Virus record (IMG/VR): IMGVR_UViG_3300043499_000086
Coordinates: 1 to 52,791 of that record
Length of the DNA: 52,791 nucleotides
Source: a virus
Taxonomy: Duplodnaviria > Caudoviricetes
Direction: 5' to 3' (one strand)
Part shown: positions 1 through 52,791 of the stretch, one piece after another
How positions within the stretch are numbered: position 1 is the stretch's first letter
How the letters are laid out: every line of letters begins with the position of its first letter
Notes under the pieces: generated by a model
Database searches by the model: none
What the model was told of the DNA's origin: nothing
What the model saw: only the letters and a program-made list of their open reading frames with translations
Made by a program: the position numbers and the translations under genes

Positions 1-66
1 CACAAAGCGGCGGTGGTTTAAAAACGTGACCCCCTCCCCACCACCACCACCGAGAGGACGGCCATC

Positions 67-306
67 ATGGCCCGCACCACCCTGCAACACCTGTCCCTGA
101 CCAACGTCCGTGCGCTCGTCGCGCACGCCGTCAACGAGACGGACGCAGCCGCCGTGACCAAGCCCTCGGGCGCGGACTACGCGGACCGCATCGTGTCCAC
201 GCTCTACACGCAGTTGGGCGCGCACCGTCGCGCCAACCTGCTCAAGCGGATGACCGAGTGGGAGCGCGCCCACGGGGCCGCCAACCCGCACGGTGTCGGC
301 CGATGA
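67..306 (+). CDS. hypothetical protein
   Basis: 79-aa ORF with GAGAGGA RBS; stop overlaps the next start (ATGA). Confidence 0.7.
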   Translation: MARTTLQHLSLTNVRALVAHAVNETDAAAVTKPSGADYADRIVSTLYTQLGAHRRANLLKRMTEWERAHGAANPHGVGR

Positions 307-737
307 CCGCCGTCCGTCGCACGCAGGGTGACAAGCCTGTCACCCTGCGTGGGGTCAAGCGGCCCGCGTTCCCCGTCACGGTGCGGCGGGTGCCCGTCGT
401 GCCCTCGCCCGTCATGGTCACGGTGCCCGTCGCCCTCCTGCGCAAGTCCGCCGCGTGGCGGCGTGGCCTGCCCAACGAGTGGCGGGACCTGCCCGCGCCC
501 ACGCTGCACATCGCCCACGCCCATGCGGGCGGGGAGTGGGAGCGCGTCACCCGCGAGGGCGACACGCTCATCGTGCACAACCAGCCGGTCTGGTTCTGGG
601 CACGGCCCAAGCAGGGTGACAGGTCTGTCACCCGTCGCCCGCTCAAGCCGCAGTCGGGCCGCGCCATCGTGCGCGACAACCTGCTGATCCTGCGTCGCCA
701 GGGTCCGTGGTTCGCACCCAAGGCACAGGCCCGGTGA
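303..737 (+). CDS. hypothetical basic protein carrying two palindrome copies
   Basis: ATG at 303 coupled to the upstream stop; 144 aa. Confidence 0.6.
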   Translation: MTAVRRTQGDKPVTLRGVKRPAFPVTVRRVPVVPSPVMVTVPVALLRKSAAWRRGLPNEWRDLPAPTLHIAHAHAGGEWERVTREGDTLIVHNQPVWFWARPKQGDRSVTRRPLKPQSGRAIVRDNLLILRRQGPWFAPKAQAR

Positions 738-875
738 CCCCTGCCCGCCGTGTGCACCGTCGCCCGCCCCATCCCGCCTGTCGGTGGGATGGGGCGCGTG
801 GCGGGACCGGTGCCCGCTCGTGGTCCCGCCGCGCCCTGTGGCGTCATGCGTGGGCCACCCGTGCGCAAGGCTAAG

Positions 876-904
876 TTGTGCACACGGTGTGGTTCTGGCA
901 TACT
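876..904 (+). promoter_or_regulatory. SigA/HrdB-like early promoter
   Basis: TTGTGC-17 bp-CATACT, with TGG before the -10; spacer begins with the palindrome CACACGGTGTG. Confidence 0.7.
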
Positions 905-962
905 CCGTTGTGTTGGGTGACAACCATGTCACCCAACACCCGTCCCATGAAAGGGGGCCATC

Positions 963-1118
963 ATGTCCATGTCCACCGATCCCTTCGCTATCGACAGCGA
1001 GCGGTTCAACGCGCTGCTCGCGTCGATAGCGGACTGCACTGACGACTGCACCTGCGTCACCTGCACGTTCATCGACCTCATCCCCGTCGTCCTCGACGCG
1101 GAAGGGGTCGAGCCGTGA
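963..1118 (+). CDS. small Cys-rich acidic protein (51 aa)
   Basis: Translated by hand (MSMSTDPFAID...CTDDCTCVTC...); GAAAGGGG RBS; downstream of the 876 promoter. Confidence 0.6.
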   Translation: MSMSTDPFAIDSERFNALLASIADCTDDCTCVTCTFIDLIPVVLDAEGVEP

Positions 1119-1557
1119 CCGCGGCCCGCAAGCGCGGGGTCCCCAACCCCGCGCTTGCTGCTGGCCTGCGGGAGTTGCGCCAGGGGTCAAGGGCGCAGCC
1201 TCACCGTGACCGCACCCGCTACACCCGCAAGGGCAAGGCAGGGCGGTGGGCCGGGTGTCAAACCTGTCACCCGGCCCCGTGTCGTTCGACCCTGGCCCGG
1301 CCATCTACCTCGACCGGTCGGCCCCGGCCATCATCGTGCTCACGGTCCTCCTGTGGGCGTGCGTGCAGTACGGGATGCACCTCGCCCGTGCGTGGCGACG
1401 GATGCGCGACGACGACCTATGACGGCGCGGACCGGACGCGGCCCTCGCCGCCGCGACGGTCAATGAAAACGCACCCTGCCCACACCCAGCGGTCATTGAA
1501 GATGAGGGTGACAAGCATGTCACCCAACAAACCCACCACAGAGAGGCACCACCCAAC

Positions 1558-2100
1558 ATGGACCCCAACGAGGCCCACAAGGAACTGGCCCGGCTCGCCG
1601 CCCAGGTCATGAGCAATGACAGTCCACTCGACCCGCAGGAGCAGATGGAGTTCGCTGCTCACTTCCAGGCGCTTGACGACTGGATCAAGAGCGGTGGCTT
1701 CCCGCCCCACGCCTGGACCACCCGCAAGACCTACGTCGTCGCGGTCTCCGCGGACCCGGAACTGGCGGACCACCTGAGCAACTACGGCCAGGGTGACAAG
1801 CCTGTCACCGGGGGCATGGACATCGCCTACTGCCTCCGCCTCGCGGAGCGCATCGCCAGTGACCAGGGCTCGGGCATCGTGACCGTCCAGTACGCCGAGT
1901 TGTATAACGCGGTCGAGTTCCTCGACCGCCTCAAGGGCTACGAGTGGACCGTCGAACTGCACCCGGCCTACGACCAGATCGTGGCCGAGTTGGCGGTGCG
2001 TGACCACGCCGCTGCGCTCGACCACCCGCAGCACCGCAAGCCGGAGCGCCCCGACCTGGCGGGCAACTGGTTCGACCACGTCGAGCAGGGCGGTGCGTGA
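1558..2100 (+). CDS. hypothetical protein
   Basis: 180-aa ORF preceded by the palindrome and CCACCACAGAGAGG. Confidence 0.75.
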   Translation: MDPNEAHKELARLAAQVMSNDSPLDPQEQMEFAAHFQALDDWIKSGGFPPHAWTTRKTYVVAVSADPELADHLSNYGQGDKPVTGGMDIAYCLRLAERIASDQGSGIVTVQYAELYNAVEFLDRLKGYEWTVELHPAYDQIVAELAVRDHAAALDHPQHRKPERPDLAGNWFDHVEQGGA

Positions 2101-2276
2101 TGGACAACATCACCTTCGCCCACGTCATCCGCGCAGCCTCCGAGTTGGTGTCCGACGAGGGCGAGAACGAGGAGTACGACCGCGCCATTGTCGAACTCAC
2201 CTGCGATCTGCTGTCCATCAGCACCGAGTCCAGGGACGCCGTGCTCCCGTTCCTGCGGGCGCTGCGACCGCACTGA
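2100..2276 (+). CDS. hypothetical protein (58 aa)
   Basis: Translated by hand (MDNITFAHVIR...); TGATG coupling to the upstream gene. Confidence 0.6.
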   Translation: MDNITFAHVIRAASELVSDEGENEEYDRAIVELTCDLLSISTESRDAVLPFLRALRPH

Positions 2277-2361
2277 GCGGTCAATCAACTTCCCCGGTTC
2301 CAGCCGGGGCAGCAGGGTGACAAACATGTCACCCGGTGAACCACCACAGAGAGGGACAACC

Positions 2362-2721
2362 ATGTCCGATAGCACCACCACCATCACCGAGCGGGCAGCC
2401 GAGATGGGCAGGGAGCGCGGCAAGACCGCGGCGTCCTGGGCCTTCGACGGGAACACCGAGATGTCCCTGTACCGACAGGTCGTGGAGATGTACGAGACCG
2501 GCGACCCGGCCTTGCACGACCTCATCCCGTCCCCGTCCTGGCTGAGCGGGGAGCACTCCGACTCACCCACCCCGGACACCCTCCGGGCTGTCCTCGAAGT
2601 CCCTGACGGCGAGTGGGACATGGTCGCGGACGAGGTCTGCACGGCCTACGAGGAGGCGGCCGACGAGGCGTTCACCCTCGACGTGTGGACTACGGCGCAG
2701 GCCCACGTCAAGGGCGAGTGA
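2362..2721 (+). CDS. hypothetical acidic protein
   Basis: ATG after the palindrome and CCACCACAGAGAGGG. Confidence 0.7.
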   Translation: MSDSTTTITERAAEMGRERGKTAASWAFDGNTEMSLYRQVVEMYETGDPALHDLIPSPSWLSGEHSDSPTPDTLRAVLEVPDGEWDMVADEVCTAYEEAADEAFTLDVWTTAQAHVKGE

Positions 2722-2987
2722 CCCCGCTCGAACCCCTCGACCCCGGCGTGTCGTGGCAGATCAACCGGGACCGGGAGGTGTCCCGCCGTCACGTCCGTCG
2801 CCTGCTCGCCAGACACCGGCCGCAGGACGCGGTCATTGAACGCAGCCTCATCCAGGATGCGCCCCCGCAAGATGCAGACCCACCCCCTGAGGCAAGCAAG
2901 AAGCCCAGGGGGTGGGCCTGGGTGACAAGCATGTCACCCAGGATCAGGACATGGGTCCGACCGAAGTAACTGCGGTGCCGCAGTTTC

Positions 2988-3011
2988 CAACTGCGGCATT
3001 TGCCGCAGTTG
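2988..3011. repeat. Second palindrome CAACTGCGGCA-N2-TGCCGCAGTT(G); copies at 2988, 19764, 39416
   Basis: Read directly; partial copies at 2968-2985 and 3010-3018 flank the first copy. Confidence 0.85.
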
Positions 3012-3045
3012 CCGCAGTACCCACTACCACTGGAAATGTGCTGAC

Positions 3046-3074
3046 TTGTGCACACGGTGTGGTTGTGGTAGTAT
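3046..3074 (+). promoter_or_regulatory. SigA/HrdB-like early promoter
   Basis: TTGTGC-17 bp-TAGTAT, TGG before the -10, same CACACGGTGTG spacer as at 876. Confidence 0.75.
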
Positions 3075-3160
3075 GTATTCATCAGTCAGAGAACCGTCTC
3101 AAGGCTGAACCACCACCGAGGGTGACAACCATGTCACCCTCACCCCGAGAGGAAACGAGC

Positions 3161-3877
3161 ATGACCAGCACCACCGTCGCCAAGGCGACCAGCACCCCCA
3201 AGGCCCCCGTCAAGCGGGCCGCCACCAAGCAGGTCACCCCGCTGACCTACAACCCCGGCAAGGTCGCCCGTCCGGCGTCCACCGGGGACGAGCGCAAGCG
3301 GGAGGCGCAGGACGCCGTGCCCCCGTCGATGGAGGGCGGCAACGCCACCCTCATCAACGCCTTCCTGGAGCCGCGCTTCCTGTGGTTCTTCGAGGCCGAG
3401 TTCCAGGGCGAGCACATCGTCTGGGGCGCGACCCACGACCGCACCCTCGGTGACCCGAAGACCGTCTCCGAGGCGGTCCAGCGGGCCACCCACACGGGCC
3501 GCGGTGCGAGCACCGCGCTCGCCAAGCGGGACCTCATGGCCGGGATGGTGGCGGCGGACCGCCAACTCCAGACCGCGTTCAAGAAGCCGCCCGTCCCCCG
3601 CAAGACGGCCACGTCCAAGGGCGCGGCCTCGCAGGTCAAGCCCGGCGAGGGCACCAAGGCCACCAAGCCGCCCACCAAGGCGGAGGCCAAGCGGGCGGAG
3701 AAGGCCCAGGCCACGGCCGAGGCCAACCCCGTGGGCAAGGCGGACGTGGACGCGGAGATCGCGGCCACCATCGCGGAACTCAAGGGCGAGACCCCCGTGG
3801 TCGAGACCCCGAAGCCGAAGCCCCCGCGCAAGCAGGCGGCCAAGGCCACCCAGACCGAGGCCCCGGCCGCGGTCTGA
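3161..3877 (+). CDS. Lys/Ala/Pro/Thr-rich protein with histone-like tails
   Basis: GAGAGGA RBS; low-complexity K/A/T/P termini around a globular core. Confidence 0.75.
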   Translation: MTSTTVAKATSTPKAPVKRAATKQVTPLTYNPGKVARPASTGDERKREAQDAVPPSMEGGNATLINAFLEPRFLWFFEAEFQGEHIVWGATHDRTLGDPKTVSEAVQRATHTGRGASTALAKRDLMAGMVAADRQLQTAFKKPPVPRKTATSKGAASQVKPGEGTKATKPPTKAEAKRAEKAQATAEANPVGKADVDAEIAATIAELKGETPVVETPKPKPPRKQAAKATQTEAPAAV

Positions 3878-3948
3878 CCCAACCCACGAAAGGCGGGGTG
3901 ACAACCATGTCACCCCGCCTTTCGGCGTCTCTCGACAGGAGCAGAGAA

Positions 3949-4176
3949 ATGCAGAAGCGCACCGAGGATCGGTACCGCCAGTACGAGACCAACTTCTACG
4001 CAGCGTGCCCGTCGTGCCGCGCCGAGTGGAAGTGGTGCGAGTCCGCCCTCGCCTGGCAGGCGACGCACACCAACGCCTGCCGCTACATCCCGTGGTGGAA
4101 GGCGGAGCAGGTGCGTCGGGAGGCGGAGGCCACCGTCTCCCCTAAGGTGCCCGCGCTGGAAGGGGCAGCCGCATGA
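3949..4176 (+). CDS. hypothetical protein, CxxC...H/C possible zinc binding
   Basis: ORF with AGGAG RBS. Confidence 0.6.
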   Translation: MQKRTEDRYRQYETNFYAACPSCRAEWKWCESALAWQATHTNACRYIPWWKAEQVRREAEATVSPKVPALEGAAA

Positions 4177-4418
4177 CCCGCTGGATGGCGGTGCCCTTCA
4201 TCGCCGGGCACTTCGACCAGGCCCCCGACGCCATCCTCGAAGGCGACCACAAGACCGAGGCCGGGCGCGTGAACTACATCAAGAGCCACGGCAAGCCGGG
4301 CGTGGAGTATGCGGTCGCGCTGCTCTGGCCCACCGGGCAAGGCTGGGTTCCAGCCCCCACCGTCACAGTCCCATCTCCCACCACCACCCAGGGTGACAAA
4401 CCTGTCACCCGGAAATGA
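4173..4418 (+). CDS. hypothetical protein
   Basis: ATGA overlap with the upstream ORF. Confidence 0.6.
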   Translation: MTRWMAVPFIAGHFDQAPDAILEGDHKTEAGRVNYIKSHGKPGVEYAVALLWPTGQGWVPAPTVTVPSPTTTQGDKPVTRK

Positions 4419-4427
4419 GAGGAAGTC

Positions 4428-5015
4428 ATGAGCACCACACACCCCACCAGCCTGCGGACCCACGCGGACTGGGTTGCCTGGATCAAGAAGGGGCGCAGCG
4501 GATGCGACCGCCCCATCGGCAGCAACAGCCGAGCCCGCATCGACGGTGCGGGCGACGTGGCGTTGCGCTACTACGACACCGACGTTGTCATCTACGGCGC
4601 GGACGGCACGCTGACCATCGCCCACGAGGGCTGGGTCACGGCGCGCACCTTCCAGTTCATCGACCGCTTCGCCCCCGGCCGCCACTTCCGCAGCAAGGGC
4701 CGCGTGTTCTCCTGGCTGACCAACGGCAAAACCGAGCCGAAGGTGTGGAAGTGCCGCACCTGCAAGGGCGAGGGCCGGGGCCACCGGACCTACCTGTCGG
4801 CCTGGGACTACGAGACCCATGAGCGCATCGACCCGCCCGTGCGGGTCACCGATGAGTGGGAGTGCTACCGGTGCGAGGGCACCGGCCGTGCGGACTACGG
4901 CAGCAAGCCGCTGTACCTGCGCTGGGACCTGCCGTTCATGACGTTCGACCTGAACGACAACGACCCCAAGGCCCTCGTCCCGACCGCCGCTCACACCTGG
5001 GCGGTGGCGGCATGA
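4428..5015 (+). CDS. hypothetical protein with CxxCxGxG zinc-ribbon pair
   Basis: CRTCKGEG and CYRCEGTG motifs; GAGAGGA RBS. Confidence 0.75.
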   Translation: MSTTHPTSLRTHADWVAWIKKGRSGCDRPIGSNSRARIDGAGDVALRYYDTDVVIYGADGTLTIAHEGWVTARTFQFIDRFAPGRHFRSKGRVFSWLTNGKTEPKVWKCRTCKGEGRGHRTYLSAWDYETHERIDPPVRVTDEWECYRCEGTGRADYGSKPLYLRWDLPFMTFDLNDNDPKALVPTAAHTWAVAA

Positions 5016-5314
5016 CCGACGACCAGGGTGACAAGCCTGTCACCCATCCGATGTGGACCGTGGGCGCGCTGCTCTCGAACATGGCCGCCCTCCAGGCCGA
5101 GGACGAGGTCGAGACTGACCTCGTCTCCGTGGTCGTGGACGCGCTGCCCATGTGTGACATCCACAAGTACGACCTCGGGCAGCCGGACGTGCCCGCCACC
5201 TACGACGGCAAGACCAAGCGCGGCCCGTGGGCGTACATGTGCGGCGAGTGCTTCGACGCCAAGGGTGTCGGCCTCGGGACCGGCCTCGGCCAACGGCTGG
5301 AGGTCCGATCATGA
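5012..5314 (+). CDS. phage hypothetical protein (YDGKT..GPWAYMC..CF...G.GLG.G.GQ motif)
   Basis: Motif familiar from other phage small proteins; ATGA coupling. Confidence 0.7.
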   Translation: MTDDQGDKPVTHPMWTVGALLSNMAALQAEDEVETDLVSVVVDALPMCDIHKYDLGQPDVPATYDGKTKRGPWAYMCGECFDAKGVGLGTGLGQRLEVRS

Positions 5315-5538
5315 GGATCACGCTGCCGCTGGAGATGCTCCAGGTCATGATCGAGGGCGCGGAGCAGGTGCAGGGTGCGGCCAACGGCTTCGGTGAGTTG
5401 CTCACCTGCACCATCCGCGTGGCACCAGAGCAGGAGGGCGACCCCGCCCTCCTGCTCTCGTATGCGCGCGACCGTCGTGACTGGACCATCGAGTTCCCGC
5501 TGAACGAGAACGTGGGTGACAAGAATGTCACCCCGTAA
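5311..5538 (+). CDS. hypothetical protein
   Basis: ATGA coupling within the operon. Confidence 0.55.
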   Translation: MRITLPLEMLQVMIEGAEQVQGAANGFGELLTCTIRVAPEQEGDPALLLSYARDRRDWTIEFPLNENVGDKNVTP

Positions 5539-5569
5539 GACCCGACGAACCGCCCGAGAGAGGAACGCC

Positions 5570-5764
5570 ATGACCACACCCGCCCCCGAACCGACGACCG
5601 TGGTGAAGCGGCACGCGCTTCGCCGGGTCACGTTGCTGCGTGACCTGATGCACGAGTTGCAAGACGAAATCCTGGAGGACCCGGAGCGGCCTGCCCGCGG
5701 GAACCCGTTGCTCGACCAGTTCGAGAACGTCTCGCGGTCCTACCTGGCGGCGGCGTCCCGATGA
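5570..5764 (+). CDS. hypothetical protein
   Basis: GAGAGGA RBS. Confidence 0.55.
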   Translation: MTTPAPEPTTVVKRHALRRVTLLRDLMHELQDEILEDPERPARGNPLLDQFENVSRSYLAAASR

Positions 5765-5943
5765 GCCACGTCGCCGCGGACCCGACCAACCCGGAGTACC
5801 ACATCTGCCCGGAGCGGCGAGGCGCGCACCACCACCTCGCCATCTCCGGCCCGATGCACCACCGCATCCTGCGCTGCGCCCACTGTGGCAAGGCGGAGTC
5901 CACGTTGCGTGCGGAGATCACTCAGAAGGGACGGAAGCGATGA
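5761..5943 (+). CDS. small Cys/His-rich protein
   Basis: ATGA coupling; CxxC. Confidence 0.5.
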   Translation: MSHVAADPTNPEYHICPERRGAHHHLAISGPMHHRILRCAHCGKAESTLRAEITQKGRKR

Positions 5944-6278
5944 GCGCGGTCCGCAGGCTGCGGCCGGTGGTCGCAGCCGAGACGGTGGCCGAGCAACTCC
6001 CGGCCCCCTACCTGGAGTGCCGGGACATGGGCCACCAGTGGGTCCATCGGACGGCGCATTGGGACGGGGCGCTGGCCTGCTACGTCGAGACGGTGGAGTG
6101 CCTGCGCTGCACCGCGGAGCGGGACCGGCACATGGGTCGTGACGGGTACCTCTCGTCCGCGACCCGCAACTCGTACCGCTACCCGGAGGGCTACCTCATC
6201 AGCACGGAGGAGGCGAACCTCATCAACAAGGAAGGGCGGGCCGCGGTCCGTCGTGCCCGGATCAGCAGTTGGCGGTGA
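5940..6278 (+). CDS. hypothetical protein (C..GH.W...CLRC)
   Basis: Coupled ORF; its stop codon is the TGA inside a palindrome copy. Confidence 0.65.
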   Translation: MSAVRRLRPVVAAETVAEQLPAPYLECRDMGHQWVHRTAHWDGALACYVETVECLRCTAERDRHMGRDGYLSSATRNSYRYPEGYLISTEEANLINKEGRAAVRRARISSWR

Positions 6279-6315
6279 CAACCTTGTCACCCTCCCACCA
6301 CAGAGAGGAAGCACC

Positions 6316-6534
6316 GTGAAAAGCACCACCATCCACACCGCGACGCTGACGTTCCAGCACCGCGAGCAGTTCCGGGACACCTACACCGAGGTTGACCGGC
6401 GAGGGGCGTTCTTCCACTACTCGGAGGCGATCTTCGTCAAGGTCCCGCACGGGGTGACGCGAGGCTGGCGCAACAGCCGGAACTGGCCGTTCGGTCGCAA
6501 GATCAAGGTCACCGTGGAGGTGGTCGGGAAGTGA
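6316..6534 (+). CDS. hypothetical protein
   Basis: GTG after CCACCACAGAGAGGA. Confidence 0.6.
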   Translation: MKSTTIHTATLTFQHREQFRDTYTEVDRRGAFFHYSEAIFVKVPHGVTRGWRNSRNWPFGRKIKVTVEVVGK

Positions 6535-6697
6535 AGCGATACCGCCTGACCTACCAGCCCGCCCCCGGTTGGGACGAGATGGTCTGGGAGCGGACTGCCG
6601 AGGAACTGCTGGTGCCTAACGGCGACGTACCGCTGATCGTCTGGATGTACCAGACCGCAGCGGAGCGAGGGCTGCCGATCAAGTTGGAGGAGGTGAC

Positions 6698-7000
6698 ATG
6701 ACTGAGATGTGCGGTGCGATCTACCGGCGAGACCAGGCGCACGTTATCCAATGCACCTTCATCAAGGGGCACGAGTCCAAGTCCAACCACTCGTGGTTCG
6801 CACTACAGATTCAGGACCAGGTAGACGCAGAGGCACGAACGGTCGAGGTGAACCTGCCGATGCAGGTCCCCAAGAGCGTCGTGCCTCTGGTCGAGATCAT
6901 CACCTCAGGTGGGTTGGACGCCCACCTGGAGGTGATTCTGGCGGCGTGCCACGGACGAAAGCGAGCACGGCACGCCACCAGGAGAGGAGAAGGGCGATGA
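6698..7000 (+). CDS. hypothetical protein
   Basis: GGAGG RBS; 100 aa. Confidence 0.55.
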   Translation: MTEMCGAIYRRDQAHVIQCTFIKGHESKSNHSWFALQIQDQVDAEARTVEVNLPMQVPKSVVPLVEIITSGGLDAHLEVILAACHGRKRARHATRRGEGR

Positions 7001-7002
7001 AC

Positions 7003-7692
7003 CTAGACGACGGGGGCGGGCTCGGGATTGCCTCCGGTGTTGGGGTCCTCCGGCTTGCCGAGTCCGGCGTCGGAGGGGAGCCAGGTCCAGGTGGCCTGGT
7101 CGTTGTAGATGACGGCGACCCATTCTCCGTCACCAGTCGGAGCGCCCTCGGGCTCGTCGGGGAGGTTGTACGCCTTGGGGGCAGCGAACTCCGGGAGTCC
7201 CTGTCCGGGGCGGACCGGAGCCCAGGGGAGGTCGTTGTCCGGTCGGTCACCGACGCCGGGGAGACCCTGGTCGGGACGATTGGGACCCCAGGGGAGGTCC
7301 TGGTCGGGGCGTCCATAACCGGGGAGACCCTGGTCCGGGTGCCCGTAGCCGGGGAGACCCTGATCGGGACGACCGCCGCTGCCGGGAAGTCCCTGGTCGG
7401 GGCGTCCACCCCAGCCACCACCGGGGAGGCCCTGGTCCGGGCGTCCACCCGAACCCGGAAGGCCCTGGTCCGGACGGCCATAGCCGGGCAGGCCCTGGTC
7501 CGGTCGGTTCGGGCGACCCGGAAGTCCCTGGTCCGGGTGACCGTAGCCGGGAAGTCCCTGGTCCGGTCGTCCGTAGCCGGGGAGGCCCTGGTCAGGTCGG
7601 CCGCCGATGGGGCGACCGTAGCCGGGGTCAACCGGACCCTGGTCCTCGCCCTCGTCTACCCAGGCGCGGACCGTGACGTAACGAAAACCCAT
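7003..7692 (-). CDS. Gly/Pro-rich repeat protein (13 x PDQGLP-like)
   Basis: ATG at 7692 with GAGAGGA RBS; tandem ~10-12 aa repeats. Confidence 0.8.
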   Translation of the reverse strand: MGFRYVTVRAWVDEGEDQGPVDPGYGRPIGGRPDQGLPGYGRPDQGLPGYGHPDQGLPGRPNRPDQGLPGYGRPDQGLPGSGGRPDQGLPGGGWGGRPDQGLPGSGGRPDQGLPGYGHPDQGLPGYGRPDQDLPWGPNRPDQGLPGVGDRPDNDLPWAPVRPGQGLPEFAAPKAYNLPDEPEGAPTGDGEWVAVIYNDQATWTWLPSDAGLGKPEDPNTGGNPEPAPVV

Positions 7693-7757
7693 GAGCGTTC
7701 CTCTCAATCAGCATGGTTGGTGCAGCCCAGAGTAGCGGCCCGGCCATGCTTGGGGCG

Positions 7758-8145
7758 GTGACCATAGATGACGGAGAAACCATCCAATGGCTCGTCGTCA
7801 TCCTCGTCGTCGCCGCCCTCGGGTGGCAGACCGGACGACTCCTCATTGAAGCCACCGTCCGATTCTTCTGGCGGTTCGGGTACCGGGGTCGTCATCGCCA
7901 TCCGCAGGTGGCCCTTCCTCCTGGCTTGGGCAGCGACGGGCGGCCTTGGCTTCGCGGTTGGCGCATGGGTCAGTTCACTCGACCGCCCTGGCTGGGTGAA
8001 GGTGGTCGCCATCGGCTTCGCAGCGGTCAGCATCGGCACGGCCAGCGCCCGCTTCCGGGCCTGGCTGTTCCGCCGAGAGGTGCGCCGGGTGGTTCGACGG
8101 GCGGCGCGAAAGGCCCGCGAGATGGGTGACAAGGATGTCACCTAG
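7758..8145 (+). pseudogene. membrane protein apparently split by a 1-nt frameshift
   Basis: One hydrophobic helix in one frame and two more in another frame, switching near a G-run at about 7885. Confidence 0.35.
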
Positions 8146-8167
8146 CCGTAGCGCAGGGTGTGCCCTC

Positions 8168-8196
8168 TTGTGCACACGGTGTGCCTATGGTAAGAT
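8168..8196 (+). promoter_or_regulatory. SigA/HrdB-like early promoter
   Basis: TTGTGC-17 bp-TAAGAT, TGG before the -10, CACACGGTGTG spacer. Confidence 0.75.
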
Positions 8197-8287
8197 GTAG
8201 TTATTGGGTTGAGGACTGCCCAGATTCAGCCCACATTCCGGGGTGACAAACGTGTCACCCCGTCCCACCACAGAGAGGAAGATCGGC

Positions 8288-8920
8288 ATGAGCATTGCCG
8301 AGCAGGAAGTAGCGGAGGTCGAGACCGTCCCGGACACCCCGGAGGTCGAGACCGTGGACCTGCATGTACTGGTGGCGGAGATCATCGCCACCAACGAGCG
8401 GGCCGCGGAGGCGGAGGCCGTGCTGGAGGCGGAGAGGACCACCGTCCGGGCCTGGTATCACACGTTCGTCAAGGACTCGTGGGAGTACGCGGACCAGGCG
8501 CAGCACTGTCCCACCTGGGAGACGTGCGCCCGTGAGGCGGGCATCCCCGGACGCCCCGCCAACCGGGAGGTGCAGGTGCGGGGCAGCGTCATCACCCCGT
8601 TCACGGTCAGCAACATCATCCGCAAGATGGGGGTGAGCGAGGCGATGGCCGAGGCCATGTACGCCGGGCTGTCCGAGGACCAGCGGGTCACCACCGCCAA
8701 CCACACCTGGAACCTGACGGTCACCCGGAAGGACATCGTCCCCCCGGACTGGGACCCGCTGGACAAAAAGTCCTTCAAGGCCGGGTGCATCTGCCCGGCC
8801 GGACGCGAGGCGTTCATCGCCTACGCGAAGCGCAACTACGGCCAGGACGTGCAACTGGCTGACATCAGTGTCGTGAACGGCTGCTCGGCCACGACCCATA
8901 TCCCGCAGGAGGAGAAGTGA
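8288..8920 (+). CDS. hypothetical protein
   Basis: Follows promoter, palindrome and CCACCACAGAGAGGA. Confidence 0.75.
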   Translation: MSIAEQEVAEVETVPDTPEVETVDLHVLVAEIIATNERAAEAEAVLEAERTTVRAWYHTFVKDSWEYADQAQHCPTWETCAREAGIPGRPANREVQVRGSVITPFTVSNIIRKMGVSEAMAEAMYAGLSEDQRVTTANHTWNLTVTRKDIVPPDWDPLDKKSFKAGCICPAGREAFIAYAKRNYGQDVQLADISVVNGCSATTHIPQEEK

Positions 8921-10128
8921 GTAGGACAGCAACGGTGGGTGACAGGCTTGTCACCCCCGGTGACCTCGTCACCAGGAGCCGTCGAGTCGGAGTGATCCTG
9001 GAGGTCAGCGACGGCAAGTACACCGTCCTCTCGGCCAAGGGCACCGAGGTCTGGAAGCCCGAGGACTGCCGCAGGGGCGGCAACCCGGCGACCGGCGTGA
9101 CCTACGCGGTGCGGGCGCTGGAGGTGGTCAAGGATCGGGAGTCCAAGGCGGTCACCGACCTGGAGGTCCTGCGCCGCATGGACTCCCAGCAGCGGGCGCT
9201 CATCACCCGAGTCGCCCACAGCCAGGGCACCGCCCACGGGCTCGACTCCCGACTGGACGACATGCTCGCCCGGAACGGACTGGAGCGCAGGCCGGTGCCG
9301 ATGCACCGCTGGGTGGCGATACACGCCCGGCACATCTACGACGGCACCACCCCAGCAACCTCGGTGGGTGCGGTCATGGGTACCGACGTGTACCAGACGT
9401 TCGGCCGGGTGCCGCAGCGGATCGTGGCGGACCGGATCAGGATGATCCAGATGCCAACCGAGACGCTGCCCTTCCGCAGCGTGGACGAGTGCACCTGTGA
9501 GTCGGAGTGCCCGCCCATCGAGGCGGTGCAGGCTCAGTGGGAGAACACGGCTCGCCTCGGTGCGGGGTGGCGGACCGAGATTCTCGGTCTCCGCATGGCG
9601 TTCACCACGGAGTCCCGGTCTGGTAACGGCTGCCGTCACCAGACCGCGCTCAGCGCCGTCGCCACCTGGGAGGAGGCGTTCCCGGACGCGACCCCGTTCC
9701 CGGTCCCGCTGACCGACCACTCCCTGGAGGCGTTCCTGCCGGGGGACACGGTGCGGATCACCCGCTCCGGCCACGAGATGCAGGTGGGCTGGGAGTTCAC
9801 GGTGGAGAGCGTCCGTACTGACGGTCGCCTGGTCGGCCGCTCGGACGAACACACCCGGTTCGCCCACTACGTCATCCGTCAAGCGAACTGCGTGCGGGTC
9901 AACATCCGGGTCGGGGACCGAGTGCAGGTGGTCCACAGTCACAGCGGGCTAGCGGTGGGTGAGACCTTCACCGTCACCGCCGAGACCCAGAGCGGGCGCA
10001 CGCTGATGTACGAGTGCACCAACGTCACCGGTATGCCCGGCTGGCTCGTCCAGCGGCAGTACGTCGAGAGGGTGACAAACCTGTCACCCACACCACCGGC
10101 TCCCGTCGCGGACGACGAGCCCTTCTAG
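8917..10128 (+). CDS. hypothetical protein with SH3/KOW-like 'GDxVxV' modules
   Basis: 403 aa; GTGA coupling; palindrome copies near both ends. Confidence 0.7.
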   Translation: MSRTATVGDRLVTPGDLVTRSRRVGVILEVSDGKYTVLSAKGTEVWKPEDCRRGGNPATGVTYAVRALEVVKDRESKAVTDLEVLRRMDSQQRALITRVAHSQGTAHGLDSRLDDMLARNGLERRPVPMHRWVAIHARHIYDGTTPATSVGAVMGTDVYQTFGRVPQRIVADRIRMIQMPTETLPFRSVDECTCESECPPIEAVQAQWENTARLGAGWRTEILGLRMAFTTESRSGNGCRHQTALSAVATWEEAFPDATPFPVPLTDHSLEAFLPGDTVRITRSGHEMQVGWEFTVESVRTDGRLVGRSDEHTRFAHYVIRQANCVRVNIRVGDRVQVVHSHSGLAVGETFTVTAETQSGRTLMYECTNVTGMPGWLVQRQYVERVTNLSPTPPAPVADDEPF

Positions 10129-10320
10129 ACCTCTCCTGGTGGGAGAGAAGGCACCCGCCCCCCAAGCCCCTGCAACCGGGGGGCGGGTGTCCCCCACCGA
10201 GAGCGGTGCGAGCCGGTGACTGCTCGGCTACCCCGAGCCAGGAATCCCCCTGGTTGCCGAGCAGTCTCCGCTTCGCATCACCACGACGCGAAGTTCCCAT
10301 CAATGAGAGGACCGCTCACT

Positions 10321-10812
10321 ATGAGCAGCAACACCAGCAGCACCAGCACCGCCGTCCTGCGCGACATCATCGCGTCGTCCGGGTACTCGTACCGGGTCAG
10401 CGACGACGACCTGCGCTCCATCGCGCAGAGCCCGAACCCGCGGGAGACCTGCGAGCGGATCGTCCGCAACCTGGGCGGTAGCCCCCGCGACTTCTCGAAC
10501 CTCATCGACCGGGTCGTCGCGGCTGCTCAGGCCCCGACGCAGGGCACCCCGCAGGACTCGGCCCCGGACACCGCCGAGGTCGAGGAGGGCACCCTGACCG
10601 AGATCGCGGACCGCCTGCGGACGTTCGCCGCGGGCCAGGGCCTCCCCTCCGCGATGGTCGAGGAAGCCCTGGTCTACGCCGGGCTCGTCCAGCCGGAGCC
10701 GGAGGACGAGGAGGACGTGCCCGAGGGCGACCAGAACGCCATCAACGCGGCGATCCTGGCGACCCTCAAGAAGATGAACAAGCGCCTCAAGCGGGTCGAG
10801 AAGGCCCTCTGA
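10321..10812 (+). CDS. hypothetical protein
   Basis: GAGAGGA RBS; followed by a hairpin. Confidence 0.7.
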   Translation: MSSNTSSTSTAVLRDIIASSGYSYRVSDDDLRSIAQSPNPRETCERIVRNLGGSPRDFSNLIDRVVAAAQAPTQGTPQDSAPDTAEVEEGTLTEIADRLRTFAAGQGLPSAMVEEALVYAGLVQPEPEDEEDVPEGDQNAINAAILATLKKMNKRLKRVEKAL

Positions 10813-10818
10813 GGTACC

Positions 10819-10862
10819 ACCAGTAGCCCGGCCCCGTCAGGGGGGTCGGGCTACTGGTGTTT
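10819..10862 (+). terminator. stem-loop, probable terminator
   Basis: ACCAGTAGCCCGGCCCC...GGGGTCGGGCTACTGGT followed by GTTT. Confidence 0.55.
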
Positions 10863-10952
10863 CACCCCTCAGCCGGTGTGGGTGACAAACCTGTCACCCA
10901 CACCGGTAGTACAATGGAACACACCAAACCCACCACGAGAGGACCCGCCATC

Positions 10953-12272
10953 ATGGCACCCCGCGTAACTCAGCAAGAGGTTCGCTTCCGCTCCCCGTCC
11001 GCCTCACGCACCGCGAAGATAGCCGAGATGCTCGGCTGGTCCCTGACCTGGGCGAGCCACCAGCATCGGGCGATCAAGGCGCGAGGACCCATAGACGACA
11101 AGGAAATCCTGATCCCGGTCACCACCTCGGTCAACGCCAACCGGGCACGGGCGATGCTGACGCAGGTGCTCCGGCACAGCGGGCAGGAACGAACGGACGC
11201 CCTATTCATGGGCATTGAGGGCGACCTGTCGAAGGACGATGAACTCGCAGAACTCGCACTCGAACTCGGCATGGTCGGGCGAAGGGTCGATGAGCGCATC
11301 GAGCAGCGGCGCGAGGAGGAAGCCGAGGACCTGGTTGCGTCGATCATCCAGGCCGCGGTCAACAACCTCGTCTCTGAGGTTCGTGTCGAGCACGGCGCGA
11401 AGGGCGAGAAACTCAAGGGTGAGTGGTGGGCCATCGCCACCTCCGATGGCACCTACTTCGAGTGCCGTGACCACGAGCCGCCCTACCCTCGCGTCGAGAC
11501 CAGGGCGGGGGTCGGCGGTCACAACCGGATGATGCACGGTGACCCGGAGGAGGTCGCTGCCACCCAGGCCAAGGCGCACGCCGCCACCGCGAAGCAGGCG
11601 GCGGACCGCAAGGCGCGGGTGACCGAGGTGACGCGCGTCCCCTGGCTCGCCAAGAAAGGGGCTGGGCAGGGCGAGGGTGTCGGCCGGGTCTACTCGCACG
11701 AGTTCGTGGATGAGGTCACCTACGCGGACGGCACCGTCGAGTACGAGTGCAACATCTGCCACGAGTTCACCCGCGAGAAGGGTCGGCCGGTCGCGCAGCA
11801 CATCGGCGCGGCGCACAAGGACCGCGAGCGCACGCAGACCGTCGAGACCCACATCACCACCGAGTACCCGGCCCCGGAGTACCACTACCCCAGTGGGCAC
11901 CCGCACCGCCGCAGCCGGAAGTTGCGGACCGAGGTGCTGTCCGCGCTGGACACCATCGAGAACTGGCACCTGCTCTCGCGTGAGGAACTGGCGACCCAGA
12001 TCGAGGAGCGGATCATGGAGGCCCGGCCGGAGCGCCAGCCTGCGGAACCGCTGACCGACACCGAGATTCTGGCGCGCATCGCCATGCTGCTGGACCGTGG
12101 GCAGTTCGACCAGATGCGCCAGGAGGTGAACGCCCTGACGCAGCAGGTGGTTTCGCTGACCAGCGAGCGGGACGAGGCGCTCGTGAGCGCGGAGGTTGCG
12201 ACTGCCGACGCGGCCAGGGCGCGCAGTAACCTGCGCACCTTCAAGGAACTCGTCAGCGAAGTCGAGGAGTGA
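10953..12272 (+). CDS. hypothetical protein with C2H2-like zinc sites and a C-terminal coiled coil
   Basis: YECNICHEF...HIGAAH; heptad-like C-terminus; GAGAGGA RBS. Confidence 0.75.
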   Translation: MAPRVTQQEVRFRSPSASRTAKIAEMLGWSLTWASHQHRAIKARGPIDDKEILIPVTTSVNANRARAMLTQVLRHSGQERTDALFMGIEGDLSKDDELAELALELGMVGRRVDERIEQRREEEAEDLVASIIQAAVNNLVSEVRVEHGAKGEKLKGEWWAIATSDGTYFECRDHEPPYPRVETRAGVGGHNRMMHGDPEEVAATQAKAHAATAKQAADRKARVTEVTRVPWLAKKGAGQGEGVGRVYSHEFVDEVTYADGTVEYECNICHEFTREKGRPVAQHIGAAHKDRERTQTVETHITTEYPAPEYHYPSGHPHRRSRKLRTEVLSALDTIENWHLLSREELATQIEERIMEARPERQPAEPLTDTEILARIAMLLDRGQFDQMRQEVNALTQQVVSLTSERDEALVSAEVATADAARARSNLRTFKELVSEVEE

Positions 12273-12631
12273 CAAACATGTCACCCTCGCTGTTCTTCGA
12301 CAAGCAGGGCCAGCCCCTGCCCGACGTACTGACATGGGCCAAGTTGCTGGAGGACCCCGAGTACCAGGTGGTCGCGCAGGACGAGGTGCCCGGCCCGACC
12401 GGGCAGATGTGGGTCAGCACAATCTGGCTTGGCCTCCCGCAGAACCTCTCCGGCCTACCGGGGTACGGCCCACCGATCATCTTCGAGACGGCGATCTTCG
12501 AGTCGCCTCGCAGACTCATCTCCATCTGGGCTCGGTACGCCACCGAGCAGGCCGCGCAGGACGGCCACAAGTTGGCGGTCCAGGCGATAGCAGACGGAAT
12601 CTTCATACCACCAGGAGAGGAAGCACCATGA
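12269..12631 (+). CDS. hypothetical protein (VSTIWLG...IFETAIF motif)
   Basis: Coupled ORF; start lies within a palindrome copy. Confidence 0.65.
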   Translation: MTNMSPSLFFDKQGQPLPDVLTWAKLLEDPEYQVVAQDEVPGPTGQMWVSTIWLGLPQNLSGLPGYGPPIIFETAIFESPRRLISIWARYATEQAAQDGHKLAVQAIADGIFIPPGEEAP

Positions 12632-13035
12632 AGGCAGTTCTGATGCCAGTGATCGGTGAGGCGACGGAGGTTGAGGTCGAGGAGGACTGGCGCTCTCTTG
12701 CCAATGCCATCGAGTCGCAGTACATCGAGGTGGTCCGCCCTCACGGGTTCGGCCCTCGTGACATTCGGGCGGGCTCGCCGGTCCTGATCGTGGACGAGGA
12801 GGGCGCGGTCCGCGGGGTCAAGTCGATCAACGTCGGGGCCAGCCTCCTGTATGGCGGACCCATCTACGGAGCGGTGCTGGTTCTAGGAGAGGGGATGGTC
12901 GATAGCGGAGAAGGTTTCGATGAGCCCGATCTGATCGGGCTGGAGAAGGTCCCGCCGCGGAGTGCGGACGGGTGGGTTGGCTACGTCAACGGGCTTGTGC
13001 AGGTCCTGGCACGGGCTCACGGAAGGGATATCTGA
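12628..13035 (+). CDS. DUF3846-like protein
   Basis: YIEVV...LIVDEEG...N..AS.LY..PIYG.V pattern. Confidence 0.65.
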   Translation: MKAVLMPVIGEATEVEVEEDWRSLANAIESQYIEVVRPHGFGPRDIRAGSPVLIVDEEGAVRGVKSINVGASLLYGGPIYGAVLVLGEGMVDSGEGFDEPDLIGLEKVPPRSADGWVGYVNGLVQVLARAHGRDI

Positions 13036-13368
13036 ATGGTGCAGGCAGTCGAATACATGGACCGCGTTGCCAAGGGAGCCTCGGTCCTCACGGAGTTCGA
13101 CAAGCATTGGCCGAAGCGGGTGCATCTCAAGCGTCTGGACATCGACAACATCGACGCCTGTGTCGTGGTGCAGGTGGTCACGGACTGCGACGGGTTCAAC
13201 GAGGCCATCGAGTGGCTCGCGTTCCAGGAGCACGGGTGGGCCACGACCAGCGAGGGCGAGGAGTGGATCGAGGCTCACGGCTTCGACGCTGCCCACCCTG
13301 GCGACATGCCTCTGCTGAACCAGTTGTGGCGCAGCCGCATCCGTACACTCAGGGCGCACTTCCTGTAG
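13036..13368 (+). CDS. hypothetical protein
   Basis: 110-aa ORF in the operon. Confidence 0.6.
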   Translation: MVQAVEYMDRVAKGASVLTEFDKHWPKRVHLKRLDIDNIDACVVVQVVTDCDGFNEAIEWLAFQEHGWATTSEGEEWIEAHGFDAAHPGDMPLLNQLWRSRIRTLRAHFL

Positions 13369-13373
13369 TATAA

Positions 13374-13718
13374 ATGAACACCATGAGCACAACCGAGAGG
13401 AGAGCCGTGCCGACACGTCGGCGCGAGATTCCGCCACGCCAGAACGCCCGAGACTGGGGTCCTGGCATCACGGAAGCCAAGCGCCATCCAGGGGAGTGGG
13501 TGCTTGTGTTCGAGCAAGCCCCACGGTCCCTTCCCAACGCGCACGTCCGGGGCAAGATCACCGCGTTGATATCAGACAAGTGGTGTTTTGACCTCATCAC
13601 CCGCAACACCACGGGGATCAAGGCTGACATCTGGATCAGGGCTCGCACCTGGGAGGAAGTCGAAGCCGAGGAGGCAGCCGCCGCAGAGGCGGCCGAGGCA
13701 GTAGGAGAGGAAACGTAG
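13374..13718 (+). CDS. hypothetical protein
   Basis: 114-aa ORF; start uncertain. Confidence 0.55.
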   Translation: MNTMSTTERRAVPTRRREIPPRQNARDWGPGITEAKRHPGEWVLVFEQAPRSLPNAHVRGKITALISDKWCFDLITRNTTGIKADIWIRARTWEEVEAEEAAAAEAAEAVGEET

Positions 13719-14299
13719 TGCTACCGAAGATTCAGGTAGAGGGACGGCTCACTCGCAACCCGGAGTTGAAGTTCCTTCCCAGCGGTGTGGCGGTCGCGTC
13801 GTTCGGCGTGGCCTGCAATGACCGCAGGAAGAACCAGACCACGGGTGAGTGGGAGGACGGGGAGACCACCTTCCTGGACTGCTCTGCTTGGCGGGAGACC
13901 GCGGAGCATGTGGCCGATTCCCTCCACAAGGGAGACCTGGTGCTCATCAACGGCAAGTTGGCGATGCGGAAGTACACCAACAAGGACAACGCCGAGGTGA
14001 CCACCTACGGGGTGACGGTCGAGACCATCGGACCGTCGCTGCAATGGAACGCCGTGAGTGTCGCGGCGCGGGCGTCCCGGACCCAGACGCCTCCCGCTGC
14101 GAGCGAGGACCCGTGGGCGACCATGCCTCAGCCTCCTCCGCAGCAGCCTGTCGCCCCCGCTCAACAGCCCGCTGCCGGGCCGGGACCGGCCTACGGTCCT
14201 CCGGCTCAGGCCCCGCCCGCTGCGCCCCCACAGGGCCAGCAGGCGCAGCCACAGTGGGCCGGTCAGGCGATGCCCTCGTATGACGAACCGCCGTTTTGA
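13718..14299 (+). CDS. ssb: single-stranded DNA-binding protein
   Basis: GRLTRNPELKF.PSG.AVA.F.VA OB-fold, P/Q-rich linker, acidic C-terminal DEPPF as in actinobacterial SSB. Confidence 0.93.
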   Translation: MLPKIQVEGRLTRNPELKFLPSGVAVASFGVACNDRRKNQTTGEWEDGETTFLDCSAWRETAEHVADSLHKGDLVLINGKLAMRKYTNKDNAEVTTYGVTVETIGPSLQWNAVSVAARASRTQTPPAASEDPWATMPQPPPQQPVAPAQQPAAGPGPAYGPPAQAPPAAPPQGQQAQPQWAGQAMPSYDEPPF

Positions 14300-14353
14300 G
14301 GGTGACAAGGTTGTCACCCACACCCCATCCACAACCACAGAGAGGATGACAGC

Positions 14354-14680
14354 GTGACCACCGAGGCCGCAACGCAGGACGCCCCATCGCCCCAGGACGA
14401 GACGCCCCCGGACGAGGGCACGACGACGCAGCAGGTGTCGAGCAAGGAACGGAGTGCCGTCTACACGCAGGCCGTGGCCCGGCTCCGTGACAAGTACCGG
14501 GAGGAGTTCGACGGCTACCTCGTGGACGGCTACGCCGCCATCGGTATCGAGTGGACGCCGAAGCCGAACGAGACGCAGAAGGCGAAGGCGGAGATCGAGC
14601 GCCTGCTCGCCGCTCACCCGGAACTGCGCCAGTTGTTCGCCATCGGAGCGGACCCGGCGCTCGACTCCGCCAACCCGTAA
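14354..14680 (+). CDS. hypothetical protein
   Basis: GTG after the palindrome and ACCACAGAGAGGA. Confidence 0.65.
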   Translation: MTTEAATQDAPSPQDETPPDEGTTTQQVSSKERSAVYTQAVARLRDKYREEFDGYLVDGYAAIGIEWTPKPNETQKAKAEIERLLAAHPELRQLFAIGADPALDSANP

Positions 14681-14858
14681 GACCTCTGCCGGGGGTGACA
14701 AAGGTGTCACCCCCGGCAGACCCCCACCACCACAGAGAGAGGAACCCAATCATGGGTGTTATTGGAGAGCCCCAGCGAGAGATCGAGTTCGAGCCCATCG
14801 AGGCTCCAGTTGAGGCTCCGGAGCCGGAGCAGGTGCCGGTACCCGAGGAGGTGCCCGC

Positions 14859-15533
14859 ATGACGATCTGCCCCGAGTGCATGGTTGACGGTGGACACAAG
14901 ATGGACTGCTCGAACCGACCCATCAAGGTGGTGCTGCCAGGGACGATCCAGTGGACGGCAGGGACGGTGATGCCGCCGATGCCGACGCCACCGCCCAACG
15001 TCGAGGTGCCCCTCGTCGCCGGGTCGGTGATCGGCCTGCGGGCCTGGCGACTGGACGACTTCGGTGAACTCCTGGCGTATGCACAGAAGGCGGCCCCACC
15101 GTGGCGGCCGGGTGAGAACGAGAGCGTCTGCCTCGCCAGCGGGCTCAGCGGCCCGATGGACCAGTGGCCGTGCTCGCCCGACTGCGTGACCTGCCGGGAC
15201 GCAATCGCCCTGCGCACCAACGGGCACACGTTCGACGCCCGGTGCACCTGCGGGTTCTACGGGGTGTTCCGGCCCGGCCACATCCCCACCCGCAACAGCC
15301 CCGAGTACGTCGTCGTCGGGGTGATCGAGGCGTATGGCCGGACGGTCATCGGACCGGGCGGATTCCGGGCATCCAAGGCGAAGGTGCTCGCGCTGACCGG
15401 CCCGCCAGGGGCGGCGTACCCAGCCAGCATCTTCGGACGGCTGAGCGAGCGGTGGGGGAGCGTGCCGTTCCTGCCCAGCCTGGCCCACGCCGTAGCCGAG
15501 TTCCCGATCACCGACCCGAAGGACTACCTCTGA
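14859..15533 (+). CDS. hypothetical protein (G.RAW...CTCGFY...G.V....GFRA motif)
   Basis: 224 aa; motif familiar from actinophage hypotheticals; preceded by a 36-aa acidic peptide ORF at 14752-14862. Confidence 0.7.
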   Translation: MTICPECMVDGGHKMDCSNRPIKVVLPGTIQWTAGTVMPPMPTPPPNVEVPLVAGSVIGLRAWRLDDFGELLAYAQKAAPPWRPGENESVCLASGLSGPMDQWPCSPDCVTCRDAIALRTNGHTFDARCTCGFYGVFRPGHIPTRNSPEYVVVGVIEAYGRTVIGPGGFRASKAKVLALTGPPGAAYPASIFGRLSERWGSVPFLPSLAHAVAEFPITDPKDYL

Positions 15534-15797
15534 TGGACACCGAGGAGATGGGGCCTGCCACGACCCCCTACGAGGCCACGAGGGCGCTGTACCGGGAGGC
15601 GATGGTGGCCTGGCGCAACGGCGACCTGGAGGGGTTCGCCAACTTCCTGGACCTGGCGAGCAAGTGTGCCCTCATCGGCATCGCCTCAACCCAGGAGAGG
15701 ACGAACCGATGAACTGGGGCTGGGCCATCCCCATTCTGGCGGTCGTCATCGTTCTCATCGCCCTGGGTCGGGCGATCATCACCGGACGGGGGCGCAG

Positions 15798-16115
15798 GTG
15801 AACTGGGTCATCGGCATCTACGTCACCTGCGCTGGCATCTGGGGACTGGTCTGGGGAGTCAGCGCGCTCATCGCCCTGGCTGACTGGCGCGAGCACCGAG
15901 AGAGGGGCTACGCCGAGGAGAAGGCCATCGCGGACCGGGGTGGCTTCCTCGGCTCGATGGCGATGTTCGCCTGCACGCCGATCTGGCCGGTGCCCGTGTT
16001 GGTGTACGCCTACAAAGGCATCCGCGTCCTCGTCATTGAGACCAAACGCGCCGCCATCGAGGAGGCCGCAGACGCGGCCGAGAAAGCGAGAAAGAGGATT
16101 CAGGATGAGCGGTGA
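15798..16115 (+). CDS. membrane protein
   Basis: Two hydrophobic segments. Confidence 0.55.
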   Translation: MNWVIGIYVTCAGIWGLVWGVSALIALADWREHRERGYAEEKAIADRGGFLGSMAMFACTPIWPVPVLVYAYKGIRVLVIETKRAAIEEAADAAEKARKRIQDER

Positions 16116-16338
16116 TCCCGAGTACGACTACGAGCAGCGGTTCACGAAGAAGGACCTGACCTTCTTCACCTGGTACGCCAACCAGCACGTCCGGGAGGTC
16201 ATGGCCCTGGTCGAGAACCAGGGCCTCAGCGCCTTCACGTTCCGCACGATCCTCGTTGACTTCCTGGTCGGCGCAATGGTCAACGCGGAGGACGATTCAC
16301 CACAGGATTCCCCCACCGGAAAGAGAGGAACAGCATGA
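16105..16338 (+). CDS. hypothetical protein
   Basis: AGAGGA RBS; coupled to the next gene. Confidence 0.5.
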   Translation: MSGDPEYDYEQRFTKKDLTFFTWYANQHVREVMALVENQGLSAFTFRTILVDFLVGAMVNAEDDSPQDSPTGKRGTA

Positions 16339-16871
16339 ACCTCAGCATTGACCACGACCTCGCGGTCACCGCGCTGTCGGTCATCGAGATGTACCCGAGC
16401 CGCCACAACCAGGAGTCCTGGCGTGACGACCGGGACGACCGCCACCGCATCGAGGACTTCGAGGACCCGCTGGACGAGGCGTGCGGCACCGCGTTCTGTC
16501 ACGCGGGCTGGATCGCCACGCTCGACCACGCCAAGTGGGCAGCGCGCACCGACCTGGTCATCTCCGGGACGCAGCCGCTCATCAAGGGAGACCGGGTGGC
16601 GCACCCGGTCTACTGCATCTGCCCTCCCGAGCAGCGGTACTGCGAGTGCGGGAACGACATGCCGGTGTCGATCTACGCCATGCAGCGGGTCGGCCTGGAC
16701 GACGCCGGAGCGGACGCCCTGTTCGCGCCGCAGAACCAGGTCGAGGACCTGCGCGCGGGGACCAAGGCGCTGGTCAACGGCGAGGACGTGTATGAGGCCG
16801 TGCACCAGAGCCACATGGACCACGGGCGGGCCTGCTCGGACGGCTGCATGGGCGAGGAGGACGACGAGTGA
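16335..16871 (+). CDS. hypothetical protein (HNQ..W...CGTA.C.AGW motif)
   Basis: Motif familiar from actinophages; GAGAGGA RBS. Confidence 0.7.
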   Translation: MNLSIDHDLAVTALSVIEMYPSRHNQESWRDDRDDRHRIEDFEDPLDEACGTAFCHAGWIATLDHAKWAARTDLVISGTQPLIKGDRVAHPVYCICPPEQRYCECGNDMPVSIYAMQRVGLDDAGADALFAPQNQVEDLRAGTKALVNGEDVYEAVHQSHMDHGRACSDGCMGEEDDE

Positions 16872-17155
16872 GTGACAAGGTTGTCACCCCCGGCCACAAC
16901 CTCATCCCGGTCGGCATGACCAAGGAAACCCTCGGGTTCCTGCTGGCCGATATCCGCGAGCACGTCCTGGAGGGCGACTCCTACGAGGGCAGCATCGAGT
17001 ACACGATGCCTGCGCCAGCGACACCTGAGGAGGAGGTGGCCGGGTGGCCGAGCGCGGACGCCGAGTTCTGGGTGACCGCGGTCTACCGGATCGGCAACCT
17101 CCAGGGCCAGGGCGGGATGCGGATGATCGGCAAGGTGCGCGATGGCGAAGGGTGA
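16868..17155 (+). CDS. hypothetical protein
   Basis: GTGA coupling; start overlaps a palindrome copy. Confidence 0.6.
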   Translation: MSDKVVTPGHNLIPVGMTKETLGFLLADIREHVLEGDSYEGSIEYTMPAPATPEEEVAGWPSADAEFWVTAVYRIGNLQGQGGMRMIGKVRDGEG

Positions 17156-17559
17156 TCCGCTCAGCGAGCCCGGACGGTTCGCTCCGCTTGCGCCGGACCA
17201 CCCCCTCGTGGGGCGGGACTGCGTGGTCTGTCTCGAACCGTTCGAGGCGGGCGACGAGGTGGTGCTCATCGACTCGGGCAAGCCCGCCGAGGGCCTGACC
17301 GTCGAGGCCGACCCGGCGCACGAGGGGTGCGTGGTCTGGATGGCGACGTGACACCTGACGTGACCTGGGAGGAGTACGACGAACTCCGTCGTCTCCGTGC
17401 CGAGGTGGCCGAGTACCGCCAGGCCATCACCTGGGACACGACCTGCCTGAACTGCTCCAGCCTGCTCGACGCGAACTACCAGTTGTATGTCCGCGTCGAG
17501 CAGGCGGAGGACAGGGCCGCGCGCTGGAAGGCGTCCTACGAGAAGGCGGTGGGAGTCGA

Positions 17560-17976
17560 GTGAGGGTCCTGGTCACGGGCTCCCGCAACTGGGTGGACCG
17601 GGACGCGATCAAGGCGGAGATGGTCAGGGTGATGGGCACCACCGCTCCGCAGGAGATGATCCTGGTCAGCGGCGCGCAGCGCAGTTGGGACCGCATGGCC
17701 CAGGTGTTCTACGGGGCGGACTACCTGGCTGAGCAGGTGGCCGAGGACCTGGGCTGGATCATCGAGCAGTACCCCGCGGACTGGGACACTCACGGCCGAG
17801 CGGCCGGTCCCATCCGCAACGCGGTGATGGTCAAGACTGGAGCCGATGTCTGCCTGGCCTTCCCGATGACGGGGAGCAGGGGGACTATTGACTGCATGAG
17901 ACGGGCCAAGGTCGCCCGGATTCCGGTAATCGTCAGGACACCCGCTATGACGGTCGGAGTCCCCTGGGAGGGCTGA
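17560..17976 (+). CDS. SLOG-family (YspA/DUF2493-like) protein
   Basis: RVLVTGSR.W...GAD..A...YPADW...G.AAGPIRN..MV...D..LAF...SRGT. Confidence 0.85.
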   Translation: MRVLVTGSRNWVDRDAIKAEMVRVMGTTAPQEMILVSGAQRSWDRMAQVFYGADYLAEQVAEDLGWIIEQYPADWDTHGRAAGPIRNAVMVKTGADVCLAFPMTGSRGTIDCMRRAKVARIPVIVRTPAMTVGVPWEG

Positions 17977-18193
17977 GGTCGTGGCGGCACCGGTCCTGCA
18001 ATCCCCCTGACCAGGGCCGGTGCCGTCCACAACGGGTGACAAGTTTGTCACCCCGACGACAGGGCCGCCTCCTCACGGAGACGGCCCTGTCTGGCGCTCA
18101 TCTTCGGAGCCACCACGCCCCTAGAGCCCCTGGGCAGGGAGGAGAGGAAACTCCACACGACCCGAGTCCGAATCATAGAAGCCAGAACCGTTC

Positions 18194-18229
18194 AGCCCTG
18201 AACCCCAACGGGTTCAGGGCTATTTTTTT
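18194..18229 (+). terminator. intrinsic terminator
   Basis: 12-bp stem AGCCCTGAACCC/GGGTTCAGGGCT, 4-nt loop, then A-T7. Confidence 0.8.
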
Positions 18230-18475
18230 GCCCACACCCAGGCCACTATCATGGGCACCATCCACACCCAGGAGCCACCGCAAACACTATTGCTGAACCC
18301 CTTGCGCACGTCCCTGGGCAGGGCCAGGGTTGGGGGACAAGCAGGACCCCCGGACCGCAAGCACGGTCTCCAGGGGTCCACCGGCTCAACGAGGACACAG
18401 GCTCGGAACCGGTTGCTTACGCACCAGCGTAGCAACCCCGGCGTGCTCTCGACAGACGTAAAGGGGACACACCGG

Positions 18476-18784
18476 ATGACCAACACAGCGCGACCCACCT
18501 GGCGGGCCAAGCAGCACCAGGCCCTACAGGACGGCCTGGTCTGCGGAGGGTGCAAGCAACCCATCCCCAGGGGCACGCACTACGTCCAGGACCGGTCACG
18601 GACCAAGTTCCACCCCCTGTGCAAGCGCGCACACGTCACCGTGGCGAAGCAGCAGTACCGGCGCTACCTCGTGGACCCGGCTGTCGGCGCGACCTGCCCT
18701 GGGTGCGATCACCTCATCACCGACGAGGACCGCATCGTCTACCGCTCCGCCATCCCGTGGCACAAAGAGTGCAGGCCGGGATGA
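18476..18784 (+). CDS. tandem CxxC...HxxC zinc-finger protein
   Basis: CGGC...FHPLC and CPGC...WHKEC; AAAGGGG RBS. Confidence 0.65.
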   Translation: MTNTARPTWRAKQHQALQDGLVCGGCKQPIPRGTHYVQDRSRTKFHPLCKRAHVTVAKQQYRRYLVDPAVGATCPGCDHLITDEDRIVYRSAIPWHKECRPG

Positions 18785-18896
18785 GCGGCCCGAGCAGGAG
18801 AAGGGCTCTGCGCTTACCCCGCAATCGTGAGGACGTGCCCCGGAGCCCGACGCGCCCGACCCCCATCGGATCAACTCTGCCCAAAACGAGGACACC

Positions 18897-19244
18897 ATGC
18901 CTGACGAGTGGATGGACGGCTACTCCTGGGGCTACCTACACGGGCTCGAACAGGGTCGCGCTGAGGGTGGCGACCTGCGAGATGCCGAATGGAACGAGCG
19001 GTTCGGTGAGGCTGTACGGATCGTCCACGCTGCGGCACAGTGGCCGGATGCAACACGGGCCGCGCGAATGGAACGGATGAACGAAGCCCAGCGCAAGATC
19101 AACAAGCGTCTCGAACAGATACGGGAGCGGCAAGGCACGACGAAAAGCGGCAAAGAGGAGGAGGAGCCCTGGACCCCGGTTCCTCAAGGGCAGGTCCTAC
19201 GCAGCACCACCGGAGAGGGAGAACGATGGAGTTCCACGAGTTGA
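18897..19244 (+). CDS. hypothetical protein
   Basis: GAGGA RBS; 115 aa. Confidence 0.55.
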   Translation: MPDEWMDGYSWGYLHGLEQGRAEGGDLRDAEWNERFGEAVRIVHAAAQWPDATRAARMERMNEAQRKINKRLEQIRERQGTTKSGKEEEEPWTPVPQGQVLRSTTGEGERWSSTS

Positions 19245-20074
19245 CCAACGTCCACGTCTACGACGCGGGCTATGTCCGCGGGCTACCGCGCGAGGCGCAG
19301 GCGGGGCTGCACGCGGTGACCCTGGAGTGGGACGGACACGCCGAGCGCAGATGGTGCACCTTCACCGGGAACGCGGCGGACCTCGTCGCGGAGTTGCAGA
19401 TGCTCGGGTGTTCGGCGCGCACCCACGAGGGGACACCCGGCCCGTACCGCCAGCCGGTCACGATGATGACGCCCGAGGAAGCCGAGATGGCGGTCACCGA
19501 GATGACCGGGCTGTACGGGATCATCGAGACCCGCGTGCTGCGCCTGACCCACCTCGCCACCGAGTTCGTCAAGCGCCGGGGCTGGGTGGCCCTGGGGTAC
19601 GACAGCCTGGAGGAGTTGAGCCGGGAGCGCCTGCCCTTCCAACTGCCGACACAGGTCCGCAAGGACATCGTCATGCAGTTGGTCGCGGACGGGATCAGCA
19701 TGAGGGCGGCGGCAACCATCACCCGCAGCAACGAGCGGACGGTGCGGCGCGACGTGGCCGAGGCAACTGCGGCAAATGCCGCAGTTGTCCCCGACAGGTT
19801 GGTCGGCCAGGACGGGAGGGATCGGCCCGCCCGACGCACTTATGACCCCGTAGAACCCACCGCCATCTGGACGCCGACGCCCGAGCCGGAGCCGGAGCCG
19901 GAGGAGCCGATGTCCCCGGTGACATTCTTGTCACCCCGAGGGGACGCGCGGGTCGAGGCGGTCCTGACCGGGTTCGCGGACGACAACATCACCTCCACCG
20001 AGTCCCGGATCGCCCTGCTCCGGGGCGCGTGCGACGCCTGGCTGGACCGCCAGGGCTGGCAGGTATCGAGATGA
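19226..20074 (+). CDS. helix-turn-helix DNA-binding protein
   Basis: RGWVALGYDS.EE motif, then L.ADGISMRAAATITRSNERTVRRDV (HTH); contains both palindrome types. Confidence 0.75.
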   Translation: MEFHELTNVHVYDAGYVRGLPREAQAGLHAVTLEWDGHAERRWCTFTGNAADLVAELQMLGCSARTHEGTPGPYRQPVTMMTPEEAEMAVTEMTGLYGIIETRVLRLTHLATEFVKRRGWVALGYDSLEELSRERLPFQLPTQVRKDIVMQLVADGISMRAAATITRSNERTVRRDVAEATAANAAVVPDRLVGQDGRDRPARRTYDPVEPTAIWTPTPEPEPEPEEPMSPVTFLSPRGDARVEAVLTGFADDNITSTESRIALLRGACDAWLDRQGWQVSR

Positions 20075-20255
20075 CCCCCGAGGGGGCGAGTCGCTCAGCG
20101 GCCCGTACAGCGGTTCCTTGCCCCTCCTGCTGGACCCTCGACTGCGAGAACTGCACGGGAGTAGTCGAGGAGAAGGGCCTCAAGGTGCGCTGCCCGTGCG
20201 CCGAGGCCGGACACGACGGCTACTGGGATGACAGCGTCGAGCAGTACCGCGTGCG

Positions 20256-20585
20256 ATGAGCAAGATTCCGAAAGAGGCCCGCTGGCTGGTGCACCGCCGC
20301 CAGCGGGGACTCTGCTTCCGGTGCATGATGCCGGGCGCTGAGTGGCACCACCGCCGCGGACGCTCGGTAGTTGACGACCACACCCACTGTCCGTGCAACG
20401 GCGTCCTGCTGTGCGCCACCTGCCACCGCTGGGTGCACCTGCACCCGACCCGCGCCGAGGAGGCGGGGCTGATCGTGTCCCGCGCCTGCAAGGAACCGTG
20501 GGACCGCGCCCTTCACGGCTTCGATGGGTGGTGGGGATTCGACTGCAAGGGGCAAGCCCACGCACTTAATGGCACCCAACATTGA
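20256..20585 (+). CDS. HNH endonuclease
   Basis: CFRC...HHRR...N.VLLCATCH..VH. Confidence 0.85.
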   Translation: MSKIPKEARWLVHRRQRGLCFRCMMPGAEWHHRRGRSVVDDHTHCPCNGVLLCATCHRWVHLHPTRAEEAGLIVSRACKEPWDRALHGFDGWWGFDCKGQAHALNGTQH

Positions 20586-20588
20586 CCA

Positions 20589-20617
20589 TTGCGCACACAC
20601 CCGTAACGCACTAGGAT
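20589..20617 (+). promoter_or_regulatory. putative promoter for the recombination genes
   Basis: TTGCGC-17 bp-TAGGAT; palindrome 36 bp downstream. Confidence 0.55.
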
Positions 20618-20693
20618 GGATGTACGCGCAGGCGACCACCACCACCTTGCCGGGGTGACAGATATGTCACCCCCCTATGAGAGGAATGGCTAC

Positions 20694-21299
20694 ATGGCGC
20701 AACGAGTTCGACCCCCATCCCCCGGCCTGACCACCGAGCAGGTTGACCTGCTGCTCGCGGACCTGCACCCCGCCCGTGTCATCAAGCGGCAGCAGGGCGG
20801 ATCGACCCTGTCCTACCTGGAGGCCCACGACGTGCGGGCCACCCTCATCCGGGTGTTCGGCTTCGCGCAGTTCGACATCGAGACCACCCGCGTCGAGGTC
20901 ATGGACGTGTCCCGGCGCAACCCGGACGGCACCGGCAACTACGTCGTCACCGCGCTGGCCCAGGCCCGGCTGACCATCCACACCACGGGTGCCGTCTACT
21001 CGGACGTGGCCGCGGCGACCCAGGTCGGCCCGGTCCTCGGGGACACGATGGACTTCGCCGTCAAGACCGCCGCCTCCGACGCGATGAAGCGGTGCGCCGC
21101 CAACCTCGGCACCCAGTTCGGCCTGTCCCTCTACGCCCAGGGTGCGACCAGGGACCAGGTGCGGTTCACGGTGGACCCGGACCAGTGGCACCCGCGCCCC
21201 GAGCGTCAGCCGATGAGCCAGGAGGTCCAGGACATGGTGGCCCGCGCAACCATGCCCAACGACGGCGAGCCGGTCGTGGCCGAGGCGATTGAGTCGTGA
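20694..21299 (+). CDS. Rad52/Rad22-family ssDNA annealing protein (Sak-like)
   Basis: LSYLEAHDV...L..VFGF...A.K.A.SDAMKRCA..LG.QFGLSLY. Confidence 0.88.
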   Translation: MAQRVRPPSPGLTTEQVDLLLADLHPARVIKRQQGGSTLSYLEAHDVRATLIRVFGFAQFDIETTRVEVMDVSRRNPDGTGNYVVTALAQARLTIHTTGAVYSDVAAATQVGPVLGDTMDFAVKTAASDAMKRCAANLGTQFGLSLYAQGATRDQVRFTVDPDQWHPRPERQPMSQEVQDMVARATMPNDGEPVVAEAIES

Positions 21300-21461
21300 G
21301 CCCGCAAGACGGAGACACGGGCTTCACCCCGCTGGCCGAGGCTGCGGGCCAGATACACGAGTTGTTCAAGACCCTTGTCGCCCAAGGGTTTACGGAGTGG
21401 CAGGCGCTCCGCCTGCTGGCCGTGTTCATGGCCGAGACGATGCAGAACCAGGCGGGCAGCG

Positions 21462-22550
21462 ATGAGTGAGGAGTACGCCACTCAGGTCACCGAGTGGCAG
21501 GAGGCGGGCTTCCCGGACCCACCCCCCGCCATGAACCTGCGCGCCGAACAGACGGCGCTCTGGCTGGCCGACCAGGTGGAGCAGTCGATCATCGACTTCG
21601 GTGACCAGTCCGAGCGGTCCAAGCAGTCGAGCAGCCACGTCCTCGGGGTCTCCGACATCGGAGGGTGCCGCGAGTACGTCCGCCGCATGATCCTCAACGA
21701 CCCGTTCACCGACCACCCGAACGCCTACGCGCTGGCCTCGTTCGTCGGCCACGCCGTGGGCAACTACGCCGAGGGTGCCCTCTCCAAACACTGGGCCTTG
21801 GAGCAGGTTGATACGCAGTTGGAGGTGCGAATCGAACTTCCCAACGGGGTCACCCTGCGCGGCCACCCCGACCTGGTGAGCAGCAACATGTGTGTGGACT
21901 TCAAGACGGTGGACGGGCTCGGGGTGGTTCGCAAGGGAGCCAGGGCGCAGCACCGCTGGCAGGTCATCCTCTACACCGCCGCGCTCATCCTCATGGGCAG
22001 GCTGCCACCGGACGCCCTGTGCGCCCTGGTCTACATCGACCGCTCCGGCAAAGAGACCAAGCCGCACGTCGAGGTGTGGCAGTACGACGCCAAGGCGCTG
22101 GACGAGATCGTGGACTGGGTTGACGACGTGATCTACGCGCTGGCCCACGGTGAGGAGACCAGCCGGGACAAGCCGCGCGAGTTCTGCTACGCCGCCTGCC
22201 CCTACGTCACCGCCTGCCGTGGGGGTGACACAGATGTCACCGGCCTCATTGACGACGAGGAGCAGGTGCTCGCCGTCAAGACCTACCTGGACGCCGCAGG
22301 GCGGGAGAGGCAGGCCAAGAGGGACAGGGAGAGCGCGGCTGCCGTTCTCTCTGGCGTCAACGGCTCGACCGGGGAACACTCTGTCCGGTGGGTCAACGTC
22401 CCTGAGCAGACCATCGAGTCGTTCCGTCGCAAGGAATACCAGCGGCTCAACATCACCCCGATCAAGAGCCGAAAACCACCACGGGAGAGGAAACAAGATG
22501 GACCCGGTACAGGAGAGCCAGCAGGAGCAGGGGAAGCATCGGATGGATGA
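21462..22550 (+). CDS. Cas4/RecB-like PD-(D/E)XK exonuclease
   Basis: SDIGGC...GHPD...DFKT...Q...Y and C-terminal C...CPY...C; next to the annealase. Confidence 0.82.
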   Translation: MSEEYATQVTEWQEAGFPDPPPAMNLRAEQTALWLADQVEQSIIDFGDQSERSKQSSSHVLGVSDIGGCREYVRRMILNDPFTDHPNAYALASFVGHAVGNYAEGALSKHWALEQVDTQLEVRIELPNGVTLRGHPDLVSSNMCVDFKTVDGLGVVRKGARAQHRWQVILYTAALILMGRLPPDALCALVYIDRSGKETKPHVEVWQYDAKALDEIVDWVDDVIYALAHGEETSRDKPREFCYAACPYVTACRGGDTDVTGLIDDEEQVLAVKTYLDAAGRERQAKRDRESAAAVLSGVNGSTGEHSVRWVNVPEQTIESFRRKEYQRLNITPIKSRKPPRERKQDGPGTGEPAGAGEASDG

Positions 22551-22685
22551 CGAGCCGACCACCGTGCAGGAGGAACTCCACGTCCTGCGCAACCTCGTGG
22601 ACCTGCTGGAGGACATGGACCCCAAGGCCCGCTCTCGCGCAGTCGCCTACCTGTTCGACCGCTACAACGACAGGAGCCCCTGGTA

Positions 22686-22916
22686 ATGGACGGCGAGGAC
22701 CTGATCGCTCGGCCGGAGAACGTCTGGATCGAGTACAAGGACGGGACCAGCGCGCACCTGTCGCTGATCTACACCGGCCAGGACGAGGACGGCCTGTTCG
22801 TCTGGGAGGGCATCGACCCGTACCCGGAGAAGGCGAGCCCGCGCCTGCGCTTCGACGCGCTGCCTGCCCACACCACCGTCAAGGTGCAACGGGACAGTCG
22901 CAGCCGCCGCTCATGA
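22686..22916 (+). CDS. hypothetical protein
   Basis: AGGAG RBS; coupled ORF. Confidence 0.55.
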   Translation: MDGEDLIARPENVWIEYKDGTSAHLSLIYTGQDEDGLFVWEGIDPYPEKASPRLRFDALPAHTTVKVQRDSRSRRS

Positions 22917-23299
22917 CGACCTACGCCGACTACCCCACCGTTGACCAGCCCACCCAGCACGTCGGACCACCACCGGGCCTGACCATCGAGGAGGCGTTCG
23001 AGGCGTTCCACGCCGCGAACCCGCACGTCTACCACGCCCTGGTCAGCATGGCGTGGCAGGCCAAGGACCGGGGCATCCGCCGTGTCGGCATCGGCATGAT
23101 GTTCGAGGTGCTGCGGTGGAACCACGCGCTGCGAACAGGTGGCGACGAGTTCAAGTTGAACAACAACTACCGGTCCTACTACGCGCGCCGGATCATGCTG
23201 GACGACCCTCGGCTTGAGGGTCTGTTCGAGACGCGGGCGCTGCACTTCCACACGCCGGTCGTCCTCGACCCACCATGCGAGGACGACGACCCGCTATGA
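22913..23299 (+). CDS. phage hypothetical protein (F..FH..NP.VY...E.LRW...FKLNNN...YAR...FE.R)
   Basis: Recognisable widespread phage motif; function unknown. Confidence 0.75.
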   Translation: MTTYADYPTVDQPTQHVGPPPGLTIEEAFEAFHAANPHVYHALVSMAWQAKDRGIRRVGIGMMFEVLRWNHALRTGGDEFKLNNNYRSYYARRIMLDDPRLEGLFETRALHFHTPVVLDPPCEDDDPL

Positions 23300-23601
23300 A
23301 GGAACGGCAGGTCCGGGGTGAGGGCTGGGAGATTCAGCCCATGATGGAGGTCGAAGCCCCGAACCGGCGCAAGGGCGAGGGCGGGCGTCAGCGGGCGCTG
23401 CCCACGGTGGACTGGGCCACCTGCCCGACCTGCCACTCCACCCGGAAGATCGGGCTGGTGCGCTCGGGGAAGCACTACGTCTGGAAGATTCACGACCGCA
23501 CCACGATGAGCAAGGCCAAGATGGTCTGCCCGTCCAGCGGCACCGCCATCTGCCAGGCCCCAGGAAGGGCAGCCGGAGACCCGACCTGCCCTCATGGGTG
23601 A
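23296..23601 (+). CDS. hypothetical Cys-rich protein
   Basis: ATGA coupling; stop inside a palindrome copy. Confidence 0.55.
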   Translation: MKERQVRGEGWEIQPMMEVEAPNRRKGEGGRQRALPTVDWATCPTCHSTRKIGLVRSGKHYVWKIHDRTTMSKAKMVCPSSGTAICQAPGRAAGDPTCPHG

Positions 23602-23634
23602 CAGGTTTGTCACCCCCACCACGGAGAGGAAACG

Positions 23635-24024
23635 ATGACCGAGAGAGTGCTGGCAACCCGTGTGGGTACGGAGGTCCCCACCTACCTGTCCGGACACGGT
23701 CCCTGTGACCGGTGCGGACGCCGCATCCAGACCGGCCGGAACACCGGCCTGCACCTGTGCCGCAGTTGTCGGCACGACAAGCGATACATCCAACTGGTCA
23801 AGCGAGCGGGAGAAGCAATGAGCAACAACTACTACGTCACCGGCACGGTCACCTTCGGCGTCGGGGCCTGGGTCCAGGGGGCGCACGAGGCCGACGCCAT
23901 GCAGGACTTCATGGCGATGATCGAGACCTTCGTCCATGAGGGCCTGCGTGACGACGACACCGTCTCCGACTTCCGGTGGACGAACATGGAGGTCCGCCCA
24001 CCGGAATCGGTTGCTACCGGCTAG
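23635..24024 (+). CDS. hypothetical protein, last rightward gene
   Basis: CCACCACGGAGAGGA RBS; CxxC pairs; its stop overlaps the convergent endolysin stop. Confidence 0.6.
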   Translation: MTERVLATRVGTEVPTYLSGHGPCDRCGRRIQTGRNTGLHLCRSCRHDKRYIQLVKRAGEAMSNNYYVTGTVTFGVGAWVQGAHEADAMQDFMAMIETFVHEGLRDDDTVSDFRWTNMEVRPPESVATG

Positions 24025-24770
24025 TCCTTGATGGTGATGCCGCGCCCGGCGAACAGGTGCTCTGCCTGCTTGCGTCCCACATAGGACGTGCCGGGTGCGT
24101 CATTGCCGAACCCGTGCTGCTGCTGGCACAGGATGACCTCGTGGTCGGTCTTGTCGAAGTAGTTGCCGGTCGTCGGCAGGTCGGACCCACCGTTCAGCGG
24201 GTGCGCGTTGAGCGCGTCCTGGAGGTACCAGACGGAGTCGCTGTCTTCCTGGCCGTACTTGAGTTTCGACAGGTGCACCGTGTTGGACGTGGGCTTCGGG
24301 TACTCCCCGCCGCCACCGCCGCCACCGGACGAGCCACCGTGGTTGATGACCGGGGCCGGGTCCGCGACGACGCCGCAGTTCCACACGCCCTTGGTGCCGG
24401 GGTGGTACTCGAAGTGCAGGTGCGGGCCGGAGACGTTGCCCTCCGCGCCGACGTGGGCGATGATCTGGCCGAGGGTCACGCGCGTCCCGTCCGCAGGGCG
24501 GTCGGTGGTGTGGGCGTAGAACACCTCGTCGTTGCCGAACGGCTGGCCGGGGTCGGGCGAGATGGCGAACTGGTGGTTGCCGAACGCGCTGCCGTAGTTG
24601 CGGTGCCTGATCTCACCGTCGATGGCGGCGGCGATGGGCGTGCCCTTGCCGCAGGCGTAGTCAACGCCCGTGTGGATGCCGTTGCCGTTGCTGTCCTCCT
24701 GGCACGACCAGTACGAACCGCGCTTGCCGTAGGGGGTCGAGATGCCGACGCCGGGAACTGGGCTGGTCAT
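24021..24770 (-). CDS. endolysin: M23 peptidase plus peptidoglycan-binding domain
   Basis: HTGVD...YAH...GN.SGPHLHFE, Gly linker, LKYGQ..DSV..LQ.AL. Confidence 0.9.
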   Translation of the reverse strand: MTSPVPGVGISTPYGKRGSYWSCQEDSNGNGIHTGVDYACGKGTPIAAAIDGEIRHRNYGSAFGNHQFAISPDPGQPFGNDEVFYAHTTDRPADGTRVTLGQIIAHVGAEGNVSGPHLHFEYHPGTKGVWNCGVVADPAPVINHGGSSGGGGGGGEYPKPTSNTVHLSKLKYGQEDSDSVWYLQDALNAHPLNGGSDLPTTGNYFDKTDHEVILCQQQHGFGNDAPGTSYVGRKQAEHLFAGRGITIKD

Positions 24771-24935
24771 CTACTTCTCCTCGCTCGTGTCAGCGTCCTG
24801 GCGGTCATCGACCGCGTCCTTGAGGTCCTCCAGGCGGCCGGACCACGGCTCGCGCTCGGCCAGCGCCTTCTGGTCGCGGAGGTCCTCGTCACGCTCCTCT
24901 TTGCTGCGCTTGGTCAGGTTCTTCTCGGTCGCCAC
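24771..24935 (-). CDS. small charged protein (54 aa)
   Basis: GTG with AGAGGAG RBS. Confidence 0.55.
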   Translation of the reverse strand: MATEKNLTKRSKEERDEDLRDQKALAEREPWSGRLEDLKDAVDDRQDADTSEEK

Positions 24936-24997
24936 GATTACTCCTCTGAGGTGGTGGGTGACATGTTTGTCACCCTCAGCGTAGGCGGCTGGGTGGA

Positions 24998-25525
24998 CTA
25001 CTGCGCCAGGCAGACAAACATGGTGACCTGTCCGCCTGGGGCGTTTAGTGTCAGAGACTCCGCAAGGAAGCCGGGAGGGCAAGCCATCTCGGTGCTTGCC
25101 GGACCAGGCGGGCCGGACGGACCCGCCTGTCCGGTAGGCCCGCTCGGACCCGAAGCCCCTGGAGGTCCGGGTGGTCCAGCAGGTCCCGTGGGACCAGGGA
25201 CCGTACTCGCTGGACCAGGCGGTCCGGGCGGGCCGCTGACGAACGCTCCCGGTGACCCGCTCGAACCGTTCGTTCCGTTGCGTCCGGGCGCTCCGTCCTC
25301 ACCGGCCGCGCCCGGTAGCCCGTCCGCTCCATCGCGCCCAGGAAGGCCCGCAGGGCCCTGCGGTCCCTGTGGTCCCTGTGGACCGGGAACGACCGCAGGC
25401 GGGCTCGTGGACGACGGGAGCGGGGTGACCTGGGAGACGGGCTGAGTAGCCAGGACGCCAGTGACCAGGAGCCCCGACGCCAGTCCGCAGCCAGCCAGGA
25501 CGTACAGGATCGTGCTGGGCTTCAC
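24998..25525 (-). CDS. membrane-anchored collagen-like protein
   Basis: N-terminal hydrophobic helix; long G-X-Y run; C-terminal Cys pair. Confidence 0.8.
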
Positions 25526-25776
25526 TCCGGCTCCGGCTCCCGGTGCCGCCCCGTGCTGCCGTTCAACGCCTCCGACTTCCCGGCCAGCAGGCCGAGCAGC
25601 GCACCGATGATCGCTGAGATGGCCGAGGCCAGCGCCTGGACCGCGACACCCGTGTCCGCGGCCGGATCGCGTATCTCCACGACGGCGACGGTGGTGCCCA
25701 ACCCCAGCAGCAAGAGCCCGGCAACGAGCGTGAAGACCAGGACGATCAACTCAATGACCGAGCGGTGAGCGAACAT
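25522..25776 (-). CDS. two-TM membrane protein, holin candidate
   Basis: Two hydrophobic helices; lies in the lysis region. Confidence 0.6.
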
Positions 25777-25779
25777 GCG

Positions 25780-26817
25780 CTACTCGTTGAAGTAGGTGAC
25801 GGAACCCTTGAGGTCCGAGTTGCCCTGGAACGGCCAGGTGCCAGGACGGTTCGGGACACCGGTACCAGGCCGGTTGGAGGAGTCGCTGCTCTGGGCCAGC
25901 CAGACGTTCGCGTTGCCGGGGTTGGCAGTCCACCACCGGATGCACTGGCAACTGGAGTTGGCCTCGACCAGCGCCTGCCAGTACGCCCAACCCGAGGCGT
26001 GCAGGAAGCCGGACCCGTACATGGAGTCCATAGCCGCTGCCGCTCCGATGGGTACGGGCGGGTTGTCCACCCGGAACTCGCCGTAGCCGAGGTTGCCACC
26101 CTCGCCAATGTGGAACGAGAAGTTCACCGCGGTCTGCGCACCCTGACGCATGTAGGTGCCCTTGGCGGCACCGCCCGAGCCGAGGCTCACGCCGGGGAAA
26201 TAGCCGGAGGTCAGGTGCGGCGTCCACAACTGCGGCTTCGTGTCGTACATGCGCCACTTGCCCGGCGAGCCCGGCATCCAGAAACCCCACGCCTGGGTGT
26301 CGGTCTCGATGATCCGGTCGTAGGACGCGGGCGCACCGGGCCGGGTACCAGACGTGCAGATGGTCCAGCCCGTGGGGGCCTTGAGGCCGCTGGGACCGGA
26401 GGTGATCCCGCCTGCCGGGTCGAGCAGCACGCCCAGAACCGACCCCGCCGTGCCGTCGCCCTTGAGGGTGATGTCGTGCAGCACCGCGCCGGGAGTACCC
26501 GACTGCGGGATCGCCGCCTTCCAGGCCGGGGAGGGCGAGGTGACGTAGGTCAGGACGTAGCCCGCGACCGGCGAGGGCGCGTCCACGTCGGTCAGTTGGT
26601 CCAGCACCATGTGGACGTTGCAGACGATCCGGTACGGGTCAGCCGAGGTGCCCGAGCCGGTCAGCACCAGGTCCGCGGTCGGGCTGTTGCCGACCGACAT
26701 GACCGGGCCGTGGACGACGAACGGGTTGTCCTGGGAGCCCGCCCCGGTGACGCTGATCCCACCCGCTCCGGTGACCAGACAACTGCACGATCCTGAGGCG
26801 CACCCGCAACGGGCCAT
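25780..26817 (-). CDS. minor tail protein
   Basis: Cys-rich N-terminus with VTG.GS..NP.V repeats; synteny. Confidence 0.7.
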   Translation of the reverse strand: MARCGCASGSCSCLVTGAGGISVTGAGSQDNPFVVHGPVMSVGNSPTADLVLTGSGTSADPYRIVCNVHMVLDQLTDVDAPSPVAGYVLTYVTSPSPAWKAAIPQSGTPGAVLHDITLKGDGTAGSVLGVLLDPAGGITSGPSGLKAPTGWTICTSGTRPGAPASYDRIIETDTQAWGFWMPGSPGKWRMYDTKPQLWTPHLTSGYFPGVSLGSGGAAKGTYMRQGAQTAVNFSFHIGEGGNLGYGEFRVDNPPVPIGAAAAMDSMYGSGFLHASGWAYWQALVEANSSCQCIRWWTANPGNANVWLAQSSDSSNRPGTGVPNRPGTWPFQGNSDLKGSVTYFNE

Positions 26818-26914
26818 AACGGTCCTGCTTCCTGCCGGTTCTCACGGCCTGGGGCTCCATCCCTGGGGTGACAGGTTTGTCACCCTGGGCGGTCGTCGTA
26901 CTGGGTTGAGGGTC

Positions 26915-27028
26915 TCACCTCCGGCCCGCCTTGACCATGACCACGACGACCACGATTACCAGGACGACCAGCGTGAAGAAGCCGATACCCACGCCGATGG
27001 CCTCGTCATTGAGGAACGGCTCGAACAC
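26915..27028 (-). CDS. small single-TM protein (37 aa)
   Basis: Strongly hydrophobic stretch with a basic C-terminus. Confidence 0.45.
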   Translation of the reverse strand: MFEPFLNDEAIGVGIGFFTLVVLVIVVVVVMVKAGRR

Positions 27029-27030
27029 CG

Positions 27031-28728
27031 TCAATCCCCGAAGAACCAGCGGCCACCCACCCACATCCAGCCGCCGCCCGCGCCGAGGATGAACCCGACG
27101 AACTCCAGAGAGGTCGTCTGCGTGATGTCCAGACGAGCGGCACCGTTGAACCCACTGGGACCCTGCGACCCGACCAGGTGCGATCTCTGGTAGGCCGGGC
27201 CCTTCTGCACGGGTGCGGCCTGCATCGTGATCTTGGTGGGGATGCTGGTCGTTCCGCTTGAGACCAACCCCCGCAGCGAGGCGACTCCGTACTTGTTGAC
27301 GGTGTATTGCGGTGGCGGCCAGTTGTTGTCGTAGCGCGTCCACCCATTCGTCAGCGCGATGGTGCCGACCCAGGTTCCGGTGGGGTTGGGGAGGACCGCA
27401 CCGGCCAGCGATATCCAGAGGTTGTTCCCGGCAGCGGTGTAGCCCGCCAGTTCCACCCTGCCGTCAGGCTTCACGTCCAGCCGGGCCAGCGACGACGGCG
27501 ACCCGGCGCACGCCAGCGTCATCATGAACGAGAAGTCCGTCTGATGCGCCCCAACCGGCAACGTGAACGCGGTGAGCGTGCCACCGCTGATGATCCCGCG
27601 GAGGTGAACATCACCGGCCGAGTCGATGAAGTAGGCCGGTGCACCGTGCGTGCCGGGCGTTCCGGCCACGGTGTCGTAATCCACCCACCCGTTCTGCAAC
27701 GTCACCGGAATCCAGGCGACGGTCAGGGCGTCCTCGGCCATGAAGGTGACCGCCGACAGGAAGAAGAAGTTGCCTCCCGCCGCCGAGGCGTAGACGAGGT
27801 TGACCTCCCCGGTGGGCAGCACCTCGATCTGGGTGGGCGGTGCACTCGCGCCCTGGTTCGCCAGGATGGCGAACAACTGCCGGGTCGCCGGGCGGAACCC
27901 GGCTGGCAAGGTGAACACCCGGACGAAGGGTGGCGCACCCACAGTGTTGTTCAGCAGGCCGTCCAGATGGACGCAGCCAGCGGCGTCGCGGCGGAACCGG
28001 GCCGGACCCCAGCCGGTCGCCTCGGCCGAATACTGCGCAATCCCCACGCCCAGCGCAGGCTCCCCGGTGGTCCCGACGTAGTGCCACCCGGAGTCCAGCC
28101 CGCCGTCCTGCCCGGCCGGACCGGGAGGGCCAGGCTCGCCCTGCGCGCCGGGCATACTGCTGCCGTCAACGTAGGCCCCGGAGAGGAAGGTGTTTTCGGG
28201 CCACGAGTGGAACGACTTGACGTTGCCCGCCGAGGAGACGAACTGCCACAGGTAGTAGGTGTGGCCCTCGACCACGTCCACGATCCCGGACAGGGCGGTC
28301 ACCTGGTCCCACCCGTTGGGCCAGGTCGGAGTGGGCGAGGAGAACTGGGTGCCCCGGAGTACGACGGTCCCGTCCGTCTCGTCCCAGAGGATGGGGTAGG
28401 TGTTGGCGGCGTTGGGGCCGTTGAAGTTGACTGAGACGGCCGCCGAGAACTGGACCGGCCCGCTCCTGGGTGCGACGAAACCGAAGTTGGAGTTGAGCAT
28501 CCCGAAGGGGTCGTCAGCGGTCGCCAGCGGCACTAGGACGTAGTTGCCGTCCGTGTTGATCGGGGTGTCCACTCGGGCCGCGTCCGCCCTGAACCACTTG
28601 CTGCTCTCGGTGACAGAGTTGTCACCCCCGACGACGGGACCGTGGCGGTGCCGCTCGATGACCGCCAGGCGACGGTTCACCTGGCCCATCCACTCCGGCA
28701 TCGTGGTCGGCGTCATGAACGCGGTCAT
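27031..28728 (-). CDS. minor tail / tail fibre protein
   Basis: N-terminal coiled coil, short collagen run, three repeated L.NGW...G.V.L.G...FTLP.G.RP modules; ATGA coupling at 28728. Confidence 0.8.
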   Translation of the reverse strand: MTAFMTPTTMPEWMGQVNRRLAVIERHRHGPVVGGDNSVTESSKWFRADAARVDTPINTDGNYVLVPLATADDPFGMLNSNFGFVAPRSGPVQFSAAVSVNFNGPNAANTYPILWDETDGTVVLRGTQFSSPTPTWPNGWDQVTALSGIVDVVEGHTYYLWQFVSSAGNVKSFHSWPENTFLSGAYVDGSSMPGAQGEPGPPGPAGQDGGLDSGWHYVGTTGEPALGVGIAQYSAEATGWGPARFRRDAAGCVHLDGLLNNTVGAPPFVRVFTLPAGFRPATRQLFAILANQGASAPPTQIEVLPTGEVNLVYASAAGGNFFFLSAVTFMAEDALTVAWIPVTLQNGWVDYDTVAGTPGTHGAPAYFIDSAGDVHLRGIISGGTLTAFTLPVGAHQTDFSFMMTLACAGSPSSLARLDVKPDGRVELAGYTAAGNNLWISLAGAVLPNPTGTWVGTIALTNGWTRYDNNWPPPQYTVNKYGVASLRGLVSSGTTSIPTKITMQAAPVQKGPAYQRSHLVGSQGPSGFNGAARLDITQTTSLEFVGFILGAGGGWMWVGGRWFFGD

Positions 28729-29807
28729 GGCGTTGCCGATGCTCCGGGGAACGGGATCAACGTCATGGTGACCACCTCTCCCGCCTCGTCCTGACGCACG
28801 TCCACCTTGTCGATCTTCTGGTCCTGACGCAGTTGCCGACAACCAGCCGTCGCCATCAGCGGGACCTTCACTCCGGGCACCAGCATGTCGAACGAGAACG
28901 TCTCGCTGTTCGGGTTGATCTGGCTGTTGTCCGGCACCCGCACCTCGATGGGGACCGGGAACCGCTGCGACAGGTTGCGCTGGGCCTGGCTGCGCAGTTC
29001 GGCCACGCTCGGGTCGGTGGTGTCGTTCTCCTCGTCGTAGGCGGTCGCCAGCATCTCGATCTCGCCGTAGTACAACTGGTCCCGCTCGTCCGCGCCCCAC
29101 AGGCCCTCGCCGTCCGTGACCGCGGAGTAGGTGCACAGGTCCATCCCGTAGACCGACACGATGACGCCGCCGATGAAGTCCGCCTCAGTCGCCAGAGGTG
29201 TCTGGCCGAGCAGGTACGAGGTGTCGTGGACATGGATCGCCCGGCCGACGACCGTGTAGTCGATGCCTGCCTTCGCGGCCAGGTCGTCAATCTCCTCGAA
29301 CACCGTCTTCTGGTAGGGCAGCGTGTGGCGGGAGGTCCGCGCGGTGTCCGCCTCGGTGTGAATCTGGAGATAGGGCAGCACATTGATCGGCGGATCGAGC
29401 GCCTCTTTGCGGGCCAGTTCGGTGCGCAGGATGTGCCCGATCCGGTCGGTGCCGAAGGCGATGTTCGGGTAGGCGTTGTTGTACTCGTTGCGCATGATCG
29501 TCCGGTACGGCCAGAACATCACGTCCTTGGCGGCGATCTCGACATCGTCGTTGCTGTAGGAGATGCGGGTGATCGGCCCCTCCCAGACCCGCTGCCCGTC
29601 CCGGTAGATCACCAGGACGTGGCGCACCGGCTCGACGTTCGCCAGGTCCGCACAGCAGTCCGCCGAGGTGGGGATATGGACGAGCGCATCGGAGATGCCG
29701 TCACGCAGTCGCCCGTAGGCGATGGACGTGGTGCGGTCGATGGGGAACAGCCGAGTGACAGCACCCCGGTCGAAGATCGCAGCCGTGTTGAAGCCGCAGC
29801 CCAGCAC
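28725..29807 (-). CDS. minor tail protein (baseplate hub-like)
   Basis: L.IYRDG.RVWEGPI; second gene after the tape measure. Confidence 0.8.
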   Translation of the reverse strand: MLGCGFNTAAIFDRGAVTRLFPIDRTTSIAYGRLRDGISDALVHIPTSADCCADLANVEPVRHVLVIYRDGQRVWEGPITRISYSNDDVEIAAKDVMFWPYRTIMRNEYNNAYPNIAFGTDRIGHILRTELARKEALDPPINVLPYLQIHTEADTARTSRHTLPYQKTVFEEIDDLAAKAGIDYTVVGRAIHVHDTSYLLGQTPLATEADFIGGVIVSVYGMDLCTYSAVTDGEGLWGADERDQLYYGEIEMLATAYDEENDTTDPSVAELRSQAQRNLSQRFPVPIEVRVPDNSQINPNSETFSFDMLVPGVKVPLMATAGCRQLRQDQKIDKVDVRQDEAGEVVTMTLIPFPGASATP

Positions 29808-29809
29808 GG

Positions 29810-31531
29810 TTACTCCTTCCGAGCGGTTGTGAGTTCGAGTTCCACGACCGCGTAGGTGCCAGTCTCCACGTCACGCAGGCCAAGGTCGTCCACCCACAGG
29901 TCGCCCGACGCCTGAGCGGTGTCGCGGCTCAACGAGGCGATCATGCTCGCCGCGTCCGCGACGACGTTGATGGTGACGAACTGCCAGTTCGGGTCCGGGA
30001 TTGCCTGCACCGATCCGGCCTGCTCCAACGCCAGGCTGACACGGGCGGTGGGCGACTTGACCCACATGCTCAGCGAGTAGGCACGCCCCGGCGTCAGGCC
30101 GTTCAGGACCACCTGCGGCCGGTCCGTCGAACCGAGCGGCCAGTTCACCCTCATCGAGGCGGTGGACGAGGCGTACTGCGCGGTGTCGCGCGTCAGGACC
30201 GCTCGCGGCGAGCCGTCATTGACGCCGTTGGTCCAGGCACCCAGGCTCGTGGTGAACGAGGAACTCGGGCTGGTCGCGCCCACGGTGAACCAGTTGACGG
30301 GCTGCTCACCACCCGTGAACTCCACGGTCATCCAGTAGTCCATGCCGCAGGTGATCGCTGCCCATTGGGCGGGCTGGCCGGTGCCGGAGAACACCAGGTG
30401 CGAGGCCGGGTAGGAGTTGCCCGCGGTGTCCATGATGTAGATGGTCTGGTTCATCCCGTCGATGACCATTTTCGAGTTCGGCGGGATGTAGGTGATGGTC
30501 AGGTCGCCGCAGAACCCACACGGGTCCAGGTCGGAGACCTTCTGGTCGAAGCCGAGCGGCGCGGCGTACAGCCGCAGCCGGACCCACCGCGCCGCGTCCG
30601 CGCCCGTGGTCAGCGTGATGATGAGGACGGCGTCAATCGCCTCAGGGACACGCTCAGCCGGGATGAAGACGGAGTAGCCGGACAGCCACGGCTCGGGCGG
30701 CTGGAGCGAGTTGGTCACGTTGGGCGGGCGGGGTGGCGGGGGGATGTAGGGAGCCAGCGGGTCGGTGATCGTCGCGGGTGGCGTGTAGGGACACTGGGGC
30801 AGTCGCGGTGGCGTGGTGTCGATGGTCAGGCTGGCGGTGCGCTCGACCGTCGTCGTGCCGATGGTCGAGCCGAGATAGTCCATCGGGCCGTAGATGAACG
30901 GGGTGGCCGCAGTCATGTTGAACTCGACCAGGTCCATCCAGGCCCCGGACGGGAGTTGGCCGTACTGCTGGATGATGTTCGGCCCCTCGATCAGGGCCAC
31001 GTCGCGCACGGTGCGCAGGTAGTAGTCGCCCTGCGTCAGGTCGGCCGGACAGGAGGCGAAGAAGCACATGTCGTCGCCGTTGCAGCCCGGCCCGCTGTTC
31101 AGGCAGCGCGAGCCCGCCAGAGTGTTGTTGAACCAGGCCCGCCCCTTGACCAGCGCGATGCGGGTCTGGGCGATCAGGACGCCGGTCACCCGGATGTCCT
31201 TGGTCTCATGGCGGGGCGTGGAGATGAACCCGCCGTCACCGCTCATCTGGGTGATGGTCGCGGTCAGCGTCGAGTCGTACAGCCCCTCCATGCTCATCGG
31301 GTAGAACCCGTAGAAGTCGCCCAGGTCCGGCTCGTCATCCGCGACCCACGGGGCGTTGTCGTCCACCGGGTTGTTCTTGTACGGCGCGTCCCCGAGCGCC
31401 TCGGCCAGGGTGTCGCACTCGTCGCAGCCGGACACGTCGAGGCTCGGGACGTTGGCCCGCAGGTAGTTCAGGGTGCGCTCGATGTTCCAGACCTCGGCAC
31501 CCGCGAGGCTCATCCAGCCGAGGTAGTACAT
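29810..31531 (-). CDS. minor tail protein (distal-tail-like) with a C-terminal CBM-like insert
   Basis: First gene after the tape measure; LTPG..Y.LS.WVK...LWVDD carbohydrate-binding-like motif. Confidence 0.8.
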   Translation of the reverse strand: MYYLGWMSLAGAEVWNIERTLNYLRANVPSLDVSGCDECDTLAEALGDAPYKNNPVDDNAPWVADDEPDLGDFYGFYPMSMEGLYDSTLTATITQMSGDGGFISTPRHETKDIRVTGVLIAQTRIALVKGRAWFNNTLAGSRCLNSGPGCNGDDMCFFASCPADLTQGDYYLRTVRDVALIEGPNIIQQYGQLPSGAWMDLVEFNMTAATPFIYGPMDYLGSTIGTTTVERTASLTIDTTPPRLPQCPYTPPATITDPLAPYIPPPPRPPNVTNSLQPPEPWLSGYSVFIPAERVPEAIDAVLIITLTTGADAARWVRLRLYAAPLGFDQKVSDLDPCGFCGDLTITYIPPNSKMVIDGMNQTIYIMDTAGNSYPASHLVFSGTGQPAQWAAITCGMDYWMTVEFTGGEQPVNWFTVGATSPSSSFTTSLGAWTNGVNDGSPRAVLTRDTAQYASSTASMRVNWPLGSTDRPQVVLNGLTPGRAYSLSMWVKSPTARVSLALEQAGSVQAIPDPNWQFVTINVVADAASMIASLSRDTAQASGDLWVDDLGLRDVETGTYAVVELELTTARKE

Positions 31532-31571
31532 GGAGCCTCCTTGTGCCGTGAGGGTGACATGTTTGTCACCC

Positions 31572-34304
31572 TCAGACCAGAGCCAGGATCATGCGGTCCA
31601 GGACTGCCTCGGCCACACGCCGCGGGTTCTCGATCTGGGTGTTCACCACGATGGCACCGGGGGCCACGGTGATCTGCCGACCTCCGCCCGTCACCAGCCC
31701 ACCTGCGGCGAAGCCGGGCATCTTCCCCTGCGCAATGGCCGAGAGGAGGCGGACGGACGGATCGACCTGGGAGAGAGGGCGATTCAGCGGGACGATGGCC
31801 TCTGCGCCGGACTCACCGATGGTGGCCGTGACCGGGCCGAGGACGACGCCACCACGGGCGAAGCCGAGGGCGGAGCGGACCGGGCCAGGCAGACCGCCCA
31901 GCAACTTCTCCAGGATTTGCCCGCCCATGCTGGACACGGCCCCGAGGACCCGGCTGCCGAAGCCAGCGAACAGGCTGACCACGCTGCCGACGAACCCCTC
32001 GATCCGGTCGTAGGCCGACAGGAACGGCTTGGCGATGGCGTCACCGACGCCCCGGACTCCGTCAGCGATCCGGCTACCCAGGTTGTTGAAGAAGCCGACG
32101 ACGTTGCTCACGAACTGGCCGACGCTGGAGGCCCAGGAGGAGACGGTCGAGGTGATAGTGGCGAACACGGCGGTCGCCGCTGCGCCCATCGCTGCCAGGC
32201 TGGTCCGCCAGTTGATGAACCAGCCGATCACGGTGCCGATCCAGCCGATGACCGCCGTAATGGCGGGCACCAGGACGTTGGTCATGATCGCCGCCACGGT
32301 GGTCAGCACTGGGATGATCGGGCCGACGTTGGAGAACAGGAACTGGAACACCGGGGAGAGGGCAATCAGCAGCGGGGTGAGCGCCTGGACCGCAGCGGTC
32401 AGCACCTCACCGATGGCCGCAGCCATCTGAGCGATGACCGGCAGCAACGGGATGATGACCTGGATGATCGCCCCGATCACCGGGACCAGCGCCCCACCGA
32501 GGGCCGCAACGAGCGGGACCACCGCCTGGGCAATGGTCTGGAGCGCGTCGGACAGCGGAGGCAGGATCGGGGCCAGGGCCTCGAACGCCCCCTGGAGCAC
32601 GAAGCCGATGGTCGTCGCCAGTTGGGTCAGGATCGGCATGAGCGGAGCCAGGGCCGGAGCCAGGGCCGACATGATCTGACCGATGACCTGGATGATGCCC
32701 AGGTTGGAGAACGCCTGGAACAACTGGCCTACGACCGGCAGCAGGTCCGCGAGCCCCTTGGACAGCGAGGCGAACCCGGCCTGCGCGGCAGGGTTCGAGA
32801 ACATCCCAGCCAGGGCCGAGGCGAGGGCACCGATCACCGGCATAAAGGCGTTCATGGCCGCCGCGCTGGAGTCGAAGAACTTCTGGATCGCCGTGTTCCC
32901 CTCGGCGCTCTTGGTCCACGCATCCCACTTCTGGGTGATCGAGGCGAGGTCCTGGAGGAAGCCACGTCCGGTCTCGGTGCCGATGGAGAAGGTCGTCTTG
33001 AGCGCCCCACCGACGTTCTGGATGATGTCCTTGAGCAGGTCGAAGTCCTGCTTGGCCTGGGCCAGGAACGCCTGAATCTTGCCTGACTGGAGACCCGCCG
33101 TGATGTCCTGGCCGAGGGCTGCGGCCCAGGCGGAGAACTCGCCAGTGAGCGCCTGCGCCAGGGGGATCGCGGCCTGGGTGAACTCCAGGACGCCACGGAT
33201 CAGGGAGCCGAACGCGCTGCCCAGGTCGGTGATGATCGGCTGCGCCCCAGCGAAGATCGCGGTCAGGGTGCCCTGCTGGGCGATCTGCCGGAACATGGTC
33301 ATCCAGGACGAGGCCACCGCGTTGATCGAGTTCGCGGTGTCGCCCAGTCCCTTGCTGACGATGGGCAGCGCGGTCTTCGCCAGTTCAGTGAACTGACCGC
33401 CCAGATTCCGGAAGAAGTTTTCCTGGACAACCTGCTGAATCTTGGTCAGTTCAGGGAACACCCCGGCAAGGGCCTTGACGAAGCCTTGGGCCGAGGGGGT
33501 CAGGCCCTTGAGGGCCTCGTCGGCGTTCTTGAGGTCCTCGGCCGTGGGCTTGATGCCCTTGCTCAACTTCTCCCACAGGACGGTCTGGGTCTTGAGGGCG
33601 TCACCCATCCCGGAGAACGCGGTGACCGTGGCGATCCCGGCGATGCCCAGGGAGGCAAAGAGCGGGGCCGCTGCCCCGGCCACCCCGGCAGCGGAGGCGA
33701 GCGGGCCGACCAGGGACATGGCTGCCCCACCGACCGAGCCAAGGGCCACAATGACCGGGTCGAGGGCCGAGACCAGGGCGGCGACCGGCAACTTCATCCG
33801 GGTGAAGGGCACGTTGGCCTTGGGGCCGAACATCTTGCCTAGCGCACCGAGGAAGCCGCTGCCGAAACTCCTGCCTCCCCGCTCGCCCGCGCTGCGCCCA
33901 CGGTCGTCGGCGTCGTCACCGAGTTCCATCATCACCGGCCGGAGCAGGCCAGGTACCGACTTCTTGAAGGCGTTGCCCAGCCCAGCGCGCAGGCTCGCGC
34001 CGAGCGGCCCCATCTCGTTGCCCAGCGAGGTACGCATCCGGCGACCCAGCCGGATACCCCAGTCGTCGCCCTCCCGCTCGAAGGACTTGCCCGCGTACCG
34101 CAACTGCTGGCGGGTGGAGTTGACGGTCTTGCGCAGTTCCTTCTGCTGGGACTTGGTGAACCCCTGGCCGAACTTGGTACCGGCGTCGTCGCCAGCATCG
34201 CTCGCGGCCTTGCCGATGTCCCGCTTCATCTCGGGGCCAACGGCCGAGGAGTCCGCGTGGACCTTGATGTAGGCAGCGCCGACGAGTTCGCCGCTCATGG
34301 GCAT
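31572..34304 (-). CDS. tape measure protein
   Basis: 910 aa; VG.AYI.V N-terminus, Ala/Leu/Gly amphipathic repeats, GE.G.EAIVPL C-terminus. Confidence 0.92.
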   Translation of the reverse strand: MPMSGELVGAAYIKVHADSSAVGPEMKRDIGKAASDAGDDAGTKFGQGFTKSQQKELRKTVNSTRQQLRYAGKSFEREGDDWGIRLGRRMRTSLGNEMGPLGASLRAGLGNAFKKSVPGLLRPVMMELGDDADDRGRSAGERGGRSFGSGFLGALGKMFGPKANVPFTRMKLPVAALVSALDPVIVALGSVGGAAMSLVGPLASAAGVAGAAAPLFASLGIAGIATVTAFSGMGDALKTQTVLWEKLSKGIKPTAEDLKNADEALKGLTPSAQGFVKALAGVFPELTKIQQVVQENFFRNLGGQFTELAKTALPIVSKGLGDTANSINAVASSWMTMFRQIAQQGTLTAIFAGAQPIITDLGSAFGSLIRGVLEFTQAAIPLAQALTGEFSAWAAALGQDITAGLQSGKIQAFLAQAKQDFDLLKDIIQNVGGALKTTFSIGTETGRGFLQDLASITQKWDAWTKSAEGNTAIQKFFDSSAAAMNAFMPVIGALASALAGMFSNPAAQAGFASLSKGLADLLPVVGQLFQAFSNLGIIQVIGQIMSALAPALAPLMPILTQLATTIGFVLQGAFEALAPILPPLSDALQTIAQAVVPLVAALGGALVPVIGAIIQVIIPLLPVIAQMAAAIGEVLTAAVQALTPLLIALSPVFQFLFSNVGPIIPVLTTVAAIMTNVLVPAITAVIGWIGTVIGWFINWRTSLAAMGAAATAVFATITSTVSSWASSVGQFVSNVVGFFNNLGSRIADGVRGVGDAIAKPFLSAYDRIEGFVGSVVSLFAGFGSRVLGAVSSMGGQILEKLLGGLPGPVRSALGFARGGVVLGPVTATIGESGAEAIVPLNRPLSQVDPSVRLLSAIAQGKMPGFAAGGLVTGGGRQITVAPGAIVVNTQIENPRRVAEAVLDRMILALV

Positions 34305-34317
34305 TGGGGCGCTCCTC

Positions 34318-34617
34318 TCAGCCGTTCACGGCAGCCATGAAGTCCATAAACGCCTGGCCCTCGGCAGCCAGTGTCGCAGCAGAGGGTGTGCCGCGTCCCG
34401 TCTCCTCGGTGGGCGCTTCAAGGTAGGCGTCGAACGCCTCGCGGTTCTCCACCCGCTCAACCGCCCAGGAGTACACCAGGTTGAGCAGACGGTCCCACCT
34501 CAGGCCGAACGGACTCTGGCCCCCGCTTTGCCGCGCGTAGTCGCCGTCAATCTCGGCCCATCGCTGGCGGGCAACGTGGGTGAGTCTTGCGGCGACGACA
34601 TAGGGCGGCCGGACCAC
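34318..34617 (-). CDS. tail assembly chaperone, second ORF
   Basis: Overlaps the first chaperone ORF, directly upstream of the tape measure. Confidence 0.65.
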   Translation of the reverse strand: MVRPPYVVAARLTHVARQRWAEIDGDYARQSGGQSPFGLRWDRLLNLVYSWAVERVENREAFDAYLEAPTEETGRGTPSAATLAAEGQAFMDFMAAVNG

Positions 34618-34925
34618 TCCTCGACCAGCGCGAGGATGAGTTTCGTGACCGCCTTGAGCCCGAACTTGTCCTTCCGGTCGAGCAACCGTCTCTTGATGTA
34701 GGTCGCGTCGTCGTCCTCGAACAGGCTCATGAAGAAGTTGATGGTGTCCATGACGGCGACCTCGTCGTTGGGCGCGGAGTCCGCGAACGCGGCCATGAAC
34801 AGCGCCATCTGCGAGGTGGTGGGAGGGAGGGCGGTGACCTCCTCCTGGTCGATGAAGAAGGTGATCGGCTTGCCGACTACCTCATCCTCGTCATCGGCCT
34901 CGGCCGCTGTGATGAATGGTTCCAT
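34500..34925 (-). CDS. tail assembly chaperone
   Basis: Synteny; EEWSGRP motif; GAGAGGA RBS. Confidence 0.75.
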   Translation of the reverse strand: MEPFITAAEADDEDEVVGKPITFFIDQEEVTALPPTTSQMALFMAAFADSAPNDEVAVMDTINFFMSLFEDDDATYIKRRLLDRKDKFGLKAVTKLILALVEEWSGRPMSSPQDSPTLPASDGPRLTATTRGKAGARVRSA

Positions 34926-34995
34926 GAGTCCTCTCTCCGAGCGGTGGCCCCCAGCGTAGGGCGCTCGCCGGACACGGTGGGGTCATGCTGGTGGC

Positions 34996-35169
34996 ATGGT
35001 CCCGTTGATTCTGATGATTCTTGGTCTCGTCCTGGTGGTACTCGGCGTGCTCGACCTGCTCTCCGCCGTCGTCATCGCCGGGGTCGTCTGGTGGCTGCTC
35101 CTCATCGTCGGAGCCGCGCTGATCCTGCTCGGCTGGTACCTGCGCAGCAGGCCACCCTCGGTGGTCTGA
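34996..35169 (+). CDS. two-TM small membrane protein on the opposite strand (57 aa)
   Basis: Translated by hand (MVPLILMILGLVLVVLG...WWLLLIVGAALILLGWYLRSR); fills the gap between two - strand genes. Confidence 0.65.
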   Translation: MVPLILMILGLVLVVLGVLDLLSAVVIAGVVWWLLLIVGAALILLGWYLRSRPPSVV

Positions 35170-35190
35170 GGGTGACATGTTTGTCACCCC

Positions 35191-35592
35191 TCAGAGCGGC
35201 ATGACGAACCGGCTGAACCTGATCTCCTGAACCATCGCGTCGGTCAGGAACGGCTGGGACTTCTGGCCCCGGACGCTCTTGCGCTTCCGGCGCACCGCCT
35301 GGGAGGCGGGCCACTTGTACTTCGGCACCGACATGCCCTTGCCCCTGGCCTTGATGCGCTTGGTGCCCTGGTGGACATACGAGGCGTAGTGGGCACTGGC
35401 GATGACCTCGACCTCGGCGTGCGCGCCCATCTGCGTCACCATCCCCCGGTTGATGTTCCGGGCCATGTGACCGGTGCGCTTGGGCGCTCCCCACTTCGCC
35501 AACTCCTCGATGCCCTTGCCCTTGTAGCGCAGGTACCGCGGCCCGTAGGCGTTGGCTCGGGCGTCGCTGATGACGACAACGAACTCAGCCAT
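35191..35592 (-). CDS. HK97 gp10-like tail completion / neck protein
   Basis: AP.RTG.....I...YA.YVH.GT...G....PFL.DA. Confidence 0.75.
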   Translation of the reverse strand: MAEFVVVISDARANAYGPRYLRYKGKGIEELAKWGAPKRTGHMARNINRGMVTQMGAHAEVEVIASAHYASYVHQGTKRIKARGKGMSVPKYKWPASQAVRRKRKSVRGQKSQPFLTDAMVQEIRFSRFVMPL

Positions 35593-36095
35593 CAGATCGC
35601 CGGGAGCGTGGCGGTCCAGACACCCCCCACGCAGCCGCCCTCCGGGCCGTAGGAGGTCCAACCCCCTATGACGGGTAGTTGGTCATCCAGGCAGCAGATC
35701 ACGGCCCGCAGCGAGGCAGCCATGTCCGCCATCTGGAGTTCCGCCGAGGCCAGGTACGCCGCGTCGTCGGGCGGTGTCCCGTTCTCGTCCGGCAGCGGCG
35801 CACAACGAACCACGCCGACCTGGAACACCATGTCGATCAGGCCGACGCTGCACCGGGTCGGGGCGAGTTGGCCGAGGGTCAGCGCGGGCGTCATGCTGAC
35901 CGCGTTGACCCAGGCCATCCCGCCGCAGGTGCCGTCCTCACAGGCGTCGCAGAAGTCCAGGGCCACCTCGCCAGGAACGACGCCACAGAAGCAGGGAGCG
36001 GGCAGGCCGGAGGAGGCCAACTCCTGACACAGACACGTCGCCAGTCGTGTCAGGAGCGGCCAGACCTTCGTGTCCTCCCGGAACTCCACCATCAC
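35592..36095 (-). CDS. tail terminator-like protein
   Basis: Cys-rich, GP.GGCVGG.W C-terminus; synteny. Confidence 0.6.
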   Translation of the reverse strand: MMVEFREDTKVWPLLTRLATCLCQELASSGLPAPCFCGVVPGEVALDFCDACEDGTCGGMAWVNAVSMTPALTLGQLAPTRCSVGLIDMVFQVGVVRCAPLPDENGTPPDDAAYLASAELQMADMAASLRAVICCLDDQLPVIGGWTSYGPEGGCVGGVWTATLPAI

Positions 36096-37795
36096 TCAGT
36101 GGCGTCTTCCTCAGCCGCGTTGAGCGCGTCCAGGTCCTCCTGGGTGGCGGCCACGGTGATCGTGATGGAGGTCTCGGCCTCCTGGTCGCTGACGAAGGTG
36201 ACCTGTGGCGCGAACGTGCCCGCCGCCGCATAGGTGTGGGTGGCATACCCGCCGCCGTCCACGGTGAAGGGCGGGCTCTGGATCGCGGTGCCGTCACCCC
36301 AGTCGATGGTGGTGAAGTGATCGTTGGGCGGCAGCGGGTTCGAGGAACCGTCCACCGGACGAACCCCGAACGGGGCACCGACGAGGACCCCGCCAGTGGC
36401 GGGGTTCTTTTGCAGGTAGTAGTAGATGGCGACCGGGTAGGCGTAGAAGGTCGTCGTCGCTGGCTCGAAGTTCTCGGCCAGGTTCGCCGTGATGTCGAAG
36501 TCGCCAGCATTGGCGTAGGTGTGGGCGATGAACTGACCGATCAGCGGCGCTCGGGAGCCGCGGGTGAATGGCGGGGTCTGGAGCGCGGTCCCGTCACCCC
36601 AGTCGATGGAGACGATGTCCGCATCGACCAGGTCCGTGGTGCCGTCCGGGTACTGCGGGTCGTTGACGGCACCGACGTACTCGTACAGCCGGAGATGCAT
36701 CGCCGTGCCGGGGACCTGCCCGGCAGACGGCGAGACAATCGTGCTGGCCGGACCCCTCATCCCCTCGATGACCTCGACCGTGACCGAGTTCGACCCGATG
36801 ACCCCGACCGGGTAGGAGCCAGGGCCGAGGGGGAAGAACTCCTCCGGGACGAACAGCGCGGTCAGGCTGGTCGGGCTGGAGTAGGTGGTGCGGGCCGCCT
36901 CGTTGTTGATGAGGACGACCGAGGTCTTGCTGAACCCGGTGCCGGTGACCGTGACCATGTAGCCGCCGACATCGTCCAGCGGGATGGTGTCCGGGGAGAC
37001 GGCGGTGACCGTGACCGGGCCAGCGACCGGGGGCGGACCGCCACCCTCGACTCCGGTGATGAGCACCGCCAGTTCGCAGTCGTTGAACACCGTCACCGGG
37101 GTCTGCACGTTGACGTACCACCAGTTCGTCGGCTCGCCGCTGCCGGAGACATCGTGGTACGGGTCCATGACCCGGCTCGCGCCCTTGAGCACGGTCAGCC
37201 AGCCGGTTACCGCGATCTGGTCCACCGGCAGCCAGCAGTTCAGCGAGACCATCGCGCCCATCACCGTCTCCAGGTGACGGCCGACGCGGATGATCTCCTT
37301 GCCCATCCACTGTTCGGCCAGCGTCGGGTTGATGTGGATGACGGCCTGGCCCGTGTACTCGCACCGGGCGATGGTGTCGGCGTCGGCTAGCCCGCCCGCC
37401 TCGGTGGCGGGGCGGACCTCGAAGTCCTCGACGGGGATGAACCCACCGATGAGGTTGTCCTGAATCGTGCGGTTGACCCGCAGGTCGTTGTTCTTCATCG
37501 CGGTGGCCTGCATCGAGGGCAGGTCCATCGGACCGATGCACTGGAGGCCGGTGAAGACGGTACCCGGCACGCCGTTCACCCAGGTCAGTTGCCCGAGCCC
37601 GCGGTTCATGTTGATCGGCGCGCACGGGAAGTTGCCACCGATCATGACGCCAGTCCCGCAGACCGTCTCGTAGGTCCCGCCGTGGGCCAGGTGCGGGTCA
37701 TTGGTCGAGATGACGGTGGCGATGTCGGTGAGTTGGTCCGAGCCCGGAGGAATCGTCGGAGTGGGGATGATGGTGCCGGTCGGCTGAACGGTCAT
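36092..37795 (-). CDS. capsid-pentamer-like protein fused to IPT/TIG and two PKD domains
   Basis: V.V.GTGF...SVV.IN (IPT) and two IDWGDGT...HTYA.AG.F (PKD) motifs; the N-domain call is by recalled resemblance only. Confidence 0.6.
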   Translation of the reverse strand: MTVQPTGTIIPTPTIPPGSDQLTDIATVISTNDPHLAHGGTYETVCGTGVMIGGNFPCAPINMNRGLGQLTWVNGVPGTVFTGLQCIGPMDLPSMQATAMKNNDLRVNRTIQDNLIGGFIPVEDFEVRPATEAGGLADADTIARCEYTGQAVIHINPTLAEQWMGKEIIRVGRHLETVMGAMVSLNCWLPVDQIAVTGWLTVLKGASRVMDPYHDVSGSGEPTNWWYVNVQTPVTVFNDCELAVLITGVEGGGPPPVAGPVTVTAVSPDTIPLDDVGGYMVTVTGTGFSKTSVVLINNEAARTTYSSPTSLTALFVPEEFFPLGPGSYPVGVIGSNSVTVEVIEGMRGPASTIVSPSAGQVPGTAMHLRLYEYVGAVNDPQYPDGTTDLVDADIVSIDWGDGTALQTPPFTRGSRAPLIGQFIAHTYANAGDFDITANLAENFEPATTTFYAYPVAIYYYLQKNPATGGVLVGAPFGVRPVDGSSNPLPPNDHFTTIDWGDGTAIQSPPFTVDGGGYATHTYAAAGTFAPQVTFVSDQEAETSITITVAATQEDLDALNAAEEDATE

Positions 37796-37874
37796 GACGA
37801 TTCCTTCTTCTCGGAGACGCGCGTACAACCCGCAGAGGCGCTAGACCGAGGGTGACAGGTTTGTCACCCCAGGG

Positions 37875-40800
37875 CTACGGCCAGGTGATGGTCCGAACCA
37901 GGTTCGGCTCGTCCGGGGTCCACACCTGCGTCGGCATCCGCAGGTGGTGTGGGTTGAAGCGAGCGACCCAGGTGTCCACCTCACGGATTCCCGTCTCCCC
38001 GTTGGGGAACGCGCCGGAGGCGATCTCGTAGGAGACGCCCTGACGCGCAACGGAGGTGACGCCGGACGGGAGGCGGCACTTCTGCCCGTTGCACGCCTTC
38101 GCGTACTCGCACGCCAGCGTGCCCGCCGCGTAGGCCCCGAGCGCGTCCACCGGGATGGCGTTCAGGTAGGTCACCGAGAACGTGCCGACCTCGGTGTCCG
38201 CCAGCGCCATGTCCTGGCAGTCCGGCCAGCACTCGTCACCGAGGCGCACCAGCCACTTGCCGTCGTCCACCCGGTACGTCAGCGGGTCGAGGACCACGCC
38301 GTCGATCTTGACCTCCTGGACCGAGCCGATGGGGCGCGGCAGTTCCAGTTGGCAGATCGCGCCGCAGCCGCAGGTGTCCCCGCCGCAGGTGCAGTTGAAC
38401 CACTGGCCGGACCAGTTGACCGGCGCGAGCGGCTGGCCCGCGTAGTACGGCTGGTAGCCGTCACAGACCTTCCGGCACGGGCGCACCGTGATCGGGCAGC
38501 CGCCGACCCGGTAGCCGGTGAGCATCTGGAGCGTCGCCCCGGCCAGCGCGATGGACCGAATCTTCGTCGCGTTGTCATACGAGTCGAAGTCCGGGCAGCA
38601 CGAGTAGTCCACAGGCCAGCAGTAGTCGTCCACAGGGCCTTCTCCTTCGTTGAAGATTGCGGTCACCTGGTCGGACCCAATGGCCTCGTCCTGGATGAAG
38701 ACGAACAGATCGACGGGTGGCACCAGTTCGCTGGTCACATCGTCCGCGCCAATGGCGTCGTCCGCTACCACCGCGCTCCGGTCGTAGATGACGCTCACCT
38801 CGTCGGAGCCGAGCGCCGTGTCGGCCAGGGACGTGGCGCGGCCCCACGTCGTCACGACGTGATCCAGCGCCACCCCGATGTCCGGGATGACGGAGGTCAG
38901 GCCGCGCGCCGTCGTGACGGCGTCGGAGCCGACTGCGGTGTCGGCTCCGGACCGGCCCCGAACCGCCAGGGTGACAAGGTTGTCACCCCCGACAGCGATG
39001 TCTCCGGCCCCGGCCTGTCCGGCTCCGGAACGCTGCAACGAGACCTCGTCCGCCCCGACTGCGGTGTCAGCGGCGGAGCGGACCACCGTCTTCTGGGCCG
39101 TCAGAAGGTCACTACCGACCGCGGTGTCAGCGATGAGGATGGTGCGCTGCCCGGCCAGCGTCTCGCTGCCGTAGGCCGAGTCGGCAATGACCCGCTCCCT
39201 GGTCCAGAGCAGGGTCACCGAGTCGGAGCCCGCTGCGGTGTCGGCCAGCGCCTTCTGGCTGCCGCTCGGGGCGACCGCCAGGTCCGAGCCGACCGCCACG
39301 TCGGCGGGGGTCCGCAGCCGTGACCACAGGACCGTCACGTCGTCGCTGCCCACGGCCAGGTCGTCGGCGGTGGCGAAGACGTTGACGACCCACAGGGCGG
39401 TCACCGCGTCGGAACCAACTGCGGCATCTGCCGCAGTTCGATCACGGGTCGCGGTCACCGTTACGTCGTCGGTGCCGACCGCGTTGTCGTCCACGGTCTC
39501 GACGGCCGAGCCGATCCGCGAGGAGGTGACCGTGTCGGAGCCCACCGCATGGTCGGCCTCGGTGCGGACCCGAGCGGCCAGGACGTTCGCGGAGTCGGTC
39601 CCACCGGCCACGTCGGCAATGACCCGGTCAACGGTCCGGACGATGGTGACCGAGTCGGTGCCTACTGCGCTGTCGGCGGCAAGTCGGCTAGCCGCCGACA
39701 GCGTGCTGACGCTATCGGACCCGACCGCTGTGTCGGCAGGGTTCGCGGTGAGTGCCTGCCCGGCCTCGAAGACGAAGGTGGCGGAGTCGGAGCCGGTGGC
39801 GAGGTCGGTGACGGTCTTGCCGGTCGCCTTGGTCACCGTCACCGCGTCGGTGCCATCGGCGCTGTCGGCAACGACGCGCACCCGTTCGGAGGTGGTCGTC
39901 GCGGCGTCGCTGCTGGTGGCAACGTCGGCGGGGTAGGTCGTCAGCGCAGCGGGCGGCGTGCCCATCCCGAGCGTGTAGTGGGCCTGGACCTCGCCCGCAG
40001 GCAGGACGCGCCCGTAGAGCGCGATGTTGGAGAACCGGCCTGCGAACGGCTGCTCCCCCAGGGTGAAACGCAGGAAAGGCGTGTTGATCGCTGGGATGCC
40101 GGTCCCAATACCGCTGTCCAGCGTGCCGCTGCCGACCAGGACGCCGTTCTGGTAGACCTTCCACGCGCCATTGCCCACCGTGACCACGAAGTGGTGGATG
40201 GAGTCCGGCATGACCTGGGGGTTCAGGACGGCGTTGTAGGCCGCGAGGCCGTTCCCGTTCCGGTCCGTGATGTTGCCGCCGAGGGAAGGCAGGTACGCCT
40301 CGAAGCCGGAGTTCAACTGCGCGGTGAACGAGACGAAGAAGTTGCACAGGTTGCGGTGCGGGTAGGTCGTGTGGGTCGGGGAGACCCATTGCTCGTAGGA
40401 GTAGGCCCCGGAAATCTCCGGTATCTGGGTCGTGTGCGTCTCCGCGCCCTCGTTCTGCGGGACAGCGGGCAGCGCCGTTGACGGCCCCAGCCCGTAACCG
40501 ATGGGCGGACCCTGGGTGTGGACTGTGCCGTTCGCTGGGCCTGCTGGCTGCCAGGTCGCCGGGTACTCGGGGATGATGCTGTTCGCGGCGACAGCCTGAC
40601 CGGAGGGTTCATCGAACTTCCAGTAGTGGAGCGCCCCGGAGGCGACCACCGCCTCGTCGTAGTTGGCAACGCGAAGCGTTCCCGCGACGTTGATGTTGTC
40701 GATGTTGGTGCCCTGGGCGGTGCCCGACGCGGCCCAGAACTGGCCGAACACCCCGTGGGTGAAGTGCTCGCCGTCCAGGTGCGGGGCGAGGTCCAACGTG

Positions 40801-41855
40801 TTCGTGACGACGACCGCGTTGTCGGAGATGCGTCGCACCGTGCAGGTGACGACGGTGCCGACCGCCTGAATGGTGACCCGGTACCAGGTGTCGAGCGGGA
40901 GGTTGGCCTGTCGAGGGCCTATCGAAGTCATGCTGTTGTTGGTGATCCGCATGAAGCCGCTGCTGTCACCGGAACTCTCAAGACGGACCGTGAAGCCGTC
41001 CATGCCGTTGACCGGATCGGCACCGTTGGGGGTACACCAGAACATGGCCTCGTAGATGTCCCGGCCACCGCCCTGGAGCATGTCGAAGGTGTAGGTGAAG
41101 TCGCCCGTGATGTCCCAGCGCGAGTACGGCTTGCCTCGCCACCCTCGGTACGCGCCGTTGGTCCACAGCGACGGGGCCGGGTTGCCGACCGCCGCGTCGA
41201 GCGTCACCGGGTACTGACCGGGGAACGGGTCGGGAGCAACGGTGACTACGTCGATGTCCCGAGGCAGCCCGTTGGCGAAGGTCTCCGGGAACACCAGCGG
41301 CGGCGGACCGGCGAACACGAACGTCGCCTCGTCGGTGCCCTCCGCTGTGTCGGCCGGGTTCTCGAACCGAGGAATCGTGACCGAGTAGTCCACCGTCACG
41401 TCGGCGTGGTCAATGGAGCCGACGCGGCTCTGGGTGCTGCTCGCCCCGTTGAAGGTCGTGCGGACCTTGAAGTTCGCTGCCTGCAACTGCGCCAGGGTGA
41501 CCGGGAATATCGCCGTGTCGTTGCTGGGCACAGTCGTATCGGCCCCGGTGCCCGCTGTCCCAAGCGGGGTGGTCCCGCTGTACGGCTGGAACCGGATCGA
41601 GACGAACCGCGCGGCGTTGTTGACCAGGGTGCGGATCGTCACCGAGACGCTGTTGATCGTCGCGCCAGCCGGGATCGAGGAGAAGTCGTAGCCGCTGGTC
41701 TCGATGTAGCCGATGGCGTTGGAGACGCTGCTCGTCCAGGTCGCGTAGGTCGCCGGGGTGCTGCCCGGCGTCCCGTCTACCGCATTGGTGACGTTGGCCC
41801 AGGTGGTCCCAGAAGTGACCGGCGTACCGGAGCCACGCCTAGTGAGGGTAGGCAT
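37875..41855 (-). CDS. 1326-aa lectin/LamG plus repeat fibre fused to a head-to-tail adaptor domain
   Basis: HYWKFDE.SG...H.VVT......YQNG (LamG); ~25-aa AD.A.GSD.VT repeats; C-terminal CWPVD...TVRPC...CRLP..V....RQGVS...TG..EVD.W...NP. Confidence 0.75.
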   Translation of the reverse strand: MPTLTRRGSGTPVTSGTTWANVTNAVDGTPGSTPATYATWTSSVSNAIGYIETSGYDFSSIPAGATINSVSVTIRTLVNNAARFVSIRFQPYSGTTPLGTAGTGADTTVPSNDTAIFPVTLAQLQAANFKVRTTFNGASSTQSRVGSIDHADVTVDYSVTIPRFENPADTAEGTDEATFVFAGPPPLVFPETFANGLPRDIDVVTVAPDPFPGQYPVTLDAAVGNPAPSLWTNGAYRGWRGKPYSRWDITGDFTYTFDMLQGGGRDIYEAMFWCTPNGADPVNGMDGFTVRLESSGDSSGFMRITNNSMTSIGPRQANLPLDTWYRVTIQAVGTVVTCTVRRISDNAVVVTNTLDLAPHLDGEHFTHGVFGQFWAASGTAQGTNIDNINVAGTLRVANYDEAVVASGALHYWKFDEPSGQAVAANSIIPEYPATWQPAGPANGTVHTQGPPIGYGLGPSTALPAVPQNEGAETHTTQIPEISGAYSYEQWVSPTHTTYPHRNLCNFFVSFTAQLNSGFEAYLPSLGGNITDRNGNGLAAYNAVLNPQVMPDSIHHFVVTVGNGAWKVYQNGVLVGSGTLDSGIGTGIPAINTPFLRFTLGEQPFAGRFSNIALYGRVLPAGEVQAHYTLGMGTPPAALTTYPADVATSSDAATTTSERVRVVADSADGTDAVTVTKATGKTVTDLATGSDSATFVFEAGQALTANPADTAVGSDSVSTLSAASRLAADSAVGTDSVTIVRTVDRVIADVAGGTDSANVLAARVRTEADHAVGSDTVTSSRIGSAVETVDDNAVGTDDVTVTATRDRTAADAAVGSDAVTALWVVNVFATADDLAVGSDDVTVLWSRLRTPADVAVGSDLAVAPSGSQKALADTAAGSDSVTLLWTRERVIADSAYGSETLAGQRTILIADTAVGSDLLTAQKTVVRSAADTAVGADEVSLQRSGAGQAGAGDIAVGGDNLVTLAVRGRSGADTAVGSDAVTTARGLTSVIPDIGVALDHVVTTWGRATSLADTALGSDEVSVIYDRSAVVADDAIGADDVTSELVPPVDLFVFIQDEAIGSDQVTAIFNEGEGPVDDYCWPVDYSCCPDFDSYDNATKIRSIALAGATLQMLTGYRVGGCPITVRPCRKVCDGYQPYYAGQPLAPVNWSGQWFNCTCGGDTCGCGAICQLELPRPIGSVQEVKIDGVVLDPLTYRVDDGKWLVRLGDECWPDCQDMALADTEVGTFSVTYLNAIPVDALGAYAAGTLACEYAKACNGQKCRLPSGVTSVARQGVSYEIASGAFPNGETGIREVDTWVARFNPHHLRMPTQVWTPDEPNLVRTITWP

Positions 41856-41882
41856 GGTGCTACCCCCTCACGTCGTCGTAGA

Positions 41883-42443
41883 TCAGGCCCCGGTGAAGGT
41901 GTGCGTCCAGGTGACGGTGAGGGAGTCCCCGGCTGCCTTCGGGGCAGGAGAGGCCAGGAGGACACGGCTGACGGTGTTCGCGGCCGGGCTGGTCGCGTCG
42001 GTGGCGATGGTGTCGTTGACGATGACGGCCTCGGTGATGTTGCTGGCCGTCGTGCCCTCGCCCGCTGCGTAGGTGCGCTTGAAGGTCGCCACGTTGCCGG
42101 AGACGGACGGGAAGGTCGCGTCGAACGCCTTGTTGGAGGTGGGCAGGTACGTCGCCAGAGCGGCTCCTGCGCCCGTCTTGGCGACGGCGGTAGCGCCGGT
42201 ACCCAACTTCATTCCGGTGGCGCTGGCGGGCTGCCCTGAGGTCGCCACGGCCCGCGCCACATAGAAGTTGTCACCGGCCGTGGTGATGAGGTTCTTCTGC
42301 TTGGACTCGTGGTACTTCTTGCCGTCCTTGTCGAACCACTCGACCAGGACATCGCCCTCGATGACCATGACATCGGCGTTGTCTCGACGGCGCTCCGCCT
42401 GAACAGCGACCTGGTCGCGGCCCTGGCCCTTGTCCTCTGCCAT
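41883..42443 (-). CDS. virion structural protein
   Basis: KNLIT..G...LGTG.T...I.EA...K...DSL.VTW pattern; synteny. Confidence 0.65.
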   Translation of the reverse strand: MAEDKGQGRDQVAVQAERRRDNADVMVIEGDVLVEWFDKDGKKYHESKQKNLITTAGDNFYVARAVATSGQPASATGMKLGTGATAVAKTGAGAALATYLPTSNKAFDATFPSVSGNVATFKRTYAAGEGTTASNITEAVIVNDTIATDATSPAANTVSRVLLASPAPKAAGDSLTVTWTHTFTGA

Positions 42444-42493
42444 TGGTGTGCCTTTCGCTGTGAGGTGGAGCGGGTGACAAACATGTCACCCCG

Positions 42494-42538
42494 GTCCGGC
42501 AGACCGGCCCTCAGGAGGTAGGGACCAGTCTGCCGGAC
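42494..42538 (-). terminator. stem-loop after the major tail gene
   Basis: GTCCGGCAGAC...GTCTGCCGGAC, adjacent to a palindrome copy. Confidence 0.5.
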
Positions 42539-42546
42539 GGTAGGGG

Positions 42547-43506
42547 TTACGCCTCGGCTCCGACCGGCTCGGAGTCCTGCGGCTCGGCGTCCTGCGTCTC
42601 GGAGTCAGCGGCCATGACCGCCGCGTCCGAAGCCCAGGCGGTGCCGGTCCAGTGAGCCTTCTGGTTGTTTCCCAGCAGGACGTGCTGGCCCGGAGTCCAG
42701 GCCGTGGTCGGGCTGGCCGTGACGCCGGTCATGCCCGCGAGGCTCTGCGGAGCGTAGGAGTCCACCGGAGTCCAGGTGCCGGGGGTGCCAGCGGTCGCAC
42801 CGGTCGCGGGGACACCGCTGGAGATGCAGTCACAGGCGGCCTCAGGCGGGGCCACGTCGGTCAGTTGGACGTGCAGGTGGTCGCCACTGAGGATCGGCTC
42901 CAGGAGAGGCCCTGCGGTGCCGCCAGAGCCCCGGACGACGTTGTACGGGCCGACGCCCCACCCGGAGCCCGTCTTGGTCGCCGCACCGTTGATGGTGAAC
43001 GAGACCGCCGCGTTCTCAATGGTGAAGTCACCCAGCGTCCCGCCCTGCATGAACGGCACGAGGATGTAGCCGTAGGTGCCCTGCGCCTCCGGGTTCTCCG
43101 GGTCGCAGGCGACCTGGGGAACGTTGCTCCAGAGTTCGAGCGCGAAGCCGTAGTCGCAGGCCGACCGGTCCGAGTTGACCCGGAAGCCCACGGCGTTGCC
43201 CTGCCAGTCGTAGACCGCAGCCTGACCGGTGAGCATGGCGTACAACTCGGGGTTGACCGCACAGAACGTGATGACCGCGGTGTAGCCGGTCAGGGTCGGG
43301 CAGGCCGCGTCACGAACGCAGACCTTGCCCGAGGCGTTCGTGACGCTGATCTCCTCGCCCTCATCGGTGTTGGCCGTGAAGGCGACGGACACGAACCCGT
43401 CAGTGGTGACCGATCCGCACGCGCCCGCCTTGGGACGCCCGCAGCCGTCGAGGGCCGTAGCCCGCATCACCCGCCCACGGACCAGTGGGAAACAGTTGTT
43501 CGACAC
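42547..43506 (-). CDS. major tail protein
   Basis: RGRVMR.T.LD.CG...GF..V...EI...NA.GK.C...FALELW...WG.GPY.V. Confidence 0.82.
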   Translation of the reverse strand: MSNNCFPLVRGRVMRATALDGCGRPKAGACGSVTTDGFVSVAFTANTDEGEEISVTNASGKVCVRDAACPTLTGYTAVITFCAVNPELYAMLTGQAAVYDWQGNAVGFRVNSDRSACDYGFALELWSNVPQVACDPENPEAQGTYGYILVPFMQGGTLGDFTIENAAVSFTINGAATKTGSGWGVGPYNVVRGSGGTAGPLLEPILSGDHLHVQLTDVAPPEAACDCISSGVPATGATAGTPGTWTPVDSYAPQSLAGMTGVTASPTTAWTPGQHVLLGNNQKAHWTGTAWASDAAVMAADSETQDAEPQDSEPVGAEA

Positions 43507-43510
43507 GGGC

Positions 43511-43816
43511 CTACTCCTCGTCCTTGTTGGCGGACTTCACCTTGGCGACGACCTCGGCCGGAGCATTGAAGCCACCCCGGTCGTAGTTCACGGTCACCAC
43601 CCGCTGGTCCAGACCTGCTTCCTCGGCGGCTGCCAGGAGCAGTACGGCGTTGTCCTCGTTGATCCCGGCGTAGAAGGTCTCGCCCTCCTCGGCCGGAGCC
43701 GCCTCGCTGTCCTCGGAGGTGACAGGCTTGTCACCCTCCTTGACCTCAGCGGTCTCGGCGTCCACGACCTCGTCATCGCTCTCGGGCAGGTAGCCCTCGT
43801 CGTTGTCGGTTGCCAT
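43511..43816 (-). CDS. acidic hypothetical protein
   Basis: GAGGAGG RBS; A.LLLAAAEE.G...V motif; between capsid and tail genes. Confidence 0.7.
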   Translation of the reverse strand: MATDNDEGYLPESDDEVVDAETAEVKEGDKPVTSEDSEAAPAEEGETFYAGINEDNAVLLLAAAEEAGLDQRVVTVNYDRGGFNAPAEVVAKVKSANKDEE

Positions 43817-43885
43817 CGTTCAACCTCCTCGAAGGTGAAGGGGGCGGGCCGTCCGGCGATGGCGCAGACGACCCGCCCACGACGG

Positions 43886-45517
43886 TTAAACGACGGTTCC
43901 GGTGAGGCACTCGACGTTGGTGTTGGCACCCGTGATGCCAGCCGAGCACAGGTCGATGGTCGTCTTGTACGCCTTGTAGCACTTCTGGAGGAGAAGGACT
44001 CCCTGCTCGTAGAACAGCGCCGTGTAGAGGTTCTGCTTGAGCGAGGCGGCGTCGTAGACGGCGTCGAGGCTGATGACCGGGGAGACGCCCTTGACGAACG
44101 TGCCAGCCGGGTAGACCAGGGCCTCGACGGTGGCCGGGTATCCGGTCGCGTCATCGGCAAGGGTCTGCCAGGACTGGACGAACTGGAGGCTGACGTTGCG
44201 GGCCGCGAAGTACGCCGCGATGTTCGCGTCGGTGACGGCAAGCAGGTCCACGCCGGTCCGAATCGACAGGTCGGAGCGGATCGCACCCTTGGCCCAGTAG
44301 GGCAGGACGACCTCGACCGTGGCGTTGTTGGCGATCCGGAAGTTGCTCCGGGCCACGATGGCGATGAACTCGACGTGGTCGAGGATGTCGCTGGCCGAGG
44401 ACCCACGCGAGGCCAGGTCGATGGCCGTGGCCGCGGCGAGAGCCTGGGCCAGCAACTTCGCGGTGATGGCGTGCTGGTGGGCAATCATCGCCTCGCGGAT
44501 GAACGCGGCGACGAGTTCCGGGTAGCCCGCCTCGGTGAGGATCGGGGAGGTGAGGCAGATGCCGCACGCCTCCAGCCGGACCTCGGTGAACGGAGGACAC
44601 GGGACCTCGTAGCAGGTCTTGGGCGTACCGGCGATGGCCTGCGCCTCGGTCTGGCAGAACGTCGCACCGTAGAGCCCCGAGAAGTCGGGCCCGGAGGTGT
44701 AGCGCACGCCGCCACGGCTGACGCTGATCTCCGGGAGGTCCCAGAGGCCGTCAGTCGAGCCGCCGCCACAGAGGTCGTAGATCGTCTCGGACGGAGCACA
44801 CCAGCCACCGGAAGCCGTCAGGCTCCGGCCGGGCAGGCGACCCTCGCGGCTGGCGTAGTCCACGATGTCGGAGTCACGGCTGCCGGAGGCGGTCAGTTCG
44901 GACGGGAACGACAGGTTGAACTGGCCGACCGGGTACCGCTGGAGCGAGGCACCCTGGACGCCCCACGCGCTCGGGAAGGCGCGAGCCTTGTTCAGGAAGC
45001 CGTCCGTGAGGTTGTCCCAGTCGCCCATGACCTGGCCGACCGAGTAGCCCGGCACGTCCGCGGAGGCGGTGATGACGATGCTCTGGGCGGCTGGCGTCTC
45101 GGGGACGACGGGGAGGGCGACGCGACGCGAGAGCGTGGCGATGCCGGTGCTCGCGGCCGGGACGGTGGCGGGCTCGGACTTGGCGACCGGCTCGGGAGTG
45201 GGCGTCGGCTCCGGCTCGGGGGCCGGGTCGGGGGCGGGCTCAGGCTCGGGCACGGTGGCCTTCGGCTGGACGGAGGCGGCCTCACGAACGGCGGCCATCC
45301 GGGAGACGCGGGTGGTGGCTGCGGTCTCGCGGCCCTCCTGCTCGTCGCGCAGGATGCGCAGCGAGGCGACGATCCGCTCGGCGGCGGCCACGTCGTCATC
45401 GGTGGGGGAAGCGAGTTCAAGCAGCGCATTGAGGGCGTCTTCGCCCTCGGTGATCTTGGCGGCGAGTGCCTCGGCGTCGTAGGCGCTGAGGTCCTCGACA
45501 ACGGAGAAGTCGGCCAT
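43886..45517 (-). CDS. major capsid (hexamer-type) protein with an N-terminal scaffold-like region
   Basis: LTASGGWCAPSETIYD...LPE....RGG motif as in cluster-B-like capsids; AGGAG RBS at 45517. Confidence 0.88.
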   Translation of the reverse strand: MADFSVVEDLSAYDAEALAAKITEGEDALNALLELASPTDDDVAAAERIVASLRILRDEQEGRETAATTRVSRMAAVREAASVQPKATVPEPEPAPDPAPEPEPTPTPEPVAKSEPATVPAASTGIATLSRRVALPVVPETPAAQSIVITASADVPGYSVGQVMGDWDNLTDGFLNKARAFPSAWGVQGASLQRYPVGQFNLSFPSELTASGSRDSDIVDYASREGRLPGRSLTASGGWCAPSETIYDLCGGGSTDGLWDLPEISVSRGGVRYTSGPDFSGLYGATFCQTEAQAIAGTPKTCYEVPCPPFTEVRLEACGICLTSPILTEAGYPELVAAFIREAMIAHQHAITAKLLAQALAAATAIDLASRGSSASDILDHVEFIAIVARSNFRIANNATVEVVLPYWAKGAIRSDLSIRTGVDLLAVTDANIAAYFAARNVSLQFVQSWQTLADDATGYPATVEALVYPAGTFVKGVSPVISLDAVYDAASLKQNLYTALFYEQGVLLLQKCYKAYKTTIDLCSAGITGANTNVECLTGTVV

Positions 45518-45779
45518 GTCGGTATCTCCTGACAGAGCAAGCGGACGGGGAGGTTGAACTGACACTCCGCGCTTGGCGCTGGGAGAACTCGCTACGGCTG
45601 GGCCGCGGGCGACATCTGTTCGGAGAGTAGAGCAGGGCCGTTGCTCTTGGCAACGGCCCCGCTGTTTGCTCTCCCACAGGCGTCCGGTCCCATGTCCCGG
45701 TTCTCTGCCGCTATATCGCGTGCTGGGTGCGTACTTTGCCGTGGTGTGACGAGCAGGGTGACAAGTCTGTCACCCACCA

Positions 45780-45938
45780 CTACTTCGTCTTGTAGGTCCC
45801 TCCACCAGCCCGAATCTGGGCGGCTCGCGCCTCCATCTCGGTGCGGTAGGTCTTCTGCTCACCGCGCGGGTTGGTGAAGACGAACTCCTTGGGGGTGCCG
45901 TCCGCGTTCTTGTTGCCGCCGCTGCATCCGCAGGCCAT
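45780..45938 (-). CDS. small MACGC-type head-region protein (52 aa)
   Basis: Translated by hand; TGATG coupling to the protease gene. Confidence 0.65.
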   Translation of the reverse strand: MACGCSGGNKNADGTPKEFVFTNPRGEQKTYRTEMEARAAQIRAGGGTYKTK

Positions 45939-48502
45939 CAGACAACTTCCTTCCGTAGCCGGGCCATCCGGGTCTTCGGGTCGAGCCCGGCCTCTGCACG
46001 CAATGCCATCATCCTGCGTCGCGCGTTCCGCGTCTCGATCTCGTCCACCGCAGCCATGACCGCTGCGCTGATGTCGAGGCCGGAGACGACGTGCGGAGCC
46101 CGGTCCACGATGCCTGCCGCGACCAGGCTGATCTGCTCGCCACCGGAAGCGGCCAGTTGGGTGCGCGGGACCAGGAAGCCGGGGACGTTGACGCAGAGGG
46201 CGGCGACCATCTCCAGCCCTCCGGCAACCTCGCGCCAGTCACCGGAGAGCGGGGCTGCGGCAAGGGCATGACGGTCCTCATCCGAGAGGTGATCCCGTAC
46301 ACGACCGCTGATCCAGATGCCATGCGCGTCCTCACCCGCGACGACATCAGCAGCGACCGTCGCGGTGTTGTCGTAGTGCGCCGCCGTCGCGGCAGCCGAC
46401 AAGCGTGGACCGGCATGTCCTGTGCCGAGGGTGACGTGGCCTACCGCGATGTCTCCCTCGTCTGTGTGGTCCGCTCCGGTACGGTAGTGGGCGTAGTTGC
46501 TCCCGCTGAACGGTGGGGTGACGCAGGTGCCCTTGATGCCGATGTGGCAGGTGCCCCACGCGGCCAGGTGCCCGAAGATGCGGTCGTCCTCGGTGATGGT
46601 CACCGGAGTCGGCTCGGTCAGGTGGGGGTTGTCGAAGTAGCGAGCCGAGATGGTCGGGCGGGCGGAGGCGACGAGGGTGACCGCTGGGCTGAGGTCCACA
46701 GTCGCGCCGGAGTGGCGTCCCCGCCGCCCCCGGTTCCCGCTGCCGCCCTCGCTCGGCGCGCGGCCGGGCCAGTACCCCGTCGCGTCGTAGTGACGGTTGG
46801 CGCAGTAACCGTTGAGGTACTGGGCCTTGACGTACTTCGCCAGTTGGCTGCGGCACCGGTTGAAGTCGCCCGGCGTTCCCCAGCGAATCTTCGCCGCGCC
46901 CTTGCCACGGGTCCAGTAACGCCGCAGGCGCTCGGTGTCCACCGGGTGGGTCAACCAGCCCGGTCCGTCCTCGGTCTTGACCGCGAACTCGTCCATGTCG
47001 TCGTTGGTCGCCGCGATGTTCTCGGGCGGGTCCTCACCGAGTTCGTCGTAGGCCCCGCGCAGCGCCGCCTTGGCCTGGCTGATCTTCTCCGGGGGAGCGT
47101 CGGTACTGCCGAGCCGTCCGGCTGCGGCGTGCACACCGGCCCGGCTCAACTTCCCGTCCGGGGTGAGGATCGGCAACTTGTTGTTGGACTTCTTCAACTT
47201 GTCCGGGCCGTCGTCCACCAGATGCACGATGGTCGCCTTGAAATACTGCTCGTCGGTGTAGTTGCTGGCCGACCCGTCCCAGGTGCCCTCGTCTATCGCC
47301 ATCTCACAGTTGCACGAGGCGGTCAGGGACTTGTCCTCCTCGCCCTCGGCGGGCCACTCGCCCAGGCCGACGAACGCCTCAGCGAACGCAGGGATCGCGC
47401 ACAGGGTCGCGCCGCAGACCCGGCCGTCCGGGAACACGGTGACCGCGTCCTGCGGGTCGTCGCCCTCGCTCCAGTCCCCGCCCGAGCGGTTCTGGAGTTC
47501 CATGCTCGCGTCGTCCACGTCCACGCTGACGCCACGGATGCCGCCGTCCGCGATGAGGCCGATGGCTTCGTCCGCCTCGTCCTGGCCGGGGAAGAAGACG
47601 CCCGACGCCTTGATGAGGTTGCCGTCACGCCAGACCTCGTCAATGCGGCCGACGACCACCCCGCCGTCGTGGCCGGGCGCGGTCACCTTCTGCCAGGACA
47701 GGGGCAGCGGCAGGTCCCGCCAGCGGAGCGCGTCCTTGCCGAACTTCCGGCCGTCGCCGCTCATCACGTCCTCAGGGGCGAGGACGCCGTGCCAGGGAAT
47801 GGCGGCGTCCTCGTCGGTGACAAGGTTGTCACCCTCGTCCGACAGGTCCTCGTCCGGCAGGACCTCGGGCTCGGTCGCAGTCGCGGTCATGGTGACTCCT
47901 TCATTCGCAGACGCAGCCAGGGTCGCAGCCGAGATGGCGATGACACAACGGCAGTTGATGATCTGTGCGGGCGGTGCGCTCGGGTCGCCGGGCAGTTCCA
48001 TCCGGTACCCGTCAACGACGAACTTGTCCTGGATGGGCACGGTGATCCCGTCCACCTCACGGTGCGAGGTGCGGACCCGGTCGTCGTGCATGGTGATCCA
48101 GGTCTTCTGCATCGACGGCTTCGTCGGGTCGCGGTGCGTCTCCAGGCCCGCCGCCTCGGCCCCGGCGTTGATCGCCGCGTTGGACAGCCAGCGGGCGATC
48201 ATCTCGACGCGGGACTCGAAGTTCTCGTCGGTCAGGCCACTGGTCTTCTCCAGGGCGTCACGAGCCTTGGTGCGGAACTTCTGCACGTCGTCACGGAAGT
48301 CGTTGCTGGTCATCTTCCCGGACTCGCGCCGGTAGACACGGCGCATCAGGCGCTCGGCCGCATTGACCAGGGTGCCCGCCCACGCCGTCACGTTCCGGCG
48401 CTTGCGGTGCAGCGCCCACCGGACCGAACCCTCCAGCGCGTTGGCCCCACGGTCCTGGACCGGGCGACGCGCAGCAGCGAACGCGGCCAGGTCGATGGTC
48501 AT
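45938..48502 (-). CDS. MuF-like minor capsid domain fused to a capsid maturation protease
   Basis: K.W....DDRVR.SH..DG...F......PGDP......INCRC (MuF); SGDGR.F...PLPL...GH....VG.I...GVSVD.D (protease). Confidence 0.85.
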   Translation of the reverse strand: MTIDLAAFAAARRPVQDRGANALEGSVRWALHRKRRNVTAWAGTLVNAAERLMRRVYRRESGKMTSNDFRDDVQKFRTKARDALEKTSGLTDENFESRVEMIARWLSNAAINAGAEAAGLETHRDPTKPSMQKTWITMHDDRVRTSHREVDGITVPIQDKFVVDGYRMELPGDPSAPPAQIINCRCVIAISAATLAASANEGVTMTATATEPEVLPDEDLSDEGDNLVTDEDAAIPWHGVLAPEDVMSGDGRKFGKDALRWRDLPLPLSWQKVTAPGHDGGVVVGRIDEVWRDGNLIKASGVFFPGQDEADEAIGLIADGGIRGVSVDVDDASMELQNRSGGDWSEGDDPQDAVTVFPDGRVCGATLCAIPAFAEAFVGLGEWPAEGEEDKSLTASCNCEMAIDEGTWDGSASNYTDEQYFKATIVHLVDDGPDKLKKSNNKLPILTPDGKLSRAGVHAAAGRLGSTDAPPEKISQAKAALRGAYDELGEDPPENIAATNDDMDEFAVKTEDGPGWLTHPVDTERLRRYWTRGKGAAKIRWGTPGDFNRCRSQLAKYVKAQYLNGYCANRHYDATGYWPGRAPSEGGSGNRGRRGRHSGATVDLSPAVTLVASARPTISARYFDNPHLTEPTPVTITEDDRIFGHLAAWGTCHIGIKGTCVTPPFSGSNYAHYRTGADHTDEGDIAVGHVTLGTGHAGPRLSAAATAAHYDNTATVAADVVAGEDAHGIWISGRVRDHLSDEDRHALAAAPLSGDWREVAGGLEMVAALCVNVPGFLVPRTQLAASGGEQISLVAAGIVDRAPHVVSGLDISAAVMAAVDEIETRNARRRMMALRAEAGLDPKTRMARLRKEVV

Positions 48503-50262
48503 GACGCCGCGGCGAGGAAGGTCCGCATCTTCTCGTAGTCGTGCTCGCCCTGGGTCACCAGCAGGCTGCGGGTGTACGAGTCGAGCGCGTTCTTGACCCG
48601 CTCCTGGTCGCAGGTGAACCGGTGCATTGCCTGAGGCAGACAACTCCAGGCGTCCTCCATGAAGCGGTCGATGTCGCCGTTGCGCACCGGGATGTACCGG
48701 TACACGTCGGCGGCGGTGACGCCGGGTGGGCGGACCCCGTAGACGGAGCGCATCTTGTTGCCCGCGCGTTCAAGCGCACGGAAGACGAGGACCTCCGACG
48801 CCGCCGCCAGGTCTGGGGCTACGTCCCGGCCGGTCTCGGACTCCTCCGGGTTGGGCATGTCGCGGGCCGGGTGCTCGTCCAGCGAGCGGTCCGGCCGGGC
48901 CTCGCGGGACACCTCGCCGGTCACGCCGAGGTCCACGCCCAGCAGGCGCAGCGCAGCGCCGACCTGCTCCGGGGTGGCCGAGCCTCCGGCCACCTTGCGC
49001 ACCAGCCAGGTCTTGTACTCCTCGGTGGTCGGGGCGTCGTCCTCGTCAAAGCCGGTCTCCCGGCGCAGCGCCTCACCGTCCAACTCGCCCCGGTCGTACA
49101 ACTCCAGGGCCTCCTTGCTGCGGTCCGGCCGCAACCGCATCTGGGCGGTGTTGGCGACGATGCGCCACATGTCCGAGTCGGTCGCGTTGCGGATGTACTT
49201 GACCGTGATCGCGTTGGTGACGATGCCCAGCAGCGGCTCGATGTGCGCCTTGATCGCGCTCTCATCAATCAGCCAGCCCGACCAGTGGTTCACGTCGCCC
49301 TGGCCGAGCATGATCTCTGGCGGTATCTCCATGCCGAGGGCCAGTCGGCGGATCGCCTCGGTGCGCAGTTCGACGGCGTGCTCGTCCAGTGGCGACCAGA
49401 AGGTCGTGTGGTTCATCTTCCCGATCAACTCGTCGGGCGATGTCACGACGATGGGGACGATGGAGGCGGGCGAGGACGGGTCCTTGATCGGGCGGATCAT
49501 CGCGTCCCCGAGCATCTGCATGAACTGGTCGGCGGTGGCGAGCCCTTCCGTTCCGGGGACCACCGGGAACGTCATGCCCTGCGCCAGTTCGAGGATGCCT
49601 GCACCCGCGAGGCGGGACTGCACCTGGGCGAAGATGTGCCGGGTCAGGTACTCGATCTCGCTCAGGATCGGCAGGACTGAGCGGACCGGTGAGTCGGCCA
49701 GCAGGTGGTTGCGCGGGTGTGGTCGCCAGACCCGGATGACGACGGCGTCGTCCAACTCCCGCCGCTGCCCGTTCTCCTCTTTGAGCGACCACTTCACGTT
49801 CTCGCCGCTGCCGGTGTGGTCAACCTCGGTGACCCCGTAGACGCCCCACTCGTCGCCCGTGGACTCCTCCAGGCCGATGAGGTAACACTCCCCGGCGATG
49901 GTCAGGTGGATGCCGAACGCCTTGAGGATCGCCTCCTCCGAGGAGTCCTGGGCGGTGAGTAGACCGAGCGCATCAACGGCCGGACCGATGGTGACGACCT
50001 TCGGGCCGTTCGGTAGCAGCGTGCCGTTCGGCCCCTGTACCTGCTCCACCTCGAAGCGGGCTCGGGACAGGATGTTGCCGACGTAGTTGGCGATGTACCG
50101 CAGTTCTCCGATGATGTCGTAGAAGCGCCACGCCTCAGCCTGCCAACCGCTCGATCCGGCATTGACCGGAAGGCGTTGCGCCTGATCGGGATAGCGCGCG
50201 GCGGACGCGGTGACGACAGTGGGAGCGGCTTGGACTACGGCCCGACCAGACATGCGCGGCAT
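48499..50262 (-). CDS. portal protein
   Basis: WQ.EAW..YD..GEL...R.WRPHP...ADSP...NHW..W; synteny. Confidence 0.88.
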   Translation of the reverse strand: MPRMSGRAVVQAAPTVVTASAARYPDQAQRLPVNAGSSGWQAEAWRFYDIIGELRYIANYVGNILSRARFEVEQVQGPNGTLLPNGPKVVTIGPAVDALGLLTAQDSSEEAILKAFGIHLTIAGECYLIGLEESTGDEWGVYGVTEVDHTGSGENVKWSLKEENGQRRELDDAVVIRVWRPHPRNHLLADSPVRSVLPILSEIEYLTRHIFAQVQSRLAGAGILELAQGMTFPVVPGTEGLATADQFMQMLGDAMIRPIKDPSSPASIVPIVVTSPDELIGKMNHTTFWSPLDEHAVELRTEAIRRLALGMEIPPEIMLGQGDVNHWSGWLIDESAIKAHIEPLLGIVTNAITVKYIRNATDSDMWRIVANTAQMRLRPDRSKEALELYDRGELDGEALRRETGFDEDDAPTTEEYKTWLVRKVAGGSATPEQVGAALRLLGVDLGVTGEVSREARPDRSLDEHPARDMPNPEESETGRDVAPDLAAASEVLVFRALERAGNKMRSVYGVRPPGVTAADVYRYIPVRNGDIDRFMEDAWSCLPQAMHRFTCDQERVKNALDSYTRSLLVTQGEHDYEKMRTFLAAAS

Positions 50263-50310
50263 CGAACGGCACTCCTCTTGACCGGTGGCTGCTCGTCAGT
50301 GTGACAGCCA

Positions 50311-50658
50311 CTACTCCTCAGGGCCACCGTCCTCGTCATGGAACACGACCCACGATGTCGCGTAGGACAGCGCCATCCAGCCGTTGAAGGCCCACCAGGT
50401 CCAGTGCAGGTTGGACAGTACCGCCCAGACCATCAGGACCAGGGTGATCCACGGACCGAAGCACCACGGACAGTGGGCCAACTTGCTCCACGGCCCGTCG
50501 TGGGTCACCTTGTCCCACCACATCCGCAGCCGGATCGAGGGCGGGTAGTCCTCCGCGACGACGACGCGGGTGAGGCGTCCGGCCGAGAGGACGAGGGTGA
50601 TCGCGGCCAGGGTCAGGTAGAAGTAGGTGTTCAGGTCGGGCGGGGCCAGGAGGGTCAC
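50311..50658 (-). CDS. DUF1360-like membrane protein
   Basis: RLTR.V..D......R...L..CPWC...W; GTGA coupling to the terminase stop. Confidence 0.75.
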   Translation of the reverse strand: MTLLAPPDLNTYFYLTLAAITLVLSAGRLTRVVVAEDYPPSIRLRMWWDKVTHDGPWSKLAHCPWCFGPWITLVLMVWAVLSNLHWTWWAFNGWMALSYATSWVVFHDEDGGPEE

Positions 50659-52010
50659 AGCCGCCAGCCCAGGCTGTCCGGAGTGGCTATCTCGGACGGT
50701 CCATGTGCGCCGGACAGGTGGGTCAGCGCGTGCACCAGCGCATCGACGCGGTCCGGGGATGAGTCGCCTACGACCCACGTCGTCATCTGGTCCTCCAACT
50801 CGTTGAGCACTCCGACGTGATGCACCCTGCCCTGCTCATAGAGGGCCACGATGGGGTCTGCGCGCAGCGCCTTCCCGCGCCGAGAGGTGACCTCGGTGAT
50901 CGGCAGGAACGGGCGCACGGACTCCAGGGTCGTGCGCACCATGTCGCCACCGTAGTTCTTCTCGATGACTACCTTGTCGGCCTCGTACACGTCGAACGCG
51001 CCGACCGTCCGGGTCGCCCAGCCCTGCGGGGTGTAACGGCCGGACCGGTCCTCCATGACGTAGTAGTCGCCGTCCTCGCCCTTGCCCGCGACGATGATGC
51101 CGGTCTCGTCGGAGCGCCGGGTGGCGGTACCTGCGGGGTCAACGGCGACGACGACCCGAGCCAGGGGTGACAAGTCTGTCACCCGGTTCAGGTCGATCAT
51201 CTCGGCGCTCCACATCGCGCCCTCGACATCTTCGAGGAGTTCGCCCAGCAACTCCTGGCGTCCCTTGCGAGTCCCCTCGTACCGGGCCAGGACGGTGCGC
51301 CGCCAGGACGGGGCCAGGTTCTCCAGGTTGGCGTAGGTGGTGGTGACGACGCTGACGGTGGTCGGGTCGCGGACCAGGTCGCGCATCCACTTGCTCGGCT
51401 TCGGCGTGGTGGTGGCACAGATGCGCGGGTGTTGACCGAGCCGCAGTCCGAGGACCAGGTTGTCCCACACTGGCTCGATGAGGTCGGTGTGAGCGGGCTC
51501 ATCGACCCAGGCGTCGTAGTGCTCGGGGCCTCGGAGGCGGTCCGGCTCCTCGCCGGAGTACACGGAACCTATGCAGCCGTTGGGCCAGGTGACCTTACGC
51601 TTGGAGGGCTCCCATTGGGGCAGACCTCCGGGCGGGGCGGTCGCCAGCAGGCCGGACTCGCCTTCGAGCATGATGTCGCGGGCGTCCGGTCCGGTGGGAG
51701 CGACCAGGGCTATCCGTGGGCTGACCTTGGTGCGGCGGTGGGTCCACTCGCTGCCGGTCCGCGTCTTGCCGGACCCTCGGCCGCCGCGCAGCAGCCAGGT
51801 GAGCCAGTCACCGAGCGGCGGGTGCTGGTCGTCGCGGGCGTGCGGCCAGGCCCACTGGTCGTGGGGCCGACCGTCGCAGCCGTGCCGGGTGCAGAAGAAG
51901 GGCCGCCAGGCACCCTCCTGCACCTTGCGCAGCGCCTCAGCCGCCTTCTCCTGGGCGTTCGGGTTCCACCGTTTGTAGGCGTCCGGGTCGAACGCCTCGG
52001 CCGCGCTCAT
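50655..52010 (-). CDS. terminase large subunit
   Basis: Walker A GGRGSGKT, LRGP, WVDE, TTTP, VAVDPA, SPDRVDA. Confidence 0.95.
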   Translation of the reverse strand: MSAAEAFDPDAYKRWNPNAQEKAAEALRKVQEGAWRPFFCTRHGCDGRPHDQWAWPHARDDQHPPLGDWLTWLLRGGRGSGKTRTGSEWTHRRTKVSPRIALVAPTGPDARDIMLEGESGLLATAPPGGLPQWEPSKRKVTWPNGCIGSVYSGEEPDRLRGPEHYDAWVDEPAHTDLIEPVWDNLVLGLRLGQHPRICATTTPKPSKWMRDLVRDPTTVSVVTTTYANLENLAPSWRRTVLARYEGTRKGRQELLGELLEDVEGAMWSAEMIDLNRVTDLSPLARVVVAVDPAGTATRRSDETGIIVAGKGEDGDYYVMEDRSGRYTPQGWATRTVGAFDVYEADKVVIEKNYGGDMVRTTLESVRPFLPITEVTSRRGKALRADPIVALYEQGRVHHVGVLNELEDQMTTWVVGDSSPDRVDALVHALTHLSGAHGPSEIATPDSLGWRL

Positions 52011-52014
52011 CGGT

Positions 52015-52158
52015 TCACGCAGCGGTGGTCTCGTACCGGTGCTTCCAGGCTTCCGCGCAGGCGAGGTGCCAGATGCGCCCGTACAGACGAACGCCCTGCG
52101 TGCCGACAGGCACGGGGGCCTTGCACTTCTCGCAGGGGACGGTGTACCGGACCTTCAT
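52015..52158 (-). CDS. small CxxC...HxxC zinc-finger protein (47 aa), possibly leaderless
   Basis: Translated by hand (MKVRYTVPCEKCK...WHLACAE...); fills the intergenic gap. Confidence 0.55.
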   Translation of the reverse strand: MKVRYTVPCEKCKAPVPVGTQGVRLYGRIWHLACAEAWKHRYETTAA

Positions 52159-52199
52159 AACTCAAGTGTGCACCCGGTGTGCCCAAGTCAAACATTGAG

Positions 52200-52724
52200 T
52201 TATACCTCCGTGTCCTGGGTGCAGGGACCGAACCACTCGTGCTGGCACTCGGGGCAGCGGTGCGGCATCGGGTCCGGCTCGATCTCGGGCAGATGGAACC
52301 CGCCCCGGTCCAGGGCCAGGAGACGCAACTCGTCGTGCCGGTCAGCCGTGAACCCCGTTCCGGCCAGGCCCTTCTCGGTCTCGGCCAGGTTGTCCAGCAG
52401 TTCAACCAGCAGCCCGTAGTCCATCTTCGCCAGTCGGGCAATCTCGTTGTCCGCCAACAGGATTCGAGTGGCCTGTTCGCGGTCCCCGTCGATCCACTGG
52501 ACCGGGATGACCCCTGCGCCCATCTCCAGCAGCGCGGCATAGAGGTGATGCCCGGCGACGATCTCTCGGGTCAGCGACGAGGCGTAGATGGGCCGGTAGC
52601 AGCCGTTGACGATGATGCTGGCGATGATCGCGTCCACGTCGCCGTTGTTGGCGTTGCGCGGGTCCGGGGTGACCGTGTCCACCGGGGTCAGCAGCGGCTC
52701 AATGGCCGTGTGGTAGCGGATCAC
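52200..52724 (-). CDS. ParB-N-like (ParB/Srx) domain protein
   Basis: P.PRNAN..DV.AI..SI...G...PI...IVAGH....A...LADN...W/D; C-terminal CPEC; GTG with AGGGAG RBS. Confidence 0.8.
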   Translation of the reverse strand: MIRYHTAIEPLLTPVDTVTPDPRNANNGDVDAIIASIIVNGCYRPIYASSLTREIVAGHHLYAALLEMGAGVIPVQWIDGDREQATRILLADNEIARLAKMDYGLLVELLDNLAETEKGLAGTGFTADRHDELRLLALDRGGFHLPEIEPDPMPHRCPECQHEWFGPCTQDTEV

Positions 52725-52791
52725 AGGTGGTCTCCCTGACAGCCGGGGTGCGGGCACCACTGTTGGATGCCGGTGCCGTCGTCGCGCCGGG

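Follow-up and report, generated by a model that had tools for sequence, protein, structure and literature searches.

A near-invariant 20-bp palindrome recurs at gene junctions and within genes of a Caudoviricetes virus

The window analyzed here is the whole 52,791-nt stretch of IMG/VR virus record IMGVR_UViG_3300043499_000086. It contains a dispersed palindromic motif that is invariant in its core, conserved among relatives, placed at gene junctions and inside genes, polar with respect to transcription, extended into longer stems at some sites, and regularly spaced. Our preferred reading, held tentatively and at somewhat less than even confidence, is that the motif is the sequence-specific site of a phage-encoded dimeric DNA-binding protein on transcribed DNA, and that some copies have been elaborated into RNA stem-loops. 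From the observations presented below, we infer that duplex DNA is what is recognized, that the reader is a dimeric protein of the phage, and that transcription is affected.

Copy number and sequence of the motif

The window contains 39 exact matches to GTGACANNNNTGTCAC (GTGACA-N4-TGTCAC), which span positions 328 to 51182; 100 dinucleotide shuffles gave a mean of 0.01 core matches and never more than one. A search of the whole window with the 20-mer GGGTGACANNNNTGTCACCC at up to three mismatches returned 40 matches, 29 perfect and 11 with a single mismatch, and no weaker copies beyond one mismatch. Ten of these 11 mismatches fall in the outer GG/CC; the sole copy mismatched in the core is GGGTGTCA-AACC-TGTCACCC (1253-1272, plus strand, at the start of the called gene g4). 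Comparison with the related contig L314 revealed that the left end of the window (1-40) breaks within a further copy. The sequence-only reading of this DNA had described 40 copies with a near-invariant core and a spacer of exactly 4 bp, a description that these searches bore out. It had also named a codon-preserving shuffle as a check: 200 synonymous-codon shuffles gave on average 0.24 intragenic cores (maximum 2), compared to 17 real cores that lie fully inside called genes, and selection on the motif was not refuted.

Conservation in related contigs

Orthologous sites were compared with related metagenome contigs in 57 site-by-relative pairs, which are not independent of each other, given the kinship among the relatives. 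In 56 of the 57 comparisons the core arm bases (12 per site) exhibit 0/672 differences; the remaining one pairs site 38971 with L044, which does not conserve the site. Across the full set of 57, differences occur at 57/228 spacer positions (25%) and at 421/2280 positions of the 20-nt flanks (18.5%). The arms are invariant in sequence, and not merely in their ability to pair, which points to base-specific recognition.

Placement relative to genes

All gene coordinates are from our own crude gene caller, and the calls are rough. Twenty-two sites are located within -75 to +25 of a called gene start. Only 22 of the 76 called starts have a site; therefore, the sites do not form a switch for genes in general. 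Site density is one per 0.9 kb in the early arm and one per 2.4 kb in the late arm, a 2.7-fold difference. Early-arm copies and promoter-like boxes are given on the plus strand, late-arm copies on the minus strand with their sense spacers.

A repeat search identified a promoter-like box, TTGTGCACACGGTGTG, with three exact copies in the window (0.73 expected at up to three mismatches), followed after N7 by CATACT (876-904), TAGTAT (3046-3074), and TAAGAT (8168-8196). A sigma-70 consensus scan did not call these boxes, and we therefore rate them as putative. Each of the three, and one more in L314, is followed by a motif copy within 10-45 nt. The copies in the window are 915-934 (ACCA; 10 nt past CATACT and 28 nt before the g3 ATG), 3120-3139 (ACCA; 21 nt before the g8 ATG), and 8241-8260 (AACG; 27 nt before g22). 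Two further copies are located upstream of boxes, one intergenic past g7 (2920-2939, AGCA) and one at the 3' end of g21 (8124-8143, AGGA with outer CCT; absent in L306). The claim that copies sit beside promoters holds for only the three downstream sites; most sites are inside operons.

A conserved leader, CCACCACAGAGAGG, follows eight sites at up to two mismatches. All seven leader copies in the window that were open to checking are directly preceded by a site, and for the eighth (44-57) the preceding site is seen in L314. Besides the copy at 8241 (leader 8265-8278), these sites are the intergenic copies 1506-1525 (AGCA; leader 1533-1546; 32 nt before the g5 ATG) and 2315-2334 (AACA; leader 2341-2354; 27 nt before g7), 6273-6292 (ACCT with CGG outer; leader 6295-6308; 23 nt before g17), 14300-14319 (AGGT; directly past the stop of the SSB gene g30; leader 14332-14345; 34 nt before g31), 14693-14712 (AAGG; leader 14727-14740; 38 nt before an in-frame ATG at 14751), and 23596-23615 (GGTT; leader 23616-23629; 19 nt before g51).

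The earlier suggestion that some junction copies supply the TGA stop was confirmed: the stop lies within the motif at 6275 (g16), 12269 (g25), and 23598 (g50), and it overlaps the first two bases of the motif at 16872 (copy 16870-16889, AGGT with GAG outer, g37 stop and g38 start). The spacer of site 12269 (12267-12286, AACA with GAG outer) also provides the ATG of g26. Other early copies at or near junctions are 3896-3915 (ACCA; 18 nt past the g8 stop, 33 nt before g9), 4391-4410 (AACC; last codons of g10, 17 nt before the g11 ATG), 5514-5533 (AGAA; 3' end of g13, 36 nt before g14), the intergenic 10880-10899 (AACC; 53 nt before g25), and 20653-20672 (GATA; 21 nt before the Rad52-family gene g45). 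The copy at 18034-18053 (AGTT) is intergenic past g41, 140 nt upstream of a terminator with a canonical stem and T-tract (18194-18221). In the late arm, copies 24956-24975 (AACA; 20 nt before the g53 start), 26866-26885 (AACC; between g56 and g55), 31552-31571 (AACA; between g60 and g59, 20 nt before the g59 start), 35170-35189 (AACA; intergenic, downstream of g63), 37850-37869 (AACC; between g66 and g65, kept in L044), 42472-42491 (TGTT; between g68 and g67, absent in L044), and 45756-45775 (GACT; just downstream of g71, kept in seven relatives) are likewise outside or between genes.

Sixteen sites lie wholly within ORFs; 13 read G-D-x-x-V-T and three V-T-x-L-S-P, in agreement with the peptides (GDKxVT/VTxLSP) that the motif had been said to force. 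The hosts of intragenic sites that can be named are TerL, a MuF-like protein, a PD-(D/E)XK nuclease, and an HNH-like protein. In the early arm, copies are found 23 nt into g2 (326-345, AGCC, QGDKPVT) and again within g2 (614-633, GGTC, QGDRSVT; a 27-nt indel in L276/L314 abuts this copy), within g5 (1791-1810, AGCC, QGDKPVT; HNH-like N-terminus by PHROG), 14 nt into g12 (5026-5045, AGCC), at the 5' end and near the 3' end of g23 (8937-8956, GGCT; 10070-10089, AACC, RVTNLSP), in a linker within g44 (19917-19936, TTCT, a reversed spacer; PVTFLSP), and within g47, the PD-(D/E)XK nuclease (22223-22242, CAGA). Late-arm genes harbor copies in g57 (28608-28627, ACTC, GGDNSVT), the 1326-aa ORF g66 (38969-38988, ACCT; the copy not conserved in L044), g69 (43717-43736, AGCC, EGDKPVT; kept in L044, L031, and L112), the MuF-like g72 (47815-47834, ACCT; arms kept in seven relatives, spacer variable), and TerL (g75; 51165-51184, GACT, RVTDLSP), in the linker before the nuclease domain. 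Strong selection on the motif, its genome-wide distribution, and its positions at gene junctions and inside genes, as first proposed from the sequence, are all borne out.

Spacer polarity and extended stems

The spacer had been described as variable. Its length is exact, but its letters are not free: the sense-strand consensus is A-R-C-N, with A at position 1 in 30/39 and C at position 3 in 27/39 copies, and its polarity matches transcription. Spacers with only A1 outnumber those with only T4 by 24:6 (P = 0.0014; P = 0.016 against the intergenic sense-strand A/T background), and a hand tally outside ORFs gave 14:2 (P = 0.02). A near-perfect palindrome on duplex DNA has no polarity. Seven of the 39 sites possess at least three further complementary flank pairs (0.87 expected), and five possess at least five (0.09 expected): six pairs at 326, five at 915, nine at 3896 (a 17-bp stem), seven at 10880, and eight at 14693, with three each at 2920 and 31552. 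The flanks differ between these stems, and changes in relatives compensate one another at 328 (C>A / G>T in L276 and L314) and 917 (T>G / A>C in L276/L314); at 3898 in L306, one flank pair has become G.T, a G.U pair in the sense RNA. Extended stems with compensatory flank changes mark a single strand that folds, rather than a protein footprint.

These features speak for a different reading, in which the element is an RNA hairpin, GGGUGACA-ARCN-UGUCACCC, whose stem sequence is recognized by an RNA-binding protein or endoribonuclease of the phage or the host. Polycistronic mRNAs would be punctuated through processing, protection of 5' or 3' ends, or control of downstream ribosome-binding sites. 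Because the site is palindromic, every transcribed copy also forms an RNA hairpin of 8 bp with a 4-nt loop (-10 to -13 kcal/mol), and every copy folds as expected (-6.7 to -13.2 kcal/mol over all copies). The sites close to called starts, the leaders directly preceded by sites, and the hairpin of copy 915, which would sit at the extreme 5' end of the box-876 transcript, also fit; the ESAS plus SAS arrangement of Cluster K/EF phages is a described parallel.

We consider the RNA hairpin a serious rival, though less likely than a protein site on duplex DNA. In RNA hairpins the loop is usually the main protein contact; here the loop varies, while the 672 arm positions contain neither G.U nor compensatory changes. 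The outer GG/CC mismatches hit both arms (five left, six right in the sense orientation) and are uncompensated, the pattern expected of independent half-sites; they are mostly non-pairing (C.C, G.G, A.C), with G.U in 2/10. The two GTGAC cores are 11 bp apart center to center, about one helical turn. Three spacers are clearly reversed (8939, 23598, and 42474), and 13 copies, made by substitution, are located deep in ORFs, where cleavage would cut essential mRNAs. Finally, L314 contains two exact copies and one degenerate copy between divergent promoter-like boxes (10490-10505, minus; 11057-11072, plus), DNA that is probably not transcribed, so that no transcript of these copies is expected. The one RNA library that contains the phage is stored as contigs, in which no ends are seen.

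Candidate binding proteins

Pfam and PHROGs searches found no repressor, integrase, or recognized DNA-binding family among the early proteins scanned, and Pfam found no integrase or recognizable repressor among the late proteins scanned. About 5.5 kb lacking from the window was recovered from L314, and the 10 of its called genes that were scanned also included no repressor, integrase, or recognized DNA-binding family, in agreement with the earlier statement that no integrase or CI-like repressor is visible. The sequence-only reading had singled out g44 (19226-20074, plus strand, 282 aa), as an HTH protein, as a candidate to test for binding. Residues ~138-185 are probably a helix-turn-helix, as judged from two weak fold matches (LsrR HTH, Z 4.6, rmsd 1.7 over 47 residues; Tn3 resolvase HTH, Z 4.5, rmsd 1.7 over 43), but no result ties g44 to the motif. 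It is conceivable that g77 (52200-52724, minus strand, 174 aa) is a second candidate; it adjoins TerL and has a ParB-like N-terminal domain (phrog_620, E 4e-29), with no match in Pfam.

Spacing and origin of the sites

Site spacing is more even than expected by chance in both the late arm (CV 0.35, P = 0.0008) and the early arm (CV 0.66, P = 0.02); the CV of gene-start spacing in the late arm is 0.95. Several TerL homologues are equal in length at the linker that contains the site (e.g., RMADVPPLGR), which indicates that the TerL site arose by substitution and not by insertion. The linker with the g44 site is gapped or different in homologues with 50-56% identity. Together with the even late spacing, these linkers suggest that sites are placed where needed, even in genes.

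Even spacing and sites created within long genes would also fit a DNA-level role apart from gene expression, such as ParB/parS-like compaction or segregation, packaging, priming on the lagging-strand template, or Chi-like protection of a linear genome from the host helicase-nuclease. Transcription of each arm runs inward from the divergent region, so that polarity of transcription is also polarity to genome ends or an origin there. The L314 divergent region, with its two to three copies, is rich in repeats (direct repeats CGGTCAACCAAC x3) and has the look of an origin or end region; phage contigs that are unrelated have clusters of GGGTGACAC..GTGTCACCC sites directly upstream of TerL (L009, L053) or by a primase-helicase gene (L045). 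The ParB-like domain next to TerL points in the same direction; however, its homologues are not enriched, with 3/115 motif-bearing contigs against 3/23 terminase-selected loci. A purely structural role predicts neither the higher density in the early arm nor its tracking of junctions and leaders, Pfam recognized no primase or polymerase in the window, and a near-palindrome is odd for a strand-specific signal of the Chi or primer type. We regard a DNA-level role of this kind as improbable.

L306 carries an extra 94-aa ORF exactly at site 12269, with G(A/G)GTGA on both sides, and three of four indels of at least 200 bp abut a site. This, and the "digital" nature of the copies, without degenerate ones, could reflect the spread of a REP/MITE-like palindrome through the action of a hairpin-specific enzyme, or micro-homology boxes for module shuffling, with no phage function. 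In contrast, orthologous sites hold their positions in relatives whose identity outside the motif is 83-91%, and the TerL copy arose with length unchanged. Within 10 nt of sites, indels of at least 8 bp show no enrichment (5/23, P = 0.18; 4/10, P = 0.47), and no transposase or HUH enzyme was detected by Pfam/PHROGs among the early proteins of the window and the 10 L314 proteins. Regular spacing and the association with leaders speak for function, and we consider a selfish or recombinational origin very unlikely.

Discussion

Similar repeats have been described before, in some actinobacterial phages, and the description of an undescribed system was too strong. The closest described case is that of the Cluster O mycobacteriophages, which possess 34 invariant 17-bp palindromes of unknown function (7-N3-7), one third of them in genes, and have no integrase; their authors predicted a dimeric binder (PMC4351075). 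In Cluster EG Microbacterium phages, an 18-bp inverted repeat precedes start codons by 14-22 bp (PMC7302621); Cluster K phages also have start-associated repeats. Stoperators of Cluster A phages are polar relative to transcription (PMC4351075), a property shared with the sites studied here.

A dimeric DNA-binding protein is still the likeliest single candidate for reading the site. To this extent, the proposal of a dimeric protein coating the genome stands; however, the element is not purely symmetric. Given its polar spacer and the seven extended hairpins, a role linked to transcription or to RNA is no less likely than passive coating. The element, 5'-GGGTGACA-ARCN-TGTCACCC-3' on the sense strand, is a family of cis-acting sites that strong purifying selection maintains in one lineage of soil viruses, uncultivated and actinophage-like. 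In our view, a dimeric protein encoded by the phage recognizes its duplex DNA form in a sequence-specific manner. The sites are found mainly in leaders that are transcribed and at junctions between cistrons, past the repeated early promoter-like boxes and 17-55 nt before start codons. With sites so placed, the protein would act after initiation and not at promoters; binding may serve as a transcription roadblock or a temporal shut-off, to which the Cluster A stoperators can be likened. The subset extended to stems of 11-17 bp would probably form RNA stem-loops, which may function as attenuators or stabilizers.

Copy number and selection

The window carries 39 exact GTGACA-N4-TGTCAC sites against 0.01 expected, so the genome-wide palindrome described in the sequence-only reading is real. 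A search with the full 20-mer at up to three mismatches added one copy, for 40 in total. Twenty-nine of the 20-mer copies are perfect and 10 have one outer G or C changed; the motif has no degenerate tail. The synonymous-codon shuffle that the same reading had named as its refuting test was run, and it returned 0.24 intragenic cores where 17 are observed. The palindrome is strongly selected and well conserved. The early arm has 27 sites in 24 kb and the late arm 12 in 28.8 kb.

Genome, gene content and relatives

The window comprises an entire IMG/VR virus record (52,791 bp), which is classed as linear and an estimated 84% complete, with 64-70% G+C. Genes were called with our own codon-bias caller, which is rough; it placed about 51 genes on the plus strand in 1-24,024 and about 26 on the minus strand in 24,021-52,724, and the two arms, as called, therefore converge. 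The plus arm consists nearly entirely of ORFans in searches against Pfam and PHROGs, which there recognized an SSB (13718-14299, +), a Rad52-family protein (20694-21299, +), a PD-(D/E)XK nuclease (21462-22550, +), a SLOG-family protein, and an HNH-like N-terminus. The minus arm encodes an M23 peptidase, an HK97-gp10-like tail component, a MuF-like protein, the large terminase subunit TerL (50655-52010, -), and a protein with a ParB-like N-domain. This TerL is 51% identical to that of Arthrobacter phage Tank and 44% identical to those of Microbacterium Cluster EG phages.

A near-identity search of 50,697 phage records gave no match to the first 20 kb of the window. Near-identical DNA to positions 1-20000 was found in 23 DNA runs from 20 soil and freshwater-sediment studies (2017-2025); eight of these runs are possible sources of the record itself. 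X24, from soil, was the only RNA library with the phage; it contains three 100%-identical contig pieces, located in genes g8 and g23, which show no transcript ends and could reflect DNA carry-over, and so say nothing about transcripts.

Early-arm relatives (contig loci L306, L276, L293, and L314, plus small fragments) were collected by scanning metagenomes for a pair of sites separated by 258-288 bp; L276 was read over 8 kb of its 40-kb contig. Structural-arm relatives were fragments from IMG/VR (L044, L057, L068, L078, L010, L031, and L112). Queries of the viral contigs with g25, the two-site pattern, and the g44 alignment returned no early-gene relatives. Outside the motif, the relatives are 83-99% identical to the window.

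Several other features of the window were recorded. The called gene g20 (6997-7761) is of low complexity, with GETLV/ALVR repeats, scores weakly as coding sequence, and is unlikely to be a real gene; positions 7349-7401 are also touched by RNA and DNA contigs of other organisms. An ORF of 1326 aa (37875-41855) occupies an unusual place between capsid-region and head-tail connector genes, and the tape measure is more likely to be the 910-aa ORF at 31572-34304. A canonical intrinsic terminator at 18194-18221 consists of a 12-bp stem followed by ATTTTTTT and lies in a 500-bp non-coding gap after g41; in a terminator scan it was the sole strong one in 1-20000.

Placement of the sites

Of the 39 sites, 22 are centered between -75 and +25 nt relative to a called start; these starts number 17 among the 50 early and 5 among the 26 late ones. 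Measured from the motif's 3' end, the start codon is typically 17-38 nt away. The leader CCACCACAGAGAGG, which carries a ribosome-binding site, is present in eight copies at up to two mismatches (0.91 expected), each a few nucleotides 5' of a start. Within the window, seven of the eight directly follow a palindrome. For the eighth (44-57), the preceding palindrome is seen in L314; the window contig breaks inside that copy. Thirty-one of the 39 palindromes have no leader.

A promoter-like box, TTGTGCACACGGTGTG followed after 7 nt by a TANNNT-like hexamer, has three exact copies in the window (876, 3046, and 8168); L314 has two exact copies, and one with two mismatches on the opposite strand. 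At every window box (3/3), a palindrome lies 10-45 nt beyond the hexamer. We read the boxes at 876, 3046, and 8168 as putative promoters; a sigma-70 consensus scan calls none of them. Just 5' of the box at 3046, a cluster of inverted and direct CTGCGG/CCGCAG repeats (2960-3020) is a possible second operator; its repeat TGCCGCAGTT occurs five times in the window.

Sixteen of the 39 sites are wholly within called ORFs. Thirteen of these read G-D-x-x-V-T and three V-T-x-L-S-P, and the third frame gives TGA. The TGA of the motif is the stop of the upstream gene at 6275, 12269, and 23598, and at 16872 the stop overlaps the first two bases of the motif.

The region joining the two genome ends

In L314, about 5.5 kb that is absent from the window (L314 6230-11770) links the window's right end to its left end. 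This segment contains about 12 small leftward ORFs. It also includes a divergent region, 740 bp long and rich in repeats, which has repeats of the CCAGGGC type, runs of G and C only, and CGGTCAACCAAC as a direct repeat in three copies. The first gene of the late operon in L314 encodes 288 aa with no family match. Because this segment joins the window ends, both arms are transcribed inward from the divergent region, which is a candidate origin or genome end. Two exact palindromes and one degenerate palindrome lie between its leftward box (10490-10505) and its rightward box (11057-11072), probably in untranscribed DNA.

In L314, the 288-aa gene has a different palindrome, GGTTCGG-AATGG-CCGAACC, in its minus-strand leader (10440-10475), after the leftward promoter-like box and before the start codon. 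The arms of this palindrome are similar to the TGTTCGG/CCGAACA arms printed for the Cluster O repeat (PMC4351075).

The left end of the window (1-40) is chimeric or broken inside a further copy of the motif. L314 11700-11771 reads GGGTGACAAACCTGTCACCC and then the leader, whereas the window shows unrelated bases ahead of GTGACCCCC; the assembly may have stopped at the palindrome.

Conservation and spacing of the sites

In 56 of 57 site-by-relative comparisons, none of the 672 core arm positions (12 per site) differs; in the 57th (38971 versus L044), the site is not kept. Over all 57 comparisons, which are not phylogenetically independent, 57 of 228 spacer positions and 421 of 2280 flank positions differ. 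Sites 8126 and 42474 are each missing from one relative. The contrast in these alignments is plain: the arms keep their sequence, and spacer drift is no slower than that of the flanks.

The late-arm sites are spaced more regularly than randomly placed sites, with gaps of 1.1-3.6 kb and a CV of 0.35 (P = 0.0008), versus a CV of 0.95 for gene starts in the same arm. For the early arm the gap CV is 0.66 (P = 0.02). The site in TerL is located in the linker between the ATPase and nuclease domains. Several homologs have the same length with other residues there, which indicates that this site arose by substitution and not by insertion. The site in g44 (19226-20074, +) also falls in a linker, which is gapped or different in homologs of 50-56% identity.

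Five properties point to base-specific recognition of DNA by a symmetric protein: it is the sequence, and not the pairing, that is invariant; outer mismatches occur in either arm and are uncompensated; the half-sites are one turn apart; copies lie between divergent promoters; and evenly spaced sites have been recoded into protein linkers. The reader would then be a dimer that is encoded by the phage, binds DNA, and acts where the DNA is transcribed, as a stoperator-like roadblock or temporal shut-off that would affect the early arm most. We tentatively prefer this reading, and give it somewhat less than an even chance.

A selfish or recombinational element seems very improbable, since the TerL copy arose without a change in length and Pfam and PHROGs recognized no transposase family among the scanned proteins. 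On the same two grounds, identity with a mobile palindrome of the REP/RAYT kind was rejected. Indel enrichment at the sites was not significant. L306 has an extra 94-aa ORF (10229-10513) exactly at the motif at window position 12267; its edges, GGAGTGA on the left and GGGTGA on the right, look like those of an ORF gained or lost through recombination in the left arm.

Polarity and extended stems

Read on the sense strand (the transcribed orientation), the spacer has A at the first position in 30 of 39 sites, R at the second in 31, C at the third in 27, and a base other than G at the fourth in 37. Sites with only the A at position 1 outnumber those with only the T at position 4 by 24:6 (P = 0.0014 against 1:1; P = 0.016 against the intergenic sense-strand A/T ratio). 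Outside ORFs, a hand tally gave 14:2 (P = 0.02). The spacers at 8939, 23598, and 42474 are clearly reversed.

Seven sites have three or more additional Watson-Crick pairs in the flanks (0.87 expected), and five of them have 5-9 (0.09 expected); the flank sequences of these extended stems vary between sites. Some of the changes in relatives are paired: C>A with G>T at site 328, and T>G with A>C at site 917. At site 3898 the relative L306 has a G.T pair, which corresponds to G.U in the sense RNA. The spacer polarity, the extended stems with compensatory change, and the coupling to the leader are what a hairpin signal at the RNA level would lead one to expect, and we regard such a signal as possible, though on the unlikely side. 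It is compatible with the DNA-site reading, because a palindromic operator in a transcribed leader also folds as an RNA hairpin, and evolution can lengthen the operator hairpin where a stem-loop is useful. The sites were rejected as intrinsic terminators because no T tracts follow them on the 3' side; the terminator scan over 1-20000 called 0/39, though it found the terminator at 18194-18221.

The polarity can also be read without reference to expression, since the direction of transcription in this genome is also the direction relative to the genome ends. A DNA role in compaction, loading, priming, or end protection would fit this, and we consider it unlikely. A further reading, improbable in our judgment, treats the palindromes as phage-wide punctuation on the sense strand: a phage protein would recognize the invariant 8-bp stem as an RNA hairpin or as an extruded single-stranded DNA hairpin, and would cut, cap, or load at regular points in the service of phage expression or replication. 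This would split the inward-transcribed arms into stretches of roughly 0.9 and 2.4 kb and would, in principle, be comparable to the action of Cas6 at CRISPR repeats or to tRNA punctuation.

Half-sites in other phages

The 5.6-kb contig L120, whose TerL is 75% identical to that of the window, has no N4 site. It has two exact copies of GTGACACGTGTCAC, which is the same half-site with a 2-bp spacer; of these (2178-2191 and 4573-4586), one is intergenic, 5' of the portal gene, and the other is located at the start of a gene. A 20-mer scan of viral contigs gave at least 115 loci. Among the matches listed, nine loci belong to this lineage, as short structural-arm fragments, and most are from unrelated phages of 34-74% G+C with one to four clustered GGGTGACA(C)..(G)TGTCACCC. 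Clusters of two to four at 18-60-bp spacing are seen, for example, in L009, L011, L053, L045, L116, L014, and L055; they are directly 5' of TerL in L009 and L053, and beside a Toprim/AAA primase-helicase gene in L045. Seven small ORFs near the half-site clusters had no matches. From its arrangement, the half-site looks like a protein-binding array in these other phages. Long regular arrays of the same core also occur in some metagenome contigs (L273, L274, L281, L301, and L311).

If the punctuation reading were true, the 2-bp-spacer half-site of L120 and the unrelated phages would mark a widespread, unnoticed family of readers.

A scan of genome contigs with GGGTGACAANNNTGTCACCC gave at least 120 matches, which, among those listed, have one or two sites each and come from every phylum; no prophage and no host was among the matches listed.

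Search for the reader protein

Pfam and PHROGs identified no integrase or repressor family among the window proteins scanned and ten proteins from L314; the scans cover part of the small ORFs, most proteins had no match, and the ORFans could hide a repressor. The same scans of these proteins, from a window 84% complete, gave no partition module. No window protein recurs beside the half-site clusters in unrelated phages, so the binder was not revealed in that way.

Sequence searches of the PDB gave no match for g44, g77 (52200-52724, -), or g8. A structural model of g44 (pLDDT 68.6, pTM 0.42) had no Foldseek match below E 0.1 and only weak helix-turn-helix matches in VIA-align; on this model, a helix-turn-helix in g44 is probable. 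Distant g44 homologs (P0008 and P0012) are encoded on 33- and 57-kb contigs. By sequence, g77 is ParB-like. None of these results ties g44 or g77 to the motif. Atlas returned nothing usable for g8, and for the 288-aa late-operon protein it returned unnamed viral clusters and no more.

Comparison with described phage repeats

The closest comparison is with the Cluster O mycobacteriophages (Corndog and relatives), which have a 17-bp repeat, 5'-TGTTCGGNNNCCGAACA, in 34 copies, with invariant TGTTCGG-N3-CCGAACA arms and a short spacer that is variable but biased (PMC4351075). These repeats span the whole genome, are denser at the right end, in the non-structural arm, and lie within ORFs in one third of cases; the phages have no integrase, no lysogeny was observed, and proteins with ParB-like domains are present (PMC4351075). 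The authors give the function as unknown and predict a dimeric DNA-binding protein with a role other than in transcription initiation; in their analysis the repeats are neither meaningfully oriented with transcription nor closely linked to start codons (PMC4351075). Our palindrome likewise has more than 30 copies of one short inverted repeat (39 cores) with invariant arms and a short variable spacer, present in both arms, denser among non-structural genes, and inside ORFs at 16 of 39 sites; a ParB-like domain protein is present here too. No integrase was detected among the scanned proteins, most of which have no match. It differs in sequence and in having 8+8 arms with N4 instead of 7+7 with N3, as well as in its polar spacer (24:6), 22 start-associated sites, eight sites with the leader, and seven extended hairpins.

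Cluster EG Microbacterium phages have an 18-bp inverted repeat, 5'-GATCAACCNNGGTTGATC, with arms GATCAACC-NN-GGTTGATC, in short intergenic regions 14-22 bp 5' of starts in the inward-transcribed non-structural arm; it is kept while the surrounding sequence diverges (PMC7302621). That report gives 8-10 copies at one genome end only and mentions none in structural genes (PMC7302621). In phage OneinaGillian, whose TerL is 44% identical to the window's, the right 12 kb contained five copies under exact and 10 under relaxed matching. Over its positions 30000-61703, the proteins shared with the window are limited to one of the Rad52 family, a nuclease, and a single tail protein, and there was no common candidate binder. 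The palindrome resembles the Cluster EG repeat as a short inverted repeat close 5' of start codons; however, the sequence is different, and the sites here are genome-wide and include copies within ORFs.

In Clusters K and EF, the SAS is an unusually invariant ribosome-binding-site motif 3-8 bp 5' of the start codons of a subset of genes, of function described as unknown, and is preceded in about half of cases by the ESAS, an inverted repeat with imperfect 17-bp arms and a variable 4-13-bp spacer that is never intragenic (PMC3203893, PMC7302621). The window shows this layout at eight genes, where the palindrome precedes CCACCACAGAGAGG and the leader lies a few nucleotides 5' of the start. In contrast to the ESAS, the palindrome here is exact with fixed spacing and is not tied to the start motif (31/39 are without the leader), and 16 copies are inside ORFs.

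Stoperators are 13-bp asymmetric sites bound by a monomeric repressor in temperate phages. In Cluster A (L5/Bxb1), dozens of near-identical sites lie mostly in short intergenic spaces in both arms, oriented with transcription, and one phage protein binds them and blocks elongation (PMC4351075). The palindrome shares the many sites and the orientation with transcription (24:6), the latter weakly, since only the spacer is asymmetric. It is, however, an 8-N4-8 palindrome with 16 copies in ORFs, in a genome with no recognizable repressor or integrase among the scanned proteins. Identity with stoperators was rejected on the symmetry of the site; their other defining feature, a known repressor, was not recognized among the scanned proteins. 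The CIRs of phiC31 are inverted repeats at many loci in an actinophage and are bound by repressor isoforms. An inverted repeat at many loci is common to both; phiC31 is temperate with a known repressor.

The element combines the distribution of the Cluster O repeats with a K/EF/EG-like start cassette, along with polarity and hairpin extension.

Implications

Put forward as a possible undescribed system, the palindrome is a variant within a class of phage repeats that had been described but not explained, and no new category. A literature search, with subscription journals and supplements outside it, turned up no paper that reports the palindrome sequence as repeated in phages, nor any subsequent functional work on the Cluster O repeats. 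Dispersed palindromes with invariant arms have been reported from lytic actinophages, in Cluster O since 2015 and in Cluster EG since 2020, and none has been assigned a reader or a function. This lineage, abundant enough to appear in 23 soil and freshwater-sediment DNA runs, narrows the options through its polarity, leader coupling, compensatory hairpin extension, regular spacing by way of recoded protein linkers, and copies in apparently untranscribed DNA; of the cases so far, it places the clearest limits on the role of such repeats. Because the phage is uncultivated, Corndog or Hyperion are the practical test beds. If a reader is found, it would establish a new way in which phages control or mark a whole genome, and would provide a protein-site pair that is both compact and highly specific.
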